Of a stretch of 64,000 bases of DNA, positions 1 through 64,000 are shown one piece after another. The notes under the pieces are model-generated. The model saw only the letters and a list, made by a program, of their open reading frames with translations, searched no databases and was not told where the DNA came from. This DNA is from a virus. Numbering within the stretch: the first letter of the stretch is position 1; the number at the start of each line of letters is the position of its first letter. A program made the position numbers and the translations under genes. Where the stretch lies: the IMG/VR virus record IMGVR_UViG_3300032315_000470, positions 7,657 through 71,656 of that record. One strand, 5' to 3'.

Positions 1-1
1 T

Positions 2-1672
2 GGTACCAGTTTTACTGAAATTAATTTTCAAAGATCACCCAACACATTAATTATTGGCAACAATGGTGCAGGTAAATCCACCATTCTTGATGCATTGTGT
101 TTTGGTCTTTTTGGTAAACCATTTCGTAAGATAACCAAACCACAATTATTAAACTCCATCAACCAATCCGATTGTGTTGTGGAGATTGAATTTTCTATTG
201 GTAAAAAACAATACAAAGTAATTCGTGGTATCAAACCAAATGTGTTTGAGGTTTATCTTAATGATAAATTGCTTGACCAAGATGCTAAGGCAAAAGATTA
301 TCAGGAGTTCTTGGAAAAGTTTATTCTCAAGATTAACTATAAATCATTTACACAAGTAGTTATTCTTGGTTCGGCATCATTTGTTCCGTTCATGCAATTA
401 TCTCCGGCTGACCGCAGATTGATTATTGAAGATTTATTGGACATTGGTATTTTTTCCTCTATGAACGGAATTGTTAAAGAGAAGATGTCATCAATTAAAG
501 ATATCTCAACCAAAAACAAATATGAGATGGATCTATCTTCAGAAAGAATCAACTTCCAAAAACAAAGTATTGAAGATCATAAAAGTCGTTCTGATGAAGA
601 AATTACCAAGAAGCGTAAAGAGATTGCCGATTCGGTTGATCAAATCTTTACTTTAGAAAGAGATGTTGAACTAATTCAAAAACATATTGCCGTGTTGCAA
701 AGTAAGATTGCCGACCAAATGGCAGTTCAAAAGAAAAGTGCCAAGTTGATTCAACTAGAATCCAAGCTTGAATCTCGTATTAAGAAGATTGATAAAGAGG
801 TAACCTTCTATGAAGAACACTCCGATTGTCCAACTTGCAAACAAGGAATTGCGGAGTCTTTCCGAACCGAACAAGTTTCTGTTCTGAGTAACACTAAGTC
901 GGAAGTGTCTACTGCACTATCGGACATCTCCACTCAAATTACAGCAACGAATAAACGAATCGAAGAAATACAACACGGCCTTAAACACATTACGGCACAT
1001 AACAATGAAGTGGTCAAACACAACTCAACAATATCTGCCATCAATAAATTTGTTACAAAATTACAAAAAGAAGTAGAAGAACTCACCAATCACAAAGATA
1101 GTCTTGAAGAAGAAAATGCCAAGTTAAAAGAACTCAAAGAAGAACTTGGTGCATTAGTCAAAAAACAGGAAGAATTAGCAACAGAGAAACAGTATTATGA
1201 ATTTGCCGGTTTACTATTAAAAGATACTGGCATTAAAACTAGAATCATTCGTCAGTATTTACCTATTATGAATAAATTGATTAATAAGTATTTGACTGCC
1301 ATGGACTTCTTTGTAAACTTCAACATCAATGAAAACTTTGAAGAAACTATTAAGTCTAGGCACCGTGATGAGTTTTCATATGCCAACTTTTCTGAAGGTG
1401 AAAAGATGCGTATAGATTTGGCTCTATTGTTTACATGGCGACAAATTGCTAAGTTGAAGAACTCTACAAATACCAATTTATTAATTCTTGATGAGGTGTT
1501 TGATTCTTCTCTTGATGGAGTAGGCACAGAAGAATTTTTAAAGTTGATTCATGAGATGGGAACAGATACCAATGTGTTTGTTATCTCACACAAAGGTGAC
1601 CAGTTGTTTGATAAATTCCGGTCGATTATTAAATTTGAGAAGCATAACAATTTCAGTAGGATTGCAAAATGA
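2..1672 (+). CDS. gp46: Recombination endonuclease ATPase subunit (T4 gp46/SbcC-like), 5'-truncated by window edge
   Basis: Frame is open from position 2 with Walker A GNNGAGKST; CPTC zinc hook, coiled coil, FSEGE signature and LILDEVFD Walker B. Confidence 0.95.
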   Translation, partial: GTSFTEINFQRSPNTLIIGNNGAGKSTILDALCFGLFGKPFRKITKPQLLNSINQSDCVVEIEFSIGKKQYKVIRGIKPNVFEVYLNDKLLDQDAKAKDYQEFLEKFILKINYKSFTQVVILGSASFVPFMQLSPADRRLIIEDLLDIGIFSSMNGIVKEKMSSIKDISTKNKYEMDLSSERINFQKQSIEDHKSRSDEEITKKRKEIADSVDQIFTLERDVELIQKHIAVLQSKIADQMAVQKKSAKLIQLESKLESRIKKIDKEVTFYEEHSDCPTCKQGIAESFRTEQVSVLSNTKSEVSTALSDISTQITATNKRIEEIQHGLKHITAHNNEVVKHNSTISAINKFVTKLQKEVEELTNHKDSLEEENAKLKELKEELGALVKKQEELATEKQYYEFAGLLLKDTGIKTRIIRQYLPIMNKLINKYLTAMDFFVNFNINENFEETIKSRHRDEFSYANFSEGEKMRIDLALLFTWRQIAKLKNSTNTNLLILDEVFDSSLDGVGTEEFLKLIHEMGTDTNVFVISHKGDQLFDKFRSIIKFEKHNNFSRIAK

Positions 1673-2274
1673 GTGAAACAATTGTTTTTAATACAGAAGA
1701 AACATTAAAGGATAAAAATTATGTAACAACACATAATATTCCTTTATTTGATTTAGTACCAGATACCGATCCAATTCTCCGTCAGGTCTTACCTGAATTT
1801 GATTTTACAAATGCACCAGTTAATCCAATGGAGTTTGCCTCTTCATTGGTGGAAACTTGTAAGAAACATAATGGTTATGGATTATCTGCCAATCAATGTG
1901 GTTTTCCTTATCGTGTTTTTGTAATGGGTTCTGGTGATAATTATGTGGCATTTTTTAATCCCAGCATTGTATTGAAATCCCACAAAGAAGTTCATATGGC
2001 CGAAGGTTGTTTATCTTTTCCTTTATTGGCATTGAGTATCACACGACCAGAAGAAGTAGCGGTAACATACCAAGACTTTAATGGAGAGTGGAAACAGGCA
2101 ACCTTTAATGGTATATCTGCTCGTTGTTTTCAACATGAGCTTGACCATTTAAATGGAATAGTGTATACTAGTAAAGTAAAACCATTAGCACTACAAAGTG
2201 GATTAAAAAAACGAGATAAGATATTGAAGATGGTTAACAAGGTAAATAACAACTTGGCAAAGATTAAAAAATAA
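1669..2274 (+). CDS. def: Peptide deformylase
   Basis: GLSANQCG, EGCLS and QHELDHLNG motifs. Confidence 0.95.
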   Translation: MSETIVFNTEETLKDKNYVTTHNIPLFDLVPDTDPILRQVLPEFDFTNAPVNPMEFASSLVETCKKHNGYGLSANQCGFPYRVFVMGSGDNYVAFFNPSIVLKSHKEVHMAEGCLSFPLLALSITRPEEVAVTYQDFNGEWKQATFNGISARCFQHELDHLNGIVYTSKVKPLALQSGLKKRDKILKMVNKVNNNLAKIKK

Positions 2275-3539
2275 TGGCAACACCAATTGAATATGTAGAA
2301 AAACAATGGAATGATTGGCAAGAGAAAAATCCTGCCGATTCATTTCAACACATTGATGAAGCAAACATGAAAGAAGTCCTAATTAAAGACTTAACATACG
2401 CTTCTCAAATGGATGTTCGTGAATATACTCTATATCAAAAATGGTGTGAGGTGAAAGAACGGTATCCTGTCTTTGAAGCCAGTACTATATTTGGTACAGA
2501 GTTACAGATGGTTGATCCTGAGCAAGATAAACTCATTAAAGAAGTTAGAAAAAACTTTTGGGTGCCAGAATCTCCTGATGATTATGAAAAACTAAAACCG
2601 GTTATGGTATTATCTAATGGTGAAGATGCTGCTCGTTGGAATGCCATTCGTACATTCTCATCAACCATGAAGAACAACAGCAACATTGGTCGTAATCTAT
2701 TTTATGTTTTAACAGATGAAGTTACTGGTAAATATCTTGGTGTTATCTGCATCTCCTCAGACTTTCTGGACTTGACTCCGAGAGATAACGCCATCGGATG
2801 GTCGAGAGATGTTAAGACACAGCAACACATGATTAATCACACCGCAATTGGATCCACCATCGTTCCGTTACAACCACTAGGTTTTAATTACATGGGTGGT
2901 AAGTTATTGGCCTTGATGTGTTTATCTGATACGGTTCAGGCCGATTGGAAAAGACAATATGGAGACACTCTTGTTGGCGTTACTACAACGTCACTCTATG
3001 GAAAAACAAAGGCTGGAGGCCTCTCGCAGTATGATGGTCTTGAACATTGGAATCCTATGGGTTTTTCTTCTGGTTCTGTGGCTTTCGAACCATCGAGGTC
3101 AACCAAAAAAATAGTGTTTGATTGGATCAAAGAGAATCATACTCGTAAATACTTTGAATGGTGGGAGGCCAAGAATACACAAGGACTTCCACTCAAGCGT
3201 GACCATAAGAATCGTTCTTTAAACTTTGCATATTCTAAACTACAAATACCTAAAGAACTGATTCGCACCGAACATCAACGTGGTATCTATTTTAGTCCTC
3301 TCTATAATAATACCTTTGAATTTCTCCGTAAGGAGATTACTGATTCTGATCTGGTAAAGTCGTTTGATACCAGTGAAGAAGCCCTTGCCAATATTTGGAA
3401 AACCAAGTATGCTAAGGGACGAATTAGGCAATTACAGAAGAAGAATACCGTTTCTTACGAATCTTTATTCTATAATGACCTAATTTACTTGTCTTGGGAA
3501 GAAACCAAGGCAAAATATTTGCCACAAGTTGGCAGATAA
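2274..3539 (+). CDS. DUF4338/DruA-like (Mom-related GNAT fold) protein, paralog 1
   Basis: GRNLFY..D...GKYLGVI, RDNAIGW, PLGFNYMGGKLLA, TTTSLYG..SQYDG motifs resemble DUF4338/DruA. Confidence 0.6.
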   Translation: MATPIEYVEKQWNDWQEKNPADSFQHIDEANMKEVLIKDLTYASQMDVREYTLYQKWCEVKERYPVFEASTIFGTELQMVDPEQDKLIKEVRKNFWVPESPDDYEKLKPVMVLSNGEDAARWNAIRTFSSTMKNNSNIGRNLFYVLTDEVTGKYLGVICISSDFLDLTPRDNAIGWSRDVKTQQHMINHTAIGSTIVPLQPLGFNYMGGKLLALMCLSDTVQADWKRQYGDTLVGVTTTSLYGKTKAGGLSQYDGLEHWNPMGFSSGSVAFEPSRSTKKIVFDWIKENHTRKYFEWWEAKNTQGLPLKRDHKNRSLNFAYSKLQIPKELIRTEHQRGIYFSPLYNNTFEFLRKEITDSDLVKSFDTSEEALANIWKTKYAKGRIRQLQKKNTVSYESLFYNDLIYLSWEETKAKYLPQVGR

Positions 3540-3647
3540 ACAAAACAAGTATACCATCAATATGCTTGACACACACATATATATAATGATATGATGTGAG
3601 AACTTGCTTAAGGCAAGGATTTATTAACTTTACTATGGAGTATTACA

Positions 3648-3914
3648 ATGAGCAAATTATCTGCTAAAGAAAAGATGTTGAATGCCTTACAACAACCTTC
3701 TGGTTACAACACTTTTACTGTCAAACAAGCCCAACGCCGTTTCGGCATCACCAATGTTACCGCCCGCATTGACGAACTACGTCAAGATGGTCATGTAATC
3801 TACACAAACAAAAAAGTTGTAGATGGTAAGAAAGTTGCCTTCTATCGTATGGGTAAACCAACCAAAGCTATGGTTCGTGCCGCATACAAAGGTGGTTTTA
3901 GCTTTACTGCCTAA
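3648..3914 (+). CDS. Small winged helix-turn-helix DNA-binding protein
   Basis: TVKQAQRRFGITNVTARIDELRQDGHVI pattern; GGAG RBS, upstream TTGACA promoter, downstream terminator. Confidence 0.6.
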   Translation: MSKLSAKEKMLNALQQPSGYNTFTVKQAQRRFGITNVTARIDELRQDGHVIYTNKKVVDGKKVAFYRMGKPTKAMVRAAYKGGFSFTA

Positions 3915-3926
3915 TAATCTTTAGTG

Positions 3927-3956
3927 GGGAGGTCCTCAAAAAGGACTCCCTTTTTT
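3927..3956 (+). terminator. Rho-independent terminator
   Basis: GGGAGGTCCT-loop-AGGACTCCC followed by TTTTTT. Confidence 0.8.
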
Positions 3957-3972
3957 ATTTCTCGGAGAACAA

Positions 3973-4791
3973 ATGGAAATTTCAATTAAAAAAGAAGAAT
4001 TACAAAAAAAGAGTCTGTTTGTCGCTACACCAATGTATGGCGGCATGAATCACGGACTATACATGAAAGCCTGTCTGGATCTACAAGGTCTGTGTTTGCA
4101 ATACGGCGTACAGATTAAATTTTCATTTCTTTTCAACGAATCACTAATTACTCGTGCAAGAAACTATCTTGTAGATGAGTTTATTCATCGTTCAGAATGT
4201 ACGCACATGTTGTTCTTGGATTCGGACATTTCTTTCAATCCACAAGATGTAATCGCTTTACTTGCACTCGATAAAGACGTTGCTGGAGGTCCTTATCCTA
4301 AGAAGGCCATCAAATGGAAATCAGTTAAGAAAGCTGTAGAAAAGAAACCAGATATTGATCCACAGACACTTGAAAAAGTTACTGGTGATTATGTGTTCAA
4401 TCCAGTTAAGGGTACAGCACAATTCTCGGTTACAGAACCACTTGAAGTATTAGAAATTGGCACAGGATTCATGATGATCCGCCGTGAAGTGTTTGAGAAG
4501 ATGGAAAAACAATATCCAGAAATTCGTTATAAACCAGACCATGTAGGTCAGGCTAACTTTGATGGATCACGATACATTCATGCGTTCTTTGATACGGTCA
4601 TTGATACAAAAAATTCAATCACTGGTGGCGGCTCGGATCGTTACCTGAGTGAAGATTATATGTTCTGTCAGATGTGGCGTAAGATGGGTGGTTCAATCTG
4701 GTTATGCCCTTGGATGAAAACATCACACATTGGTACTTATCACTTTCATGGAGATATGCCAGCTGTTGCTAATTTTGTCGGAGAAATGTAA
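3973..4791 (+). CDS. GT-A fold glycosyltransferase-like protein
   Basis: VATPMYGG start, ESLITRARN, LFLDSDI (DxD), GTGFMMI, LSEDYMFC. Confidence 0.7.
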   Translation: MEISIKKEELQKKSLFVATPMYGGMNHGLYMKACLDLQGLCLQYGVQIKFSFLFNESLITRARNYLVDEFIHRSECTHMLFLDSDISFNPQDVIALLALDKDVAGGPYPKKAIKWKSVKKAVEKKPDIDPQTLEKVTGDYVFNPVKGTAQFSVTEPLEVLEIGTGFMMIRREVFEKMEKQYPEIRYKPDHVGQANFDGSRYIHAFFDTVIDTKNSITGGGSDRYLSEDYMFCQMWRKMGGSIWLCPWMKTSHIGTYHFHGDMPAVANFVGEM

Positions 4792-5243
4792 TGGTTAAAA
4801 TTTATGAAAGTCCGGATAAAGGTAAAACCATATACGAAAGAAACTTTGGTGAAGCGGATCGACAGACATATTATGTGAAAGATGGTGGTAGAATTGTTGC
4901 AGAAGCTCCTTATCAACCTGGATATGAAGATGCTGTACCACAACCAACACAAGAGATTGGTCGTAAGTTTGATGGTGGTAAATTGATGTATGGACTTCTT
5001 CCACCTCTGGCCTTGGAAGAAACAGTTAAAGTATTAACCTTTGGTGCTCAAAAATATGAACCCGATAATTGGCAGTTTGTACCTGATTCTAAGCGTAGGT
5101 ATTTCGATGCCTTACAACGACACCTTTGGGCTTGGAAGCAAGGTGAGCAAATCGACCAAGAATCTCGATTGCCGCATCTGGCACATGCGATGTGTTGCCT
5201 AATGTTTTTATATGAACACGATGTTAAGTATTCCAAAGAATAA
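4791..5243 (+). CDS. dATP/dGTP diphosphohydrolase domain protein (DUF5664-like)
   Basis: GRKFDGGK..YGLLP, FGAQKYEPDNW, DALQRHL, ESRLPHLAHA. Confidence 0.8.
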   Translation: MVKIYESPDKGKTIYERNFGEADRQTYYVKDGGRIVAEAPYQPGYEDAVPQPTQEIGRKFDGGKLMYGLLPPLALEETVKVLTFGAQKYEPDNWQFVPDSKRRYFDALQRHLWAWKQGEQIDQESRLPHLAHAMCCLMFLYEHDVKYSKE

Positions 5244-5290
5244 CTTGACTTTTATTTTAGAATGTAGTAGGATAGTAATAACTTTACATA

Positions 5291-5980
5291 ATGGAGAAAC
5301 AAATGAAGTTAACCAAAGATACACTTGATGTATTAAAAAACTTTTCAACAATTAATTCTGGTATTGAATTTAAAAAAGGCAACACAATCAAAACGATGTC
5401 CTCTGGTAAGACAGTTCTTGCCAAAGCCAATCTAAAAGATGAGTTTCCACAAGATTTCTGTATCTACGATTTGAATCAGTTCCTATCGGTTCATGGTCTA
5501 TTTGATAATACTGAAATTGAATTTGAAGGCGACAAGAACGTTATTTTCAAAAGTGGTCCTAAGAAAGCGACCAAGTATCGCATGACGGCCAAAGAAATGA
5601 TTGTTACGCCTCCAGAAAAAGAACTAAGTCTTCCTTCTGTGGATGTTTCGTTCACTTTGACCAAAGAAGATTTTAGTGACCTTCTAAAGAGTGCGGCAGT
5701 TCTTCAATCACCACATATTGCTGTTGAATCTAAAGACGAAAAAATCTGTTTGACTACATTCAATGCCAAAGACGATGCTGCACACACAAACTCAATTGAA
5801 GTTGCTGAAGGTAATGGTAAAGTATTCAAGATGGTGTTCTTAACGGACAACCTTAAAATGATTCCGGGATCATACAATGTTGAAATCTCATCCAAAGGTC
5901 TGGCATCATTCAAAAATCAAAATGTTGATATTCAATATTGGGTAGCAACAGAATCTAAAGAATCTAAATTTGAGGGATAA
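5291..5980 (+). CDS. gp45: Sliding clamp
   Basis: LKNFSTINSGI and FCIYDLNQFL motifs; synteny with gp44/gp62. Confidence 0.95.
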   Translation: MEKQMKLTKDTLDVLKNFSTINSGIEFKKGNTIKTMSSGKTVLAKANLKDEFPQDFCIYDLNQFLSVHGLFDNTEIEFEGDKNVIFKSGPKKATKYRMTAKEMIVTPPEKELSLPSVDVSFTLTKEDFSDLLKSAAVLQSPHIAVESKDEKICLTTFNAKDDAAHTNSIEVAEGNGKVFKMVFLTDNLKMIPGSYNVEISSKGLASFKNQNVDIQYWVATESKESKFEG

Positions 5981-5982
5981 TT

Positions 5983-6171
5983 ATGTTAGTATATTTTACA
6001 GATGCAACCAACCAACAAAAAGTTGCAATTAATCCAAAATATGTGGTTGTGGTTTTTGTTTTACCTGATGGTGAAATGAAAGGTAAAACCGTGGTTGGTT
6101 TAACGAATGGTAATATCGTTGTAGAAGAATCACAAATTGATGTTGTTGGTATCTTACAAGGACAAATGTAA
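5983..6171 (+). CDS. Hypothetical protein
   Basis: ORF with RBS, tightly packed in the operon. Confidence 0.6.
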   Translation: MLVYFTDATNQQKVAINPKYVVVVFVLPDGEMKGKTVVGLTNGNIVVEESQIDVVGILQGQM

Positions 6172-6446
6172 TGCCGACAATCACAACTCAGTTTGGAACT
6201 TTTGATGAGGTTCAGTTAAAAGCACTCAAAGGTGTGATTGAAGAAATTAACCATGCCACTCGGCAAATTGAAGCACACAATAGTCAAATCAAAGACATTG
6301 TGGATGCGGCTCATGATACCTTTAAGATTCCTAAGAAGATTATTAAACGTATCGCCAAAGTACAACACAACCAATCGTTACAAGAAGAAGTGGCAGAGTT
6401 TAAAGAATTTGAGGCATTATTTGAAGGTATTACAGAAGTTAAGTAA
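6171..6446 (+). CDS. T4 DsbA-like double-stranded DNA-binding protein
   Basis: Helical IKDI.....FKIPKKIIKRIAKVQHNQS...E...FEALFE pattern typical of phage DsbA/GapR-like proteins. Confidence 0.6.
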   Translation: MPTITTQFGTFDEVQLKALKGVIEEINHATRQIEAHNSQIKDIVDAAHDTFKIPKKIIKRIAKVQHNQSLQEEVAEFKEFEALFEGITEVK

Positions 6447-6481
6447 TACCACTATGAAGTACTATATTATGGGAGTTTTGA

Positions 6482-7414
6482 ATGGAACATTTATTATGGG
6501 TCGAAAAGTATCGACCATCTAAGGTGGAAGATTGCGTCTTGCCGGATGCAATCAAATCCACATTTCAAGAATATGTAAACAAAAAAGAAATACCCAATCT
6601 ATTATTATCTGGCAGTGCAGGTGTTGGTAAGACAACAATCGCCAAAGCTTTGTGTGAAGAAGTGGGTTGTGATTATATCATCATCAACGGTTCAGACGAA
6701 TCAGGCATTGATGTTCTCCGCACCAAAATCAAAAACTATGCATCATCAGTCTCCTTAATGGGTGGTCGTAAGGTCATCATCATTGACGAAGCAGACTATC
6801 TAAATCCTAATTCAACTCAACCTGCATTGCGTGGTGCGATTGAGGAGTTTGCCTCAAACTGTTCATTCATCTTTACTTGTAATTATAAGAATCGTATTAT
6901 TGATCCGATTCATTCTCGTTGTACCGTTATTGACTTCCGAATCAATGGCCAAAAGGCTAAGATGGCTTCTCAATTCTTCAAGAGAGTGGAGTGGATTCTA
7001 GAGCAAGAAGGTATTACATACGACAAAGAAGTGGTGGCTGCTGTTATCACAAAACACTTTCCAGATAATCGTAGAATTCTAAATGAACTACAACGATACG
7101 CCGTTTCTGGTACAATTGATAAAGGCATTCTTTCTTCTGTTAGTGATATACAACTTAGTGAATTAATCAAAGCACTCAAAGAGAAAGATTTTGCATCGGC
7201 TCGTAAATGGGTTACCAACAATCTAGATAATGATCCAGCCAGAATCTTCCGTAAATTGTATGATGGTTTATATGAATCATTAAAACCACAATCTGTGCCA
7301 CAATTGGTTCTTATCCTTGCACGATATCAATATCAAGCCGCCTTTGTGGCTGATGCTGAGATTAATCTGATTGCCTGTTTGACAGAGATTATGGTGGATT
7401 GTGAGTTCAAATAA
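6482..7414 (+). CDS. gp44: Clamp loader large subunit
   Basis: LWVEKYRP, GSAGVGKT, DEAD and SRC motifs. Confidence 0.96.
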   Translation: MEHLLWVEKYRPSKVEDCVLPDAIKSTFQEYVNKKEIPNLLLSGSAGVGKTTIAKALCEEVGCDYIIINGSDESGIDVLRTKIKNYASSVSLMGGRKVIIIDEADYLNPNSTQPALRGAIEEFASNCSFIFTCNYKNRIIDPIHSRCTVIDFRINGQKAKMASQFFKRVEWILEQEGITYDKEVVAAVITKHFPDNRRILNELQRYAVSGTIDKGILSSVSDIQLSELIKALKEKDFASARKWVTNNLDNDPARIFRKLYDGLYESLKPQSVPQLVLILARYQYQAAFVADAEINLIACLTEIMVDCEFK

Positions 7415-7803
7415 TGCCAGATTTATTCAAGGAGATTATACCCTCAATACTCCAAACTAAAAAGTCTGTAATCCACGATGATATAGATGCTAAAGACTAT
7501 ACACCCTTTGTGGTTAATAGAGCCTTGTCTTACCACATGGATTGTGTTCTATATGCGAATGAGATGAATTTGTATCCTGAGGTTGATAAAGACCTTCAAT
7601 ACCAATACCTGTTAGGTTCTATTCGTCCAATGAAACGTAAATTTCAACCGTGGCAGAAATCGGAGACCGATAAAAATATAGAATGTGTCAAGACATACTT
7701 TGGTTACTCCAATCAGAAAGCCAAAGAGGCTCTTCGTATTCTGAATAATGAACAAATCGATGAAATAAAAAGAAAAACAGATAAGGGCGGAGTTAAAAGT
7801 TGA
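7414..7803 (+). CDS. gp62: Clamp loader small subunit
   Basis: YTPFVVNRALS, ANEMN, YFGYSNQKAKEAL; synteny. Confidence 0.92.
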   Translation: MPDLFKEIIPSILQTKKSVIHDDIDAKDYTPFVVNRALSYHMDCVLYANEMNLYPEVDKDLQYQYLLGSIRPMKRKFQPWQKSETDKNIECVKTYFGYSNQKAKEALRILNNEQIDEIKRKTDKGGVKS

Positions 7804-7808
7804 ATTGT

Positions 7809-7816
7809 TATAAATA
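7809..7816 (+). promoter_or_regulatory. T4-type late promoter
   Basis: Exact TATAAATA upstream of the HNH gene. Confidence 0.6.
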
Positions 7817-7846
7817 TACAATAACACTTTTATTAAATATAAAAAT

Positions 7847-8413
7847 ATGATTTATCCAACCACACTTAAAGAAGCCAAAGTCTTGCAGACAAAATATTAC
7901 CAAACTGGTAAATTATGTCCACAAGGACATAACTCCAAAAGATACACCAAATGTTCTCGTTGTGTTGAATGTGTTTCTGAAAAACAAAAAATTTCAGGCA
8001 ACAAATATGCAAAAAAATGGAGAGAAACACATAAAGAATCAAATAAAGTAAAAAGCAAAGAAGAATATAGGAAACAAGGAAAAAATTATATTTACTTGAT
8101 GTGGTCGAGAGCCAAAAAAAGAGCTCTAGAAAAAAACATACCCTTCGATATTAATTTGAGTGATATAATTATTCCTACTGTTTGTCCTGTATTGAATGTT
8201 CCTTTTGCAATAAATGCTTCCGGCCGTGGTCCTGGAGATTATTCTCCGTCATTGGATAGAATCATTCCAGAATTGGGGTATGTTAAAAATAATATTAAAG
8301 TTATATCATTCAAAGCAAATAGAATAAAATCTGATGCGGATGTTGTTGATTTAAAAAAAGTTTTGGAATATGTGGAACACAACAATTCTAAATATAACAA
8401 TAACATTCTATAA
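7847..8413 (+). CDS. HNH-type homing endonuclease, free-standing between gp62 and regA
   Basis: C-x2-GH...CxxC N-terminus; CPVL...SPSLDRI..GYVKNN...ANRIK HNH-like core. Confidence 0.8.
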   Translation: MIYPTTLKEAKVLQTKYYQTGKLCPQGHNSKRYTKCSRCVECVSEKQKISGNKYAKKWRETHKESNKVKSKEEYRKQGKNYIYLMWSRAKKRALEKNIPFDINLSDIIIPTVCPVLNVPFAINASGRGPGDYSPSLDRIIPELGYVKNNIKVISFKANRIKSDADVVDLKKVLEYVEHNNSKYNNNIL

Positions 8414-8437
8414 TAAAAAATAATAGGCGAATGAATA

Positions 8438-8845
8438 ATGATTAATATTACAGATTTAGTTGAAGTGACTTTAGGTGAAAAGGATGATTTTCTAAAAGTC
8501 AGAGAAACACTAACCCGCATTGGAGTGGCGTCTAAAAAAGACCAGATACTATTCCAATCGTGCCATATACTACACAAAAGAGGACAATACTATATCGTTC
8601 ACTTTAAAGAACTATTTGCCTTAGATGGTAAACCTACTGATATTTCCGAAAATGATTTATCTCGTAGAAATGCAATTATAAAATTATTGGAAGATTGGGG
8701 ACTGGTAAAGATTGTTCGTAAATCTCAAATTGAAACCCCACCTCCGATATTCTTATCCCAAATTAAAATTCTTTCCCATAAAGAAAAAGACGATTGGGAA
8801 TTAGTACCAAAATACAGTATTGGTAAAAAACCTGAATCTTATTGA
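8438..8845 (+). CDS. regA: Translational repressor RegA
   Basis: DDFLKVRETLTRIGVAS, QSCHILHKRGQYYIVHFKELFALDG. Confidence 0.97.
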   Translation: MINITDLVEVTLGEKDDFLKVRETLTRIGVASKKDQILFQSCHILHKRGQYYIVHFKELFALDGKPTDISENDLSRRNAIIKLLEDWGLVKIVRKSQIETPPPIFLSQIKILSHKEKDDWELVPKYSIGKKPESY

Positions 8846-8852
8846 CTTTCAG

Positions 8853-9013
8853 TATAAATACTGATACACTGGCTTCACCTTAGGACCGCTAAGTTACAGA
8901 AGCGTATAAAGCTGGCACAACGATAGGGTGTCGCTGGAACCAGTAACCAGCAAACCAGATATGCCTTCGGGGTATCTAAATTTGAAACTCGCTTAATACA
9001 AGGAGAAATAAGC
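8853..9013 (+). promoter_or_regulatory. Late promoter plus multi-hairpin 5' leader ending in a ROSE-like RNA thermometer
   Basis: TATAAATA at 8853; four small hairpins including a UUCG loop; final hairpin CUC-G-CUU pairs with SD AAGGAG (UCGCU motif, bulged G). Confidence 0.6.
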
Positions 9014-9487
9014 ATGAACACAACTTTAAACGCATTATTCCCACAATTGGAAACCATCAGTAAGTCTTTGGATCCATTTACTGTAGGCTACGACAAATTC
9101 TTTGTTGACCTCGGTGATATCACTAAAGATATGGCTAAAAAAGTGCAAACTTACCCGCCATACAATATCAAACAAATTAACAAGAACAAATACGTCATTG
9201 AATTGGCTGTTGCTGGTTTTGCAAAACAAGATATTGAAGTTACTTTGGATGGTAACAAATTGATCGTTAAAGGAAACGCAAAAGAAGATAACCTTAAAGA
9301 AGATGAAATATACTTCTTCAAAGGTATTGCTAACCGTGGTTTCGAGCGTTCATTTACATTGGCTGACAAGATTGAAATCAAAGACGCCGATATGGTAAAT
9401 GGTATGTTACGAATCTGGCTGGAATCTTTAGTGCAAACCCAAGACGCCATCAAAAAGATTACCATCAAGGAAAAGAAAGATGAATAA
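9014..9487 (+). CDS. hsp20: Small heat shock protein (Hsp20/IbpA-like)
   Basis: YPPYNI, IELAVAGF, GIANRGFERSFTLAD, NGMLRI. Confidence 0.95.
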   Translation: MNTTLNALFPQLETISKSLDPFTVGYDKFFVDLGDITKDMAKKVQTYPPYNIKQINKNKYVIELAVAGFAKQDIEVTLDGNKLIVKGNAKEDNLKEDEIYFFKGIANRGFERSFTLADKIEIKDADMVNGMLRIWLESLVQTQDAIKKITIKEKKDE

Positions 9488-9539
9488 CTGGTGGCCTGTA
9501 TCCGATGAAGAATGGGAAGAGTTGAATTATCCGAAATAA
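9480..9539 (+). CDS. Putative 19-aa micro-protein MNNWWPVSDEEWEELNYPK
   Basis: Start overlaps the hsp20 3' end; AAGGA upstream; not in ORF track. Confidence 0.4.
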   Translation: MNNWWPVSDEEWEELNYPK

Positions 9540-9600
9540 GTGGTAATAATATGAGGGGTTGGTTGCCAGTCCCTCATCTCTATGTTATAATGTATATATT

Positions 9601-10180
9601 ATGAAAAATGTGAAAATTAAACCTATTCTAAAAAAGGTTCGTTCAAAAACGAACTCTGACACCTATTACACCTTCTCTAATTGGGATCCCAAGGAGATTG
9701 AAGGTATCACTTTTATTCCCGTAGTTAAAGAAGTTCCTAGTGAAAAGTTGCAACACACTTTTTGGTTGCGTAAAGATAATGTGGAGTATGTGAAATGAAT
9801 AAAATTCAAAACTTTAAAAATCATCAACGACATGAGTTTGATGCCAGTAGTAAAGATGATTTAAAATTAGTTAAAAAATATCTTCACAACCATTCTTGGG
9901 GAAATGATGGATGTCCATTCTTTCTAGAATGGCCTTATCTAGATGTTCCTTCTATGGTAAAAGATAAAATCACAGGATACACACTCAAAGGATTGAAATG
10001 AAAACTTTGATTAACTGGTTAAAATATTCTGGTTGTAATATTACATTCAAATTAAATCCATTTCATTGGAGATTGTCTTGTGAATATTTTAAAACCAATG
10101 AAGCGTGGGAACAAGATGCTTTTATATTAGAACTACTACCAATTACAATTCGTGTTTGGTTTGATGACGGAAGTTGGTAA
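9601..10180 (+). CDS. Three small hypothetical proteins (9601-9798, 9795-10001, 9998-10180)
   Basis: ATGA-overlapped ORFs downstream of a TTGCCA-17-TATAAT promoter. Confidence 0.6.
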
Positions 10181-10674
10181 TGGGACAATTGCACGAATAT
10201 GAAAGAATGTATCGTTTGGATAATGAAGAAATAAATCTTGGAATGAAACAGAAGTTTATTGATGCCTACATGGATGTGGCTGAAAGGTTTGCAAAACTAT
10301 CTTCTGCCAAACGATTACAGGTTGGCGCCATTGTAGTCAAAGATGACCGAATCATCAGTATTGGTTACAATGGAATGCCAGCTGGCTGGGATAATACTTG
10401 TGAAGATGTGGTAGAAATTCATGAGGATGGCGGCACAGTTACTAAAACCAAACCTGAGGTGATTCACGCAGAGGCCAATGCCATAGCTAAGTTGGCCAAG
10501 AGTTCCGACTCTGGAGATGGTTCCACGATGTTCCTGACCCATGCTCCTTGTATTGACTGTGCTAAACAAATATATACCGCTGGTGTAAAAAAAGTATATT
10601 ACCGTGATTCCTACAAGGATTCACAGGGGCTTGACTTTTTATCCAAATGTGATATAATGGTAGATAAAGTATAA
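10174..10674 (+). CDS. cd: dCMP deaminase
   Basis: GYNGMPAG, HAEANAI and PCIDC zinc motifs. Confidence 0.93.
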   Translation: MVMGQLHEYERMYRLDNEEINLGMKQKFIDAYMDVAERFAKLSSAKRLQVGAIVVKDDRIISIGYNGMPAGWDNTCEDVVEIHEDGGTVTKTKPEVIHAEANAIAKLAKSSDSGDGSTMFLTHAPCIDCAKQIYTAGVKKVYYRDSYKDSQGLDFLSKCDIMVDKV

Positions 10675-10775
10675 AAAATTTCATATGGTGAAATGAGTAT
10701 TGTAGATAAATAAATAGTGTGAGTAGTAACGGATTAATGCAATTATTGGGTCAACTTATTAAGGAGAGACCTAAA

Positions 10776-11282
10776 ATGCAGTTAAGTATAGTTGGTTGTC
10801 CCGATAAAAAACAATTCCGTCCGTATGTTAAGAGAGCGGCGCTGTTCTACGCTCAAGAACTCATGAAACCAAAGATGTTGGAAAACATCTATCTACGAAT
10901 CAAATTCAACAGTAAAATTAATGTTTACGGATATGCTGAAATTTTAGAATATAATGAAAGTCGTAAAGCAAGAGAGTTTGAAATAGAGTTAAATCCAAAT
11001 ATTGGTGCAGCCGAAATATTAAAATGTCTTGCACATGAAATGACACACATTAAGCAATATGCTTATAATGAAACCAACGAAACATTAACTCGTTGGAAAG
11101 GTAGAAAAGTTGATTCTGATGTTGTTGATTATTGGGTTCAACCATGGGAAATAGAAGCCTTTGGTACAGAAGTAGGATTATTTTCAAAGTTTGCCATTAA
11201 AGAAAAACTTTGGAATGTGTTTTACGGGATACAAGATCCGGATAGTCCAATAGAAAAAGAACCGCTCGGCTGGAAAAAATAA
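10776..11282 (+). CDS. Zincin-like metallopeptidase
   Basis: LAHEMTHIKQY (HExxH) and PWEIEA; AAGGAG RBS before ATG 10776. Confidence 0.7.
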   Translation: MQLSIVGCPDKKQFRPYVKRAALFYAQELMKPKMLENIYLRIKFNSKINVYGYAEILEYNESRKAREFEIELNPNIGAAEILKCLAHEMTHIKQYAYNETNETLTRWKGRKVDSDVVDYWVQPWEIEAFGTEVGLFSKFAIKEKLWNVFYGIQDPDSPIEKEPLGWKK

Positions 11283-11302
11283 GTATTAATATTAAATACA
11301 CG

Positions 11303-11331
11303 AACCCAAGACTAAACATCTTGGGTTTTTT
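11303..11331 (+). terminator. Rho-independent terminator
   Basis: AACCCAAGA-loop-TCTTGGGTT followed by a T run. Confidence 0.8.
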
Positions 11332-11346
11332 ATTAATAAAAAACGC

Positions 11347-11374
11347 TTGACATATTGTGTGGTTCGTGTATAAT
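11347..11374 (+). promoter_or_regulatory. Sigma70-like promoter for the tRNA cluster
   Basis: TTGACA-16 bp-TATAAT; similar promoters at 11716-11744 and 11925-11953 (17 bp spacers). Confidence 0.8.
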
Positions 11375-11387
11375 GATTTACTTAGAT

Positions 11388-11462
11388 GCACCTATCGTCT
11401 ATCGGTTAGGACACCGCCCTTTCACGGCGGGAAGAGGAGTTCGATTCTCCTTAGGTGTACCA
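11388..11462 (+). tRNA. tRNA-Glu(TTC)
   Basis: Cloverleaf; anticodon loop CTTTCAC; GTTCGATTC T arm; encoded CCA. Confidence 0.93.
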
Positions 11463-11477
11463 ATTTTTAGTTTCAAT

Positions 11478-11553
11478 TCCGGTCAAGCAAACACGGTGTA
11501 GGCGGAGGACTGTTAATCCTTGAAGCGTGGTTCGATTCCACGGACCGGAGCCA
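11478..11553 (+). tRNA. tRNA-Asn(GTT)
   Basis: Acceptor TCCGGTC/GACCGGA; loop CTGTTAA; CCA. Confidence 0.93.
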
Positions 11554-11573
11554 CTTTTTTAAAGGAGAGTATT

Positions 11574-11768
11574 ATGAAAAAGAAAACACCTCCTCAACCA
11601 CGAAACTATCTTGTCAAATTGGCATTGTTTCGTAAAGCAGGGAGTCATCGTAAAAGTAACAAAGCTTTAAGGCGTAACGACAAGGTAAAGATTAAGGATA
11701 AAATGTATCCTATTATTGACATTATAGTTAATAGTGTGTATAATAGGATACATTCTGTCCATAGTTAA
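11574..11768 (+). CDS. Small basic hypothetical protein within the tRNA cluster
   Basis: AAGGAG RBS; PRNYLVK..RKAGSHRKS motif; 3' end overlaps a promoter and tRNA-Arg. Confidence 0.5.
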   Translation: MKKKTPPQPRNYLVKLALFRKAGSHRKSNKALRRNDKVKIKDKMYPIIDIIVNSVYNRIHSVHS

Positions 11769-11829
11769 ATGGATATAACACAGACCTTCTAAGTCTGATT
11801 TCCAGGTTCGATTCCTGGTGGACGGACCA
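11755..11829 (+). tRNA. tRNA-Arg(TCT)
   Basis: CAGAC-CTTCTAA-GTCTG anticodon arm; GGTTCGATTCC; CCA. Confidence 0.92.
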
Positions 11830-11831
11830 AG

Positions 11832-11906
11832 GGGCCAATAGCTTAATGGTAAAGCGTCCGACTCATAATCGGTTGAGTAATAGTTCAATTCTATTTTGGC
11901 CCACCA
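11832..11906 (+). tRNA. tRNA with CAT anticodon, probably Ile2 (lysidine type) or elongator Met
   Basis: GGGCCAA/TTGGCCC acceptor; CGACTCATAATCG arm resembles bacterial tRNA-Ile2. Confidence 0.85.
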
Positions 11907-12021
11907 AGTATACCACAATATCTATTGACAATCATCATAGATAAGTATATAATTAGATTTACTGTTGTGAAACAGCAAAACTTCCGTCATTAAGTGACCC
12001 TGTAACCGGTAAGCAGGATAT

Positions 12022-12088
12022 GCGGTGTGTAATAGTACGATTTGAGATACCCTCTTGAATTATCTGAGCATAGCAGACCACCGCTCCA
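12022..12088 (+). ncRNA. Non-canonical tRNA-Gly-like RNA (ACC anticodon-like loop, UCCA end)
   Basis: Four-arm fold: GCGGTG/CACCGC, TGTA/TACG, ATTTGAG/CTTGAAT, TCTG/CAGA; lacks D-loop GG and the TTC T-loop. Confidence 0.6.
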
Positions 12089-12114
12089 AATTTTAGTTTA
12101 AAGGATAAAATATC

Positions 12115-12303
12115 ATGGCAGCCAAAGGTTCAAACCAAAAAACTCGTAAAGCAAATCCTATGTTGACCAAAACTGGTAAACCAAGATTAGGTCCTTTAAA
12201 TGTTGAGCAACTAACAAAATTGTTAGATGGTGCTCGCAAAAAACACAAAGCAAAAATTCAACGAGCAATTACAAGACGAACCCAACCACCAGTCGCAGTT
12301 TAA
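12115..12303 (+). CDS. Small basic hypothetical protein
   Basis: AAGGA RBS; Lys/Arg-rich 62 aa. Confidence 0.6.
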   Translation: MAAKGSNQKTRKANPMLTKTGKPRLGPLNVEQLTKLLDGARKKHKAKIQRAITRRTQPPVAV

Positions 12304-12308
12304 TATTG

Positions 12309-12382
12309 GCCCCTATAGTTAAACGGTATAACAGTTGATTTGTAATCATCAATTCGCAGTTCGATTCTGTGTGGGGGCACCA
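12309..12382 (+). tRNA. tRNA-Thr(TGT)
   Basis: GCCCCTA/TGGGGGC acceptor; loop TTTGTAA; CCA. Confidence 0.92.
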
Positions 12383-12516
12383 TGAAAAAAGTTGAAGTTG
12401 TTCCTGAAGCAAACACACCAACATCTAGCTGGGGTAGAACATTAACAAAACAAGAATTATTAGATTTACTGAATAGATTAGAAGCAAAGAAAAAAGCAAG
12501 AAAAGATAAAGATTAA
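12382..12516 (+). CDS. Putative 44-aa protein between tRNAs
   Basis: ATG shares the A of the tRNA-Thr CCA; open to TAA just before tRNA-Gly. Confidence 0.35.
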   Translation: MKKVEVVPEANTPTSSWGRTLTKQELLDLLNRLEAKKKARKDKD

Positions 12517-12517
12517 T

Positions 12518-12591
12518 GCGGGATTAGTTTAATGGTAAAACTAAAGGTTTCCAACCTTTCGTTGTCAGTTCGATTCTGTCATCCCGCTCCA
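12518..12591 (+). tRNA. tRNA-Gly(TCC)
   Basis: GCGGGAT/ATCCCGC acceptor with U73; loop TTTCCAA; CCA. Confidence 0.93.
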
Positions 12592-12624
12592 CAACGACTA
12601 CATACAATTTTATGAAAGTGAACT

Positions 12625-12882
12625 ATGAATATTAAACCATTAAAAGATAAGATTCTTGTTTCTAGAATTGCTGGAGAAAAACAAACTGAATTCGGCATCA
12701 TTCTTAAATCATCAGAAGGTCCAGATAAAGCTTTAGTTGAATCTATTGGTCCCAAAGTAGATGAAGTTTCTGTTGGTGATGAAGTTCTAATTAATTGGAA
12801 CGGCGCAGTGAAAGTTTCTGGTAAAGAAATCGAAAAAGAATTATACGTTGTTTCTATTGAACATGTAATTTTAGTTTACTAA
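12625..12882 (+). CDS. groES: GroES-like co-chaperonin
   Basis: IKPLKDKILV...GIIL...IGP...VSVGDEVL. Confidence 0.88.
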   Translation: MNIKPLKDKILVSRIAGEKQTEFGIILKSSEGPDKALVESIGPKVDEVSVGDEVLINWNGAVKVSGKEIEKELYVVSIEHVILVY

Positions 12883-12905
12883 TATTCAGGAAATACTTTT
12901 ACAAT

Positions 12906-12980
12906 CGCAGAGTAGCTCAGAGGTAGAGCATTGGACTCATAATCCAGGGGCCGGTGGTTCGATTCCATCCTCTGCAACCA
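12906..12980 (+). tRNA. tRNA-Met(CAT), initiator-like
   Basis: C1:A72 mismatch; loop CTCATAA; CCA. Confidence 0.88.
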
Positions 12981-12994
12981 ATAAGGAGATATTA

Positions 12995-13156
12995 ATGACT
13001 GATTTGGAAAAGTATCGTCAGATGGCTTTAGATTTATGGTTTTCTGACGGAGGTTCTTGTACAGGTGCAAAGTCTCCACCAGAACCAAAAGATATTGATG
13101 ATGCTATTGCTGAAGATGAAGAATTTAAACGAATTGAAAATCAACAAAAGAGGTAG
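12995..13156 (+). CDS. Small acidic hypothetical protein (53 aa)
   Basis: TAAGGAG RBS; open frame; not in ORF track. Confidence 0.55.
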   Translation: MTDLEKYRQMALDLWFSDGGSCTGAKSPPEPKDIDDAIAEDEEFKRIENQQKR

Positions 13157-13159
13157 AAT

Positions 13160-13471
13160 ATGAAAATTTTGGCACTAAAACTGATAACAGGAGAAGATGT
13201 ACTCGGAGAAATTGAATCTGAATCCGAAACCGAATTTGTGTTAGTCAATCCCGTAGGTATTGCCGTGGTTCGTGGCAAAGATGGCCAACCATCTGTTGGA
13301 TTTGCACCGTTTCCCATTCATGCCGAACAAAAATCAAATGCACTGGTTGCCTTGTCTAAGAAGAATGTAGTATACTCTTATGTTCCTGCAGAAGATTTTA
13401 TCACGAACTATAATCAAATTTTTGGTTCTGGTATTATTGTTCCTCCAACAAAACAATTAATTACAGGTTAA
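13160..13471 (+). CDS. Conserved T4-like phage hypothetical protein upstream of gp43
   Basis: LKLITGEDVLGE start and YNQIFGSGIIVP end, typical of aquatic T4-like phages. Confidence 0.65.
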   Translation: MKILALKLITGEDVLGEIESESETEFVLVNPVGIAVVRGKDGQPSVGFAPFPIHAEQKSNALVALSKKNVVYSYVPAEDFITNYNQIFGSGIIVPPTKQLITG

Positions 13472-13472
13472 A

Positions 13473-16010
13473 TTGAGTTCATCATTCTATACCAATGTTC
13501 AATGCTTTGGTAGCAACATACTCTATCGAGGAATTCAAGATGGCAAAAGAGTAAAACAGAGAATTGAATATTCTCCTTCCCTTTTTCTACCCTCCAAACG
13601 AGTTACTAATTTCACCACACTTACTGGTGATTACCTAGACCAAAAAGTATTTGGTACAACTAAAGAGGCAAGAGATTACATCAAGCAATTCGATGGTGTG
13701 TCTGGTGCCTCTAAAGTCTATGGTCAAACACGATTTGAATATGCCTTTATTGCCGATCAACACCAAGGCATGGTTGACTATGACCAGGATAAAGTCTTAA
13801 TTGCTGTAATCGATATCGAGGTCGGCTCAGAAAATGGCTTTCCTGATCCATATGAAGCAAACGAACCTATCACAGCAATTGCAGTAAAATATCTTAATGG
13901 TAAAACTTATGTGTTTGGCTGTGGTGATTATGTTACGCAAGGCGAAGAGGTCTATGTAAAGTGCAAAGATGAATATTCCTTATGTAAACAATTCATGGCA
14001 CTATGGACAAAAGTGTGTCCCGATATTCTTACTGGTTGGAACACCAAGTTCTTTGATGTGCCGTACATCATCAATCGTTTTCGCAAAATTCTAGGTGAAG
14101 ATGAAACTAAAACCTTGTCTCCTTGGAAATATCTTACCGAAAGAAAAACTCGAATCAATGGTCGTGAGTTAATTGCTTATGACATTGTTGGTGTTGCAGC
14201 ACTTGATTATATTGAACTGTACAAATGGTATGCGCCAGGTGGTAAGTCACAAGAATCATATCGTTTAGATAACATTGCACAGGTTGAATTGGGTGAAGGT
14301 AAAATTGCATATGACGAATATGATAATCTACATGCTCTGTATCGTTTAAATTATCAAAAGTTTATTGAGTATAACATCAAAGACGTTGAGTTGATTGTTC
14401 GACTTGAAGAAAAATTGAAACTGTTGGAACTAGGTGTAACTCTGGCCTACGATACAAAATCCAACTACGAAGATATTTTTGCTCAAACTCGTATGTGGGA
14501 TGCAATGACTTATTCCTACTTGCGTGAGAAAAACATTATTGTTCCACCAAGAGAAGTAAAAGAAAAAGACGGAATGTTTGAAGGTGCATATGTTAAAACA
14601 CCAAAAACAGGATTACATGATTGGGTTGCCAGTTTCGATTTGAACTCACTCTATCCACATTTGATGATGCAATATAATATTTCTCCAGAAACTCTAATTG
14701 AACCTGAAGATTATACACAAGAGATGAGAAGTGTTTTGTCACAAGGCGTTTCTGTTGAGAAACTTCTGACTAAATCGGTCGACACTTCTAAATTAGAGAA
14801 TGTCACACTCACTCCAAACGGACAATTTTTCCGTACAGACATTCAAGGTTTCTTACCTAAAATGATGGAAGAAATGTATCAAGATAGAAGTAAGTTTAAG
14901 AAGATGATGTTGGCTGCAAAACAAGAATATGAAAATGAAACAGATGAATCAAAAAAATACGAAATCGAAAAACGAATCGCTAAGTATAACAATATTCAGC
15001 TCGCCAAAAAAGTTTCTCTTAACTCTGCTTACGGTGCTCTTGGTTCTCAATATTTTAGATTTTATGACCTAAGAATGGCTCTTGGCGTCACGACTGCTGG
15101 ACAATTAAGTATTCGTTGGATCGAAAATAAGATTAACCAATACATGAACAACTTATTAAAAACGGAAGAAGATTATGTTATCGCCTCTGACACAGATTCG
15201 ATTTATCTCCACCTTGGTGAACTTGTTAAGAAGGTGTATCCAAACCAGACTGATGTTAAACAAGTTATCGCCTTCATGGACAAGGTCTGTGAAGATAAGC
15301 TACAACCTTTTATTGACAAGAGTTATCAAGAGCTCGCTACGTATGTTCATGCTTATGACCAAAAAATGCAGATGAAACGAGAAGGCCTTTCCAATAAAGG
15401 TATCTGGACGGCCAAGAAACGTTACATTCTAAATGTATATAACAATGAAGGTGTGCAATACAACGAGCCACAGATGAAGGTGATGGGTCTGGAGATGATT
15501 AAATCGTCCACACCTTCTGCTATCCGTGAGAAGATGAAAGAAGCAATTCAATTAATGGTAAATGGATCACAAGAAGATATTCATAAGTTTATTGCAGACT
15601 TCAGAGCTGAATTCAAAACTTTGCCTGTAGAAGAAATATCTTTTCCTCGGGGATTAAATGGGCTAAATACTTATTCTGATACGGTACATCTTTATAAGAA
15701 AGGTACACCAATTCATGTTAAGGGTGCGATTATATACAATAACAATCTAAAACGATTGAATCTCACCAAAAAGTATCCACTCATACAAGAAGGCGAAAAG
15801 GTTAAATTTACTTATCTGAAAATGCCAAACCCGTTTAAAGATACTGTTATTTCTTATCCTTCTCGTTTACCTAAAGAATTTGAAATGCAACAATACATCG
15901 ATTATGATATGCAATTTGATAAAGCATTTCTCGAACCCATCAAAGTCATTTTAGATTGTATGAAGTGGTCAACAGAAAAAACTAGTTCAATAGAAGATTT
16001 CTTCTCATGA
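13473..16010 (+). CDS. gp43: Family B DNA polymerase
   Basis: DIEV exonuclease I, SFDLNSLYP, KVSLNSAYG and SDTDS motifs. Confidence 0.98.
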   Translation: MSSSFYTNVQCFGSNILYRGIQDGKRVKQRIEYSPSLFLPSKRVTNFTTLTGDYLDQKVFGTTKEARDYIKQFDGVSGASKVYGQTRFEYAFIADQHQGMVDYDQDKVLIAVIDIEVGSENGFPDPYEANEPITAIAVKYLNGKTYVFGCGDYVTQGEEVYVKCKDEYSLCKQFMALWTKVCPDILTGWNTKFFDVPYIINRFRKILGEDETKTLSPWKYLTERKTRINGRELIAYDIVGVAALDYIELYKWYAPGGKSQESYRLDNIAQVELGEGKIAYDEYDNLHALYRLNYQKFIEYNIKDVELIVRLEEKLKLLELGVTLAYDTKSNYEDIFAQTRMWDAMTYSYLREKNIIVPPREVKEKDGMFEGAYVKTPKTGLHDWVASFDLNSLYPHLMMQYNISPETLIEPEDYTQEMRSVLSQGVSVEKLLTKSVDTSKLENVTLTPNGQFFRTDIQGFLPKMMEEMYQDRSKFKKMMLAAKQEYENETDESKKYEIEKRIAKYNNIQLAKKVSLNSAYGALGSQYFRFYDLRMALGVTTAGQLSIRWIENKINQYMNNLLKTEEDYVIASDTDSIYLHLGELVKKVYPNQTDVKQVIAFMDKVCEDKLQPFIDKSYQELATYVHAYDQKMQMKREGLSNKGIWTAKKRYILNVYNNEGVQYNEPQMKVMGLEMIKSSTPSAIREKMKEAIQLMVNGSQEDIHKFIADFRAEFKTLPVEEISFPRGLNGLNTYSDTVHLYKKGTPIHVKGAIIYNNNLKRLNLTKKYPLIQEGEKVKFTYLKMPNPFKDTVISYPSRLPKEFEMQQYIDYDMQFDKAFLEPIKVILDCMKWSTEKTSSIEDFFS

Positions 16011-16891
16011 TATACCTAACACTACTTTCAGCCTTATTACTTTCTGGTATTGCAGCCTATTATTCTATTATAGGATTGGCAGCAATCTTCACTGGTGCTT
16101 TTTGGCCAATCGTTTTCATGGGTTCTGTTTTGGAAATGAGTAAGTTGGTTACTGCATCATGGTTATATCGTAATTGGAAAACCTGCCCACTTTTATTGAA
16201 ATCATACTTGACATCTGCCGTAGTAGTATTAATGGTGATTACAAGTATGGGTATTTTTGGTTTTCTATCCCAAGCACACATTGATTCCACATTAGAAGCT
16301 GGTGCCAACTCAGTAGAAATAAAAACACTCAAACAGCAAGAAAAGATTGCCAATGAGCGATTAGAATATTTACTGAAACGTGCAGGTAATCCTGAAACGG
16401 CATCAGCCAATGTTGATAGACAAATTCAACAAACACAGAGGGAATTGGCTGATATCAATAAACGAAAATTACCATTATTAAAAGAAGAAAATAAACTTGT
16501 GGCAGAAGTTGGTCCTATCAAATATATTGGTGATATGATATATGGTACAGATGATACCAATGCCATTGATAAAGCAGTTCGTTTGGTAATTATGTTAATA
16601 ATGGTTGTATTTGACCCGCTAGCTGTGTTATTATTGATAGCAGCAAATATGTCAATGAAGAAACCGGAAGAAACCCAACCGGTTAAAAAAACATGGAATG
16701 AATTCTTTAAAAAAGAACCTGTGCCTGATGATATGGTTGAAGTTGAAAAAGAAAACATTGCCACAGTCGAGGAGAATGTGGAACTAGACTCACAGAAAAA
16801 GAAACGTGGTTTTCCGAATAGGAAGAATAAACTAGAAACCAAGTATGACTATGATGCTGAATTAGCATTTCGTGAAAAGGAAAGTAAATGA
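16007..16891 (+). CDS. Membrane protein with coiled coil, function unknown
   Basis: Three N-terminal hydrophobic segments, coiled coil, further TM segment VVFDPLAVLLLIAAN. Confidence 0.65.
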   Translation: MIYLTLLSALLLSGIAAYYSIIGLAAIFTGAFWPIVFMGSVLEMSKLVTASWLYRNWKTCPLLLKSYLTSAVVVLMVITSMGIFGFLSQAHIDSTLEAGANSVEIKTLKQQEKIANERLEYLLKRAGNPETASANVDRQIQQTQRELADINKRKLPLLKEENKLVAEVGPIKYIGDMIYGTDDTNAIDKAVRLVIMLIMVVFDPLAVLLLIAANMSMKKPEETQPVKKTWNEFFKKEPVPDDMVEVEKENIATVEENVELDSQKKKRGFPNRKNKLETKYDYDAELAFREKESK

Positions 16892-17961
16892 GTATATTAG
16901 ATAAAATCAAAAAGAATAGTAGTATCAAAGAATCTGCTATCCTGTCAAAATCAAAGTTCTTTACACAGAAGGATATGATTCCAACATCGGTGCCAATTAT
17001 TAATGTGGCATTAAGCGGCAAACTAGATGGTGGTTTGACACCAGGCCTTACAATGTGGGCAGGTCCATCCAAACATTTTAAAACTGCATTTTCGTTATTG
17101 ATGGCTAAATCTTATCTTGACAAATATCCTGAATCTGCACTACTATTTTATGATTCTGAATTTGGCACACCACAATCCTACTTTGATTCTTTTGGTATTG
17201 ATACTGATAGAGTATTACATACACCACTCACCGATATTGAACAATTGAAGTTTGATGTAATGCAACAGTTGACCACATTAGAACGTACCGATAAATTAAT
17301 TATTATTATTGATTCGATTGGTAACTTGGCATCCAAAAAAGAAGTTGATGATGCACTTGAGGGTAAGTCGGTTGCGGATATGTCTAGAGCAAAACAGGTT
17401 AAGTCTTTATTTCGCATGGTAACACCACATCTGACCATGAAAGATATTCCAATGATTGTAGTTAATCATACCTACAAAGAAATTGGTATGTTTCCTAAAG
17501 ATATCGTTGGTGGTGGTACTGGTTCTTATTATTCGGCTGATAACATCTTCATCCTTGGTCGACAACAAGAAAAAGAAGGCACAGAAGTTGTTGGTTATAA
17601 TTTCATAATCAATGTGGAGAAATCCAGGTATGTCAAAGAAAAATCAAAAATTCCCGTTTCTGTATCTTTTGATGGTGGTATTAGTCGTTGGAGTGGGTTA
17701 CTTGATATTGCATTGGATGGTGGATTTGTTATTAAACCTTCTAATGGTTGGTACTCAAAAGTAGATGAAGATGGTGTAATTGAAGATAAGAAATATCGTA
17801 TCAAAGAAACCGACACATCAGACTTTTGGTTACCAATATTGAAAAGTAAAAAGTTTCAAAAATTTGTTGCTGACAAATATCAGATTGCCTCGGGAGAAAT
17901 CATGCAAGGTGGTAGTGAAAATTTGTTTGATGAAATTGAAACGATGAATGGATCCGAATAA
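16888..17961 (+). CDS. uvsX: RecA-like recombinase
   Basis: GPSKHFKT, YDSEFG, DSIGNLASKKE. Confidence 0.97.
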   Translation: MSILDKIKKNSSIKESAILSKSKFFTQKDMIPTSVPIINVALSGKLDGGLTPGLTMWAGPSKHFKTAFSLLMAKSYLDKYPESALLFYDSEFGTPQSYFDSFGIDTDRVLHTPLTDIEQLKFDVMQQLTTLERTDKLIIIIDSIGNLASKKEVDDALEGKSVADMSRAKQVKSLFRMVTPHLTMKDIPMIVVNHTYKEIGMFPKDIVGGGTGSYYSADNIFILGRQQEKEGTEVVGYNFIINVEKSRYVKEKSKIPVSVSFDGGISRWSGLLDIALDGGFVIKPSNGWYSKVDEDGVIEDKKYRIKETDTSDFWLPILKSKKFQKFVADKYQIASGEIMQGGSENLFDEIETMNGSE

Positions 17962-18281
17962 TGACAGAAGGTATTGATTATTGTTTCATCTATCCTAAAG
18001 ATGATAATACTGCGGTAAACATTAGGTTGTTGCAAGGACCATACAAAGACACATTATTCAAATACGGTAAGGTAAAGTTCAAAGAAGAAAATGAACAAAT
18101 CTATTTACTTTTCGCCTACGATGTGTTAGAATCCACCGTAGATACTCCTAAGAAACTGGAGAAAGATGGCAAGTTCAAAGATTACCTAGGTGATTTACTT
18201 GTCGAATTAATGTCAAATAATATTGAGCAGGAAATAGTGGATGAAACTGGAACAGACGATATTAAAAACCCTGATTTATAA
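17961..18281 (+). CDS. Hypothetical protein at the T4 gp40 position
   Basis: Lies between uvsX and gp41; positional evidence only. Confidence 0.55.
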   Translation: MTEGIDYCFIYPKDDNTAVNIRLLQGPYKDTLFKYGKVKFKEENEQIYLLFAYDVLESTVDTPKKLEKDGKFKDYLGDLLVELMSNNIEQEIVDETGTDDIKNPDL

Positions 18282-19632
18282 TGAAGAATTTCTGCGGAAA
18301 GTTTTACCATTTTTAAAGACGGAATATTTTAGTGATAGTGTAGAGAGAACTTTATTTAATGAGATTACATCGTTCACGGAAACTTATAATGCTGCGCCAT
18401 CGGTTGAAGCAATTGATATTGCCGTCAAAGAAAGGCGTAATCTCACGGATGACGAAGTTAAGAGATGTGAATCTTATCTTAAAGAAATCGAAGCTAATAG
18501 CCAAACAGAAACCAAGATTCAATGGCTTGTTGATAAAACAGAATCGTTTTGCCAAGAGAAGGCCATATACAATGCAGTATTGGGGTCTATTTCAATTCTC
18601 GATGGCAAAGACAAAACGAATGATAAAGGTGCGATTCCCAAGATATTATCGGATGCTTTGGCCATTTCTTTCGACAACTCCGTAGGGCATGATTACCTAG
18701 AAAACTCAGATGAACGATATGAATTTTACCATAGAAAAGAAGAACGAATACCCTTTGATTTGGAATATTTTAACAAAATTACAAAGGGAGGACTACCTAC
18801 CAAAACCCTTAATATTGCTCTTGCTGGTACTGGCGTTGGTAAATCTTTGTTTATGTGTCATGTTGCTGCCGGTGCTATGGTTCAAGGAAAAAATGTGTTA
18901 TATATTACACTTGAAATGGCTGAAGAAAAGATTGCTGAAAGAATAGATGCAAACTTATTGAATGTTTCACTTGATGATTTGATGGAACTACCTAAAGATT
19001 TATATGACAAGAAGGTTGCTCGTGTTCGTGAGAAATGTACCGGCAAACTTATCATTAAAGAATACCCAACCGCTTCAGCATCCGTAACACACTTCAGAAC
19101 ATTATTAAATGAACTCAACCTCAAAAGGTCTTTCGTACCTGACATTATCTTTATTGATTATCTTAATATCTGTTGTTCTTCTCGTATTAAGGCTGGTGCG
19201 AATATTAACTCTTACACTTACGTTAAGTCAATCGCAGAAGAACTTAGGGGCCTTGCGGTTGAACATAATGTTCCTATTGTATCTGCTACACAGACTACAA
19301 GGAGTGGATTTACATCGAGCGATCCTGGTTTGGAAGATACGAGTGAGTCATTCGGGTTACCTGCAACCGCCGACTTAATGTTTGCTTTGATTTCTTCAGA
19401 AGAACTGGAAGAACTTGGCCAAATTATGATCAAACAATTGAAGAATAGATATAATGATCCAACATTTCACAAACGATTCACTCTCGGGGTTGATAGAGCT
19501 AAAATGAAACTATATGATGTCGAACAATCCGCACAGACGGGTATTGCAGATGCTGGCCATGATAAACCATTAAACACGTTTGGTACAAGAGAAGAAAAAC
19601 AAAAGAAATCATTTAATGGATTTAAAGTATGA
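18241..19632 (+). CDS. gp41: Replicative helicase
   Basis: AGTGVGKS, LEMAEE, IDYLNI, SATQTTR, QLKNRY. Confidence 0.97.
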   Translation: MKLEQTILKTLIYNEEFLRKVLPFLKTEYFSDSVERTLFNEITSFTETYNAAPSVEAIDIAVKERRNLTDDEVKRCESYLKEIEANSQTETKIQWLVDKTESFCQEKAIYNAVLGSISILDGKDKTNDKGAIPKILSDALAISFDNSVGHDYLENSDERYEFYHRKEERIPFDLEYFNKITKGGLPTKTLNIALAGTGVGKSLFMCHVAAGAMVQGKNVLYITLEMAEEKIAERIDANLLNVSLDDLMELPKDLYDKKVARVREKCTGKLIIKEYPTASASVTHFRTLLNELNLKRSFVPDIIFIDYLNICCSSRIKAGANINSYTYVKSIAEELRGLAVEHNVPIVSATQTTRSGFTSSDPGLEDTSESFGLPATADLMFALISSEELEELGQIMIKQLKNRYNDPTFHKRFTLGVDRAKMKLYDVEQSAQTGIADAGHDKPLNTFGTREEKQKKSFNGFKV

Positions 19633-20738
19633 TAATCTCCAGAGATAATGGTTTGTATTGTGCTAAAGCCTTTCATGATTACTTTAGTAATATTGGAAGT
19701 ACCGAAGAATACATGCGAGATGAGAAGCTAAAGAATGTGGCTGATATGCCATCTTCCTTATTTCCAATTGAAGATGATTTGTTTTCTGATTTCTCGATGC
19801 ATCCAAAAGATATGGATATTGAAGTGTGTGAAATACCAAATGATGTTTGGGAACCATTACTGGCCATTACCAGTTCACATATTAATAAAGCACCAGTTGG
19901 TAAGAATATACAATTGGCAGTCAAGGAAAAGAACTCAGGAAAGATTCTAGGATTCATTCGTTTAGGTTCACCTGTCATCTATATGAAACCCCGTAATGAC
20001 TACCTAGGACAAGTTTGGATTCAAAATGAAGATACTGCCAAGAGGTTTAATACGGCTTGTGTTATGGGTTTCGTAATTGTATCATCTCAACCATTCGGTT
20101 TCAATTACTTGGGTGGTAAACTATTATCTGCCATTTGTACCAGTCACACCGTTAGAGAGATATGTAATAAAAAATATGGCATGAATATATGTTTATTTGA
20201 AACTACCAGTTTATACGGAAGTACCAAGTCGGTTTCACAGTATGATGGTATGAAACCTTATATTCGTTTTAAAGGTCTAACAGAATCGGATATTGTGCCA
20301 ATGATGCACGGACAAAGATACCACGATTTAAAGAACTATGTAGAGAATATTACTGGAGATTTGTTGGGTGGTGATACATCAACAACTAGTAGAAAACTTA
20401 GAACATTCACTAAGATTATTGCTCTCACCAAAGCTGCTTTAAAAGGAACACCTGAAGGAGAGGATTTCAACCTAACGATTGAGAATGCTAAAAAGTTGAC
20501 AGAAAAGAAACGATATTATATCTCTGATTATGGATTTAAGAATACTGTTGACTATATGAATTGTAAAACAGATAAACTTTTACCTGGTGAAAATTATGAG
20601 AAACATAATTTAGAAAACATTATTGCTTGGTGGAAACAGAAAGCAACCAATCGTTATGAATCTCTGAAGGTTGATGGCCGATTAAGAACTGAACTTGAAA
20701 TCTGGACATCAGGCAAAGAGATCCAGATTATCAGATAA
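19629..20738 (+). CDS. DUF4338/DruA-like (Mom-related) protein, paralog 2
   Basis: GKILGFIRLGSP...PRN, QPFGFNYLGGKLLS, ETTSLYG..SQYDG shared with 2274-3539. Confidence 0.6.
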   Translation: MIISRDNGLYCAKAFHDYFSNIGSTEEYMRDEKLKNVADMPSSLFPIEDDLFSDFSMHPKDMDIEVCEIPNDVWEPLLAITSSHINKAPVGKNIQLAVKEKNSGKILGFIRLGSPVIYMKPRNDYLGQVWIQNEDTAKRFNTACVMGFVIVSSQPFGFNYLGGKLLSAICTSHTVREICNKKYGMNICLFETTSLYGSTKSVSQYDGMKPYIRFKGLTESDIVPMMHGQRYHDLKNYVENITGDLLGGDTSTTSRKLRTFTKIIALTKAALKGTPEGEDFNLTIENAKKLTEKKRYYISDYGFKNTVDYMNCKTDKLLPGENYEKHNLENIIAWWKQKATNRYESLKVDGRLRTELEIWTSGKEIQIIR

Positions 20739-20759
20739 ATACTTTCATTTAAAATATAA

Positions 20760-22001
20760 ATGGCCGATACCACCACACTAAACGAAACTGCTCAAGCACT
20801 ATTTTGTTCTTTAGCTGACTATGCCGGTTTGCAATTAACCGAAAAGATTTTTGTTATAGAAAAATATCCAACATATCCGTTATTTCGTAGTTTTTGGAAC
20901 AGCAAGGAAAATCCTGTTAAAGGCCTAACAATTGAACAAGCCTATAATAAAAGGGTTGATGCTCCTAACGTAACATTCCAGATGTTAGAAACACACTTAA
21001 CGAATAATAAAGATTGGTTTACATCGTCACTTCTTGTTGCCAAAAAATTAATGGAAGATATTCAAACGGTTAGTGCGCAATTTAGTACGATCAAACAACC
21101 AAAATGGTCCGATATTTTTTATGTTCGTGGTGATAAACCTGTCATGAAAACGATTGAGGATCTTTTCAATATTGCTAATGAAACACAAAAAGAATTGAAT
21201 AAAATACACGATTCTGACCGAGCAGTTGTTTTTGGTGATATCAATAAGTGGTCACCTGCCGACATTTATTTTACGACAGAAGGTATGCGTAAGAAATTGG
21301 ATGAATCTTTATATACAGCAAATAAAAATTCCAAAACATTTACCTTCATTCAACTCAATAAACTTATAAGTGATGGTATCAACAAAGGTGAGTTGTTACC
21401 TTTATCACTAAAAAAACAAACAAAACAGGTCGTATTACAAAAAGTAAACTTTAATCGAGCTTCCGAAATTAAAAAAATTGGTTCTTATGGTTACTTTGGT
21501 GTTAGTGATTGGAAATTATATACAGTAAAATCTCCTCAAACTAGAGATTTAAAAATATTTTTTGAAAAAACAAAAAAAGATCATATCAAAGTTAGACATG
21601 ACGCATCTACTGCCGGTTTAAAATCCGAATATATTGGCGCAGACGCTGAAGCACGTGGGGGATCAATAGGTTCTATAAACATTTTTACAGATTTGATATC
21701 CCTATTGGATCCTAAGTTTGGTAGAGAATTATTATCAATCTATAATGATGGTAATAAGAAGTTTAAAGAACAAGTTAAGAATCTTGGGCCAAAACCAACA
21801 GATCCAAAAGTCAAAAAAATATTTGATGCCAAAAGAGGAGAATTGAGTGCATTGTATGTAACAAATGCTATAATTCCACCATTGTTGAAATGGTTAAAAA
21901 GTGGTGAAAATAATGGACGTTCTGATGAATTTGTACGATTGATTTACCAATATATGACCTCCAGAACAGTCATGTCAAGTAAATTTGTAATAGCAAAATA
22001 A
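20760..22001 (+). CDS. Hypothetical protein, possible PD-(D/E)xK nuclease
   Basis: NKWSPADIY ... LPLSLKK motif; GATAAATA late-promoter-like site upstream. Confidence 0.5.
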   Translation: MADTTTLNETAQALFCSLADYAGLQLTEKIFVIEKYPTYPLFRSFWNSKENPVKGLTIEQAYNKRVDAPNVTFQMLETHLTNNKDWFTSSLLVAKKLMEDIQTVSAQFSTIKQPKWSDIFYVRGDKPVMKTIEDLFNIANETQKELNKIHDSDRAVVFGDINKWSPADIYFTTEGMRKKLDESLYTANKNSKTFTFIQLNKLISDGINKGELLPLSLKKQTKQVVLQKVNFNRASEIKKIGSYGYFGVSDWKLYTVKSPQTRDLKIFFEKTKKDHIKVRHDASTAGLKSEYIGADAEARGGSIGSINIFTDLISLLDPKFGRELLSIYNDGNKKFKEQVKNLGPKPTDPKVKKIFDAKRGELSALYVTNAIIPPLLKWLKSGENNGRSDEFVRLIYQYMTSRTVMSSKFVIAK

Positions 22002-22010
22002 GGATAAATT

Positions 22011-22289
22011 ATGGCACTTATTGATTTTGATAAACTAGCACAAGAGTTTGATGCTACTGATGACTTTGGATTCTCTGCTGTTTCTGAAGAAGAATACAAT
22101 GCTGTGGTCAACAAAACAGCTGAAACAGCTGATGATTATAAAACTCGTCTTACTGAAGTGGAAAAAATAATTATACCCTTTCTTCAAAAGTTACATTCGA
22201 CTGGAGAAAAAGAATACATATATTGGCCTAATCGTAAACCGATTATTGAAAAACAAATTGAAAGAATATTGAAATTAACTAGAGATTAA
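22011..22289 (+). CDS. Conserved phage hypothetical protein
   Basis: DDFGFSAV and YIYWPNR motifs. Confidence 0.6.
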   Translation: MALIDFDKLAQEFDATDDFGFSAVSEEEYNAVVNKTAETADDYKTRLTEVEKIIIPFLQKLHSTGEKEYIYWPNRKPIIEKQIERILKLTRD

Positions 22290-22292
22290 ATT

Positions 22293-23009
22293 ATGTCTGC
22301 TACCGTGATTATACCAACTACTGGATCACCAGAAGTTAAACTTGCTGTCGAATCTGTTCTGAATCAAAGTCATCCTACCACATGTTACGTTGTAATTGAT
22401 GGTGATGAGAATGTAGAAAAAACATTAGAAGTATTAGATTCAACCCTAAATGATGAACGAGTACAAATTTGTTCACTACCAATCAATGTTGGTGCCAAAG
22501 GTTTCTATGGTCACCGTGTCTATGCTGCATTTACCCACCTAGTTGATACTGAATATGTTTCTTATCTGGATCAAGATAATTGGTTATATCGATCACACGT
22601 TAAAGAGTGTATTGACACAATTCAAAAATCAAACCTAGACTGGTGTTATTCGTTACGACAGATATACAACAAACAAGGAAAACTGGTCACCTTTGATGAC
22701 TGTGAATCTTTAGGTATTTGGCCAACATATCATGGCCATCATCACATAGATACTAATTGTTATTTTATAAAAACAGATGTGGCAACAAAAATTGCAAGTG
22801 TTTGGCACGGTGGTTGGGGACAAGATAGAGTTTTTCTACAGGCAATCACTAAACATTTTCCCAAGTTCTATTGCACTGGTGAATACACAACTTGTTATAG
22901 AGTGGACGGTGGTCAAGGTTCTGTTACAGCAGAATTCTTTCAGAATGGTAATAAGATAATGAATGAAAAATATAATGGAGTTTTCCCGTGGCGAGCAAAA
23001 AAGATTTAA
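22293..23009 (+). CDS. Glycosyltransferase family 2
   Basis: VIIPT...AVESVLNQS...VVIDG; YLDQDN. Confidence 0.88.
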   Translation: MSATVIIPTTGSPEVKLAVESVLNQSHPTTCYVVIDGDENVEKTLEVLDSTLNDERVQICSLPINVGAKGFYGHRVYAAFTHLVDTEYVSYLDQDNWLYRSHVKECIDTIQKSNLDWCYSLRQIYNKQGKLVTFDDCESLGIWPTYHGHHHIDTNCYFIKTDVATKIASVWHGGWGQDRVFLQAITKHFPKFYCTGEYTTCYRVDGGQGSVTAEFFQNGNKIMNEKYNGVFPWRAKKI

Positions 23010-23845
23010 TCATTGGTGCATTTACAAATTACAATTACAATCAACTAAAGCCTTGGGTTGAATCGATTGATGAACTGTATGGTTCAGACAACATCGAAAA
23101 GGTAATGGTTGTTGGTAATGCTTCACAAGAAACTAAAGATGAACTAATAAAGAGAAATTTCACTTTAGTTGATATGCCACAAGCAAATATTCCTGTGCAT
23201 GTTCTTCGTTTTCTTTCCATATACGAATATCTAAGAACAAACTATAACAAATATCGATATGTGGTTACCACAGATGTTAAAGATGTATATTTTCAAAAGA
23301 ATCCATTTCAATGGTTAGAAAACAATTTGGGTTCTTGTAAATTGGTTGCCGGTTCAGAAGGTATGAGATACAAAGATGAGCCTTGGGGTAATGAGAACTT
23401 AATGCAAGCCTATGGTCCGTATGTACACAGTCTATTCAAAGACAATACAATTTACAATGTAGGAACGATTGGTGGTGAATCGGAGTATGTTAAAGACCTA
23501 GTGTTCAACATCTTCACTAATGCCACCAACCGTCCAATTCCTATCGTTGACCAAGCGGTATACAATGTACTAATCAATACTGTACCATATAGTGACATTA
23601 CTTATTTCGCATATCAATTAGATGGATGGGCAGTTCAGGCCGGCACAACAGTAGATCCATCCAAAATAGAACAGTTTAGGCCACATCTACTAGAAGCTGA
23701 GCCTAAATTTGAAGATGGTGTTGTTAAAACATCTTTGGGACAACCTTTCTGTATTGTGCATCAATATGACCGAGTACCTGAATGGAAAAAGTTTGTTGAA
23801 AAAAAATATGGACAAGAAGATTTAATTACTTTTAGGACAATATAA
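22988..23845 (+). CDS. GT-A glycosyltransferase-like protein
   Basis: TDVKDVYFQKNPF, NVGTIGG, DQAVYN, VHQYDR. Confidence 0.7.
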   Translation: MASKKDLIIGAFTNYNYNQLKPWVESIDELYGSDNIEKVMVVGNASQETKDELIKRNFTLVDMPQANIPVHVLRFLSIYEYLRTNYNKYRYVVTTDVKDVYFQKNPFQWLENNLGSCKLVAGSEGMRYKDEPWGNENLMQAYGPYVHSLFKDNTIYNVGTIGGESEYVKDLVFNIFTNATNRPIPIVDQAVYNVLINTVPYSDITYFAYQLDGWAVQAGTTVDPSKIEQFRPHLLEAEPKFEDGVVKTSLGQPFCIVHQYDRVPEWKKFVEKKYGQEDLITFRTI

Positions 23846-24372
23846 TGGACTTTGAAAAAGAATATCAAGATGCGTGTGTGAGGGTTACGGATATACATGA
23901 ACACTTACCAGTTTTATCTGATTTAACCTCACAATGTAATTATGTAACCGAACTTGGTGTTGGTTGGGCTCAAAGCACAAGAGCATTTCTCCGTCACGAT
24001 GTTACGTTACATAGTTATGAATATCTTCCGCAACCAGGAATTGTAGATTTCTTTATTCAAGCCAGAAATGCTGGTCGTAATGTTGCTTTGCATATTGCTG
24101 ATACTAGAAAAGTTGAGATTGAGCCTACAGACTTATTATTTGTTGATAGTTTACACATCTACGAACAAGTGAAAACCGAATTAGAATTACACGCAGATAA
24201 AGCAAAAAAATATATTGTATTTCACGACACAACATCTTATGCCGATAATGGTGAGTTCGGCGGCAAAGGCATTTGGCCTGCCATTCAAGAATTCATTGAT
24301 TCACATTCGGAATGGCAATTGGTTGAAAGAAGAACAAATAATAACGGACTAACAATATTAAAACGAGCATGA
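23845..24372 (+). CDS. Class I SAM-dependent methyltransferase (Methyltransf_24-like)
   Basis: ELGVG, DLLFVDSLH, IVFHDT. Confidence 0.8.
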   Translation: MDFEKEYQDACVRVTDIHEHLPVLSDLTSQCNYVTELGVGWAQSTRAFLRHDVTLHSYEYLPQPGIVDFFIQARNAGRNVALHIADTRKVEIEPTDLLFVDSLHIYEQVKTELELHADKAKKYIVFHDTTSYADNGEFGGKGIWPAIQEFIDSHSEWQLVERRTNNNGLTILKRA

Positions 24373-25136
24373 GTATATCTTTTTTTCATATAGCTGCATA
24401 TACTAAGTCTGCTGAAGTTATTGTTGAATCGGCGAGAAAACATCATCCAAAAGATTTTTATTTTCTTGGTGTTGATGGAGAACACGACATTGCTGAATTT
24501 GCAAAAAATAATGATTGCCATTATAAAAAGTTTACACCAATAGGACCACCAATATATCCACAAGGTTGGAACTTAGATAGGTCATTAGAATTTTTGGACC
24601 GTTTTTACACCACCTGTCAACTATCAAAGGCATCCCACATAATTATGATGGAAGATGATGTATTGATATTGAAACCTATTACCGTGAATCCTGAATGGGA
24701 ACATGCTTGTGCTGACACAAAAGTTGGTAATATAATACCCGAACCGGTTCACGATTTAATTGAACAACATTGTGGTAAACGGCCAACATTTAAACAATAT
24801 GGTGCCGGTGGAGGTTCAATATTTAAAGTTAAAACATTTATGGATCACTATGATACAAATATTGAATGGTTTAAAAAACATTTTGATGAAATACAATCTT
24901 ATTATCCAACCATAGGTTATTTGGATTGTTTTATGAATGTCTATTATTTTTTAGCTGGCAAAGATTATTGTGTAAATTATCGTAGAGCTGACACACATAA
25001 TCATAAAGCAGGATTTGATTATGAAAAATTTATAGACAATTTACCAAGCGATGTTGAGATTTTAAATAATTATAAAAAATATTATTTTAAAACCAATGAT
25101 GAGGTTATAACATTTAACACAGAGCAACTAGTATGA
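24369..25136 (+). CDS. Putative glycosyltransferase
   Basis: MMEDDV acidic motif; position within the glycan cassette. Confidence 0.5.
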   Translation: MSISFFHIAAYTKSAEVIVESARKHHPKDFYFLGVDGEHDIAEFAKNNDCHYKKFTPIGPPIYPQGWNLDRSLEFLDRFYTTCQLSKASHIIMMEDDVLILKPITVNPEWEHACADTKVGNIIPEPVHDLIEQHCGKRPTFKQYGAGGGSIFKVKTFMDHYDTNIEWFKKHFDEIQSYYPTIGYLDCFMNVYYFLAGKDYCVNYRRADTHNHKAGFDYEKFIDNLPSDVEILNNYKKYYFKTNDEVITFNTEQLV

Positions 25137-25930
25137 ACGACATTACAATAGTTACTGCTTTTTTTGATATTGGTAGAGGTGATTGGACTCCAGAAAAAGG
25201 ATTACCACACTATCTACAACGAACAAGTAAGACCTATTTGGAAAGATTTGGCCACTTAGCCAAGTTGGAAAATCCAATGGTTGTATATACATCTAAAGAA
25301 TTTTCTGATGATATACGATTTTTAAGGCAAGATAGGCCAACCGAAATACTGATTATTGATTTCAATAATTCTTTTGAAAAACTCAAAGAAGAAGTTTCTA
25401 ATGTACAAAAGAATCCAGAATATCAATCGAAAATAAATCCCATGCAAGTACGCAATCCAGAATATTGGAACGCTGATTATGTGGTAGTAAATGCTTTAAA
25501 GTCGTCCTTTGTTACAAGAGCTTTACAGAGCCAACTTATAAAAACGGATTTGGTTGCTTGGTTAGATTTTGGTTACTGTCGTGATGCATCAACACTCAAT
25601 GGTGTAAAAAAATGGAAATACAATTTTAACAAAGAGAAGATTCATTTTTTCAATGTTAAAGATTATGTCGATGGTACATATATTCAAGATATTATTGCAA
25701 ATAATGATGTACATATTACAGGCCCATGTATTGTTGCTAGTAAGGATATGTGGCCTACACTCGAAGCATTAGTTTACCATAGTATTACTGAACTAATTAA
25801 AAATGACTTGATTGATGACGACCAAACTTTGTTGTTGATGTCATACTTACAAAAACCTGAAATATTCGAATTACATAGAGTTTCTGGTGATGATTGGTTT
25901 GTAGCTTTTAAGGAATATAATGAAGATTAA
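25133..25930 (+). CDS. HtrL/YibB (WlaTC) family glycosyltransferase
   Basis: ITIVTAFFDIGRGDW, AWLDFGY, DDDQ. Confidence 0.85.
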   Translation: MNDITIVTAFFDIGRGDWTPEKGLPHYLQRTSKTYLERFGHLAKLENPMVVYTSKEFSDDIRFLRQDRPTEILIIDFNNSFEKLKEEVSNVQKNPEYQSKINPMQVRNPEYWNADYVVVNALKSSFVTRALQSQLIKTDLVAWLDFGYCRDASTLNGVKKWKYNFNKEKIHFFNVKDYVDGTYIQDIIANNDVHITGPCIVASKDMWPTLEALVYHSITELIKNDLIDDDQTLLLMSYLQKPEIFELHRVSGDDWFVAFKEYNED

Positions 25931-26651
25931 AATTGATTGCACAGCCAACCTTGGCGATTTCTGTAATGCATTACCTGTAATATCTGGTATCTCAAAATAT
26001 AAAAATGAAAAAATTCATCTTATCATTAGACCAGAAATGCGTAAGTTTAATGGCATCAAAGAGTTTTTAAAATATCAACCAATGATTGAAGATGTGGATT
26101 TCTCAGATGATTTACTTGTCTTTGGTGATGTCATGACAATTAGTTCATGGACTCGTATGGACCAAGAAGATTCAAATCGTCCTATTGAGACCTGTCGTTA
26201 TGAAAATTGGGTAAACGATAATTACGGAATGTTATTTGAAGTTGATGATAATTTTGAGATTCAAGTTTTCCCAATGTTTATTGATAATTTAAATGACAAA
26301 ACTATTGTTGGTGATAGATGGTCTGCAAAACAAGATCCTAATGTTGATGCGAGGCGTTCTACCAATGTTATTGAGAATGGTGCAAATCTCGACCATGACA
26401 AGGTTGTATACATGGATTACTCAAAGCCACTAATGTATAATTGCAATCTTATTAAACAGAATCCCAATCCATTTATTACTACATTTACAGGTATTGGTAT
26501 TATTGCTGACCTAATGAACAAAGAAACAATTGTTGGTTGGGATGAAGATATGAGGACTTGGGATGGCCATCCTGTTGAGTTTGATTTTAAACGACACTAC
26601 TATGGTAATCGCAAATCAAAATTAGTTTATGTAAAAGATATTACACTATGA
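25920..26651 (+). CDS. GT-B (GT9-like) glycosyltransferase-like protein
   Basis: NLGDFCNALP start; FITTFTGIGIIA near the C-terminus. Confidence 0.5.
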   Translation: MKIKIDCTANLGDFCNALPVISGISKYKNEKIHLIIRPEMRKFNGIKEFLKYQPMIEDVDFSDDLLVFGDVMTISSWTRMDQEDSNRPIETCRYENWVNDNYGMLFEVDDNFEIQVFPMFIDNLNDKTIVGDRWSAKQDPNVDARRSTNVIENGANLDHDKVVYMDYSKPLMYNCNLIKQNPNPFITTFTGIGIIADLMNKETIVGWDEDMRTWDGHPVEFDFKRHYYGNRKSKLVYVKDITL

Positions 26652-27361
26652 TCATTAACATTGAACCAGGCACTTTTGGTACAATTCGTAATGGTGATAT
26701 GATTGCTGTTGCGAATGTACTAGAACACATTAGAAAAACAAATAACGATCCTACAATACAGTTTCATTTGAAACCAGGAAATGTTAGCTCAGACACACAT
26801 TGTCAAACATTTTATGAGATAATGTTGAAGATGACTAACTATTTCTCCAAAGAAGAAGGTACAGAGTCTTTACCTTGGAGAAAGGTCAATGTTTGGGACT
26901 TTAGAGATATCTCTGGTGACCTGGTAAAAATACACAATGATGTCGAAATGCAGAAGAAGATTGTTATTTTTCCATTGTTTGATGCACCATACAACACATA
27001 CCGAAATTGGCCAAAAGAATTATTACCACACTTGATTGAAAAGTATAGTACCGAAGAATATAAAGATTATGAGAAAATAATCTGTAAGAAAGGTGAACCG
27101 ACAGAAGGTTGCCCATTTGAAGGTTGGAGGTATTCTACCAACTTTGTTCAAAATTATTACCACATTACCACATCAGAAATCTTTATTGGTGGCGATACTG
27201 GTTCTAGCCATTTTGCTTGGGCTCTTGACAAAGGACCTAAAGACCTGATATACTATAACTCCAGTAGGGGACTGATACATACTCTACCATTTTACCTATT
27301 GCAGGGAAAAGGTAGAATGACAAACTATTGGTTGGATTTTGAAAATACAAAATGGAATTAA
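26648..27361 (+). CDS. GT9-like (heptosyltransferase-type) protein
   Basis: RNGDMI, RNWP, FIGGDTGSSHFA. Confidence 0.65.
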   Translation: MIINIEPGTFGTIRNGDMIAVANVLEHIRKTNNDPTIQFHLKPGNVSSDTHCQTFYEIMLKMTNYFSKEEGTESLPWRKVNVWDFRDISGDLVKIHNDVEMQKKIVIFPLFDAPYNTYRNWPKELLPHLIEKYSTEEYKDYEKIICKKGEPTEGCPFEGWRYSTNFVQNYYHITTSEIFIGGDTGSSHFAWALDKGPKDLIYYNSSRGLIHTLPFYLLQGKGRMTNYWLDFENTKWN

Positions 27362-27432
27362 AAGACAACATTTGATGCACTATGTATCGAACCCAATCTT
27401 TCTACGATTTAGCTGTATAAATCCAAAAGTTG

Positions 27433-27440
27433 TATAAATA
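27433..27440 (+). promoter_or_regulatory. T4-type late promoter
   Basis: Exact TATAAATA followed by hairpin GCAAC-N8-GTTGC and TAAGGA RBS. Confidence 0.75.
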
Positions 27441-27485
27441 AGCGAACGGCAACCAAAGTGTGTTGCAAATCTAGTAAGGAAATCA

Positions 27486-28676
27486 ATGTTATCATTTAAG
27501 TCATTCTTAAAAGAAGAATCTGAGACCGGTTCTGAACTTAAACACATTCATCATGCCGAAGATAGACCTTTAATGCATGGTCATTCTGGTTTTGAACACG
27601 CTCATGCAGCTTTGATGAAAGCTCATGCACACATGACCGGTGGACATAAAAGTACCAATTTGACAATGAAATATGATGGTTCACCATCCATTGTTTTTGG
27701 CCATCATCCTAAGAATAATAAATTCTTTGTTGCAACCAAATCGGCTTTCAATAAGAATCCAAAGATTAATCACACAGAAGCCGATATTGATAGAAATCAT
27801 GGCCATGCACCAGGATTAGCAAAAACACTCAAACACGCTCTCAAACATCTACCAAAAGTAACACCCAAACAAGGAGTGTTTCAAGGCGACTTGATGCACC
27901 ATGCAGATACCAAAACACTACACGAAGGTTATCTAGCAGAAGCTAAAGGTGATGTTTCTTTCACACCAAATACCATCACATATACCGCTAAAGGTAAAGA
28001 AGCTGACAAGATTAAAAAGTCTAAAGTTGGGGTTGTGGTTCACACCCAATATAGTCACGACTTGAAACACAATACACCCCATGTAGATACCAGTAAATTT
28101 AAAGAGCATCCAGATGTACACATTCATGGTGCTGAACATGACACAAGTAAAGTTAAACACTCGGCAGAGAACGAGAAACACTTCCAGAAACATATGGCGG
28201 CCGCCAAAGAAATTCATGACACACATGGTCACAAAATGTATGATTCTATACACAAAAATCATAGTGGAGAAGCTGGCCACCTATCGACATACATAAACAA
28301 GACAGTAAGACACGATGAAGTGCCTAGTGTAAAAGGTTTTAAAGAACACTTACATGATGTTCATTCTAAAATGGCTGCAAAAGTTAAAACTGATAAATCG
28401 AAATCAGAAAAAACAAAACAGGGAGAGTCTGAAATCTCTCATGTTGAAAAACACAAAGCACATTATGGAAACTTATTGTCAATGCATCACCATTTACACC
28501 AAGCCAAAAACGCTTTGGTTAAATCATTAGAAACACATGAGGGACATTACCAACACCATATTGAAGGTAAAAAGTCTAAACCTGAAGGTTTCGTAGTTCA
28601 TCACGACAGTCAACCAACCAAATTGGTTAACCGTGCTGAATTTGCTAAACAAAATTTATTAAAAGTTAGAAAATGA
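27486..28676 (+). CDS. His-rich ligase-like nucleotidyltransferase (DUF6267-like) with capsid-targeting-like N-terminus
   Basis: KYDG (motif I), ATKS, QGDL, PEGFV, KLV; N-terminus MLSFKSFLKEE. Confidence 0.65.
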   Translation: MLSFKSFLKEESETGSELKHIHHAEDRPLMHGHSGFEHAHAALMKAHAHMTGGHKSTNLTMKYDGSPSIVFGHHPKNNKFFVATKSAFNKNPKINHTEADIDRNHGHAPGLAKTLKHALKHLPKVTPKQGVFQGDLMHHADTKTLHEGYLAEAKGDVSFTPNTITYTAKGKEADKIKKSKVGVVVHTQYSHDLKHNTPHVDTSKFKEHPDVHIHGAEHDTSKVKHSAENEKHFQKHMAAAKEIHDTHGHKMYDSIHKNHSGEAGHLSTYINKTVRHDEVPSVKGFKEHLHDVHSKMAAKVKTDKSKSEKTKQGESEISHVEKHKAHYGNLLSMHHHLHQAKNALVKSLETHEGHYQHHIEGKKSKPEGFVVHHDSQPTKLVNRAEFAKQNLLKVRK

Positions 28677-30658
28677 AATCTTTTTTAGAGTTAGTCGAAG
28701 AAACAAAACAAGGCGAAAAACACCATGTAATGACCTTTGGTCGGATGAATCCACCAACCACAGGTCATTTAAAGTTAATCGACAAAGTAAAAGAAGTCGC
28801 CGATAAAAATAAAGCCAGTCATTCTGTTGTGGTTTCTCACTCACAAGATTCTAAGAAGAATCCACTATCTGGTGAAACCAAAGTCAAACATCTTAAAAGA
28901 TATTCTCCAGGTACTCATATTGAATCATCCTCAAAAGAACATCCAACATTCTTACACCACGCAGAAAAGTTACACAAAGCTGGCGTCACCCATTTACACA
29001 TGGTAGTTGGTTCTGACCGTGTTAAAGAAATGAAAGAAAAACTTAACCAGTATAATGGCACACATAAAGGTGCATTATACAACTTTAAGAAAATTACTGT
29101 ACACTCAGCAGGTCATCGTGATCCTGATGCAGAAGGTTCTGAAGGTATGTCAGGCACCAAAATGCGTAGTCATGCGGCTTCAGGTAATTATAAAGAGTTT
29201 AAAAAAGGCGTTCCTGGTCATGTTGCCGACCACCATGCAAAAGAACTCTATCATGATACACGCAAAGGTATGGGAATACACGAAAATATCAATCGTGGAC
29301 TATTCAAGGCTATCTTTGTTACTGGTGGTCCAGGTTCGGGTAAAGATGTTATCATTCGTGAAGCCATTGCAGAATCAAGAGCAGTAGAATTGAATGCTAC
29401 GCAAGCCTTTGATTACCTTGCGGATAAACAAAAACTTGCAGAAAAAACAAGTGATTTCCGTAGAGAATCTATCAGAAACCGTGGTCCTCTAATTATCAAT
29501 GGACCAGCAGATAACATTGATAAGATTAACCATATTAAAGAAGAACTGGAAGAATTAGGTTATTCCACAATGATGGTGTTTGTCAATACAACAAACGAAA
29601 TTAGTCAAGAAAGAAACACCAAACTGTCTAGGATGATGGTCGAATCGATTAGATATGACAAGTGGTCACAATCTCAGAAAAACAAAAGACTTTTTTCAGA
29701 ATCTTTTGGTGATTTTATACAAATTGACAATACTGGTTCATTGGAATCAATTGAACAAGATATCACAAATACCTACATAAATATAAATGCATTTATAGAA
29801 AATAAATCCTATAATGAAGTATCATTATCATGGCTCGAAAACCACGGTAAGTTAAATATAGGTGATAAACTCGATATTATTAAGGAAGAAAGAAATGTTC
29901 AAAGCGCTAATAAATTTATTCAGATCAAAACCAATCGTGGACTCAAAGCCGCCGGTCTCGGCAGTATCCCAGCCGACAATCGTGCAGGAGACCCCAACGC
30001 AGACGACATCAAGTGGGACGCACCAAAAAGAACAAAAACCTACACGTTCCGAACCTACAGCGAAGAAAGCAAGCCCACGCTCACGATCAACCCAGTCCCA
30101 AAAGAAGCCAACTTCTCCAAAGACAAAGAAAAAGTAAAGAATAAAAAACGATATTCGGATGCCCCAACAGTAAGTCAAAGACTACGAAACACCACGGGTG
30201 TGGGGCCAGAATTCGATACACGCCAGCAGGGAACAGTATATCCCATGTCCGGTCTTGGCGATGTAACATACAGAGAACAAAAAGAATTTAATAGTTTTAG
30301 AAAAACAATTAAAGAATACAAAGGATTTCAGAATGATACTTCCATATCGGATATGGGAGTAGGTGGTGTTCTGAACGGTGCGACAAATTTTGAGCCCATG
30401 CAGTCTTATAAAGATGCAGAACGAAATATTGGTGTGGCTATTACCAAAAAGAAAAAACCTGTAAAAGAAGATGCGGTGAGTAAGTTAGAAACTGGTTTAA
30501 CTAAGTTACAGAAAACCGATTATGACACTATTGATAAGTTGATGACAAGAATCTCTAAAGATGAGAAAACAACAGGTAAAGATTTACATGACGATTTTGT
30601 AAAAAAACACGGTAAGGTACCGGACAATTGGATAAAAGACAAAAAACAGGAGAAATAA
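28673..30658 (+). CDS. Cytidylyltransferase-family nucleotidyltransferase fused to a P-loop kinase-like domain and low-complexity tail
   Basis: FGRMNPPTTGH, VVGSDR, MSGTKMR, then GGPGSGKD; N-terminus MKSFLELVEE. Confidence 0.8.
   Translation: MKSFLELVEETKQGEKHHVMTFGRMNPPTTGHLKLIDKVKEVADKNKASHSVVVSHSQDSKKNPLSGETKVKHLKRYSPGTHIESSSKEHPTFLHHAEKLHKAGVTHLHMVVGSDRVKEMKEKLNQYNGTHKGALYNFKKITVHSAGHRDPDAEGSEGMSGTKMRSHAASGNYKEFKKGVPGHVADHHAKELYHDTRKGMGIHENINRGLFKAIFVTGGPGSGKDVIIREAIAESRAVELNATQAFDYLADKQKLAEKTSDFRRESIRNRGPLIINGPADNIDKINHIKEELEELGYSTMMVFVNTTNEISQERNTKLSRMMVESIRYDKWSQSQKNKRLFSESFGDFIQIDNTGSLESIEQDITNTYININAFIENKSYNEVSLSWLENHGKLNIGDKLDIIKEERNVQSANKFIQIKTNRGLKAAGLGSIPADNRAGDPNADDIKWDAPKRTKTYTFRTYSEESKPTLTINPVPKEANFSKDKEKVKNKKRYSDAPTVSQRLRNTTGVGPEFDTRQQGTVYPMSGLGDVTYREQKEFNSFRKTIKEYKGFQNDTSISDMGVGGVLNGATNFEPMQSYKDAERNIGVAITKKKKPVKEDAVSKLETGLTKLQKTDYDTIDKLMTRISKDEKTTGKDLHDDFVKKHGKVPDNWIKDKKQEK
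29895..30137 (+). CDS. Putative overprinted small basic protein in an alternative frame
   Basis: TAAGGA RBS; MFKALINLFRSKP amphipathic start; K/P/S/T-rich tail; locally raised GC. Confidence 0.5.
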   Translation: MFKALINLFRSKPIVDSKPPVSAVSQPTIVQETPTQTTSSGTHQKEQKPTRSEPTAKKASPRSRSTQSQKKPTSPKTKKK

Positions 30659-30659
30659 A

Positions 30660-32024
30660 ATGTTTGTCAATAAGTTAAAGATGGATAAAATTGCTGAAGC
30701 AGTTAAAAAGTGTATGGACGAAGCCGACTTGGAAGAAACGGGTCTACGCAAAGCCGCCTATGCTGCTCACACCAAAGGCGAAAAAATGTTTTCGTTTAAA
30801 GGCAAAACATATCCTGTTAAAGTTCAAGGCGAAGAAGTTTCATATGGTAAAGAGATAAAAGAAGCTTCTTGTGAAGATGAAGTAAAAAAACATGAAAAAA
30901 GATTACATGGCAAAGATGGCGAAGTCAGTAAGCATGTAGATAAGATGCACAAAGAAGAATTATCGCCAAAACAAAAGAAGATTGCTAAACTCAATCATCC
31001 AAAAGATGAAATTGATGCTGGTGATTTGGCCAAATTACGTGGTGAAGAAACTGAATTAGACGAAGCTGAAAAAGTGGCGACTGCTACAGGTATGAAAGTT
31101 TATGGTTCTTCTTATGGTGATTCAGCGAGAGCTCGCCGTGATCAAGTTAAGAAAGAAATTGATACAATCAAAGGTCCTACAACTAAACAACTAGTTGGTG
31201 TTGAAAAAGAAAAAGTTAAGAAAGAAGAATTCTTCAAAGATAAATTAATCTCTAATTACATTGAAGAAGAATCTTTATTCGAAGATGAACTACAAGAAGT
31301 TCTTTCTAAAGATGCAACTGCTGGTGATTGGATTAGTGATTTTGTTCATTCAGATAATCCTAAGTTTGAAGGTAAATCTAAAAAGATGCGTCAAAAGATG
31401 GCACTTGCAGCCTACTATGCAAAAAAGAATGAATCGGTAGATGATAGTTATCCTGTAACAACAGACACCGTTGCTGGCCGTATGCCAGGTGGAGTGTCAA
31501 ATACCTTCAAACAATTCAAAGTGAAAGTTTCAGCTAAAGATAAAGAAGCGGCTGAAACAAAAAATACAATTCCAAACTCCGATCCAATGAACTTGACTGC
31601 TCGTGACCCACATGTTGGCCATGGTGGTTTGGTATCGATTCCTCCAGCAGGTGTTGTTCGTAAAGAAGAAGTTGAATTGGATGAAGCAACTCCACCAAAG
31701 AATACAGATGTTGCAGATAAATCTTACTTGAAAGATATGGGTAAAAAACCTACTGTTAAATCTGATCTGAAAAACTTCAAAAACTTTTTAACTGGTAAAA
31801 AAGAAACAAACGAAGGTAAACAACCAGAAACAGATAATGTTCCTTTTGTAACAAATGCAGACCAACCTCCTTTTGATGGTCCATACAAAAAAATTGATAA
31901 AACAACAACCGATAAATCTGGTGCGAAACACACACCAATGAGCCGTGCAAAAGATTTGGCTCAATCAGCAATGAAACGTGTTAAAACAGAAATGCTGGGT
32001 AAGGCTCCTGGTAATAACGGTTAA
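30660..32024 (+). CDS. Charged modular protein, putative internal head (poly)protein
   Basis: Many (L/I/V)-x-E sites (LEE, IKE, LDE, IEE, LQE) separating short modules. Confidence 0.55.
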   Translation: MFVNKLKMDKIAEAVKKCMDEADLEETGLRKAAYAAHTKGEKMFSFKGKTYPVKVQGEEVSYGKEIKEASCEDEVKKHEKRLHGKDGEVSKHVDKMHKEELSPKQKKIAKLNHPKDEIDAGDLAKLRGEETELDEAEKVATATGMKVYGSSYGDSARARRDQVKKEIDTIKGPTTKQLVGVEKEKVKKEEFFKDKLISNYIEEESLFEDELQEVLSKDATAGDWISDFVHSDNPKFEGKSKKMRQKMALAAYYAKKNESVDDSYPVTTDTVAGRMPGGVSNTFKQFKVKVSAKDKEAAETKNTIPNSDPMNLTARDPHVGHGGLVSIPPAGVVRKEEVELDEATPPKNTDVADKSYLKDMGKKPTVKSDLKNFKNFLTGKKETNEGKQPETDNVPFVTNADQPPFDGPYKKIDKTTTDKSGAKHTPMSRAKDLAQSAMKRVKTEMLGKAPGNNG

Positions 32025-32032
32025 GGTACAAG

Positions 32033-33430
32033 ATGAGTTTATCTAAAAAACTGAAGATGATTATTAAAGGTGAACCAAAGCCCACCTTTGGCACCGATCC
32101 TAACGAACCATGGTCAGTTCGTGCAGGTATCACGGAAGGTGAGGCTGGATTTTTATCTTCTTATTTAAAGTCGAGGGGAATTAATCCTGAATTTGTAAGT
32201 AGAGATACAAAAATTTCACATGCCAAATCGGCTGAATTTTTCAAGTGGAAAAGAGACCATAGATTTGATGATCCAGCAGATACCGTATCTTCTGTTACAA
32301 GGGATAAAATGAAAGCCCAAAGAGAAGAAGTGCAGGTCGATGAAGCCAAAACTATTCAAGGCACGGCTTTAGATAAGTTTCGTCAGGCTGCAGCAGAAAG
32401 AGCAAGAAAACACGATGACATCGAAAGAGAAATGAAAGCTCGTCATGCTGCTGGTAAAGAAGATATGAAAGGTTCTATCGACCGTTTAGAAAAACAATTG
32501 AACAAAGAAGAATCTGGCATCAGCAAAGCAAAAGAAACCTCATTTCATAAAAAATTGGATACTTTAGTTCATAACACCTTTGGTAAAAGAAAAGATGAAT
32601 TGAAAATGAAAGAAGAAGTTGAATTGAAGGAAGTTAAAAATTATCCATTTAGTTATCGTGCAACATATCATGATCCTGATACGAATAAAATTACTCATAT
32701 GATGGATTTTAAACATAAAAGCTTAGATGCAGCTAAAAAACATGCAGAAGGTTCTAGACTGCAACGTAGAGATGGTAAAGAAGATATCCTTCATTCGGTC
32801 GTTCAAGTTAAAGAAGAAGTTGAACAGGTTGATGAAATTTCGAAATCAACATTAGATTCATATAAAGATAAATCTTCAGCCAGCCTTAAAAATGCTAAGA
32901 TAAACCGGGATGCAGCAGAACCAGGTAAAAATATGTCTAAAGCATTCGCTGATTTGCATGCCAAGTCCAATGCAATTGCCAAGAAGCGTGTAAAAGGTCT
33001 GATGGGTTATCTTCAACGCAAACAAGGTGTAAAACCTATGGGTGAAGATGTCTATCAAGATCCACAAGCAGCAACTCAGACAGCCTTTGATATGGGAACT
33101 CAAGCTGATGACAGAGAACCCACCTATTCTCGTAAAAAAGAAATGTCCAAGTCTGCTCGGATGATTAAATCTTTGTATAAGAAACACAAGATGGTGAAAG
33201 AAGAACTTTACGATCACGAAAAAGAAGATAAGTCCGTATCAACCTATGGTAAGAAACCAAAGGTCGAAAAGGTACAAGATGATGGTGACGAAAATAACCA
33301 AGCATCTATGGTGTTAAAAGGTGGCAAGACACTAACGGGTCAAACTAGAGATACCCTCGAAATTGATCCTGTAATGAGAAAACCATCAAGTCCTGATAAC
33401 AAAAACAGCAGTACGAAAACAGATAAATAA
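32033..33430 (+). CDS. Charged modular protein, putative internal head (poly)protein
   Basis: EEVQVDE, EEVELKE, EEVEQVDEISKSTL, VKEE linkers. Confidence 0.55.
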   Translation: MSLSKKLKMIIKGEPKPTFGTDPNEPWSVRAGITEGEAGFLSSYLKSRGINPEFVSRDTKISHAKSAEFFKWKRDHRFDDPADTVSSVTRDKMKAQREEVQVDEAKTIQGTALDKFRQAAAERARKHDDIEREMKARHAAGKEDMKGSIDRLEKQLNKEESGISKAKETSFHKKLDTLVHNTFGKRKDELKMKEEVELKEVKNYPFSYRATYHDPDTNKITHMMDFKHKSLDAAKKHAEGSRLQRRDGKEDILHSVVQVKEEVEQVDEISKSTLDSYKDKSSASLKNAKINRDAAEPGKNMSKAFADLHAKSNAIAKKRVKGLMGYLQRKQGVKPMGEDVYQDPQAATQTAFDMGTQADDREPTYSRKKEMSKSARMIKSLYKKHKMVKEELYDHEKEDKSVSTYGKKPKVEKVQDDGDENNQASMVLKGGKTLTGQTRDTLEIDPVMRKPSSPDNKNSSTKTDK

Positions 33431-33460
33431 ACACAACCAAAGGTTAACAAGGAGAAAAAG

Positions 33461-34084
33461 ATGTCATTATTTTGGGGCAATACAGACCGTGCTAATAGCG
33501 AACCGCTACTTCCAGAGAATAGAGAAGTTCGTGAGGTAGCCGTATTAATAACCGCCAATGCAACTGCACTTGGCACCAATGAAATTATATTTACAACCAG
33601 TCCAGCTGCAGCAGGTGTTGCAAATGGAATGTATGTTTATGCAACCGCAAATAACGGATTATCAAGATTCTTTGATGGATCTATTATTGATGAAGATGAT
33701 ATTGCTTTCAAACGCAGTAACAATAGTGTTGCAGTATTAAGAACAGGTACAGCAAATGTTCGTGTTCAGTTTGCAAACAATACGATTGCACCAATTGGTG
33801 CTGGCCAAACCATTTATTTTGCTACAGCTGTTAATCATGGCACAAATGCAGCTTCACGGTTTGCCAACGATACAATCTTGGTAACAAGCACTCGTTTAGC
33901 AAATGCTTTAATTGCTGGTGCAAACTCTGGTATTCATCAAGGATGGAATCGTTTTACATATAAAATGAATAATGATGGTACAAAACGTCAACTAAGAGAA
34001 ACATTAATTGTTCTTGCTAATCCAACTGCATTGAACGTAAGTTCTGGCAATACAAGCACAAACTCTGTGTTCCGAGGCGTTTAA
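33461..34084 (+). CDS. Putative virion structural protein
   Basis: GATAAATA late-like promoter, AAGGAG RBS, A/N/T/G-rich composition, own terminator. Confidence 0.5.
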   Translation: MSLFWGNTDRANSEPLLPENREVREVAVLITANATALGTNEIIFTTSPAAAGVANGMYVYATANNGLSRFFDGSIIDEDDIAFKRSNNSVAVLRTGTANVRVQFANNTIAPIGAGQTIYFATAVNHGTNAASRFANDTILVTSTRLANALIAGANSGIHQGWNRFTYKMNNDGTKRQLRETLIVLANPTALNVSSGNTSTNSVFRGV

Positions 34085-34095
34085 TTTTTTAATAT

Positions 34096-34139
34096 AAGAA
34101 AATGGGTATTCTATCCCCAGAATATCCTTTTCTTTTTTT
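34096..34139 (+). terminator. Rho-independent terminator
   Basis: GGGTATTCT-ATCCCC-AGAATATCC followed by a T tract. Confidence 0.7.
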
Positions 34140-34150
34140 ATGTGTAAAAA

Positions 34151-34537
34151 ATGATTGATGATTTGAATGACGACAATTTTATGATATATGCAGTTAAGTG
34201 CTATAATGCACCACATTGTATTATGTCCGAATTCGAAAGTGATATCAAACGAACAAAGTATTTAAAGAGGTTGTTTCGTAGGTATAAAATTACAAAATCT
34301 CTTAAAGAGAGATTGATATTGAATCATATTATTTTATTGAATAATGTTTTTGGTCCAGAACACACGGCAAGAATATTGTTCTATAAAATAGACGAAAGAG
34401 ATTATGATATTTTGAAAACTTTTTTGTCTTATCTGAATATAGTTCCCGAAATGGTTTATGGAGTTAGAGGTAAAAACATTCCGGTTGCAGAAATTCCAAT
34501 AGATAATAATATCGCAGAGATACTTAAACGAATATGA
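34151..34537 (+). CDS. Conserved T4-like phage hypothetical protein
   Basis: KYLKRLF...ERLILNHIILLNNVFG motif. Confidence 0.7.
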   Translation: MIDDLNDDNFMIYAVKCYNAPHCIMSEFESDIKRTKYLKRLFRRYKITKSLKERLILNHIILLNNVFGPEHTARILFYKIDERDYDILKTFLSYLNIVPEMVYGVRGKNIPVAEIPIDNNIAEILKRI

Positions 34538-34854
34538 AAACATTTAAACAGTTCCTAGAAGAAGATTACTTGGATGAAAAATCTCCAGCATGGCAGCGAT
34601 CTGCCGGCAAAAATCCAGAAGGCGGTTTAAATCGTAAAGGTATCGCATCTTACCGCAGAGAAAATCCTGGTTCTAAATTGTCTATGGCTGTTACAACAAA
34701 ACCATCCAAATTAAAACCTGGTTCTAAATCAGCAAATCGTAGAAAATCATTTTGTGCTCGTATGGGTGGCATGAAGAAAAGATTAACTTCAGCTAAAACA
34801 GCGAATGATCCGGATAGCCGTATCAATAAAGCATTAAGAAAGTGGAATTGCTGA
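34534..34854 (+). CDS. Basic conserved phage protein (DUF6321-like) with capsid-targeting-like N-terminus
   Basis: MKTFKQFLEE; AWQRSAGKNPEGGLN...SFCARMGG...ALRKWNC. Confidence 0.7.
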   Translation: MKTFKQFLEEDYLDEKSPAWQRSAGKNPEGGLNRKGIASYRRENPGSKLSMAVTTKPSKLKPGSKSANRRKSFCARMGGMKKRLTSAKTANDPDSRINKALRKWNC

Positions 34855-35528
34855 TGAAATCATTTAAACAATATCTTGGTGAAGATTTAAGACAATGGTT
34901 TAAACAAAAGTGGGTTCGCATGGACACCAAAGGTAATATTAAAGGCGACTGTGCAAGAGAACCAGGTGAAGGTAAACCAAAGTGTTTACCCCAAGCAAAA
35001 GCTCATGCAATTGGTAAAGAAGCTCGTGCTTCTGCTGCTCAAAGAAAGCGTAGAGAGGATCCTAATCCAGAACGCCGTGGTGCGCCAATCAATGTAAAGA
35101 CAGAAGAAGTCGATGAAGCCTGTTGGGATGGATATACAGCCAAAGGTTTAAAGAAAAAAGGCAATCGCATGGTGCCTAATTGTGTACCAGAGGAAGTTGA
35201 ATCTATTGATGAAAAGAATGTACCAACAAGTCCAGAAAAGTGGGCTCGTGCTAAGGCGGCCGCCAAATCCAAATTTGCAGTATATCCATCCGCATATGCA
35301 AATGGATGGGCATCGAAAAAATATAAAGCTATGGGTGGTGGATGGAGAACCGAAGAAACAGTTAGTGAAGATGGCGCAATGGGTGGTTCTGCTGGTCCAA
35401 CTAATGTGGTCGGCACTGGTGCAATTGCCGGAACAGGCGGTAAAGGCGGTGAACCAGGAGTTTATCTGCCAAGAAGAAAAAAGAGTGCCGTATTGATGAA
35501 TATGATTAAAAGAAAGGCAACACAGTAA
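34854..35528 (+). CDS. Modular basic protein with capsid-targeting-like N-terminus
   Basis: MKSFKQYLGE; modules LRQWFKQKWV, CWDGY...VPNCVP, KFAVYPSAYANGW separated by EE linkers. Confidence 0.65.
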   Translation: MKSFKQYLGEDLRQWFKQKWVRMDTKGNIKGDCAREPGEGKPKCLPQAKAHAIGKEARASAAQRKRREDPNPERRGAPINVKTEEVDEACWDGYTAKGLKKKGNRMVPNCVPEEVESIDEKNVPTSPEKWARAKAAAKSKFAVYPSAYANGWASKKYKAMGGGWRTEETVSEDGAMGGSAGPTNVVGTGAIAGTGGKGGEPGVYLPRRKKSAVLMNMIKRKATQ

Positions 35529-36112
35529 TGTGGTTGTTGAATTGGGTACCTAATTTTGTAATTCACCTGATGGTCATAGCAGGTGTGTTGGGTATTATTG
35601 TCAGCTGGTTCTTCAGTTTCATGCCTTTTGTTAGTCAATATAAATTACCCATACAAATCATTTCGACACTTGTGCTTGTGTTAGGCATTTGGATTGAAGG
35701 TGCCAACAGTAACAACAATGCGTGGTTACTAAAAATAAAAGATATGGAAGTCAAAGTCGCACAAGCTGAAACACAATCAGCCAATGTAAACACTATTTTG
35801 GTTGAAACAATCGTTGAAAAAGAAAATATCATTAAGGATAAACAAAATGAAATTAAGAGTGCAATCAATAAGCATGTTACTGATAACTGTCGTTTGTCTA
35901 ACGCTTCTGTCAGCTTGTTCAACAGTTCCAGTCAAGCAGAACTTCCCGACAGCGCCATCCACACTATTACGGGAACCTCAGAAATTACAATCTCTGAACT
36001 CCTCAACACAGTCAACAACAACAACGCAACCTACTACAAACTCGTTGAACAAGTAAAAGGTTGGCAAGACTGGTATTACAAGAATAAACAAATATATGAG
36101 AGTATCAAATGA
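35528..36112 (+). CDS. i-spanin (Rz-like)
   Basis: N-terminal TM segments, coiled coil, single Cys; contains an embedded lipoprotein ORF. Confidence 0.7.
   Translation: MWLLNWVPNFVIHLMVIAGVLGIIVSWFFSFMPFVSQYKLPIQIISTLVLVLGIWIEGANSNNNAWLLKIKDMEVKVAQAETQSANVNTILVETIVEKENIIKDKQNEIKSAINKHVTDNCRLSNASVSLFNSSSQAELPDSAIHTITGTSEITISELLNTVNNNNATYYKLVEQVKGWQDWYYKNKQIYESIK
35847..36056 (+). CDS. o-spanin (Rz1-like lipoprotein) embedded in the +1 frame
   Basis: AAGGA RBS; lipobox LSAC; Pro-containing mature part. Confidence 0.75.
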   Translation: MKLRVQSISMLLITVVCLTLLSACSTVPVKQNFPTAPSTLLREPQKLQSLNSSTQSTTTTQPTTNSLNK

Positions 36113-36459
36113 TGAGCTCTTGGTTCGATGAAATAGTTACACCAGATGAAATACTTTATGTTATTCTAGCATTATTATTTTTTACTTGCATATATGCACT
36201 CTGGAGACTCAATCAAGATAAAAAGAATACAATCTCTATTATAGACTTAGTTGCTATTAATGGTAAATTAAATGAACGCAAATTTAGTAGATTTGGTGCA
36301 TGGATTGTTAGTACTTGGGGATTCATATATTTGATTGCAAATGATAAACTATCTGAATGGTATTTTGTTGGATATATGGGTGCTTGGGTAGCTAATGCTT
36401 TAATTGGTAAAGCCATTAAAGATCCAAATGGTGAAGAAACACCAACACCGAAAGAATGA
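36109..36459 (+). CDS. Putative holin
   Basis: Small multi-TM protein between spanins and endolysin. Confidence 0.55.
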   Translation: MMSSWFDEIVTPDEILYVILALLFFTCIYALWRLNQDKKNTISIIDLVAINGKLNERKFSRFGAWIVSTWGFIYLIANDKLSEWYFVGYMGAWVANALIGKAIKDPNGEETPTPKE

Positions 36460-37061
36460 TAGTGATTACCTCAGAACAATTACAAAAATTAGGAATTTCA
36501 GCTGATTGGTGTGATGTACTGAATGTTCTTTTGCCTATATATGGTATAGACTCTCCACAGAGGATTGCGTCATTTATAGCTCAATGTTCGCATGAATCGG
36601 GACATTTTGAGAAACTAATAGAGAATTTAAATTATGGTGCCAAAGGTTTAGTGATGACTTGGCCAAAAAGATTTACATCACCAGAACTAGCGAATAAGTA
36701 TGCTAGACAACCTGAAATGATTGCAAATTATGTGTACGCAAATCGTTTGGGTAATGGTGATGAGTTGAGTGGAGATGGATGGAAATACAGAGGTAGAGGT
36801 CTGATTCAATTAACAGGTAAATATAACTATCAAAAGTTTGCCGATACTGTTGGAATGGACTTAGAACAAGTAACTAGGTATCTAGAAACCAAACAAGGTG
36901 CAGCTGAGGCAGCTTGTTTATTCTGGAAGAACAATAAACTCAACTCATATGCAGATGTCGGTGATATTAGAGGTATGACTAAAGTGATTAATGGCGGATA
37001 CATTGGTTTGCCTGAGAGGGAAGAGAATTATAGAAAAGCGCTGAATATTTTAGGAACATAA
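36456..37061 (+). CDS. Glycoside hydrolase family 19 endolysin
   Basis: FIAQCSHESG, ENLNY, YRGRGLIQLTGKYNY, TKVINGG. Confidence 0.92.
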   Translation: MIVITSEQLQKLGISADWCDVLNVLLPIYGIDSPQRIASFIAQCSHESGHFEKLIENLNYGAKGLVMTWPKRFTSPELANKYARQPEMIANYVYANRLGNGDELSGDGWKYRGRGLIQLTGKYNYQKFADTVGMDLEQVTRYLETKQGAAEAACLFWKNNKLNSYADVGDIRGMTKVINGGYIGLPEREENYRKALNILGT

Positions 37062-37063
37062 AG

Positions 37064-37489
37064 ATGGAAAACGGCAAAGGAATGGTAGACGTTCAAATTG
37101 ATGTTGGTGTTTTGAAAACTCAAGTATTGACTTTATCCGCTTTATGTAATAAAATGGATCAAGTTATAGAGAAACTCGTGGATCAGCACGACAGACATAT
37201 AGCGAAAGTGTATGCCGACATGGACCAGCGTAGAATAGAAACAGAAAAAGACATCAAAGAGATCCATGAACGGATTGATACCGTATTGGATAAGATGCAA
37301 GATTCGAATGAAAAAATTATGGAAGAATTTAAATCTTTAAGAAAAGATATGGCAGAACATAATAAAAAAGAAAAAGAAGCTTTGGATACAATTTTGAAGT
37401 GGAAATGGATGATTGCCGGCGGTATACTTGTTTTTTCCTACTTGATTTCTCATATAAATTTTGATACACTATTACACCTAAGTAAATAA
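37064..37489 (+). CDS. Coiled-coil protein with C-terminal TM segment
   Basis: KWKWMIAGG C-terminal anchor; precedes primase. Confidence 0.6.
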   Translation: MENGKGMVDVQIDVGVLKTQVLTLSALCNKMDQVIEKLVDQHDRHIAKVYADMDQRRIETEKDIKEIHERIDTVLDKMQDSNEKIMEEFKSLRKDMAEHNKKEKEALDTILKWKWMIAGGILVFSYLISHINFDTLLHLSK

Positions 37490-37517
37490 TTTTTACCATT
37501 TTTGAAGTGAATATATC

Positions 37518-38531
37518 ATGAGTGTCTTTATAGACAGAACTTTCCTACTCCGCATTTCACCAAAACTACAAAGGTTTTCTCAAAAGAAAGACGACCTTTA
37601 TAATTTTCGGTGCCCCTTGTGTGGAGATTCTCAAAAGAATAAAACAAAATGTCGTGGTTACATTTTTCGAAAGAAGAATGACTACTTCTACATGTGCCAT
37701 AACTGTGGCGCATCCTGTTCTTTTTATAACTTTTTAGATAGAGTTGATCCTACACTCATTAAAGAATATTCACTTGAAAGATATAAAAATGGAGACAATA
37801 ACAAATCCAACCATAGTGAGCCAAATTTCGAGGAGTATAAGTCGCCAGCGCCCATCTTCAAAAAGGCCTTGGAACTTCCTACAATTGACTCATTACCAGA
37901 GGCGCATTTTGCTAAGAACTATGTTCAGCAAAGACGGATTTCGAAAACCTTTTACTCGCAACTATACTTTGCGGAAGATTTCGCAGCCTTCATACAAGGT
38001 CTTGGGATTGAAAAAGAGGGACTTCACAAAAATGACCAACGCCTCGTTATTCCGTTCTACGATAAAGAAAAGAATCTTGTTGCAATACAGGGGAGAGCGT
38101 TAGGAGAATCTAAATTAAGATATATCACTATCAAGTTACATGATGATAACCATAAAGTCTTTGGTGCTGATAGGATAGACGAGGACAAGACGATATATGT
38201 GGTGGAAGGTCCTATTGACAGCCTGTTCTTAGACAATGCTGTTGCTACGGCAGACAGTAACTTGGAATCAATCACATCTATATACGACAAGAGTAAAGTA
38301 GTATTGGTATTTGATAATGAACCTCGCAATAAAGAAATCATTAAAAAAATTGATGATGCGATAGAAAAACATTATCATGTAGTGATTTGGCCAGAAATGA
38401 TTGAAACTAAAGACATTAACGATATGATACTGGATGGATTCTCACCAGATGAAATCCAAGACATTATAAGTAAATGCACATTCGTTAATTTGAGAGCAAA
38501 AGCAGAACTTGTGAATTGGAAAAAAGTATAA
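37518..38531 (+). CDS. gp61: DNA primase
   Basis: CPLCGDS...CHNC zinc finger; EGPIDS and DNEPRN TOPRIM motifs. Confidence 0.97.
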   Translation: MSVFIDRTFLLRISPKLQRFSQKKDDLYNFRCPLCGDSQKNKTKCRGYIFRKKNDYFYMCHNCGASCSFYNFLDRVDPTLIKEYSLERYKNGDNNKSNHSEPNFEEYKSPAPIFKKALELPTIDSLPEAHFAKNYVQQRRISKTFYSQLYFAEDFAAFIQGLGIEKEGLHKNDQRLVIPFYDKEKNLVAIQGRALGESKLRYITIKLHDDNHKVFGADRIDEDKTIYVVEGPIDSLFLDNAVATADSNLESITSIYDKSKVVLVFDNEPRNKEIIKKIDDAIEKHYHVVIWPEMIETKDINDMILDGFSPDEIQDIISKCTFVNLRAKAELVNWKKV

Positions 38532-38535
38532 AATT

Positions 38536-39183
38536 ATGAAGGTGGAATTATTATCATACACACAGCCGGCCCAACACTTTGCTGAAAACTTAACTGAACT
38601 TATTGCCTTCTGTGCAAGAGTTTCAAATCCAAGTAATCAAGCAAACCATGAAACCAGTGAGAAGTTAATTCGTTATCTTATTAAACACCAACATTGGTCT
38701 CCACTTGAAATGGTGAGTATATGTTTGGAGATTGAAACAACTCGTGACATTGCAAGACAAATATTGCGGCACCGTTCTTTTTCATTCCAAGAGTTCTCTC
38801 AGAGATATGCTGTGGCTGATTTGGGTTTTGAATTTAAAGAAGCTCGGTTACAAGATGAAAAGAACCGACAAAATAGTATTGAAACAACAGATGTTGGTTT
38901 ACAATTGAATTGGGAAACACAACAAGACTATGTGGTTGCTGCATCAGAAAAAGCATATCGTTGGGCAATAGAACACGGTATTGCAAAAGAACAAGCTCGT
39001 GCGGTTTTACCTGAAGGCATTACAGTATCAAGGTTGTATATGAATGGAACTCTACGGTCGTGGGTTCACTATATACAGCTTCGTAGTGGAGTAGAAACAC
39101 AAAAGGAACATCGAGAAATTGCTTTGGCTTGCGTAGATGCAATCGAACCAATTTTTCCAATGATTAAAGAATTCGTCAAATAA
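38536..39183 (+). CDS. thyX: Flavin-dependent thymidylate synthase
   Basis: HWSPLE and RHRSFSFQEFSQRY. Confidence 0.97.
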   Translation: MKVELLSYTQPAQHFAENLTELIAFCARVSNPSNQANHETSEKLIRYLIKHQHWSPLEMVSICLEIETTRDIARQILRHRSFSFQEFSQRYAVADLGFEFKEARLQDEKNRQNSIETTDVGLQLNWETQQDYVVAASEKAYRWAIEHGIAKEQARAVLPEGITVSRLYMNGTLRSWVHYIQLRSGVETQKEHREIALACVDAIEPIFPMIKEFVK

Positions 39184-39207
39184 AAATAACAACAAGGCAA
39201 AAAATAT

Positions 39208-40998
39208 ATGGAATACCTAGGCATTAACGTAGATTTAGAACGAGATAAACTTTTTGATGAATTAGGAATTAAGCGATTACAAGAATCGTACATGAAAGAA
39301 GATGAAACATCACCACAACATAGATTTGCATTTGTATCAAAATCATTCGGAACAAACCAAGAACATGCGCAAAGATTATATGAATACAGCAGTAAGCATT
39401 GGCTCTCTTATTCTACTCCCATTCTTTCTTTTGGTCGTAGTAAGCGTGGCATGCCTATATCATGTTTTCTTAATTATATTGAAGATACTGCTGAAGGATT
39501 AGTTGATAATCTATCAGAAACTAATTGGCTTTCTATGCTCGGGGGTGGTGTTGGTATTGGCTTTGGTATTCGTTCAGCAGACGATAAATCTACTGGCGTC
39601 ATGCCTCACCTCAAAATCTATGATGCCGGTTCTTTGGCATACCGGCAAGGTCGGACTCGCAGGGGTAGTTATGCTGCTTACCTCAACATTTCTCATCCGG
39701 ACATTATTGGGTTTTTAGAAATGCGTAAGCCGACTGGTGATCCAAACCAGCGTTGTTTAAATTTACATCATGGTATTAATATCACAGATGACTTCATGCA
39801 TATCATTGAGCAAGCCATGTTGGATCCAGAATTTGATGATTCTTGGAATTTAATCGATCCAGCATCTAAAGAAGTTCGTGAAACTGTATCTGCAAAGATG
39901 TTATGGCAAATGATTCTAGAATTACGTATGCATACTGGTGAACCATACATTCATTACATCGATACAAGTAACAAACATTTACCTGAATGGTTGAAAGCTA
40001 AAGGTTTGAAAGTTCACCAATCAAACCTGTGTTCTGAAATCATTCTGCCTACGAATGAAGAAAGAACGGCAGTATGTTGTTTATCTTCTTTAAATTTGGA
40101 AACTTATGATGAATGGAAAAATAATGAACTATTTCTTAAAGACGTTGCTGAAATGCTCGATAACGTGCTCAATTACTTTATTGATAACGCTCCTGATGCT
40201 ATCTCTCGTGCCAAATACTCCGCTCAACGAGAGCGTTCTATTGGCATCGGTGCTCTCGGGTTTCATGCTTATCTACAGCGTAACGGAATCGCTTTTGAAG
40301 GGGTTATGGCGAAAGTGGCCAATAACAGAATCTTCAAATCAATTCGAGAGGGACTAGATGCCGCTAACATTCAACTGGGAAAAGAGAGAGGTGAAGCACC
40401 CGATGCGGAAGGCACTGGTCGTAGGTTCAGTCATCTTATGGCTATTGCTCCCAATGCTTCTTCTTCTATCATCATGGGAAACACTTCTCCCTCTATTGAG
40501 CCCTACCGTGCAAATGCATATAGACAAGATACTTTATCCGGTTCTTTCTTAAATAAGAATAGATGGTTGAATGAATTAATTATTAAACTATCACATGATA
40601 AACCAGCCGAATGGTATGATGATGTTTGGTCATCTATTATTGCTAACGATGGTTCGGTTCAACATTTAGAATGGATGTCCCAACACGATAAAGATGTATT
40701 CAAAACATCCATGGAGATTGACCAAAGGTGGGTGATTGAATTGGCTGGTGATAGGCAACAATATATCGACCAAGCACAATCATTGAACTTATTCTTTAGA
40801 CCAGATGCACATATCAAATATATTCATGCTATTCATTTTATGGCATGGAAAAAAGGACTGAAAACTCTTTATTATTGCCGTTCTGAAAAGATCGGTAAAG
40901 CAGATAAAGTTTCTAAGAGAATTGAACGTAATGTTATCAAAGAGCTTGATATGACACAGATTGCTCAAGGTAACGATTGTATTGCTTGTGAAGGATGA
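39208..40998 (+). CDS. nrdA: Ribonucleotide reductase class I alpha subunit (no ATP cone)
   Basis: SCF, SNLCSEI, APNASSS, LYY, C-terminal CIACEG. Confidence 0.96.
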   Translation: MEYLGINVDLERDKLFDELGIKRLQESYMKEDETSPQHRFAFVSKSFGTNQEHAQRLYEYSSKHWLSYSTPILSFGRSKRGMPISCFLNYIEDTAEGLVDNLSETNWLSMLGGGVGIGFGIRSADDKSTGVMPHLKIYDAGSLAYRQGRTRRGSYAAYLNISHPDIIGFLEMRKPTGDPNQRCLNLHHGINITDDFMHIIEQAMLDPEFDDSWNLIDPASKEVRETVSAKMLWQMILELRMHTGEPYIHYIDTSNKHLPEWLKAKGLKVHQSNLCSEIILPTNEERTAVCCLSSLNLETYDEWKNNELFLKDVAEMLDNVLNYFIDNAPDAISRAKYSAQRERSIGIGALGFHAYLQRNGIAFEGVMAKVANNRIFKSIREGLDAANIQLGKERGEAPDAEGTGRRFSHLMAIAPNASSSIIMGNTSPSIEPYRANAYRQDTLSGSFLNKNRWLNELIIKLSHDKPAEWYDDVWSSIIANDGSVQHLEWMSQHDKDVFKTSMEIDQRWVIELAGDRQQYIDQAQSLNLFFRPDAHIKYIHAIHFMAWKKGLKTLYYCRSEKIGKADKVSKRIERNVIKELDMTQIAQGNDCIACEG

Positions 40999-41057
40999 AA
41001 TGTTAGAAACAATAACAAGATTGTATTAACCTCAGGTAAACTTTCAGGAGAATTAAA

Positions 41058-41414
41058 ATGACTAAGTTATTTCATGCAATGGTAGTGATGTTTGCTTTTG
41101 CCGTAGTAATTCATTTCACAACTGACGCTAGAGCAGCAGTAATTGCTTCAGCAGATAATAACGATGGCGGAAAAATGGTTTTAACTGATGAACCGTGCGT
41201 TATAGGGGGTAAAACATTTTCTGATGCTTGGCAAGCTTATAGTTTTAATTCTTCAGGATTGGTTCTTCCAGGTTGTTTTAATATATCACTTGATGGTTCG
41301 TCAGTAAAAGTTATATGGGCTGACGGCGATGAAATTGTATATTCAACGAAAAGTTTTACACCAACAAGAAAATCAAAACCTAAAGAAAAACTTAGGACTA
41401 ATTGGTGGCGGTAA
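41058..41414 (+). CDS. Putative exported protein
   Basis: Signal peptide ending ARA; two Cys; AGGAG RBS. Confidence 0.6.
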   Translation: MTKLFHAMVVMFAFAVVIHFTTDARAAVIASADNNDGGKMVLTDEPCVIGGKTFSDAWQAYSFNSSGLVLPGCFNISLDGSSVKVIWADGDEIVYSTKSFTPTRKSKPKEKLRTNWWR

Positions 41415-41423
41415 AATAATATA

Positions 41424-42062
41424 ATGAGTTTTATAATAGCAAATTTGCCAGCAGTAAAATGTTTTGTTCGCAAAGAGTTTCTCTATGACTTTGAGAAAGG
41501 TCATGGAGAACTTGAACCTTGCTGGTGGGTGAGTATTAAATCATTGAGAGGTCAAGCATTTCGTATCGAATCATATTTAAATCACTATGGTGCATTATAC
41601 GATAAACTTCCTCTACATGCTTATTGTTGGAAACCAATTGAAGGTGAGCCTTTACCATTAGATTATCTGCAACTTTGGGATTGTCTTTCTTATGATATTA
41701 CAGTAATAAAAAAAGCACAATTGCAGTCAATGAAGTGCAAAATTAAATTAAAAAGTGGTGGTTGGGCTTATGGTGAATACATGTTTACTGTGGACTCAGC
41801 TCATCCTGACTTTAACACTTTAGATACTGGTTTTTCTGAAGATGTGGAAGATCACAAGTCTTATAACTTTATTAAGTTGGATAACGGGCAATTTGCAGCA
41901 CAGCCCAACAATCGAATGATAGTGTTGGAACCTAGCAGTAACCCAAAAGAATTAAAAATGCCAGACTTCAAAGTAGCAACTAAGCGTTGGTCGGTTGAAA
42001 CCGATCCTAAGTGGGCTCTTGGAGATACAAACACAGTAATGTACGAAAGAAAAGAAAAATGA
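41424..42062 (+). CDS. Conserved phage hypothetical protein
   Basis: VRKEFLYD, LQLWDC, GQFAAQPNNR motifs. Confidence 0.65.
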   Translation: MSFIIANLPAVKCFVRKEFLYDFEKGHGELEPCWWVSIKSLRGQAFRIESYLNHYGALYDKLPLHAYCWKPIEGEPLPLDYLQLWDCLSYDITVIKKAQLQSMKCKIKLKSGGWAYGEYMFTVDSAHPDFNTLDTGFSEDVEDHKSYNFIKLDNGQFAAQPNNRMIVLEPSSNPKELKMPDFKVATKRWSVETDPKWALGDTNTVMYERKEK

Positions 42063-43045
42063 TTAAAAAAATAGAATCGAGGCTAACCGATGAACGGACA
42101 TATTTTAAACCTTTTAATTATGCTTGGGCTTATGATGCATGGCTTAAGCATGAGCAATCTCACTGGTTGCATACTGAAGTTCCAATGTTGGAAGATGTCA
42201 AAGATTGGAAAAAGAAGCTCACCAAAGAAGAAAAACAATTCCTTACACACATCTTTCGATTCTTTACCCAAGGAGACATTGACGTTGCTGGTGGTTATGT
42301 TAATAATTATCTTCCTTATTTCCCACAACCAGAAATTAGGATGATGTTGTTGGGGTTTGCTGCAAGAGAAGCACTACACATAGCTGCATATTCACACTTA
42401 ATCGAAACCTTGGGTCTTCCAGACACGACCTATAATGAGTTTATGGCCTACGCAGAGATGAAAGAGAAACATGATTATATCATGGACATCTCAGGCAAAA
42501 ATACCACAAAAGAAAATACAGCAACACATATTGCTGTATTCTCAGCGTTCACCGAAGGTATGCAATTATTCTCGTCATTCATTATGTTGTTGAACTTTCC
42601 ACGGCACGGTAAAATGAAAGGTATGGGCCAAATCGTAACTTGGTCGATTGTTGATGAAACACAACATACTGAGAATATGATTAAGTTGTTCAGAGCATAC
42701 ATTCAAGAAAATAATGAGATATGGAATGATGAATTAAAAGGTCGTCTATATACAATAGCTGAGCGTATGGTAGAATTAGAAGATAAATTTATTGACTTAG
42801 CTTTTGCTATGGGTGCAATGGAAGATTTATCTTCAGAAGATGTTAAAAAGTATATTCGTTATATTGCAGACCGCCGATTGATTTCTTTAGGACTCAAAGG
42901 TGTGTTTAAAGTGAAAAGAAATCCTTTACCATGGGTTGAGGAAATGATTAATGCACCAACACACACCAACTTCTTTGAGAACAGAGCAACCGATTATGCA
43001 AAAGGTGCTTTGTCTGGAGATTGGGGTGATGTGTGGGCCAAATAA
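42059..43045 (+). CDS. nrdB: Ribonucleotide reductase class I beta subunit
   Basis: FFTQGD, EALH, EGMQLF, DETQH, NFFE. Confidence 0.96.
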   Translation: MIKKIESRLTDERTYFKPFNYAWAYDAWLKHEQSHWLHTEVPMLEDVKDWKKKLTKEEKQFLTHIFRFFTQGDIDVAGGYVNNYLPYFPQPEIRMMLLGFAAREALHIAAYSHLIETLGLPDTTYNEFMAYAEMKEKHDYIMDISGKNTTKENTATHIAVFSAFTEGMQLFSSFIMLLNFPRHGKMKGMGQIVTWSIVDETQHTENMIKLFRAYIQENNEIWNDELKGRLYTIAERMVELEDKFIDLAFAMGAMEDLSSEDVKKYIRYIADRRLISLGLKGVFKVKRNPLPWVEEMINAPTHTNFFENRATDYAKGALSGDWGDVWAK

Positions 43046-43054
43046 GGAATCTAT

Positions 43055-43243
43055 ATGACAAACAAAGTACTTTCAGGCGATTGCCTCAACTGTGAATCAC
43101 AATATAGCGTAGAATTTATGGAAGAAGAAGTATCTCAAGATTTACCTGAACATTGTCCGTTCTGTGGAGAACGAATCGAAGAATTATCCGAAGAATATAT
43201 AGAGGATGATCAAGATGAAATGGACAATGGAGAATGGGACTAA
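43055..43243 (+). CDS. Small zinc-ribbon protein
   Basis: CLNC...CPFCG with acidic tail. Confidence 0.7.
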   Translation: MTNKVLSGDCLNCESQYSVEFMEEEVSQDLPEHCPFCGERIEELSEEYIEDDQDEMDNGEWD

Positions 43244-43680
43244 ACTGGCAATATAATGGTAAAGAATTTACGGAAGACTTAATTGGTAATAATTACGGGT
43301 TCGTGTATCAGATAACTAATCTGACGAATGGTAGAAAATACATAGGCAAGAAATTCTTTTATTCTGCCAAAACCAAGCAGGTCAAAGGTAAAAAGAAAAA
43401 GATTAAAGTACCAAGTGATTGGCAAACTTACTATGGAAGTAGTGACATTCTTAAGCAAGATGTGTTACAATTAGGTCACGACAAATTCAATCGTGAAATA
43501 TTACATCTTTGCCAATCTAAAGGTGAATGTGGTTATCTTGAAGCTAAAGAACAGTTCGTCCGTGGTGTTATGGAAACGGAAGATTACTACAACACTTGGA
43601 TTATGGTAAGGGTGAGAAAATCACATATCAAGGACTATAATGCTAGACTTCTTAAAACCAATGAAACAAGAGAGCTTTGA
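43234..43680 (+). CDS. GIY-YIG nuclease (T4 EndoII/Seg-like)
   Basis: GFVYQITN...KYIGKK, YYGSS, YYN. Confidence 0.8.
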   Translation: MGLNWQYNGKEFTEDLIGNNYGFVYQITNLTNGRKYIGKKFFYSAKTKQVKGKKKKIKVPSDWQTYYGSSDILKQDVLQLGHDKFNREILHLCQSKGECGYLEAKEQFVRGVMETEDYYNTWIMVRVRKSHIKDYNARLLKTNETREL

Positions 43681-43990
43681 CTTTTTAACTTTCTTAGCTG
43701 GTGATACCGATAATGAAATTGCAATTGTAGGACAAGAGTATGCCAATAAAGGCGAACCGATTGGTGGAAACGAACTAGGTTTGACTTATCACATTGTTCT
43801 GTTCAGAGATAGTAAGACTGATAAGGACGCCTACGGTGACTTGGATTCATTTGAGGCAATACTTGCCGATCCACTAGAATATATTTCTGGATTAATACCA
43901 GGTGGATTCTATGGTATAATTGCAAAGAAAACTACCACATCACAAAAAATCATCGACAAACTACTTGACACAATGAAGAAAACAATGTAG
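43640..43990 (+). CDS. Hypothetical protein
   Basis: ORF with AAGGA RBS. Confidence 0.55.
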   Translation: MLDFLKPMKQESFDFLTFLAGDTDNEIAIVGQEYANKGEPIGGNELGLTYHIVLFRDSKTDKDAYGDLDSFEAILADPLEYISGLIPGGFYGIIAKKTTTSQKIIDKLLDTMKKTM

Positions 43991-44023
43991 GATGTAACTT
44001 TTAGAAACTATTGAAAGTTTGTT

Positions 44024-44872
44024 ATGATTCTCGTTGATTTAAATCAAGTACTACTATCTGGCCTAATGGCACAGATTTCAAACCAAAAGGGGTTGAAACT
44101 GGATGAAAGTCTAGTTCGGCACCTGATTCTTAATATTCTCCGTATGCACATCAGAAACTTCCGTAAGGATTATGGTGATGTTGTTTTATGTTGTGATAAT
44201 CGCAAGTATTGGCGTAAAGAATATTTTCCATTTTACAAAGCAGGTCGTAAGAAAACCAGAGAAAAGTCCGATTTAGATTGGCATATGATTTTTGATATGT
44301 TAGCCAAATTCAAATCAGAACTCCGTGAAAACTTTCCTTACAAAGTAATCGATGTTGAAGGAGCTGAAGCTGATGATATTATTGGTACACTGGTGCCGAT
44401 ATATGCTAAACATGAAAAAGTTTTGATTCTATCGAGTGATGGTGACTTTCTACAATTACAGTATTATGGTGACAATGTTAAGCAGTATAATCCTGCACAA
44501 AAGAAGTTTGTCAAATCGGTTGATCCTCGTATCGAACTAAAAGAGAAGATTATTCGTGGTGACAAAGGTGATGGTATTCCTAATATATTCTCTCCTTCTG
44601 ATTGTTTTGTTCGAGATTTGCGACAGAAACCAATCACCAAAGGAGTTTTGGATAAGTATCTAAAAGAAGATGTAAGTAATTATAATGAAACAGACAAGGC
44701 AAATTATTCTAGAAATGCCACACTAATTGACCTTACACATATACCACCAGAGATCAAAGAAAAAATTATAAATACATATGATGAAACAAAACCGGCATCT
44801 CGCCAAAAGTTGTTGAACTATTTTATAGAACACAAACTAAAAAACCTAATGGATGTAATTGAGGAATTTTGA
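44024..44872 (+). CDS. rnh: T4 RNase H (5'-3' exonuclease)
   Basis: YWRK..YK..RKK, EADDIIG, SSDGDF.QL, GDKGDGIPN. Confidence 0.95.
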   Translation: MILVDLNQVLLSGLMAQISNQKGLKLDESLVRHLILNILRMHIRNFRKDYGDVVLCCDNRKYWRKEYFPFYKAGRKKTREKSDLDWHMIFDMLAKFKSELRENFPYKVIDVEGAEADDIIGTLVPIYAKHEKVLILSSDGDFLQLQYYGDNVKQYNPAQKKFVKSVDPRIELKEKIIRGDKGDGIPNIFSPSDCFVRDLRQKPITKGVLDKYLKEDVSNYNETDKANYSRNATLIDLTHIPPEIKEKIINTYDETKPASRQKLLNYFIEHKLKNLMDVIEEF

Positions 44873-45294
44873 TGAAAAATATTTACGAAGTATTTGATGA
44901 GTTTGAAGAAGCTAAAAACAAAAAAGAAAGAATGGAAGTAATTGAAAGGAATCTATCAAAAACTTTGGTAGATGTTTTGCAGTTCACTTTTCATCCAGAT
45001 TGTAAATGGAAAATTAAAGAAATGCCAGACAACTACAAGATTCCTGATACTAAACCAGGAATTTCAACATGTCAACTTTCAACTGAAATTAGAAAGTTAT
45101 ATTTGTTTCAAGAAGGTCATCCAGAAGCAGAAAAGTTATCTCCTAGGAGACAGAATGAACTATTGATTCTTTTACTCGAATCACTAGAACCCCGTGAAGC
45201 TGAAGTTATTATTGGGATCTTTAGAAAAGATCAAGGTGTGAGAGGTTTGGATTATAAGTTTGTCAAAGAGGCATTTCCAACACTAATACCTTAA
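44869..45294 (+). CDS. Conserved T4-like hypothetical protein (DUF6433-like)
   Basis: LLESL..EAE...VKEAFP motif; usual position after rnh. Confidence 0.65.
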   Translation: MMKNIYEVFDEFEEAKNKKERMEVIERNLSKTLVDVLQFTFHPDCKWKIKEMPDNYKIPDTKPGISTCQLSTEIRKLYLFQEGHPEAEKLSPRRQNELLILLLESLEPREAEVIIGIFRKDQGVRGLDYKFVKEAFPTLIP

Positions 45295-45298
45295 TTCA

Positions 45299-45670
45299 AT
45301 GCATGAAAAAGAAAAAATAATAATCGTCACTGGTGAATTTGATCCTCTGGATATAGAAGGTCTAAAGTTTTTAAAGAAATGTAAACGTAAAGGCGATTGG
45401 TTAATTGTTGGTTTACATTCTGATTGGTGGATGGTGTATTCGGTTGGAGGGTTTGTACAAAATTATGATACTCGCCGTGAAATACTTTCCAATATTAAGT
45501 GTGTGGATGAAATTTTCACATTTAATGATACTGATGGTACCGTTTGCCAATTATTAAAAATTGTGAAGATTTGTTATCCACATTCTGATATAACTTATGT
45601 GTCAAATATGGATATGCATAATATGCCAGAAACAAAAATTAAAGGCATTACTTTTGAAACGGTAAGATAG
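45299..45670 (+). CDS. RfaE/TagD-like cytidylyltransferase, degenerate
   Basis: TGEFDPL, LIVGLHSD, IKCVDE; HxGH replaced by DIEG. Confidence 0.7.
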   Translation: MHEKEKIIIVTGEFDPLDIEGLKFLKKCKRKGDWLIVGLHSDWWMVYSVGGFVQNYDTRREILSNIKCVDEIFTFNDTDGTVCQLLKIVKICYPHSDITYVSNMDMHNMPETKIKGITFETVR

Positions 45671-45679
45671 GAGACGCAG

Positions 45680-45856
45680 GTGACCAAGTTTGTAGGTAAA
45701 TTTCGTAAGAATCAGGATTACAATGAGGATTATGAATACACAAAAAATGTTTTACATAACAAGAAACGCAATAACGAACATCCTGAAGTAAAGAAGCTGA
45801 AAGTTCAGGAAAGAAAAAATTTTGATTTATTCGATGAGTATTCGGAAAACGATTAA
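45680..45856 (+). CDS. Small hypothetical protein (58 aa)
   Basis: AGGAG RBS, GTG start, open frame. Confidence 0.5.
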   Translation: MTKFVGKFRKNQDYNEDYEYTKNVLHNKKRNNEHPEVKKLKVQERKNFDLFDEYSEND

Positions 45857-45966
45857 TTTCACCTTATAAAAAAAGTCATGTTTACCACTACAATATGATT
45901 TTTCTCATATAAGTATCGGTGTCCTGTTTTAAAATGATTGCTTTAGGACCTTATGGTACCAAAAGT

Positions 45967-46018
45967 GTGTCATAAAAACAACATATAGCTTGACATCACA
46001 CCAAAACTAGTGTATTAT
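45967..46018 (+). promoter_or_regulatory. Early promoter with upstream palindromic box variant
   Basis: GTGT-N8-CAAC then TTGACA-17-TATTAT. Confidence 0.65.
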
Positions 46019-46045
46019 TGTAGATTCCAGTCAGGATTCTATATT

Positions 46046-46390
46046 ATGATTATACACAGTTACATTCCAAAACAGAAAAAACGCAAAGTTCCAAAATCCG
46101 TGAAGATTCAACACGAAGATTGGTTAAAATCAATTTCCAAAATACCACGGATTTGTAATAAAACAAATTCCAGAGTGGTAACTAAATCGGTGCCTATTCT
46201 TAAAGTTCCGGCTGGCAGAGAAACTCCCCTATGCGTTTCCATTGATACAGGTTTTATACCGTGTACCAAAAAATCCCAAAATTCATATACAGGCGAAAAG
46301 ATGAAAGGTGTAGCAACCATGCACAAGTCTAATGCTGTTCCTGTATTCACAGATAAAGAAGCACAAGAAATTTCAAGTATGAGGAGGTAA
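46046..46390 (+). CDS. Conserved T4-like hypothetical protein
   Basis: YTG..MKGVATMHKSNAVPV...ISSMRR. Confidence 0.7.
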   Translation: MIIHSYIPKQKKRKVPKSVKIQHEDWLKSISKIPRICNKTNSRVVTKSVPILKVPAGRETPLCVSIDTGFIPCTKKSQNSYTGEKMKGVATMHKSNAVPVFTDKEAQEISSMRR

Positions 46391-46393
46391 TAA

Positions 46394-46899
46394 ATGATTA
46401 CAAATGAAGAATGGGAAGATTATAAAGATTACCTTTTAGATTTAACGAAGGAAGAGCTTGAAGTTGAGTTAAAATGGTTAGAATCTGTAGGCCAAGCGAA
46501 AAAAAGAGGCAGCGTAGTCAGCTGTATTGAAAATTATACTATACAATGAGATGAAAATGTTACAACAATGGGAAGAATCACAAATTTATCGTGGCGTAGA
46601 TGAAATTATATTCAATTTACGACACATTCCGGCTCAAGATGTCGCTTATTTTCTTGTAAAGTTCAATCCGAATCTTGCGGAAGAGCTGGCATCAGCATTA
46701 GAGCAACAAATTTTTGATAAAAACGAAGGAAGTAAGCATGAATGAGCAAAATCAACCTCTAATTTTCTCGGAACGAGCGGATGATGAAGAAATTCCAGCG
46801 TGGAAACGCTTGGATATCGTTACTAGAAAATGGGCAGCGTTAACCGGCATGGAAAAAGACCTTTCCGACTACCAAAAAATGAAAGAAATGTATCAATAA
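46394..46899 (+). CDS. Three small hypothetical proteins (46394-46549, about 46551-46745, 46738-46899)
   Basis: Consecutive ORFs with RBSs. Confidence 0.5.
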
Positions 46900-46906
46900 G
46901 CGTCCT

Positions 46907-46968
46907 GTTGCTAAAAAACAACGCTTTTTTTCGAAATATCTTGACGGAACCTTGGATTCCTGTATAAT
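46907..46968 (+). promoter_or_regulatory. Early promoter with GTTG-N8-CAAC box
   Basis: GTTG CTAAAAAA CAAC; TTGACG-16-TATAAT. Confidence 0.7.
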
Positions 46969-46991
46969 AATGGAATTAACTAGGAGATTTC

Positions 46992-49115
46992 ATGCAATTA
47001 CAAGACACCAAATCATTACTTGCCAAACTAATGGCAACAGAAAACCTTGTGGTAGAACACCGTAAGGTATCAACAGCTATGTTTGATGTAAAAAATCGTG
47101 TTTTGGTAATTCCAGTTTTAGACAATAACATCAATGCCTACACTTATGACCTTTTTGTTGGTCATGAGGTTGGCCATGCACTTTACACCCCCATAGATGG
47201 TATGTTCAAGGCTCGAGATGAAAAAGTAAACCCATCTATTCTTAATGTTGTAGAAGATTCTCGCATCGAGCGAAAAATCAAATACAAATATCCTGGCCTG
47301 TGTAATTCATTCGTTAAAGCGTACAAAGAACTTTATGCCAAAGATTTTTTTGGTACTAATGGTATTGATTTGAATGAAATGAATTTTATTGACCGCATCA
47401 ACCTACATTGCAAGCTTGGTGTAGGACTTGGTATTAAATTTAATGCCGAAGAAAAATCCTTACTCAAGGAAGTAGAAACCACCCAAAATTACGATCAGGT
47501 TATTGATGTAACCAAACGCATTGTAGAATATATGAAACTACAAGAAGAAGAGCGTAAGTCTAAAATGTCTCCTGATGATGAACAGTACGAAGAAGATGAA
47601 GATGGCAATGATGGATTTAATTCTTGGGACGATTTAGATGATTATGAAGATGGCGAAGAAACCGAAAACGAAGAAGGTAATGTGCCATCCGATTCTAATG
47701 AAGGTGAAGAAAAATCCGAAGATGATGATGAGTTAATCAATGGTGATGATCGGTTTGACCACAAAAAAGTGGAAGAAGATAATGTTCGGTCATTTACTGA
47801 TGAAGCTTACAAACAAAACGAAAAGAAACTTTTTGCTGAAAATGCAAAAAACTTACTCTATGGTAACATTCCCAAATTTGATATGAATAAAGGAATCGTA
47901 TCATACAAAACTCTTTACAAGAGGTATAGAGAAACAATGGCCGGTTACAAAAGAGATGTTGATGACCACACTGATTATTTGAAAATGCGCCGTGAAACCA
48001 ATAAGGTTGTTTCTTATTTGGTAAAAGAATTTGAACTAAGAAAAAATGCTGACCAGTTGAAACGTGCATCTACTGCCAAAACTGGTGATCTTGATATGAA
48101 GAAGATTTTTTCGTATCAGTTTAATGATGACATCTTTAAGAAGATTTCGGTTGTGCCTAATGGTAAATCTCATGGCTTAGTCATGTTCCTTGACTGGTCT
48201 GGTTCGATGTCAAACCACATTGAGAACACAGTAAAACAATTACTTTCACTGGTGATGTTTTGTAAGAAGGTAAATATTCCTTATGATGTGTATGCCTTTG
48301 CAACACCAGAATCGCATGATGCGCATGATTATACGATTACACCAAAAGAAGGTGATTTGGTTTCTAAAAACTTTTACTTGATGAATTTATTATCCAGTAA
48401 AATGACAGCTGGTGAATTTACCTTTGCGGCATCGTCATTGGTTAAAATGTCTTTGAACCCTCGATTTCTGCCGTATTGGATGATGATGGGTGGAACGCCA
48501 TTGAACGAAGCAACAATTGCTGCTATGGAGATTGTACCACATTTTCAAAAACAATATAAATTACAAATCGTAAATACTGTGTTTCTAACTGATGGTGAAG
48601 GACACACAATTCGTAATGTTTATAGTAAAACGGATGATGGCCGCCTTACTACAAGAGGAGACACTTACGGTTATTCTCGGGAACAGTTTGGTATGGTGAT
48701 TCGTGATCCAGTTACAAAACAACAAGAAACGATTGAGAATATATATAATTGTGCATCACATACTGCCGCTTATGTTAAGTTGTTGAAAGTTAAAACTGGT
48801 TGCAATGTTCTTGGTTTTTATGTAATTACTGGTCGTGAATTTGGTCGTAAGATGCATGATTTTTATCCTCGTACTGCAAATTATGATGTGATTAAATCAA
48901 ACTTCCGTAAGAATAAGTATGCGGTTGTTAAGACTGCCGGATTTGATGAATATTATGTCTTGCGGTCCGAGGCATTAGATACAGAAGAAAATTCTAGTTT
49001 TGAAGTTAAAGAAAATGCCACCACTCGTGGCCTCGTTTCGGCTTTCAGTAAGTACACTGGTGGCCGTGTTGCTAACCGTGTAGTATTAAACAGATTCATA
49101 GGATTAATATCATGA
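46992..49115 (+). CDS. Metallopeptidase-vWA (CobT-like) protein
   Basis: GHEVGHALYT, NVVEDSRIE, acidic linker, MIDAS DWSGSM...GGTPL...LTDGE. Confidence 0.85.
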   Translation: MQLQDTKSLLAKLMATENLVVEHRKVSTAMFDVKNRVLVIPVLDNNINAYTYDLFVGHEVGHALYTPIDGMFKARDEKVNPSILNVVEDSRIERKIKYKYPGLCNSFVKAYKELYAKDFFGTNGIDLNEMNFIDRINLHCKLGVGLGIKFNAEEKSLLKEVETTQNYDQVIDVTKRIVEYMKLQEEERKSKMSPDDEQYEEDEDGNDGFNSWDDLDDYEDGEETENEEGNVPSDSNEGEEKSEDDDELINGDDRFDHKKVEEDNVRSFTDEAYKQNEKKLFAENAKNLLYGNIPKFDMNKGIVSYKTLYKRYRETMAGYKRDVDDHTDYLKMRRETNKVVSYLVKEFELRKNADQLKRASTAKTGDLDMKKIFSYQFNDDIFKKISVVPNGKSHGLVMFLDWSGSMSNHIENTVKQLLSLVMFCKKVNIPYDVYAFATPESHDAHDYTITPKEGDLVSKNFYLMNLLSSKMTAGEFTFAASSLVKMSLNPRFLPYWMMMGGTPLNEATIAAMEIVPHFQKQYKLQIVNTVFLTDGEGHTIRNVYSKTDDGRLTTRGDTYGYSREQFGMVIRDPVTKQQETIENIYNCASHTAAYVKLLKVKTGCNVLGFYVITGREFGRKMHDFYPRTANYDVIKSNFRKNKYAVVKTAGFDEYYVLRSEALDTEENSSFEVKENATTRGLVSAFSKYTGGRVANRVVLNRFIGLIS

Positions 49116-49590
49116 TTGATCAGATAGTAACTTTTTTTGGTGCCAGCGGACAGCGTATGGCCGAAATAGGATTCTTGGCGAGTTGTGTGGTTACACCTTT
49201 TTACATTGTGGACTTTATTGATAATACAACAGGATCACAATTAACTAAATTCTTTAATAGTGAAGAAGAAGCCGAAGAAGCTGCTAAGAAGTTTGCGTTT
49301 GAAGGAATAATAGAGGATATAAAATGACCGGCCTTGCGGAGCCTGAAGATTTCAGTCCAAAAAAAATTGCTGATGAATTGTTTGAAAGGTGTAAACAAGC
49401 AAAAGAATGGTTCGTATATTGTTACATCGAAGAATCGTGGATACCAAATGGTGCACCTTTACCATTCGATATGAGAATTGTTGATGGTATTGTTGGTTGC
49501 AGAGTTGTTTGTACCTCCTATTCGGAAGCACAAACAATCGTGGCCAATATTTTACCTGTGATTAAATTTATTAAAGATGATACATTATGA
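49112..49590 (+). CDS. Two hypothetical proteins (49112-49327, 49324-49590)
   Basis: ATGA-coupled ORFs. Confidence 0.55.
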
Positions 49591-50096
49591 TTCAAATGTA
49601 TGAAAATGTTGTACCAGAAAATTTTTGTAATCACCTGATTCAGAAGTTTGAAAATGAAACCAACTTAGATAAAAAATTTGATGTCTTTGATCAATTAGAA
49701 ATACAACATTGGAAAGAAGAAACGAGTATTTTGGTTGACGCTTGTAAAGAATTGTATGGACATTATAGTCAAGTTTTTGATCCTTTAGGCATGATGCCTA
49801 AGACTAGGAAAATTGAATCGGTTCGGTTGAAGCGGTACACACCAAACAAACATAGATTTCCCTTACACGTTGATGTTGGATACTCAGGCAATTGTAGTAG
49901 ATATCTTGCCTTTTTAATATATCTAAATGACAACGAAGCAGGTACAAAGTTTTACTCCCTAAATGAAGAACATATGTTTGAAGCTAAAAGAGGCAATATA
50001 CTTGTATTTCCTCCTACATGGTTTTTTCCACATGAAGGTCTAATGCCTACAAAAACAACCAAGTATATTGCTAGCACATATTTTCACTATATTTAA
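49587..50096 (+). CDS. 2OG-Fe(II) oxygenase
   Basis: HVD, IYLND...GT.F, FPP.W.FPHEG, KY. Confidence 0.88.
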   Translation: MIQMYENVVPENFCNHLIQKFENETNLDKKFDVFDQLEIQHWKEETSILVDACKELYGHYSQVFDPLGMMPKTRKIESVRLKRYTPNKHRFPLHVDVGYSGNCSRYLAFLIYLNDNEAGTKFYSLNEEHMFEAKRGNILVFPPTWFFPHEGLMPTKTTKYIASTYFHYI

Positions 50097-50103
50097 AATG
50101 ATT

Positions 50104-50379
50104 ATGAACGATAAACAAAAAGAAGCACTATTAATTCTACAAGAAGAATGTGCCGAAGTAATTCAAGCTGCATCCAAAGTATTTCGTTTTGGTACAGAAT
50201 CTAGATGGCCAACCGAAGAATCGGGAACCACATTAGAAGAACTGCAAATGGAAGTTGGCCAAGTATTGGCGATGATTGATATTCTGACAGAACAATGCGT
50301 ATTATCGGATACTGCAATCAACGCAGCAAGGCATTATAAAAAAGAAAAATTGAAAATTTGGTCGAGTATTTACAGCTGA
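50104..50379 (+). CDS. MazG-like NTP pyrophosphohydrolase
   Basis: LQEECAEVIQA...LQMEVGQV. Confidence 0.7.
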   Translation: MNDKQKEALLILQEECAEVIQAASKVFRFGTESRWPTEESGTTLEELQMEVGQVLAMIDILTEQCVLSDTAINAARHYKKEKLKIWSSIYS

Positions 50380-50502
50380 TGGACATTAGAGAACTATTAC
50401 AACATTTAAAAAAAATTAGGTGTTGGACATTTACCAATACCATGGCTAGGAATTTATTAGATGAATTAATTGCCAGACTGGAGAACCAGTTACCAAAATA
50501 GT

Positions 50503-50553
50503 GTTGTACCAAAACAACACACCGGTTGACAACCTCCTTGGTTGTGTTACAAT
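50503..50553 (+). promoter_or_regulatory. Early promoter with GTTG-N8-CAAC box
   Basis: GTGTTG TACCAAAA CAACAC; TTGACA-16-TACAAT. Confidence 0.7.
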
Positions 50554-50733
50554 GGTACCCTAATTGAGAAGGAGTTTTATTATGAGCAAATTGAAAAGTT
50601 TAATTATTGATGTTATTGATGATTACTCCCGTGGTGACAGCGAATTTAAATTGGCTGAAAAATATGACCTATCGGTAGATGACATTATCAACATCATTGA
50701 ACAATACTATAATATTTTGGATGAGGTAGTGTA

Positions 50734-51066
50734 ATGACTAAATCTGGCGAAAAGCTTTTATCGATACTTCCTTTCGTTGAAGATTATCAAAGGCATATAG
50801 AAAGTAACTACGCTCAAAATGCCAGAAATTGTGAGTATTCTCGTGATCTAGGTTTCACCACAGGATTTGAGGCTGGCACAAAGTACATAAAGATTTTTCA
50901 TTGGTATGATAATGGCAGTTCCTTGAAACAAAGAAGTTGCCACTCATTCGTTGATTATGAAGGTAACATATGGAAAGCGGCAAGTTGGAAAGCACCAGCC
51001 AAAAACTTTCCCCGTGGTAATGTCAAGACGAAAGATTACGGCACAATTAGGTGGACTGGTTGTTAA
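50734..51066 (+). CDS. Conserved phage early protein
   Basis: KYIKI...HSFVD..G...KAASWKAPAKN.RGN motif. Confidence 0.7.
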   Translation: MTKSGEKLLSILPFVEDYQRHIESNYAQNARNCEYSRDLGFTTGFEAGTKYIKIFHWYDNGSSLKQRSCHSFVDYEGNIWKAASWKAPAKNFPRGNVKTKDYGTIRWTGC

Positions 51067-51102
51067 TTGTATTATATTTTAATATTTAAAAAAGGATAGA
51101 TA

Positions 51103-51291
51103 ATGAATTTCAGTGAATTTAACTTACTCGGCATATCATTACAAGAATTAAACTTATTTTCGTTTATGCTTGGAATGACCTTTGCTTTCTTCAATCAAGG
51201 AGTATTCGGTAAGCATATTGGCAAATATGTTATATCATACTTTATGATACTCGCTCTGTGGTACGCTTTAAAGTATCATTTCGCACTTTAA
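51103..51291 (+). CDS. Small membrane protein
   Basis: Two hydrophobic segments; AAGGA RBS. Confidence 0.5.
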   Translation: MNFSEFNLLGISLQELNLFSFMLGMTFAFFNQGVFGKHIGKYVISYFMILALWYALKYHFAL

Positions 51292-51334
51292 TAGAACACA
51301 ATATGGATACAAAATCAGCAGTAATTATTCTTAT

Positions 51335-51958
51335 GTGCTTAATCGCAATTGCGTCATACATTCAACATACGCACATCCTATGACACCAGAACAAATTAAA
51401 CACCTAGAAGAACTGGTCAACAAAACGACCAAACGAGCACCGTCTTTTGCCATGATGCTAAATCATGTAATACAGATCGATAATCCACTTATTGTTGAAA
51501 CTGGCTGTGCCAGACAAGAAAACAATTTCGAAGGTGATGGTATGTCGACCACCATCTTTGATACCTTTGTTGATTATCATGGTGGCGAGTTATACTCGGT
51601 AGATATTAATCCAGACAATGTTCGGTTTGCCGCGGCTACGGCAAAGAAAGCAAACATCATCTGTTCCGATTCGGTAAAGTTTCTACACCAACAATCCAAG
51701 GTATGGGTATCACAGAACCGAAAGATTGATTTACTGTATCTTGATTCGTTTGATTTTGATATGGCCAATCCACATCCATCCTCATTACACCACATCTTTG
51801 AACTGGTTGCGATTATGCCATGCCTTCAAGAAGGTACGATGATCTGTGTTGATGATAACTTTGACACCTTGGGTAAAGGTGGTTACGTGAAAGAGTTTAT
51901 GGACTTAATCGGCCACGAAAGATTATATAACGGTTATCAATGGGTCTGGAAACTATGA
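51335..51958 (+). CDS. Class I SAM-dependent methyltransferase
   Basis: IVETGC, SVDI, IDLLYLDS, VDDN, GKG. Confidence 0.8.
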   Translation: MLNRNCVIHSTYAHPMTPEQIKHLEELVNKTTKRAPSFAMMLNHVIQIDNPLIVETGCARQENNFEGDGMSTTIFDTFVDYHGGELYSVDINPDNVRFAAATAKKANIICSDSVKFLHQQSKVWVSQNRKIDLLYLDSFDFDMANPHPSSLHHIFELVAIMPCLQEGTMICVDDNFDTLGKGGYVKEFMDLIGHERLYNGYQWVWKL

Positions 51959-52296
51959 GTTTCTTCTATACTGAACCGGTATATAAAGATCCAAATCAAC
52001 TTGAATTAGAATTAAAACAATTCTGGCCACTTACTGAACAGATTACTTTAAAACTATCTTATGAAGGTTGCGATACCCAACCCAAGATCATTCAAAATGT
52101 TCCACTAGGAGATGGATTTGCATATAGTTGGGGTTCAGTAACGACCTCCACCATTACTCCACATCTCACCATCACTCCGATACATTCTGTTGGTGAACTC
52201 TCTATCGGAGGCATCCGTGTTGGCCTGGAAAAGAAACCAACATGGTTACAAACACAATTACACAAACTCTTAGGATTTAACTGGAAAGACAAATGA
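51940..52296 (+). CDS. Hypothetical protein
   Basis: ORF overlapping its neighbours. Confidence 0.55.
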   Translation: MGLETMSFFYTEPVYKDPNQLELELKQFWPLTEQITLKLSYEGCDTQPKIIQNVPLGDGFAYSWGSVTTSTITPHLTITPIHSVGELSIGGIRVGLEKKPTWLQTQLHKLLGFNWKDK

Positions 52297-52562
52297 CATT
52301 TACAACCGACTCCTCAGGCAAATGGGTACCAATCGAGGATGTGCTCAGATTAATGGAACGCATCAGAGAACTAGAACAACAGATATACGGATCGAAATAA
52401 CGAAACGCAACACTAGACATACTAACTTGCTTTGGATAATACAATGACCTTTATTCTTTCCGGCGCTTCCGGGCTTTCCCTCCAATATCTACCATTTATC
52501 GCCACCTTTATTATCGTAATCTCTCTTTGAGCGTTTCAATACATTATTAAACAGACACACAC

Positions 52563-53285
52563 ATGACGAAAGAAACTATAGAAGAATTCTTAGCTCGTGG
52601 TGGAAACATCTCCACTAAGAAAGTAAAACCTAAACCTTCTTTCGAATTAAACGAACCTATAGATTATCCTGCGATTGGACGAAACAGGCCCACAATAGAA
52701 GAATACTATAATTCTCTATCACCCAAAAGAGATTTCTCCAATAAAGAGTTCGAAAATCAACTCCACGAATTTTATCAGTCTAAAGAATGGAAATCTATTC
52801 GAGAGACCGTTCGAACACAACTTACTCAAATGTGTCCGGTATGTGGATCAGAACATAATCTAGTTGTAGACCATATCAAACCAATCAGATACTTTTGGGA
52901 ATTACGATTGGTTCTAAAGAACCTTCAATTATTATGTGGTGAATGTAATTTAGAAAAAGGATCTATTCCTAACTGGAACCTTTCATGGCACATTAGAAAC
53001 AAAGAACATTTAAGTGAAGCTCGATTACTTATAGAGAGTAGTGTAAAAGAAAAAGAACGAAGGAAACTAGACAAAGGCGCTCACTCCAATCTAGAACATT
53101 GGGAGATAAAGGAATTTAAAAGGTGTTACACCAGTTACTCTCAACTTGCAAGAAATAAAAAACTCACACTCTTACCCAAACCGGAGTTTAGGAAGACTGT
53201 AGAGAATAACTTTCCATTCAACACTTGGAGTAACACCACCAAGATTAAACGATGGATCAAGGAAACCTTTAATGATACTGAATAA
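52563..53285 (+). CDS. HNH endonuclease
   Basis: FYQSKEW, CPVCG...VDHIKP...NLQLLCGECNLEKG. Confidence 0.88.
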   Translation: MTKETIEEFLARGGNISTKKVKPKPSFELNEPIDYPAIGRNRPTIEEYYNSLSPKRDFSNKEFENQLHEFYQSKEWKSIRETVRTQLTQMCPVCGSEHNLVVDHIKPIRYFWELRLVLKNLQLLCGECNLEKGSIPNWNLSWHIRNKEHLSEARLLIESSVKEKERRKLDKGAHSNLEHWEIKEFKRCYTSYSQLARNKKLTLLPKPEFRKTVENNFPFNTWSNTTKIKRWIKETFNDTE

Positions 53286-53580
53286 GAGAAACGCACAGAC
53301 GGCTCGATGGGACCACGATAATAATAAGTGGTTAGTCGGTACTAGAGAATACCAATGGTACCACGAAAAGACCAAGGAGGAATCTCCGTGGATGAATTTA
53401 GATGATGCTTTAATATGGATAAAGGAACACGATGAAGGACGATAGAACATGAAAGTAAAGAAACTGATTAAGAAGATGTATGGTGCTATTCTGGCACACA
53501 ATCTCAAAAGAGAAAAGAAACTGTATAAGAAACTTTTGAAGAAATCTCTCAAAGGCAAAAACACTACGGCCGTTCGGTAG
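53272..53580 (+). CDS. Two small hypothetical proteins (53272-53445; Lys-rich 53449-53580)
   Basis: Open frames with AAGGA RBSs, below the ORF-track size cut-off. Confidence 0.5.
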
Positions 53581-53990
53581 CCACCAGAAAAAAATCTGGA
53601 ATTTCGAAATCCTGAGGAAAGCTCCAGAAAATAAAAATTCGAGAAAAAGAGTTTGACCTGGAAACACGTTTTTTATTATTTGCTTAATATCTCGCACAGC
53701 ATCGCCGCCTTTACACCATATAAGTCAATCCACATAAGTCGCCACCACACACATCCGAGCCGTACCACTCATAGTCTCCAAGAGTACTCCACACCACTCC
53801 CACCAAGACCACCAGTACAGTCCCACCCAGTCACGCCCAATCCCCACAAGGCTCCCACGCCCATTTTATACCATTCCCAGCCGTATCCCCTCTAAGGCCT
53901 CTCTGCGCCCACCGCTACTCCCAATAATAGTCCATCCATCCGGTCAAGTATTATCCATAACCGGATCAATCACTTACAAGCGCCAAATAA
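53581..53990. other. Non-coding region with palindromes and a strongly C-rich tract
   Basis: CCAGA..TCTGG and ATTTCGAAAT palindromes, then many CCC/CAC runs with few G. Confidence 0.6.
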
Positions 53991-53995
53991 AGTGG

Positions 53996-54023
53996 TTGAC
54001 ATTTTTTGTGGTTCCTGTATACT
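53996..54023 (+). promoter_or_regulatory. Early sigma70-like promoter
   Basis: TTGACA-16-TATACT with GGTTCCTG before the -10. Confidence 0.75.
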
Positions 54024-54059
54024 AAGAGAATGAAAAATCGCTCAGAAAAAGACAATTTT

Positions 54060-54627
54060 ATGAATTTAGATAATTTATCTATTATTGAATTAAAGCAGTT
54101 ATTATCTAGAGTTAATCAAGATATTACTGCTATTAAGCGCAAAGAAAATGCTGCCAAAAAAGCTGCTAATAATACAGTATCAGAATTAGCAGAATGTAAT
54201 ATTATCGCTAAACGATTTACTGGCAAGATTATCCCTGCACCTATTCAAAATGCTAAGTTAATCGCTGACATTCAAATCCAAAAAGATATTCTAGAATTTC
54301 TGAATAATGGTGGCCGTATTATTACTGCTAAGCGTAGAAAATCAACCAAAGCATTTACTGTATCATTAACCAACCAAGTATCACTTTAATCTAAACTAAA
54401 AAGGAAATTATATGTTATTAATCGACAAAATCCAAGCATTATCATTAAAAGACAAGCGTGCATTAGTAAAAACAATCCGCTCCATTATCTCTGAGGAAGT
54501 AAAAGAGCAGAAGGTTTTAAAAGTATTTTCTAAAGTGGCAAAAGAAAATGCTAAGAAGGAAAAAGTATTAGCGCAGATTAAAGCTGCTGAAGAAAAGCTC
54601 GCTAAACTAAATGCTAAATTAGCTTAA
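54060..54627 (+). CDS. Two basic coiled-coil early proteins (54060-54389, 54412-54627)
   Basis: First ORFs after the 53996 promoter; K/A-rich. Confidence 0.6.
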
Positions 54628-54724
54628 ACTGTTTATAGTAACCATTAGATAATAGTGGTTATTATTAAGTAGTTTAGTTTAAACCGCTTTATTTTGATTG
54701 AAATTTTTATTATAAAGGCATACT

Positions 54725-55492
54725 ATGAAATTATTAAGCACAGGTAATCCCAAGACCTTAAAGGGAATGCAGCAGGGTTATAATACCTATATTCTACATT
54801 TAGCACCAGCAACATTATCTGGACATAATACTTGCCCAAAAGCAACCAAGGGCTGTATTAATGCTTGCTTGAATACTGCTGGTCGTGGTGGTATGTTTAA
54901 AAAGGGTGAGAATACCAATAATATTCAGAAAGCCCGTATCCGTAAAACTAAGTTATTCTATAATGACCGTGATACCTTTATGCACCTATTATATAAAGAT
55001 ATTACATTGGCGATTAAACAGTCAGCTAAACTAGGATTAACTCCAGTATTTCGTTTAAATGGTACCTCTGATATTAGCTGGGAAAAGTATCCAGTTACCA
55101 TGGGTAATGTCACTTATTCTAATATATTTGCCGCTTTCGGTCATATTCAATTCTATGATTATACCAAGGTATTAGGTCGTAAAGTGAATAATATCCCCAA
55201 TTATCACCTTACATTCTCTGCTGCCGATGGTAATGATAATGATGTAGATAATGCTATTCAGCAAGGTTATAATATTGCTGTAGTATTCAACCTAAAGAAA
55301 ACATTACCAATGCCAGAGTATCATAGGTTCAATAATCAAGTAAGACCAGTATTCAATGGTGATGAAAGTGATTTACGCTTTCTTGATCCAGATAATCATA
55401 TAGTAGGATTATATGCTAAAGGTAAGGCCAAGAAGGATATAAGTGGTTTCGTAAAGAATCCAAACTTTATTCCTATTCGATTGGCAGCATAA
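54725..55492 (+). CDS. GP88-like protein (radical-SAM-related Cys motif)
   Basis: LAPA..GHNTCP....GC...CL..AGRG, RLNGTSD, FYDYTK, GDESDLRFLD. Confidence 0.7.
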   Translation: MKLLSTGNPKTLKGMQQGYNTYILHLAPATLSGHNTCPKATKGCINACLNTAGRGGMFKKGENTNNIQKARIRKTKLFYNDRDTFMHLLYKDITLAIKQSAKLGLTPVFRLNGTSDISWEKYPVTMGNVTYSNIFAAFGHIQFYDYTKVLGRKVNNIPNYHLTFSAADGNDNDVDNAIQQGYNIAVVFNLKKTLPMPEYHRFNNQVRPVFNGDESDLRFLDPDNHIVGLYAKGKAKKDISGFVKNPNFIPIRLAA

Positions 55493-55550
55493 CCTACTGA
55501 TATTGTTTATTATAACCTTAGAGATGCTCTGAGGTTATGAGTAAGTGATA

Positions 55551-55620
55551 ATAGTAAGTAATAGTAAGTAATGGTAAGTAATGGTAAGTAATGGTAAGTA
55601 ATGGTAAGTAATGGTAAGGA
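55551..55620. repeat. Tandem 10-bp repeat ATRGTAAGTA, about 7 copies
   Basis: Directly visible; preceded by a 13-bp hairpin at 55511-55539. Confidence 0.95.
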
Positions 55621-55765
55621 CGCTCAGGAAACCGTGCGGATTGTTATTGGATGATACGGAGGATGGCAATGTCAGACTAAGCTTCGTTTGGTATTCATAT
55701 CCAGCGACTGGTTCCACGACTGTCCCACTTTTTGACACTTTTTCACACATTTTATAGGAATTATT

Positions 55766-57121
55766 ATGCAATTAAGTAAACAAGATTATCTGGATATTAT
55801 CCAAAAGGCACAGGATTGTCTTTGTGACGTATACTCTGTTTATCCAGATAAGAATGATTTGGACGATATGGATTCACCAGTATCTTATATTCTCAATGCG
55901 ATTGGTGATATTCAGAAGGCAGTTAATCTAATATCAGATGAAATTGAAAAGGAATCAGTATGAATAATGAAAGGGGTTTGATTTTAATTCGATTAGAATT
56001 GATAGCCGATGATTATGATTTACACGATTATATCCGTTCTAGTATTGAAAAGACAGGCCATAAATTTGTTAAAGATTTATCTCCCGTTGAATTACTGAAT
56101 TTATATGATTCCGTTTTATGTAAAATTTACCAATAAAGGAGTATTATGTCTAGTATAAAGCGTTATATGGAAGATTTTAACTATTATTTCGATAATAACC
56201 ATGGTGATGTGGTAATTGGTAATTATACATTCTCGGCTGCTGATGTATTAAGGGAGTTTGATCCTATTGCATATAATCAGGAGTTTAATGAGTGGTTGAA
56301 TATACAGGAGGCAGTATGAAACCAGTATTTACTTGTGGTGGTGATGTATTTGAATCGATAGAATTGGCAATACAATATGCCAATCATGTTTATATGACCC
56401 AAGGCATTATCCTTGGTATTGAGAAGGTGGAATAATATGGATTTATTTGAATTAATTGATGAAGTGACAGAAATTACCGATAATTATGTTGGTCAAATGT
56501 GGCATGTACCAGCGAGTGAATTAGGCCTTGACCAACGGTGTGGTAAGTTATTTGCCAATGCAGATTGTATTGCCGTATATAAAGATAATGACCGTAGTTT
56601 ACAGTATTATGGTGGTTTTGAATATATTGATAAAGAATTCCGCCATGAAATGGGTGATTATGTATTCTATTCAGTAGAGGATAATCGAGTCTGTGGTCAT
56701 TTAGTAACTTATTTGAATAAAGTGGAGGCAGTATAATGGTTAGAGTTAAAATAGAATTGACTGAGCAGCAATTAGATAATCTGGTTGATGTGCTGGAGTA
56801 TGTAAGTAGTTGCGAACATGAGAATTATGTGGAGCACTTGGAAGAAGGGTATAATGGTAATAACCATGTTTATGCCAAGGCGGTAGAGTTAATGAATTTA
56901 TCATGGAGTAAAGTTTGAATAGTGTATTAAAGTGGTCGGCCACCGTTATTACCTTAATCGGTGCAGTATTAACGGCGGCCAATTTATATCCCTATAATAT
57001 CTACGCATTTAATATCGGTTGTATATTATGGATAGTATGGGGTTATAGAATCAGAGAAAATTGTATTATATTGGTTAATTCCGTCTTATTGGCCATATAT
57101 CTGGTTGGTGCGTTGTTTTGA
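55766..57121 (+). CDS. Run of small, translationally coupled early ORFs (55766-55963, 55960-56136, 56146-56319, 56316-56435, 56437-56736, 56736-56918, 56915-57121 membrane)
   Basis: Overlapping stop/start codons with embedded RBSs. Confidence 0.55.
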
Positions 57122-57231
57122 TACAACACTTTTCCATGTATCGGCCAAGTATTGTTATCGGATTGTGCCAATTTGATTGTGGTACAGTCCAATACCTGTA
57201 TAATGGTAATATTAATTGATTAGGAGAATAT

Positions 57232-58792
57232 ATGTTGAAATTTGAAGGAACTGCTACTGTTGGTGATATTATCAGAGCGTATGATTTCCGTCCAATGGCC
57301 GGTAGAGATGATTGTTTCATCGAGGGCGTGGTCGAGCAGGCCAATTGTAATGAACCTGGTTTTAATTGTTTTAAGGTTACGGTGACTGCCGATAAGTTTA
57401 AAAAATACGAAACTAAACCTAATCCTCGTAATCGTGTAGGACAAATTGTATTTGTTCCACACCAAACCAGTTTTATGGAATTTGATTTTCGTGTAATTAA
57501 TTTAAGTAAGTGAGTGGACATTAATGAGTAGAAAAATCGATCATTTTATTGCAGAGTTAATTGCCGAAGATATGGCAGATATCAGTAAAATGAAAAAGAC
57601 TGAATTAAAAGGTTTAGTGCGGGAGCTTTTAGAGAATAACTACCGTGAATTGACCAATGAAACGATTGTTGAATTATATGAAAAGAATTTTAATACCGTT
57701 GGGTTATAATTAAGGAATAGTATGAAATTAGATTATAAACAAAAAGAAGATATTATGAAATTGGTGTTCGCCAAGTGGCAATCACCAGCAGGTTTTCAGT
57801 CAACCTACAAAGGTGTACCAATGGACAATTATGAAGGTATCAAGCAGTTTATTGATTTTACCAAGTATTATGTAATGTTCCGTGGTCCTCGACCTGAACC
57901 TGGTTTCAAAGGTTCTACTCGTAAGCGTAATGCCAAGGCATTTGATGTGTATATGAGAAGTGCTCGTGATACCAGTAGGTTGCGTATTGAGAATGAAGCA
58001 TTTCGGCGTGGTGTTAATTGGGCAAATAATAGGAGTCATTAATGGACAATAATCATTTAGAAAGCTTGAGTGTGGATGAATTGCAGAGTTATCTGTCCGA
58101 TTTCCATAAAGATTATTATGGTTTCCGTCCTCGCCATTACAGTAATGAGGATTGGAACAATAAACAATTCTTAATTGGTTGTATTGATAGTATCCATGAT
58201 GATATGGACAATATGAAGAAAACACCAGAAGGCCGTGAACAGTTGCGTGCTGAAGGTTGGGTAATTGACGAAAGTGAGTTTGTATGACAAATAATGAATT
58301 GATTGAAAAGTTAAACAAGGCACAATCATTGCTTTCTGATGTATACCATTGGGCAGATGCCAAAGGTGCTGGTGAATTGAAGGTAAATGCTCATGTTGCA
58401 TCTTTAATGAGTTGCGCTGATGATTGTATTAATGAAACGGTAGATTATTTAACAGGTGTGAATGATGAATAGTGTATATGTGGTGAGTTCTACTTACCAA
58501 AATGAATTTGAGATGAATCCTAGCGTATTGATTTTGCGTGCCTTTACTGACCGTGAGAAAGCTGAATTATGGATTGATTCTGAAATTAAACGAGATCCGG
58601 GATTTAATGAGGATTATGATGGTTATGAAATTCAAGAGGTTACAGTATATGAATAAATGGGATTTTGTGATTAAAGAATTAAAATCACTTCAAAAAGGTT
58701 TTGAGGACCATCAGGCAATCACAGAATTGTTTGTGGAACAAAAGCTGTTGTATGGTTATAAAATTGTTGATAGAATGGTGCATGAAGGATAA
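57232..58792 (+). CDS. Run of small early hypothetical ORFs (57232-57513, 57524-57709, 57722-58042, 58042-58287, 58284-58472, 58462-58656 and next)
   Basis: RBSs and tight packing behind TGTATAAT near 57197. Confidence 0.55.
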
Positions 58793-58854
58793 ATAGGTAT
58801 AGGCCACGGGATTGCCGTCCCTGCCTATTCTAACACTATAACGGAGTGCCAGCA

Positions 58855-59505
58855 ATGTCTATTTATTCTATCTATAAAGCAACCAACATAATCAATGGTA
58901 AATCTTATATTGGTTTCACTAGTAAAGAATTATCCGTAAGAATTAAACAGCACCAACAATTAAGACATGATAATAGGTTTCATAATGCCATACGAAAGCA
59001 TGGTTGGAATAATTTTGAATGGGAATGTATATACCAATCAAAAGATGGAGTCTATACTTTAAACGAAATGGAACCCTATTTCATTATTGAATATAATAGT
59101 TACAAAAATGGTTATAATGGTACTAGAGGTGGTGATGGTGCTTTTGGTCGTAAGCATACCGAAGAAACTAAACGGAAAATAAGTGAAGCAAGTAAAAGAA
59201 ATTCCTATTCAAAAGGACGAGTATTATCCGAAGAAACTAAACGGAAAATGTCCGAAGCAAAGAAGGGTAAGGTATTTTCTGAAGAACATAAAAGGAAAAT
59301 ATCTGTAACAAATAAGGGTAAAGTATTATCTGAAGAAACTAAAAGTAAACAGTCTGAAGCAAAGAAGGGTAAAGTATTATCCGAAGAAACTAAAAGGAAA
59401 ATATCTGTAACAAATAAGGGTAGGGTATTATCTGAAGAAACTAAACGGAAAATGTCAGAAGCAAAAAAGTGGAAATGTAAATTTGATATGGAGAAATTAA
59501 TATGA
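58855..59505 (+). CDS. GIY-YIG homing endonuclease with NUMOD3 repeats
   Basis: SIYKATN...SYIGFT, GYN.T.GG.G; about six 17-aa repeats of the type [17 protein letters not shown]. Confidence 0.92.
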
Positions 59506-61062
59506 TGCAAGCAGGAACTTGGTATATCGGAGATTTGTGCTATGTAATGCACGATGAATGGGACGAAGTGTGCTCATTGATGTTTGCTGGCCGTGATGAC
59601 CATGGATGCAATCAAGGTGAATTCAATCTATCGGATGGTCGTAGGTTTGCTGTGTATAATACCGCATATGGTGATGGCACCTACGAAGATCAGAATGGCC
59701 GTAGTTATGGTGTAGATTCTGGTTCGATTGGTTGTATTCTATTGAGTGATATTGATGTAAACCATCCAGATAATTTTGTTGGTGATGGCCAAACAATTAC
59801 ATTCAATCAGGATTTTTATACTGGTTACCAAGATGGAAAGATTATGTTCCATAATGTAAGTATTGATACCGATCCACAATATGAATTTGAAGAAGAAGAT
59901 GAGTATTAATAAAATACGAAGCACACAACCAGCCAAAGGCGTAAAAGGCTTTATTATACGAGTTCTTGATAGTTATGTGTTTCGTGTATATAATGAGGAC
60001 TTTACTTTTGTTGATTATGATATTTTACACTATGATTTAGAAATACAAATTTTAGAAAAAGATGCCATGTTGTATCGTAGTGAGTTTGGCAATTACCTTG
60101 ATTATCCACCAATTGATGAAAGTAAGTAAATGACAATTAGATATTCAACCAATTGGATGGGTGTAGCCAGTATGCAATGGTATAGAGACCGTGGCCTTAT
60201 CAAAAGAGTTACTAAAACATTAACAGAAGATTCTACATTAACTGGCAGAAAAGCTGGGGAATCATTTGAGTATGATGAGGTGATCCAAGGTTATTCGTGT
60301 GGTCGTATTGATTGCCGTGGTGATGACCTTGGTCCTTTTGGTGCTGAGCTCGGTGTTGATCCTATGAAAGATGAATCGTGGGCTCGATTTGGTAAATGGT
60401 TGAATACATTTGAAACTGATTTTGTGTGGACATTGGATCAATTGGTTGAATTGTATGAAAGAGCAAATCCAAAAATAGAATGGTGGGTAGAGAAATGATT
60501 TGTGAATTTTGTAACACTAAATTGGTAACTTTCAAATATGTTGGTTACTATGATACCATTTATGGATGGAAATGTGCTTGTGAAGAATTACCTAAACAGG
60601 AAGATTCAAAGGCAATTACCGGTTCATGGGCATATGGCCATGATTGGGAAGATGAGGAAGAAGATGAGTATATCAGCATATAAAGAAGTAACAGAATGGG
60701 ACAATTCAGAGTTCGTGGTGCCTAATCATACATACTTATTTGATGGTAAGTCCAATATTCTGGCATATGCCAAGGCGAGCAATAATGAGCTGGTGATAAT
60801 GAATAAACCAATGAAGATTGATACCCGTAGGCGTAAGTTTGAGAAGGTCAAACACAAAGCACTGGATGCGTATGGTGCTACCATCGTGTTGGCACCTCCG
60901 CCTGTTGCAAACAATATTAATATATTCATGGTCAAGTCAGATTCAGGCAAAGAATATACAGTAGAAAAGATTGATAATAAGTATACTTGTAACTGTATTG
61001 GATTTTCATACAGAGGATCCTGTAAGCATACTAAACAAATTAAAGAGTCACAAGAAAAATGA
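59502..61062 (+). CDS. Hypothetical ORFs (59502-59909, about 59899-60129, 60130-60498, about 60496-60683 Cys-rich, 60664-61062 SWIM-type zinc finger)
   Basis: ORF track; last ORF has YTV...CNC.GF..R..CKH. Confidence 0.6.
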
Positions 61063-64000
61063 ACACAAATAAACTAACTGGTTTGTTGGAAACAAACAAT
61101 AAAGCAACCCTCGCAAAACGAAAGAAATACATGACAAGAAATAAAATTTTTATTGCAGTTCTACTCACCTTCTCGGCTGCTGCATCTACTGACATATACG
61201 GTAGTGACATTATCAATAACGAACTCCGGCTAACAATGACTAACAATGAGAATATTGGTCAACTGGTTAACAACGGACCTCTTGGTGATATAGAATTTCT
61301 GACCAACTCCGGCACCATTGGTACTTTAAACAATAGTGGCGGAATATGGCGAACTCAAAATGAGGGCACCATTGGTACTTTAGACAATACTGGCCAAATA
61401 GGACAACCCGGCGACCGTGGCCGAGAGGAAAACACATTCTACAACCAAGGTCAGATTAATACCATTAACAACTCTGGCATTATTGCTGCCATAGACAACA
61501 CCGGCAGCATTGATACTATAACCAACCATGCCGACCGTGCAAGCACACAGGAATTTTGGGCCTTGTTCAACACCGAGGGTCGTGTTGACACAATTAACAA
61601 CTTAGGTTATTTTGATAAACTAGAAAACTACAGCACCATTGGTACAATAAACAACTCCGGTTATAACGACTCCATTAAGAATTGGGGTAACATTGATACA
61701 ATAACCAACTCGGGTACCATTGATACAATAACCAACTCCGGCAATATCTTGCAGACCGACAACTCGGGCACTATTAATGAAATGACCAACTCCGGTTATA
61801 ACGACACTATTACGAACTCGGGTACTATTTACACATTACGCAATGAATCCACCGGTGGAATTGCCACAATCAACAACACCAACTCCGGCACCATTGACAC
61901 ACTAAACAACTTTGGCACCATTGTCACAATAAACAACTCCGGTGTTATTAATACATTAAACCTAGCCGATGCCAGCATAATTGGACAGATCAGCAATAGT
62001 GGTATTATTACCACACTAAACAATAGTAGCTTTACGACTGTAAATTTAAATGGAGCATTGCCTACTAATTACAATGTGTTAATTAATGGAGACCGATACG
62101 GTGTATTGGTGGTTACCAACGCCAATGGCCAGATGGCTTTTGGTGTGCTGACACAATCATCATTGACACCAGGAAAAACATACATCGCCATTTTGCAAGG
62201 TGTTACTGCCGAACAAATCCAGTCAGAATACTACGGCACGATCCGTGGGGTTTCTTGGGAATTAAGACAACAGGACGGTACCGCTGACAAATGGGACTTG
62301 GTTGCATCTGCTGAACCTGAACCCGAAGGTTCTACTCCTCCACCTGTAGGTCCAAGGCCGCCACCTGTAGCAGCTGCTACACCTACTATTACGCCTATCA
62401 CCATCTTTGATGGTACCGTTACCAATAATTCTTATAATTCGTATACCAACGATCAGTATGTTGATCAACTGGTCAACGGACCTGTTGGTGAAATGGAGGA
62501 GGTGATCAACACCGGCATGATTGGCACCTTAAGCAATAGTGGCTTAATCTATGAAGTTCAAAATGATGGTAACATTGGTACTATAAACAATAGCAGTAGT
62601 GGCCACGTGCACGGAGTTTTTAACCGGAACCAGATTGATACCATTAACAACTCCGGCAAGATTGGTGAGTTAAACAACAACGGCAACATTGGTACTGTGA
62701 CCAACAATGCAGGTGCGGAAATCAGGGACCTTAAAAATCATGCAGGCAATATTGACACAATTAACAACTTAGGTAAAATTGAGTCCATAGAAAGTAACAG
62801 CAACATTACCGAATTAAACAATACCGGCCGGATAGATAGCATTGACAACCTCGGCAATATTACTAATTTAAACAACTCCGGCAGCATGGGCACAGTAACC
62901 AACTCAGGAGGCATCAACGTTGTGACCAATGCTGTTGGCCAACAAATCAATGTTAGATTGGAAAACTCCGGTAATGTCAACCTTATTGACAACTACGGCA
63001 ATTTTGCTGAGTTAAAAAACACCGGTGAAGTAGGGAATGTTAACAACTTAGGTAGTATTCCTTCCATAAAAAACTACGGCACCATTGGCACAATAACCAA
63101 CTCCAAACTGATCAACGATATGAAAAATTATGTTGGTGGTCAAATTGGTGCGTTGACCAATTCCGATAAGGTCAACCTTTTTGAGAACTTCGGCGACATT
63201 GGTGGCATTCGGAACGAATCTGGTGGACAGATCGTTGGAATAAGAAACTCAGGACAAATAGGATCCGGCCCCCAATACGGGGAATTGTACAATGCCGGAA
63301 CAATTGCACAGATAAACAATACCGGCAATATACTGCGTATTGACAACTGGAGCACTATCACTAATTTAACCAACACCGGTCAAATAGAGAAAATTGACAA
63401 CCAAGGTTTTTTTAATGTCATAAACAACTCTGGCACCATTAACTTATTAAACCTAAACGATGCAAGCACCATTGGCAGCCAGATCAGCAATAGTGGTATT
63501 ATTACCACACTAAACAATAGTAGCTTTGCAAACGTAAAGTTCAATAGAGTATTGCCAACCAATTACAACGTATTGATCAACGGAGAACGATATGGTGTAT
63601 TGGTGGTTACCAACGCTAGTGGTCAAATGGCTTTTGGTGTATTGGCACAATCATCATTGACACCAGGGAGAACATATGTTGCTATTTTGCAAGGTGTCAG
63701 CGGTACTCAAATCAATACTATGTCAGGTACGACCAATGGCATCGATTGGGAATTAAGACAACAAGGTGGTTCTCCTAGAAGATGGGACTTGGTTGCATCT
63801 ACACCTGCACCTACACCAGCACCTGTAGAGCCAACACCTACTCCTGCACCTGTAGTACCTACACCGGCACCTGTAGAACCAACACCTACTCCTGCACCTG
63901 TAGTACCTACACCGGCACCTACTCCTGCACCTGTAGTACCTACACCGGCTCCTACTCCTGCACCTGTAGAACCAACACCGGTACCTACACCAACACCGGT
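61059..64000 (+). CDS. Large exported beta-helix (autotransporter passenger-like) protein, 3'-truncated by window edge
   Basis: Frame read as open from ATG 61059/61131 to the end; signal peptide MTRNKIFIAVLLTFSAAAS; many N-S-G-T-I repeats; duplicated capping domain; Pro-rich linkers. Confidence 0.8.
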   Translation, partial: MNTNKLTGLLETNNKATLAKRKKYMTRNKIFIAVLLTFSAAASTDIYGSDIINNELRLTMTNNENIGQLVNNGPLGDIEFLTNSGTIGTLNNSGGIWRTQNEGTIGTLDNTGQIGQPGDRGREENTFYNQGQINTINNSGIIAAIDNTGSIDTITNHADRASTQEFWALFNTEGRVDTINNLGYFDKLENYSTIGTINNSGYNDSIKNWGNIDTITNSGTIDTITNSGNILQTDNSGTINEMTNSGYNDTITNSGTIYTLRNESTGGIATINNTNSGTIDTLNNFGTIVTINNSGVINTLNLADASIIGQISNSGIITTLNNSSFTTVNLNGALPTNYNVLINGDRYGVLVVTNANGQMAFGVLTQSSLTPGKTYIAILQGVTAEQIQSEYYGTIRGVSWELRQQDGTADKWDLVASAEPEPEGSTPPPVGPRPPPVAAATPTITPITIFDGTVTNNSYNSYTNDQYVDQLVNGPVGEMEEVINTGMIGTLSNSGLIYEVQNDGNIGTINNSSSGHVHGVFNRNQIDTINNSGKIGELNNNGNIGTVTNNAGAEIRDLKNHAGNIDTINNLGKIESIESNSNITELNNTGRIDSIDNLGNITNLNNSGSMGTVTNSGGINVVTNAVGQQINVRLENSGNVNLIDNYGNFAELKNTGEVGNVNNLGSIPSIKNYGTIGTITNSKLINDMKNYVGGQIGALTNSDKVNLFENFGDIGGIRNESGGQIVGIRNSGQIGSGPQYGELYNAGTIAQINNTGNILRIDNWSTITNLTNTGQIEKIDNQGFFNVINNSGTINLLNLNDASTIGSQISNSGIITTLNNSSFANVKFNRVLPTNYNVLINGERYGVLVVTNASGQMAFGVLAQSSLTPGRTYVAILQGVSGTQINTMSGTTNGIDWELRQQGGSPRRWDLVASTPAPTPAPVEPTPTPAPVVPTPAPVEPTPTPAPVVPTPAPTPAPVVPTPAPTPAPVEPTPVPTPTP
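63801..64000 (+). repeat. Pro/Thr/Ala/Val-rich coding tandem repeats (TPAPVEP/TPAPVVP)
   Basis: Repeated CCTACTCCTGCACCTGTAG units. Confidence 0.9.

What the first reader, a model, noticed from the sequence alone, without database searches (positions are those of the whole stretch)
2274..20738. Candidate tRNA-Gly-dependent DNA modification system: two Mom/DruA-like paralogs in the replication core plus a private tRNA-Gly-like RNA
Seen: ORFs 2274-3539 and 19629-20738 share P(L/F)GFNY(M/L)GGKLL and TTSLYG..SQYDG motifs. One is coupled behind gp46/def, the other overlaps the gp41 helicase stop. Between them lie a canonical tRNA-Gly(TCC) and a non-canonical Gly-identity cloverleaf (12022-12088). 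Knowledge: these motifs resemble DUF4338/DruA, which I recall as related to the phage Mu Mom GNAT fold. Mom makes N6-carbamoylmethyl-adenine and, as I recall, has been reported to use glycyl-tRNA as donor; FemABX GNAT enzymes use dedicated non-ribosomal tRNA-Gly. Inference: the paralogs, possibly as a heterodimer, may modify newly replicated DNA using a dedicated glycine carrier RNA, as anti-restriction. The link between the parts is speculative.
Basis: partly seen in the sequence, partly recalled or inferred. Interest (0 to 1): 0.8.

Follow-up and report, generated by a model that had tools for sequence, protein, structure and literature searches.

The report
Phage GNAT pair, odd glycine tRNA
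A marine SAR11-type phage carries two DruA-like acyltransferase genes and a conserved, misshapen look-alike of glycine tRNA that may carry glycine for something other than protein synthesis, but nothing yet shows that the enzymes use it.

Summary
ORFs 2274-3539 and 19629-20738 are paralogs (35% identity over 140 aa) and both pass Pfam DruA/DUF4338. They sit in the T4-type replication module of a relative of Pelagibacter phages HTVC008M and Mosig. AlphaFold models (pLDDT 90-91) have a GNAT fold. Mom is among the nearest structural neighbours, but there is no profile similarity to Mom, and a CoA-type QxxGxN motif is kept.

The cloverleaf at 12022-12088 is real. It belongs to a conserved family of 66-74-nt tRNA-Gly-like RNAs in pelagimyophage contigs, and all four helices show compensatory changes. 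The family keeps every bacterial GlyRS identity element and an encoded CCA. It lacks the TTC of the T loop (xGC instead, as in staphylococcal non-proteogenic tRNA-Gly) and the D-loop GG. The positions that would be 33 and 34 vary.

The link between RNA and enzymes is unproven. Every RNA-bearing contig over 50 kb has the 421-aa paralog. However, five cyanophages and three complete genomes have a paralog without this RNA.

My odds:
- the RNA is a non-ribosomal glycine carrier: about 0.4
- the GNATs use it: about 0.25
- the full DNA-glycylation model: about 0.15

The parts
2274..3539 (+). P0001, 421-aa DruA/DUF4338-family GNAT paralog (pelagimyophage-type)
   Evidence: ORF. Pfam PF14236 E 1.2e-20, 74.3 bits. 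PADLOC DruA 2.5e-16. AF2 pLDDT 91.2. Foldseek gives GNAT hits only. 58% identity to the Mosig 'DUF4338 domain-containing protein' and 55% to an HTVC008M protein.
19629..20738 (+). P0002, 369-aa DruA/DUF4338-family GNAT paralog (type shared with T4-like cyanophages)
   Evidence: ORF. Pfam PF14236 E 7.4e-9, 35.6 bits. phrog_19197 E 5.5e-131 over its full length. AF2 pLDDT 90.0. Foldseek: GNATs including Mom 8bv8_B and a BFVD Mom at rank 6. 37-49% identity to proteins of 25 Synechococcus phage records.
12022..12088 (+). 67-nt non-canonical tRNA-Gly-like RNA (type A): 6-7-bp acceptor stem, U73, encoded CCA, 3-bp D arm, 9-bp anticodon helix with an ACC-containing loop, 4-bp T arm with loop AGCAUAG
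   Evidence: Fold. Exact copies in 3 IMG/VR contigs. Family alignments. Covariation: 96.1% of cells paired, 8 pairs changed on both sides, 0 of 500 shuffles reach this. Covariance model R1 finds exactly one copy in the window.
11925..11953 (+). Perfect sigma-70-type promoter consensus (12 of 12) about 69 nt upstream of the RNA
   Evidence: Consensus scan. This is a pattern match only; transcription is not shown.
12518..12591 (+). Canonical tRNA-Gly(UCC) with the same acceptor identity (GCGG...CCGC-U-CCA) and a normal TTCGATT T loop
   Evidence: ARAGORN. Rfam RF00005 64.2 bits.
12115..12303 (+). 62-aa basic ORF 27 nt downstream of the RNA (context; used as the anchor to fetch relatives)
   Evidence: ORF. 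134 of 165 candidate IMG/VR stretches encode a relative. No Pfam family.
1669..2274 (+). Peptide deformylase gene, overlapping the start of P0001 (context)
   Evidence: phrog_2890 E 5e-37. The same deformylase-then-DUF4338 order is found in Mosig.
18241..19632 (+). DnaB/gp41-like replicative helicase gene, overlapping the start of P0002 by 4 nt (context)
   Evidence: phrog_19 E 5.1e-132.

Best explanation
The span holds two real features whose connection is plausible but not shown.

(1) The enzymes. P0001 and P0002 are stand-alone DruA/DUF4338-family GNAT-fold acyltransferases. They are transcribed with the T4-type recombination and replication genes of a pelagimyophage. By inference they acylate a nucleic acid or a replication-associated target early in infection. 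The acyl donor is open. A QxxGxN motif sits at the beta4-alpha3 junction, where CoA-using GNATs bind pyrophosphate, and this favours acyl-CoA (about 0.5). An aminoacyl-tRNA donor as in Mom is possible (about 0.3).

(2) The RNA. 12022-12088 encodes a tRNA-like RNA. By inference it is made from its own early-type promoter, trimmed like a tRNA (its CCA is encoded) and charged with glycine by the host GlyRS. It keeps G1-C72, C2-G71, G3-C70, U73, C35 and C36. It has lost the features the ribosome pathway relies on: T54-Psi55, the D-loop GG and a purine at 37, and across the family U33 and a fixed base at 34. I therefore read it as a glycine carrier kept out of translation, like the staphylococcal non-proteogenic tRNA-Gly.

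The best candidate user is the P0001-type GNAT (about 0.25 overall). Shown: the genes, the fold, RNA conservation and covariation, and the distribution. Inferred: charging, exclusion from the ribosome, and any transfer reaction.
For: Enzymes:
- Pfam, PADLOC and PHROG hits.
- GNAT fold from confident models.
- Mom is the first named non-family hit in BFVD (rank 6, E 1.6e-3, TMt 0.59) and has prob 0.99 in PDB.
- The genes always lie in replication modules: after gp43 in HTVC008M, and between gp44 and gp62 in 5 of 5 cyanophages inspected.
- DUF4338 is described as a GNAT fused to DndF in PMC10853773 (passage read).

RNA:
- 60 of 80 loci anchored on the small ORF hold a non-canonical copy, giving 33 distinct sequences counting the window's own copy.
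- Type A/A2: 18 sequences, 96.1% of cells paired, 8 of 23 pairs changed on both sides against 4.0 +/- 0.9 in shuffles (0 of 500), and 0-1 in slid controls.
- Type B: 13 sequences, 100% paired, 5 pairs changed on both sides (10 of 500); covariation score reached by 0 of 500.
- GCGG...CCGC-U-CCA is invariant in 33 of 33. The anticodon CC is invariant in 18 of 18 and 13 of 13. This is the bacterial glycine identity set of PMC9976931 (passage read).
- The T loop has xGC in place of TTC. Type B and the L160 RNA have TGC, the triplet that marks staphylococcal non-proteogenic tRNA-Gly (PMC7826273, passage read).
- The position that would be 33 is U, A, C or G, and the position that would be 34 is A or U, among close relatives.
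- Copies with a UCC anticodon sit beside a canonical tRNA-Gly(UCC) in L011 to L013 and L160.
- HTVC008M and Mosig each carry one 74-nt relative: the model finds one match in each whole record, with T loops AGCGUUA and GGCAGUA (script 108). tRNAscan reported 0 tRNAs for HTVC008M (PMC7029224 Table 1, passage read).

Link:
- 13 of 15 RNA-bearing IMG/VR contigs tested carry a P0001-like gene. The two without are fragments of 43 and 18 kb.
- HTVC008M and Mosig carry both the gene and the RNA.
Against: - hhalign of the family profile against Mu Mom gives probability 0.2%. Mom is absent from the 50 rows printed for P0001. The residues essential in Mom (R111, S124, D149, R151; PMC13219725 section 13) have no evident counterparts among this family's invariant residues.
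- The CoA-type motif argues for an ordinary acyl-CoA donor.
- Many paralog-bearing phages lack the RNA: 0 of 5 cyanophages, and 0 of 3 complete genomes with a single P0001-like gene. Those three hold only a canonical tRNA-Gly(UCC).
- All RNA-bearing genomes belong to one viral lineage, so the co-occurrence amounts to few independent events.
- GGT makes up 176 of 308 glycine codons in 19 window ORFs. An ACC anticodon could therefore have a plain decoding role. The HTVC008M and Mosig versions keep a normal anticodon loop (UUACCAA).
- No expression, processing or charging data were obtained.
Confidence: 0.4

Rival explanations
1. No link, and the RNA is a working though odd elongator tRNA-Gly. 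Its ACC anticodon reads GGU, the phage's commonest glycine codon, and complements the phage's canonical tRNA-Gly(UCC). The GNAT paralogs are ordinary acyl-CoA-dependent acyltransferases with an unrelated target.
For: - GGT is 176 of 308 glycine codons in 19 ORFs.
- ACC is the anticodon in the window copy, HTVC008M and Mosig.
- The HTVC008M and Mosig versions are 74 nt with a 7-bp acceptor, a 5-bp anticodon stem and the loop UUACCAA. ARAGORN calls the HTVC008M one a tRNA-Gly(acc).
- A QxxGxN motif lies at the CoA pyrophosphate-binding position.
Against: - Close relatives switch between ACC and UCC (L073, L217 and L229 against L019 and L031).
- UCC versions duplicate an adjacent canonical tRNA-Gly(UCC).
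- The base that would be 33 is A, C or G in 16 of 31 aligned sequences.
- Position 37 is C in 17 of 18 type A/A2 sequences.
- No T54-Psi55 and no D-loop GG.
- Type A has no variable loop and a 9-bp anticodon helix.
Confidence: 0.2
2. The RNA is a counter-defence tool rather than a donor. One form is a chargeable decoy that soaks up a host factor aimed at Gly-tRNA-Gly, such as a TacT-like acetylating toxin or an anticodon nuclease. The other is a cleavage-resistant stand-in for host tRNA-Gly. The GNATs act independently.
For: - U73 with G71 is the feature TacT recognises (PMC9976931, passage read), and both are invariant here.
- The family varies fast in the anticodon loop while the acceptor end stays fixed.
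- Phage tRNAs that neutralise tRNA-cleaving defences are known. This point is recalled; no paper was read for it here.
Against: - Only one of more than 100 SAR11 genomes is said to encode a restriction-modification system (PMC7029224, passage read). The host clade therefore looks poor in defences.
- No tRNA-Gly-directed system was looked for or found here.
- A stand-in tRNA would still have to decode, which its features argue against.
Confidence: 0.12
3. The cloverleaf acts only in cis. It would be a tRNA-like processing signal (an RNase P cut site) or a leader structure that shapes the mRNA of the ORF just downstream, and it carries no amino acid.
For: - In the window (27 nt), HTVC008M (about 16 nt before the S21 gene) and Mosig an ORF starts just after the RNA.
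- A promoter-like site lies upstream.
Against: - The downstream gene differs: a 62-aa basic ORF here and S21 in HTVC008M.
- In L014 and L015 the type A copy sits after the small ORF, not before it.
- A processing signal would not need invariant C35-C36, U73 and an encoded CCA.
Confidence: 0.05

Closest known systems
Phage Mu Mom (GNAT that moves glycine from Gly-tRNA-Gly to N6 of adenine in dsDNA; PMC13219725, PDB 8BV8)
   Same: GNAT fold. Phage-encoded. For P0002, Mom is among the nearest structural neighbours: 8bv8_B prob 0.99, rmsd 4.9 over 163 columns, and a BFVD Mom at rank 6, E 1.6e-3, TMt 0.59. A glycine-specific tRNA is in play.
   Different: No profile similarity (hhalign probability 0.2%). 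About 130-180 residues longer (369 and 421 aa against Mom's 241), with extra helical N- and C-terminal parts. Mom's essential residues are not evidently kept. These proteins keep a CoA-type QxxGxN motif where Mom has none. Mom uses host tRNA and has no RNA of its own. Mom is a late gene with Com control, whereas these genes sit among replication genes.
DruA (DUF4338, PF14236) of type I Druantia anti-phage systems
   Same: Same Pfam family, above the cut-off for both proteins. PADLOC DruA models also hit.
   Different: No DruB-E partners: the neighbours are T4-type replication genes. It is encoded by a phage, not a defence island. DruA's own activity is not described in the papers I saw (search listings; the one DUF4338 passage of PMC10853773; one search matched only 'Druantia' passages, none describing DruA).
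Non-proteogenic tRNA-Gly (NP1-3) of Staphylococcus aureus and S. epidermidis with FmhB/FemA/FemB (PMC7826273)
   Same: Extra tRNA-Gly genes beside a normal one. Glycine identity is kept. The T loop has TGC or TGT in place of TTC (type B and the L160 RNA have TGC; the window copy has AGC). There is a deviant D loop. The suggested role is a glycine donor kept away from EF-Tu and the ribosome.
   Different: The phage RNAs are much more reduced (66-70 nt, 3-bp D arm, no variable loop, long anticodon helix). No Fem-family gene was seen. The T-stem pairs here (U-A, C-G, U-A) are not the staphylococcal A-U, U-A, A-U set. PMC7826273 states that such tRNAs had been detected only in these two staphylococci.
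TmcA / NAT10-type RNA cytidine acetyltransferases (acetyl-CoA-dependent GNATs acting on tRNA or rRNA)
   Same: 2zpa_A appears in both Foldseek lists with long alignments (372 and 281 columns; prob 0.60 and 0.91). It is a GNAT joined to nucleic-acid-binding parts.
   Different: TM-scores are low (0.16-0.26). There is no helicase-like domain here and no sequence similarity.

Membership tests
Pfam PF14236 DruA / DUF4338 | Profile HMM score above the curated gathering cut-off (27 bits) | tested here: met
   P0001 scores 74.3 bits (E 1.2e-20, profile positions 49-296 of 297). P0002 scores 35.6 bits (E 7.4e-9, profile 77-183).
Type I Druantia system | DruA encoded together with DruB, DruC, DruD and the DruE helicase | tested here: not met
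   The ORFs of 95-22001 that were scanned (19) are annotated as T4-type replication or recombination genes, tRNAs, chaperonin-like proteins or unknowns. No Druantia partner is seen. PADLOC was run on the two GNATs only.
GNAT superfamily | GNAT fold | tested here: met
   AF2 models have pLDDT 90.0 and 91.2. Most named Foldseek hits are GNAT-fold acyltransferases.
GNAT superfamily | Motif A (Q/R-x-x-G-x-G/A) at the beta4-alpha3 junction, which binds the CoA pyrophosphate | tested here: inconclusive
   In P0002, Q154-P-F-G157-F-N159 follows strand 144-152. Q, P, G and N are nearly invariant. The last position is N, not G or A. The motif definition is recalled. No ligand modelling was done.
Mom family (phage Mu) | Sequence or profile similarity to Mom | tested here: not met
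   hhalign of the 50-sequence family alignment against Mu Mom: probability 0.2%, 16 columns. PDB sequence searches give no Mom hit at E<=10.
Mom family (phage Mu) | Structural similarity closer than to other GNATs | tested here: inconclusive
   P0002: BFVD Mom at rank 6, E 1.6e-3, TMt 0.59, against 1.7e-2 and 0.53 for the next plain GNAT. PDB 8bv8_B at rank 12, E 2.7e-2. P0001: Mom is not in the 50 rows printed.
Mom family (phage Mu) | Essential residues R111, S124, D149, R151 and the HTH-like insertion (PMC13219725) | tested here: inconclusive
   No residue-level structural alignment was available. The family's invariant residues (G108, G163, K164, L165, Y205, W335 in P0002) do not resemble the Mom set read.
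Mom family (phage Mu) | Gly-tRNA-Gly as donor and dsDNA adenine as acceptor | not testable with these tools
   Needs enzyme assays or nucleoside mass spectrometry.
Canonical tRNA (Rfam RF00005) | Detected by tRNA models, with the T-loop TTC and D-loop GG | tested here: not met
   No ARAGORN call and no Rfam match at E<=1. The T loop is AGCAUAG and the D loop AUAG.
Canonical tRNA (Rfam RF00005) | Four-helix cloverleaf maintained in evolution | tested here: met
   All four helices are kept. 8 pairs (type A/A2) and 5 pairs (type B) change on both sides.
Bacterial tRNA-Gly identity (PMC9976931) | U73, G1-C72, C2-G71 (G3-C70), C35, C36 | tested here: met
   The acceptor end is invariant in 33 of 33 sequences. 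CC is invariant in the loop in 18 of 18 and 13 of 13. Actual charging was not tested.
Non-proteogenic tRNA-Gly (staphylococcal type) | TGC/TGT instead of TTC in the T loop, next to a proteogenic tRNA-Gly | tested here: met
   Type B has T loop UGCGAAU and the L160 RNA has UGCAUUA. The window copy has AGC. A canonical tRNA-Gly(UCC) lies 430 nt downstream.
Non-proteogenic tRNA-Gly (staphylococcal type) | Weak EF-Tu and ribosome binding; use by a dedicated aminoacyl-transferase | not testable with these tools
   The first three T-stem pairs here are U-A, C-G, U-A. Their EF-Tu affinity was not computed. No Fem-family gene was searched for.

The most novel reading that the evidence does not exclude
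Abundant SAR11 myophages encode their own non-ribosomal glycine carrier RNA. The host GlyRS charges it, and a DruA-type GNAT (the 421-aa paralog, perhaps also the 369-aa one) uses it to glycylate newly replicated phage DNA by Mom-like chemistry. This would be the first virus-encoded dedicated aminoacyl carrier. It would also imply that DruA of Druantia and the DndF-fused DUF4338 domains are aminoacyl-tRNA-dependent nucleic-acid modifiers.
Probability: 0.15. Interest if true: 0.9.

Novelty: new variant of a known kind. Interest (0 to 1): 0.7.

Why it matters
Dedicated non-proteogenic tRNA-Gly had been reported only from two staphylococci (PMC7826273). A DNA-modifying enzyme that draws on Gly-tRNA-Gly was shown only recently, for Mom (PMC13219725). 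This window adds a conserved and so far unannotated family of glycine-identity tRNA look-alikes in pelagimyophages. tRNAscan reported 0 tRNAs for HTVC008M (PMC7029224). Homologs of the two GNATs number in the thousands in metagenome protein sets.

If the RNA is a carrier, it gives a concrete handle on non-ribosomal uses of aminoacyl-tRNA in viruses. It would also help with the unknown activity of the DruA/DUF4338 family. Isolates exist (HTVC008M and Mosig on Pelagibacter HTCC1062, and several cyanophages), so virion DNA and infected-cell RNA can be examined directly. If the RNA is only an odd decoder, it still shows how far a tRNA can be reduced and remain in use.

My searches found no description of these RNAs: (search listings), plus passages of PMC7029224.

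Tried and rejected
- Rfam at E<=1 over 11000-13300 gave nothing at 12022-12088. A fold of the longer 11955-12115 stretch was unremarkable (z -0.61).
- blastn of 11907-12310 against phage records gave only chance-level hits.
- PDB sequence searches with P0001, P0002 and the family profile found no meaningful hit at E<=10.
- hhalign against Mu Mom found no similarity.
- ESM Atlas gave one lead below the useful score: 'Phage GNAT-like' PF22559, 0.83.
- Heterodimer test: complex prediction of P0001 with P0002 returned 'no answer' (score 0.00, controls not run). This is no evidence either way.
- Expression: 24 public runs (22 on record as RNA) held only small shares of the words. Contigs of 4 metatranscriptome runs covered only the canonical tRNA-Thr (12309-12382), and in one run the canonical tRNA-Gly region. 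None covered the cloverleaf. Contigs cannot show absence.
- Loci anchored on distant P0001-like proteins: the scans with P0355 and P0338 returned the same pelagimyophage lineage (44 loci) and one further locus. The RNA lay within the fetched flanks in 2 of 45, and many flanks were short.
- The literature search 'DruA' + 'GNAT' was swamped by unrelated words.
- A literature search for Druantia mechanism found papers on DruE and DruH, none describing DruA activity in the passages shown.
The Mom homolog network in the supplements of PMC13219725 and the per-genome tRNA tables of PMC7029224 may bear on whether DUF4338 proteins or these RNAs were seen before.
- Caveat: for records of the 'phages' collection the first look passed only 0-2 candidates, against 16-84 for IMG/VR records. 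Weak cyanophage matches could therefore have been missed.

Full report
WHAT THE WINDOW IS. tblastn of both ORFs against 50,697 phage records finds 31 records. The best for the 421-aa ORF are Pelagibacter phages Mosig EXVC030M (58% identity) and HTVC008M (55%). The 369-aa ORF matches 25 Synechococcus T4-like cyanophage records, HTVC008M, one cyanophage record and two marine single-cell virus records at 37-49%. PHROG annotation of 1-22001 gives a T4-type module:
- SbcC/gp46-like protein, peptide deformylase, then P0001
- an HTH protein, an unknown protein (weak Anp1 hit), and a MazG-like dATP/dGTP pyrophosphohydrolase
- sliding clamp, clamp loader (two genes), endonuclease, RegA, Hsp20, dCMP deaminase
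- a tRNA cluster and a Cpn10-like protein
- DNA polymerase, an unknown 294-aa ORF, UvsX, a DnaB-like helicase, then P0002

The window is bases 7657-71656 of a 71,656-base IMG/VR virus record.

CHECK OF THE OBSERVATION. All stated coordinates, overlaps and motifs are correct.
- The two proteins share 35% identity over 140 residues, E 8e-26.
- Both pass Pfam PF14236 DruA (74.3 and 35.6 bits against a cut-off of 27). Both hit PADLOC DruA and phrog_19197.
- ARAGORN finds seven tRNAs including Gly(tcc) at 12518-12591, and nothing at 12022-12088. Rfam also finds nothing there at E<=1.
- The 67-mer folds into a cloverleaf (-16.6 kcal/mol) with only a modest z-score of -2.05. On its own it could be chance.

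THE RNA IS REAL AND BELONGS TO A FAMILY.
- Exact copies lie in three IMG/VR contigs.
- I used the 62-aa ORF just downstream as an anchor and fetched 80 loci. 60 of them hold a non-canonical GCGG...CCGC-U-CCA element, 2 hold only a canonical tRNA-Gly, and 18 hold none.
- There are 33 distinct non-canonical sequences, counting the window's own copy. They form types A (67 nt, the window's), A2 (68 nt), C (68-70 nt) and B (70 nt).
- On the 18 type A/A2 sequences the four-helix structure pairs in 96.1% of cells. 8 of 23 pairs change on both sides (shuffles 4.0 +/- 0.9; 0 of 500 reach 8). Sliding the partners gives 0-1 such pairs.
- On the 13 type B sequences pairing is 100% with 5 such pairs (10 of 500), and the covariation score is reached by 0 of 500.
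- Every helix has at least one compensated pair in one of the two sets. The seventh acceptor pair is mismatched in 15 of 18 type A/A2 sequences.
- A covariance model finds one copy in the window.
Model scoring of those loci added further variants with new compensated stems.

WHAT THE RNA KEEPS AND WHAT IT HAS LOST.
Kept:
- G1-C72, C2-G71, G3-C70, G4-C69, U73 and an encoded CCA are invariant in 33 of 33.
- Two Cs in the loop at the places of C35 and C36 are invariant in 18 of 18 and 13 of 13.
- These are the bacterial glycine identity elements listed in PMC9976931 (glycine identity passage read). The window's canonical tRNA-Gly(UCC) has the same acceptor end.

Lost or loosened:
- The T loop has xGC where tRNAs have TTC: AGC in A, A2 and HTVC008M; UGC in B, C and the L160 RNA; GGC in Mosig.
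- The D arm is a 3-bp stem with a 4-5-nt loop and no GG.
- Type A has one base between the anticodon and T arms, and a 9-bp helix closing a 5-nt loop.
- The base that would be 33 is U (15), C (2) or A (1) in A/A2, and G in all 13 type B.
- The base that would be 34 is A or U even among close relatives: L073, L217 and L229 against L019, L031 and L063.
- Position 37 is C in 17 of 18 A/A2.

PMC7826273 (passages read) reports that the three staphylococcal non-proteogenic tRNA-Gly genes carry TGC or TGT instead of TTC in the T loop. It also reports that they bind EF-Tu and ribosomes poorly, and that such tRNAs had been found only in S. aureus and S. epidermidis. Some contigs carry two non-canonical copies plus a canonical tRNA-Gly(UCC) within about 1.3 kb (L011-L015). 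UCC-type copies therefore duplicate the normal gene's anticodon.

RELATIVES IN THE ISOLATES. Model R2 finds one match in each of HTVC008M (91140-91213) and Mosig (7779-7852, minus strand). Both matches are 74 nt with a normal-looking anticodon loop (UUACCAA, anticodon ACC) but deviant T loops (AGCGUUA and GGCAGUA) and no D-loop GG (script 108). ARAGORN calls the first a tRNA-Gly(acc) and misses the second. The GenBank table shows no feature at that place in HTVC008M. PMC7029224 Table 1 lists 0 tRNAs for that phage (passage read). In HTVC008M the RNA sits just before the S21 gene.

THE PROTEINS.
- Homologs are very numerous in metagenomes: 3589 and 6222 proteins at E<=1e-3 among the candidates scored, and 681 clusters at 50% identity.
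- The P0001-type and P0002-type groups align over nearly their whole lengths.
- Models built with 50-sequence alignments are confident: pLDDT 90.0 and 91.2, pTM 0.86.
- Foldseek against PDB for P0002: GNAT-fold proteins dominate the hits. The best is malonyl-CoA decarboxylase (E 7.2e-4, TM about 0.26). Mom 8bv8_B is rank 12 (E 2.7e-2, prob 0.99, TMt 0.44, rmsd 4.9 over 163 columns).
- For P0001 the best hit is a GNAT at E 4.1e-2. TmcA is rank 8 and TacT rank 34. Mom is not among the 50 rows printed.
- Against BFVD, P0002 first finds five uncharacterised proteins, three from Klosneuvirinae-type giant viruses. Next comes 'Mom [Salmonella phage FSL SP-031]' at rank 6 (E 1.6e-3, TMt 0.59), ahead of generic GNATs (E >= 1.7e-2).
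- At sequence level there is nothing. hhalign of the family against Mu Mom gives probability 0.2%, and PDB sequence searches are empty.
- The family's invariant residues include Q-P-x-G-x-N-x-x-G-G-K-L right after strand beta4. This is the position of the CoA pyrophosphate-binding motif in classical GNATs (motif recalled). Mom has no glycines there.
- PMC10853773 (one passage read) calls DUF4338 a GNAT domain and notes fusions to DndF.
- I conclude a GNAT fold with certainty. Kinship to Mom beyond the superfamily is possible but unproven. The donor is undetermined, leaning to acyl-CoA.

DO THE PARTS GO TOGETHER?
For:
- 10 of 10 longer IMG/VR contigs with the RNA carry a P0001-like gene (74-99% identity), and 7 of 10 also carry a P0002-like gene.
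- Of five further RNA-bearing contigs, 3 carry both paralogs. The 2 without are fragments of 43 and 18 kb.
- HTVC008M (both paralogs) and Mosig (P0001-type only) carry a related RNA 4-7 kb from the P0001-type gene.

Against:
- Five cyanophages with a P0002-type gene (S-SSM7, S-SM2, S-CAM9, S-T4, S-PRM1) give no non-canonical match. S-SSM7 has only a canonical tRNA-Gly(UCC).
- Three genomes rated 99-100% complete carry a single P0001-type gene (64-79% identity). They have only a canonical tRNA-Gly(UCC), set in ordinary tRNA arrays.
- Among 45 loci anchored on the protein, the RNA was within the fetched flanks in 2 (many flanks were short).
- Five large contigs that share only the small ORF have neither a DruA-like gene nor a non-canonical RNA, but they are 13-43% complete.

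In this sample the RNA therefore implies the 421-aa paralog, but not the reverse, and all RNA-bearing genomes are one lineage. Genomes with a single paralog are common, which argues against an obligate heterodimer. The complex prediction gave no answer.

RIVAL READINGS OF THE RNA. GGT is the commonest glycine codon: 176 of 308 in 19 ORFs, against GGA 69, GGC 52 and GGG 11. An ACC anticodon could simply serve translation. The HTVC008M and Mosig versions look more like working tRNAs than the window's copy does. Four things weigh against that:
- free variation at the positions of 33 and 34
- C at 37
- loss of the T-loop and D-loop contacts
- UCC copies lying beside a normal UCC gene

A decoy for factors aimed at Gly-tRNA-Gly fits the same conserved features; TacT recognises U73 and G71 (PMC9976931). 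However, no such host factor is in view. A purely cis-acting role fits poorly with the identity elements and with the differing downstream genes.

VERDICT. The most valuable result is the RNA family itself. My odds:
- real structured tRNA-like RNA: 0.95
- non-ribosomal glycine carrier: 0.4
- decoder: 0.2
- decoy: 0.12
- used by the GNATs: 0.25
- full DNA-glycylation model: 0.15

Noticed in passing
window 11347-11374, 11716-11744, 11925-11953: Three perfect (12 of 12) TTGACA-N16/17-TATAAT promoter consensus sites lie within 600 nt, each ahead of a group of tRNA genes or the cloverleaf. The first two end 11-14 nt before a tRNA 5' end; the third ends 69 nt before the cloverleaf.
   Followed up: no
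window 12115-12303 and loci L005-L084: The 62-aa basic ORF after the cloverleaf has relatives in 134 of 165 candidate IMG/VR stretches. Some are on large contigs rated 13-43% complete, where it lies near ordinary tRNA arrays. It has no Pfam family.
   Followed up: partly
window 12518-12591: The canonical tRNA-Gly(UCC) has a mismatched T-stem pair (marked in the Rfam alignment). Close relatives (L003, L007) have the paired version.
   Followed up: no
window 16007-16891: A 294-aa ORF with no PHROG or Pfam family sits directly after the DNA polymerase gene. That is the slot where HTVC008M has its P0002-type gene.
   Followed up: no
window 3648-5243: P0001 is followed by a winged-HTH protein, a 272-aa protein (phrog_1574, weak Anp1 hit) and a MazG-like dATP/dGTP pyrophosphohydrolase (phrog_801). 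In Mosig a MazG-domain gene directly follows the DUF4338 gene.
   Followed up: partly
L089-L093 (S-SSM7, S-SM2, S-CAM9, S-T4, S-PRM1): In all five cyanophages the P0002-type gene is inserted between the clamp-loader genes gp44 and gp62. As I recall, these two genes are adjacent in T4.
   Followed up: no
BFVD hits of the P0002 model: The closest predicted viral structures are uncharacterised proteins of Faunusvirus, Yasminevirus and Dasosvirus (E 3e-16 to 5e-7). DUF4338-like proteins therefore also occur in giant viruses.
   Followed up: no
L149:611-687 (IMG/VR genome G017): ARAGORN calls a tRNA with anticodon tta (reads the TAA stop) inside the tRNA array of a complete 177-kb genome that carries a P0001-like gene (script).
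   Followed up: no
L088:1501-1574 (HTVC008M 91140-91213): The only tRNA-like element that model R2 found in HTVC008M lies about 16 nt upstream of the phage's ribosomal protein S21 gene. It is unannotated in the record.
   Followed up: partly

Follow-up and report, generated by a model that had tools for sequence, protein, structure and literature searches.

The 64,000-nt stretch of viral DNA analysed here (the window) contains a 67-nt sequence (Table 1) that resembles a tRNA-Gly and is passed over by general tRNA detectors, which raises the question of whether it is a genuine RNA gene and, if so, what such an RNA might do for a phage. ARAGORN calls seven tRNAs in the window, 12022-12088 not being among them; the Rfam model RF00005 has no match to 12022-12088 at its gathering score, and the mini RNA likewise goes unmatched when 11900-12320 is searched with this model at E-values up to 10. 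Relatives of a second, 70-nt type (type B) are missed by general tRNA detectors in the same way. An identity as a tmRNA or two-piece tmRNA was considered and rejected, as ARAGORN calls none and position 3:70 is an invariant G-C pair rather than G3.U70.

A preliminary description, made from the sequence alone, had proposed a 67-nt cloverleaf lacking both the GG of the D loop and the TTC of the T loop, and this much stands: the sequence is as stated, the T loop of the window copy begins with AGC, and MFE folding and covariation agree with the proposed architecture. The MFE fold of 12022-12088 consists of the four helices listed in Table 1 (-16.6 kcal/mol, z = -2.05); because 7 of 200 shuffles fold equally well, the lone window sequence does modestly better than chance. 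A four-helix cloverleaf with an acceptor stem and a 3' NCCA is present according to the MFE fold, covariation, and RNAalifold alike, and, like the other tRNA genes of the cluster, this one encodes its CCA. Two arms required revision. The small D arm with its AUAG loop was correctly identified, but it comprises three pairs, the presumed fourth (U7.G18) failing where position 7 is A; the distal, anticodon-like arm does have a long stem, but the 7-nt loop ascribed to it is effectively 5 nt, since the A:U pair at its base (32:38) covaries to G:C and closes the loop. MFE folds and RNAalifold place this 5-nt loop, N-N-C-C-N, atop a stem of 8-9 bp.

Table 1. Features of the window that bear on the mini RNA and its proposed partner enzyme.
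Feature	Position	Strand	Details
Peptide deformylase gene	1669..2274	+	Abuts p421; PF01327 127.8 bits
p421, DruA-family (DUF4338) protein with GNAT-like core	2274..3539	+	PF14236 74.3 bits (cut-off 27)
Sigma-70-type promoter	11925..11953	+	TTGACA-17 nt-TATAAT; consensus score 12/12
Presumed leader of mini RNA	11960..12021	+	About 62 nt; start deduced from promoter geometry
Mini tRNA-Gly-like RNA gene, type A	12022..12088	+	67 nt; fold, covariation, model R1 95.9 bits
Acceptor stem	12022-12027 with 12079-12084	+	6 bp
D arm	12029-12031 with 12036-12038	+	3 bp; loop AUAG 12032-12035
Distal (anticodon-like) arm	12040-12047 with 12053-12060	+	Loop UACCC 12048-12052
Conserved CC of distal loop	12050-12051	+	
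T-like arm	12063-12066 with 12074-12077	+	4 bp; loop AGCAUAG 12067-12073
3' end of mini RNA	12085; 12086-12088	+	U73; encoded CCA
ORF62, small basic ORF	12115..12303	+	62 aa; no known family
Canonical tRNA-Gly(UCC)	12518..12591	+	64.2 bits; likely evolutionary parent
p369, p421 paralog with DruA-family core	19629..20738	+	PF14236 35.6 bits (cut-off 27)

Comparison with related loci by blastn returned 41 matches (22 distinct sequences) and delimited a conserved block that extends from about 4 nt 5' of G1 to a few nt 3' of the CCA, with divergent flanks on either side. Across 19 distinct homologs, 99.2% of the pair cells of the named structure are paired, and 8 of the 20 pairs have changed on both sides, a count matched by none of 500 shuffles; a control in which the partners were slid by 1-3 columns yielded at most two such pairs, and RNAalifold independently recovers the same helices. 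Because compensatory change keeps all four stems, a decaying pseudogene is excluded, as had been argued earlier. The pooled IMG/VR loci hold 85 distinct members of 66-70 nt and, in addition, 63-nt forms. Pattern candidates of 70 nt or less number 123 distinct sequences (including about 10 apparent chance matches in GC-rich coding DNA, which were left in the count), of which 89 fold as cloverleaves; the middle loops of these 89 span 3-6 nt, with 4 or 5 in almost every case, and a CC, present in all 89, is the sole conserved feature of this loop.

Beyond the viral contigs, cultured phages offered no close DNA relative of 11900-12320 (blastn, distant setting), and bacterial genome contigs scanned with a family-specific, narrow pattern gave 102 matching stretches, among those listed of which no mini form was apparent by eye. 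The 102 include five tRNA-Gly genes, each about 74 nt long and with UGC in the T loop; four belong to candidate-phyla-radiation bacteria, and the fifth is locus L301. The mini RNA is retained even where tRNAs are few: two records (G002 and G004) carry only three canonical tRNAs each plus the mini RNA, and two loci (L025 and L029) carry one tRNA each alongside it. A keyword search of the open-access literature brought up neither a phage mini tRNA-Gly nor any link between DruA and tRNA. Judged by its conservation and covariation, the mini RNA is a real, conserved structured RNA gene of an uncultured T4-like phage.

The likeness to the canonical tRNA-Gly(UCC) downstream, to which the preliminary description had drawn attention, is borne out, in that both share the first four acceptor pairs (with G1C2G3G4 on the 5' side), U73, and the encoded CCA. 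In a by-eye reading of the contexts listed, the mini RNA stands in tandem 3-10 nt 5' of a tRNA-Gly in 23 of 57. Model R1, which was built from type A members only, weakly detects real tRNA-Gly genes (23.1 bits in both L008 and L009) and scores T4 tRNA-Gly at 13.6 bits. These shared features point to descent from the phage's own tRNA-Gly, and the mini RNA is read as a shrunken paralog of it that no longer decodes.

Which features have been kept during this reduction, and which have been lost, is informative. The identity set of bacterial GlyRS comprises G1-C72, C2-G71, U73, C35, and C36 (PMC9976931, in the part consulted). Conserved in the family are G1-C72, C2-G71, G3-C70, U73, CCA, and the distal-loop CC; the invariants of subtype A1 are G1, C2, G3, G4, CC, U73, and CCA, and the GlyRS set is also retained in type B and in the 63-nt forms, such that the identity elements noticed in the single window copy prove to be conserved across divergent subtypes. 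Because the elements read by GlyRS are all kept, the mini RNA is probably charged with glycine. The emphasis that had been laid on an ACC anticodon was misplaced, as relatives have A, U, or G at position 34 and loops of differing length; it is the CC alone that matters. All four bases occur at position 33, C predominates at position 37 of type A, and the distal loop of the 63-nt forms measures 4 nt; the loop of type B differs from that of a real tRNA-Gly solely by a G at position 33. Across the family, the T loop starts with A/U-G-C (UGC in type B and in some type A members) and the D loop is AUAG, with neither T-Psi-C nor D-loop GG. Because a normal loop, a fixed U33, the usual position 37, TTC, and GG are all missing, the mini RNA probably stays out of translation.

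A dedicated sigma-70-like promoter is predicted to drive transcription of the mini RNA. Of 98 contexts, 75 have a promoter scoring at least 10/12, and in 62 of these 75 it ends 8-9 nt 5' of G1; the window represents a minority arrangement in which the leader is about 68-79 nt long, and the leader is conserved solely among the closest relatives. Downstream, ORF62 has 134 relatives in viral contigs, matches no Pfam or PHROG family, and lies 3' of the mini RNA in 34 of 91 unbiased downstream contexts, the other neighbours being tRNA-Gly, a GroES-like gene, further mini-tRNAs, and other genes; it also occurs without the mini RNA (L040, L041, and L072). No terminator is predicted between the mini RNA and ORF62 or other downstream genes. 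A search of sequencing runs matched five, each with a word share of 0.05-0.06; four of these were aligned as contigs only, from which ends, strand, and transcription are not readable and for which DNA carry-over is possible. Contigs of relatives from two lake-water RNA libraries of one study cover 12019-12091/95, which is the conserved block only, and a 163-nt wetland record with adapter at both ends spans 11938-12064, beginning 5' of the predicted transcription start.

The mini RNA is also associated with a protein-coding gene. DruA-family (PF14236) proteins are encoded in all seven large records that carry the RNA, namely 4/4 of a first set and 3/3 of a further one (G005, G008, and G009), from which count L358, a chance match in coding sequence, and L347, a full-size odd tRNA-Gly, were excluded; the record of L347 (G006) is without a DruA gene, and that of L358 (G007) has one. 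In the window, the p421 gene lies 8.5 kb 5' of the mini RNA on the same strand, and p421 homologs at 14 loci end 22-131 nt 5' of the RNA, again on the same strand. Loci were also fetched by the enzyme alone, and 46 of the homologs in them have at most 67% identity, two of which were dropped for having less than 100 nt downstream; among the 44 informative loci, a 63-70-nt mini-tRNA starts 6-65 nt after the enzyme stop codon in 26 and lies within 1 kb in a further two, and 16 hold no mini RNA within the DNA fetched. With default filters, R1 gave nine matches in 80 enzyme-centred loci, and a looser pattern combined with an acceptor-pairing check then recovered the 63-70-nt forms. The Pelagibacter phages Mosig and HTVC008M possess a DUF4338 gene, and R1 finds no match anywhere in either genome. 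The earlier suggestion that the RNA is a glycine donor for a transferase thereby gains real support from the genomes, in that a DruA-family, GNAT-like gene co-occurs with it, often directly upstream.

Both p421 and its paralog score against the PADLOC DruA model (57.8 and 27.4 bits, respectively). The two share 35% identity over 140 residues (E = 8e-26) and are both present in G000, G001, G002, G004, G005, G008, and G009; p369 matches phrog_19197 (438 bits), and its gene lies directly 3' of a DnaB-like helicase gene. The DUF4338 gene of Mosig is preceded by one annotated as a putative peptide deformylase; the same position in HTVC008M holds a 528-nt gene annotated as hypothetical. An AF2 model of p421 reached a pLDDT of 94.2, and a domain-only model was of low confidence (pLDDT 64.9), its fold search adding little. 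Both Foldseek lists against the PDB are dominated by GNAT-fold acyltransferases, with no match at E <= 0.001 (best E-value 6.4e-3 with the full model, 5.9e-2 with the domain). NAT10/Kre33 ranks first for the full model (E = 6.4e-3) and TmcA appears with a probability of 0.93, TmcA and NAT10 being tRNA/rRNA cytidine acetyltransferases; the domain list includes the aminoacyl-tRNA-dependent MprF. Mom (8bv8) and FemX are absent from the best 50 ranks of both searches. An Atlas lead to PF22559 scored 0.83, under the 0.9 threshold of the tool, and a PDB sequence search with p369 gave nothing useful. Other partners were considered and set aside: Fem-type genes (PF02388 and PF13480) are found in none of five records, including the complete G001, a Mom-type gene (PF25680) is found in none of the five at E-values up to 1, and hhalign assigned a probability of 1.5% to kinship between the DruA-family profile and Mu Mom.

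The reading of the mini RNA that best accommodates these observations, and to which roughly an even chance is given, is that of a private, non-decoding glycyl carrier for the DruA-family enzyme. The RNA would be transcribed from a strong host-type promoter, the geometry of which is seen in relatives, and would fold into the tRNA-like cloverleaf to which the covariation points; the GlyRS elements, including the CC presented on the tip of the long distal arm, would permit charging with glycine, and the Watson-Crick-closed loop of 4-5 nt, without a fixed U33 and with a pyrimidine at position 37, would keep the charged RNA off the ribosome. It could then serve as the glycyl carrier for p421, to whose gene it is linked, and perhaps also for p369, in parallel with the staphylococcal non-proteogenic tRNA-Gly that supplies Fem transferases and with the Gly-tRNAGly used by phage Mu Mom. 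Several observations weigh against this carrier role, however: the enzyme is not detectably of the Mom or Fem family, it occurs without the RNA (in Mosig, HTVC008M, and 16 of 44 loci), gene and RNA are 8.5 kb apart in the window, a phage enzyme rather than GlyRS could read the conserved bases, and the fold matches include RNA-modifying GNATs, which would fit a model in which the RNA is the substrate.

A broader proposition, held more tentatively and at somewhat worse than even odds, is that the private glycyl-carrier RNA, pared down to the parts required by GlyRS and the enzyme, and the GNAT-like transferase of the DruA family form a two-part, tRNA-dependent modification system in freshwater relatives of SAR11 T4-like phages. 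The glycyl target of such a system might be phage DNA, because p369 lies within the replication module and there is the precedent of Mom; alternatively, it might be protein N-termini, because a peptide deformylase gene adjoins that of p421 in the window and that of its counterpart in Mosig.

Other explanations must be weighed against the glycyl carrier. The RNA might be a decoy or sponge, made early and in bulk, that, whether charged or not, absorbs a host defence directed at the acceptor end of tRNA-Gly and so spares the tRNA-Gly in use for translation; such a defence might be a GNAT toxin acetylating Gly-tRNAGly, a toxSAS enzyme adding pyrophosphate to the CCA end, or a nuclease. A strong host-type promoter that leaves the RNA almost no leader points to early and abundant expression; an RNA held off EF-Tu would be open to a toxin; and the mini RNA persists in records and loci nearly devoid of other tRNAs. 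The identity set of TacT consists of U73 and G71 (PMC9976931, in the part consulted), both of which are invariant here. Of the four determinants given for FaRel2 in the sections consulted of bioRxiv 10.1101/2024.07.05.602228, three (G1-C72, C2-G71, and G4-C69) are likewise invariant, and the fourth, a purine-pyrimidine pair at 5:68, is U-A in most A1 members. The preliminary description had entertained such a function, for which no specific support emerged: the mini RNA shows no link here to any defence or toxin gene, a catalytic toxin would be hard to titrate with its substrate, a decoy recognised solely by its acceptor end would have no need of the conserved distal CC, and the tight linkage to the DruA-family gene would be left unexplained. 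A decoy for anticodon nucleases is further argued against because type A loops are unlike natural tRNA-Gly anticodon loops, and a decoy role as a whole is considered unlikely. That linkage would be accounted for if the DruA-family enzyme instead used the RNA as a substrate, cofactor, or guide, glycine being uninvolved; for example, the GNAT-like domain might acylate a cytidine of the CC, in the manner of TmcA or NAT10 acting on C34 or rRNA, or the RNA might scaffold the enzyme. The first-ranked NAT10/Kre33 match, the TmcA match, and the conservation of the CC alone in the distal loop are consistent with this proposal, yet all the fold matches are weak, p421 has no helicase or ATPase module such as that of TmcA, and the retention of the GlyRS set and an encoded CCA across otherwise divergent subtypes would have no explanation, so that a role without glycine is judged quite unlikely.

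Two further possibilities concern translation itself and action in cis. An odd-shaped tRNA-Gly that still translates, perhaps reshaped to evade host defences that target tRNAs, would accord with type B, which has a 7-nt loop reading UCC together with A37 and A38 and is the sole Gly-type tRNA seen in phages such as G002 and G004, and altered anticodon loops of phage tRNAs have been proposed to serve nuclease evasion (PMC10264068, abstract). It is nevertheless very unlikely, given a position 33 that may be any base, a position 37 that is mostly C in type A, a freely varying position 34, a covarying Watson-Crick pair at 32:38, loop lengths of 3-6 nt (4 nt in the 63-nt forms), the lack of both D-loop GG and T-loop TTC, and a canonical tRNA-Gly(UCC) already in the window. 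The position of the RNA at the extreme 5' end of a transcription unit, followed by ORF62 or other genes with no predicted terminator between, could also suggest a cis-acting element with no function in trans, such as an RNase P/Z processing signal or a stabiliser of the downstream message. The downstream neighbours vary, however, with ORF62 in little more than a third of contexts; a processing signal would not need the distal CC, U73, or the D- and T-loop motifs; and the enzyme-gene linkage would again go unexplained, which makes a purely cis-acting role highly improbable.

If the glycyl-carrier reading is true, viruses build private aminoacyl carriers that are insulated from translation, a class of genes derived from tRNAs escapes tRNA finders, and the mini RNA defines a minimum that may still be chargeable by GlyRS. 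A testable function would likewise be attached to DUF4338/DruA. Should the two-part modification system be real, it would also offer the first biochemical clue to the DruA of Druantia defence, as a tRNA-dependent transferase.

Known systems provide both parallels and points of departure. The T4 RNAs rnaC and rnaD (species 1 and 2) are small, stable non-tRNA RNAs that occupy a similar setting in the tRNA cluster of T4; they are longer than the mini RNA (119-139 nt) and have, to our knowledge, no known function. They were rejected as homologs, R1, applied unfiltered to the tRNA region of T4, matching tRNA-Gly only; a few short words common to the mini RNA and rnaD were seen by eye. Mitochondrial "bizarre" tRNAs have a reduced D arm, a lengthened anticodon stem, and a 7-nt anticodon loop, and work with specialised ribosomes. 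They share with the mini RNA a short D arm offset by a longer anticodon-side helix, which in both would hold the ends of the L-shape at a fixed distance; the mitochondrial tRNAs decode with their 7-nt loop, whereas the mini RNA is without such a loop.

On the protein side, p421 and p369 pass the cut-off of PF14236, the family of the DruA of type I Druantia anti-phage systems, but they are phage genes, with a deformylase and a DnaB-like helicase among the neighbours seen, and presumably not parts of a bacterial DruABCDE operon; a term search of a Druantia paper returned no mention of GNAT, Mom, or acetyltransferase, and no biochemical activity ascribed to DruA was encountered in it. Arguably the best precedent for a phage need for glycyl-tRNA is Mu Mom, a phage GNAT that uses charged tRNA-Gly non-ribosomally, moving glycine from Gly-tRNAGly to adenine in DNA; according to the part of the April 2026 report consulted, tRNA-dependent DNA glycylation by this enzyme is already shown, with host tRNA (Silva et al., Nat Commun 2026, PMC13219725). 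Here, by contrast, the RNA is phage-encoded and the enzyme lies outside the Mom family; in the main text of that report, a term search found neither "encoded tRNA" nor DruA.

The closest RNA parallel is the staphylococcal set of non-proteogenic tRNA-Gly, for which the following is taken from the part consulted of PMC7826273. In these tRNAs, a TGC or TGT T loop replaces TTC, binding to EF-Tu and the ribosome is poor, and FmhB prefers them; NP1-NP3 of S. aureus and Ia/Ib of S. epidermidis are glycine donors for FmhB, FemA, and FemB, and non-ribosomal tRNA-Gly is said there to have been detected so far solely in these two species. Like the mini RNA, they are extra tRNA-Gly paralogs, and they keep charging by GlyRS while their D and T loops are altered; the UGC T loop of type B equals the staphylococcal TGC, whereas the window copy has AGC instead. 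They differ in being full-size, cellular, and detectable as tRNAs, with normal 7-nt anticodon loops, whereas the mini RNA is phage-encoded, 63-70 nt long, and built with a 3-bp D stem and a distal stem of 8-9 bp that carries a 4-5-nt loop; the Fem-family gene that completes the staphylococcal system is, moreover, absent from the five phage records searched. The staphylococcal tRNAs bypass translation and feed an aminoacyl transferase of the GNAT fold, and it is this same role that is proposed for the mini RNA.

Comparison among viral genomes identifies the 67-nt cloverleaf at 12022-12088 (hereafter the mini RNA), whose bases are exactly those of the preliminary description, as a conserved, phage-specific RNA gene derived from tRNA-Gly. 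Taken alone, the energy of its minimum-free-energy fold (four helices, -16.6 kcal/mol, z = -2.05, matched by 7 of 200 shuffles) is suggestive of structure, not compelling. In an alignment of 19 distinct copies, 99.2% of the 380 cells are paired according to the named cloverleaf, 8 of the 20 pairs show double-sided changes (at least one per helix), and column shuffles reached the observed values in 0 of 500 trials for four of five measures and in 2 of 500 for the fifth; shifting the 3' partners by 1-3 columns as a control left at most two pairs with a double-sided change, and RNAalifold predicted the same helices. The earlier argument against simple decay is borne out by these paired changes, which keep every helix as a decaying pseudogene would not, and covariation of this kind indicates that the mini RNA is a real structured RNA gene. 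Standard tools pass over it: ARAGORN makes no call at 12022-12088, and RF00005 gives no match there either at the gathering score or, in a 421-base search, at E <=10. When 11955-12115 was compared by blastn with 80 viral stretches fetched through similarity to ORF62, a small basic 62-aa ORF, 41 hits (22 distinct sequences) delimited a sharp block running from about 4 nt 5' of G1 to a few nt 3' of the CCA, with divergent flanks.

The host of this gene is represented by an IMG/VR record of 71.7 kb (estimated completeness 43%), of which bases 7657-71656 are covered here. The best cultured matches of its family-B DNA polymerase (13473-16010) are cyanomyoviruses at about 51% identity, and its DruA-family protein has counterparts in the Pelagibacter phages Mosig (58% identity) and HTVC008M (55% identity), so the phage is taken to be an uncultured T4-like myovirus related to SAR11 phages. 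ARAGORN and Rfam agree on seven tRNAs, clustered at 11388-12980 and interspersed with short ORFs. Within 600 bases of the cluster there are three perfect (12/12) matches to the sigma-70 consensus promoter (11347-11374, 11716-11744 and that of the mini RNA, listed in the table); promoter-like sites overall number 13 against a shuffled expectation of 10.7, which is no excess. Members of the very basic ORF62 family, found in 134 related viral stretches, are located inside the tRNA clusters, often directly 3' of the mini-tRNA and in some phages 3' of tRNA-Asn instead; the member at 12115-12303 has no Pfam or PHROG match. Two tRNA-rich relatives also carry a 93-nt 'tRNA-Pyl' with anticodon CUA according to ARAGORN (L040:656-748, L041:657-749), which may be an amber-suppressor-type tRNA; the parent record of L041 has 32 RF00005 matches.

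The covariance search of phage loci that had been proposed as a check was run with a model built from type A copies, the type found here, and returned 38 strong matches (64-97 bits) in the window and the 80 loci. About 30 weaker matches (25-36 bits), which occupy the same place in the genome, constitute type B, a 70-nt form with an acceptor stem of seven positions mismatched at 6:67, an AUAG D loop as in type A, a 7-bp distal stem, a T loop starting UGC and a distal loop that differs from that of real tRNA-Gly solely by G at position 33; type B likewise receives no ARAGORN call and no RF00005 match. Two pattern scans of IMG/VR found at least 119 and at least 120 contigs, and the pooled loci hold at least 85 distinct members of 66-70 nt (at least 181 occurrences), besides shorter members of 63-65 nt whose loops have 4 nt (CCCA or CCCC, for example). 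A looser pattern gave at least 123 distinct candidates of up to 70 nt, roughly ten of them probably chance matches; by minimum free energy, 89 of the 123 are three-hairpin cloverleaves, with middle loops of 3-6 nt (nearly always 4 or 5) that contain CC in all 89. The same narrow, family-specific pattern as in the IMG/VR scans, applied to bacterial and archaeal genomes at one per species, matched 102 stretches, none of which on reading had the mini form.

Full-size relatives of unusual form were also seen. Five of the 102 cellular matches are tRNA-Gly genes some 74 nt long whose T loop carries UGC. They lie in the candidate-phyla-radiation MAG loci L204, L247, L262 and L266, where the D loop also lacks GG, and in L301; these genes resemble the staphylococcal non-proteogenic type. 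Some phage contigs encode full-size tRNA-Gly of 74-77 nt (see the table) with normal anticodon loops, T loops other than TTC (AGCG, ATCG or AGCA, for example) and D loops without GG, which may be 'non-proteogenic' forms, either intermediate or parallel; no DruA-family gene is present in the 223-kb record that contains L347.

Coordinates of features in the window and of full-size unusual tRNA-Gly genes in phage loci
Feature	Source	Position	Remarks
DruA-family protein p421	window	2274-3539	directly 3' of peptide deformylase gene
Perfect sigma-70 promoter of mini RNA	window	11925-11953	68 nt upstream of G1; minority arrangement
Canonical tRNA-Gly(UCC)	window	12518-12591	one of the seven cluster tRNAs; ARAGORN, Rfam
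DruA-family protein p369	window	19629-20738	directly 3' of DnaB-like helicase gene
Full-size odd tRNA-Gly	L097	4673-4746 (-)	
Full-size odd tRNA-Gly	L108	1262-1336	
Full-size odd tRNA-Gly	L196	1666-1740 (-)	
Full-size odd tRNA-Gly	L128	706-780	
Full-size odd tRNA-Gly	L155	2837-2911 (-)	
Full-size odd tRNA-Gly	L347	1522-1598	

Invariant or nearly so among the subtypes are G1, C2, G3 and usually G4 with their partners, U73, the encoded CCA, the AUAG D loop, a G-C in the T loop and CC at the distal tip. The available text of PMC9976931 lists G1-C72, C2-G71, U73, C35 and C36 as determinants of bacterial GlyRS, in agreement with the identity elements (acceptor pairs, U73, C35/C36) first read from the mini RNA. 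The 32:38 pair covaries from A:U to G:C, leaving a distal loop of 5 nt, a length that differs among subtypes; position 33 may be any of the four bases, position 37 in type A is mostly C, and with A, U or G at position 34 the 'anticodon' reads ACC, UCC or GCC. Judged by this pattern, the GlyRS identity set has been selectively retained and the decoding features lost. The D stem is short and the distal stem correspondingly long, by which the distance from CC to the CCA end would be preserved, much as reduced mitochondrial tRNAs preserve their end-to-end distance by comparable compensation; GlyRS is the simplest candidate for a reader of both ends together.

The mini RNA matches its canonical counterpart, tRNA-Gly(UCC) of this phage, in U73, CCA and the first four pairs of the acceptor stem. 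Among 91 distinct downstream contexts, drawn from loci collected by DNA pattern only and with 250 nt or more available on the downstream side, the ORF62 homolog comes next in 34, and canonical tRNA-Gly(UCC) starts 3-10 nt past the CCA in 23 of the remaining 57 (by reading); a GroES-like gene or a further mini-tRNA also occurs. Tandem placement and common features suggest that the mini RNA arose when tRNA-Gly was duplicated in tandem and one copy was then reduced. In 75 of 98 distinct upstream contexts the gene is preceded by a sigma-70-like promoter with 10 or more of 12 positions matched; 62 of these 75 promoters have the end of the -10 hexamer 8-9 nt 5' of G1, which places initiation at about -2 to +1; the mini RNA would then be the first product of a dedicated promoter, and the conserved AT 5' of G1 would be explained. 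In a minority of copies (the window, at about 11960-12021, and L011, L317, L359 and L398) a spacer of 68-79 nt intervenes, with a common motif near its 3' end, a small hairpin and a 9-base word that by eye is also present in T4 rnaD. Contigs from RNA libraries (one lake study, one wetland run) extend over the conserved block; they carry no end information and could be of DNA origin.

No Fem-type transferase was found in five phage records, and the Mom Pfam family is absent from the large record G000 and four related ones. PF14236 (DruA/DUF4338), represented in the window by p421 and p369, is present in two copies in all four RNA-bearing records of these five and absent from the sole RNA-less one, which is 36% complete; three further RNA-bearing records have two copies each. 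In 14 RNA-centred loci the mini RNA follows the end of a p421 homolog on the same strand by 22-131 nt. Linkage was assessed without bias in 80 loci collected by enzyme similarity alone: among 44 loci of distant homologs (46 at <=67% identity, minus two with <100 nt downstream), a mini-tRNA of 63-70 nt begins 6-65 nt past the enzyme stop in 26 and lies within 1 kb in two more, with none in the fetched DNA of 16. For close homologs, the three loci with a mini RNA inside the fetched DNA have it 6.6-7.2 kb downstream, like the window; in the other long loci checked, the tRNA cluster extends beyond the fetched DNA. The enzyme gene is also present in Mosig and HTVC008M, whose whole genomes contain no match to the type A model. 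The genomic coupling of the mini RNA to the DruA-family gene is strong without being obligate.

The neighbourhood of the enzyme gene offers further observations. A peptide deformylase gene lies directly 5' of the DUF4338 gene in the window (1669-3539) and, putatively by annotation, in Mosig; in HTVC008M the corresponding place is taken by a 528-nt gene with no annotation beyond 'hypothetical' (L407:1885-3769 and L408:1948-3631 compared). This adjacency hints at a link to protein N-terminal processing, or may be plain conserved gene order. The two phages also have a short conserved intergenic stretch with a hairpin (L407:4160-4215, L408:3640-3680). In HTVC008M it follows the DUF4338 gene, in Mosig the MazG-domain gene that comes next; it includes no CCA-ending cloverleaf and no match to the type A model.

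The enzyme family is large (3589 proteins at E <=1e-5; 886 cluster representatives at E <=1e-3). An AlphaFold2 model of p421 from a 50-sequence alignment is confident (pLDDT 94.2, pTM 0.90), and its Foldseek search of the PDB returned nothing at E <=0.001; the list consists mostly of GNAT-fold acyltransferases, headed by NAT10/Kre33 and including a tandem GNAT and, at probability 0.93, the tRNA-Met cytidine acetyltransferase TmcA. A poor domain-only model (pLDDT 64.9) again drew GNATs (E >=0.059), the aminoacyl-tRNA-dependent MprF included. As GNATs dominate both lists at E values short of significance, a GNAT-like core is a reasonable but statistically weak assignment. Neither Mom nor FemX is among the best 50 ranks of either search, and in hhalign a DruA-family profile failed to align with Mu Mom (probability 1.5%); a 'Mom-like' designation is not supported beyond fold class. 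In BFVD, uncharacterised viral proteins resemble the model (best E 8e-20), some from giant viruses (Faunusvirus, Yasminevirus, Dasosvirus; E 8e-20 to 4e-9).

We give about an even chance to the mini RNA being a glycine donor for the DruA-family protein: it would be glycylated, would avoid EF-Tu and the ribosome, and would yield its glycine to the enzyme, which would pass it to some acceptor molecule. A decoy for toxins directed at the tRNA acceptor end is rather unlikely; the determinants of such toxins overlap the conserved bases, but such a decoy would have no use for the conserved distal CC. That the mini RNA is instead a substrate or cofactor of the DruA-family enzyme would fit the genomic coupling, and is quite unlikely beside retention of a GlyRS identity set. 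An odd yet translating tRNA is very unlikely with positions 33 and 34 so variable, and a cis-acting 5' element is highly improbable for an RNA followed by such diverse genes.

Rfam 15 has no family covering types A and B, and keyword searches of the open-access literature found no description of a mini tRNA-Gly family of phages. The closest precedents of the glycine-donor model are the staphylococcal non-proteogenic tRNA-Gly with its Fem enzymes, as far as the accessible text of PMC7826273 goes, and Mu Mom, a GNAT that, according to the accessible text of PMC13219725 (2026), attaches glycine taken from host Gly-tRNAGly to the N6 position of adenine in duplex DNA; a term search of the main text of that paper found neither DruA nor phage-encoded tRNAs mentioned. 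As a tRNA-Gly dedicated to a GNAT-type enzyme and set apart from the ribosome, the present candidate would belong to a known kind, and would differ from known donors in being phage-encoded, miniaturised and paired with another enzyme family.
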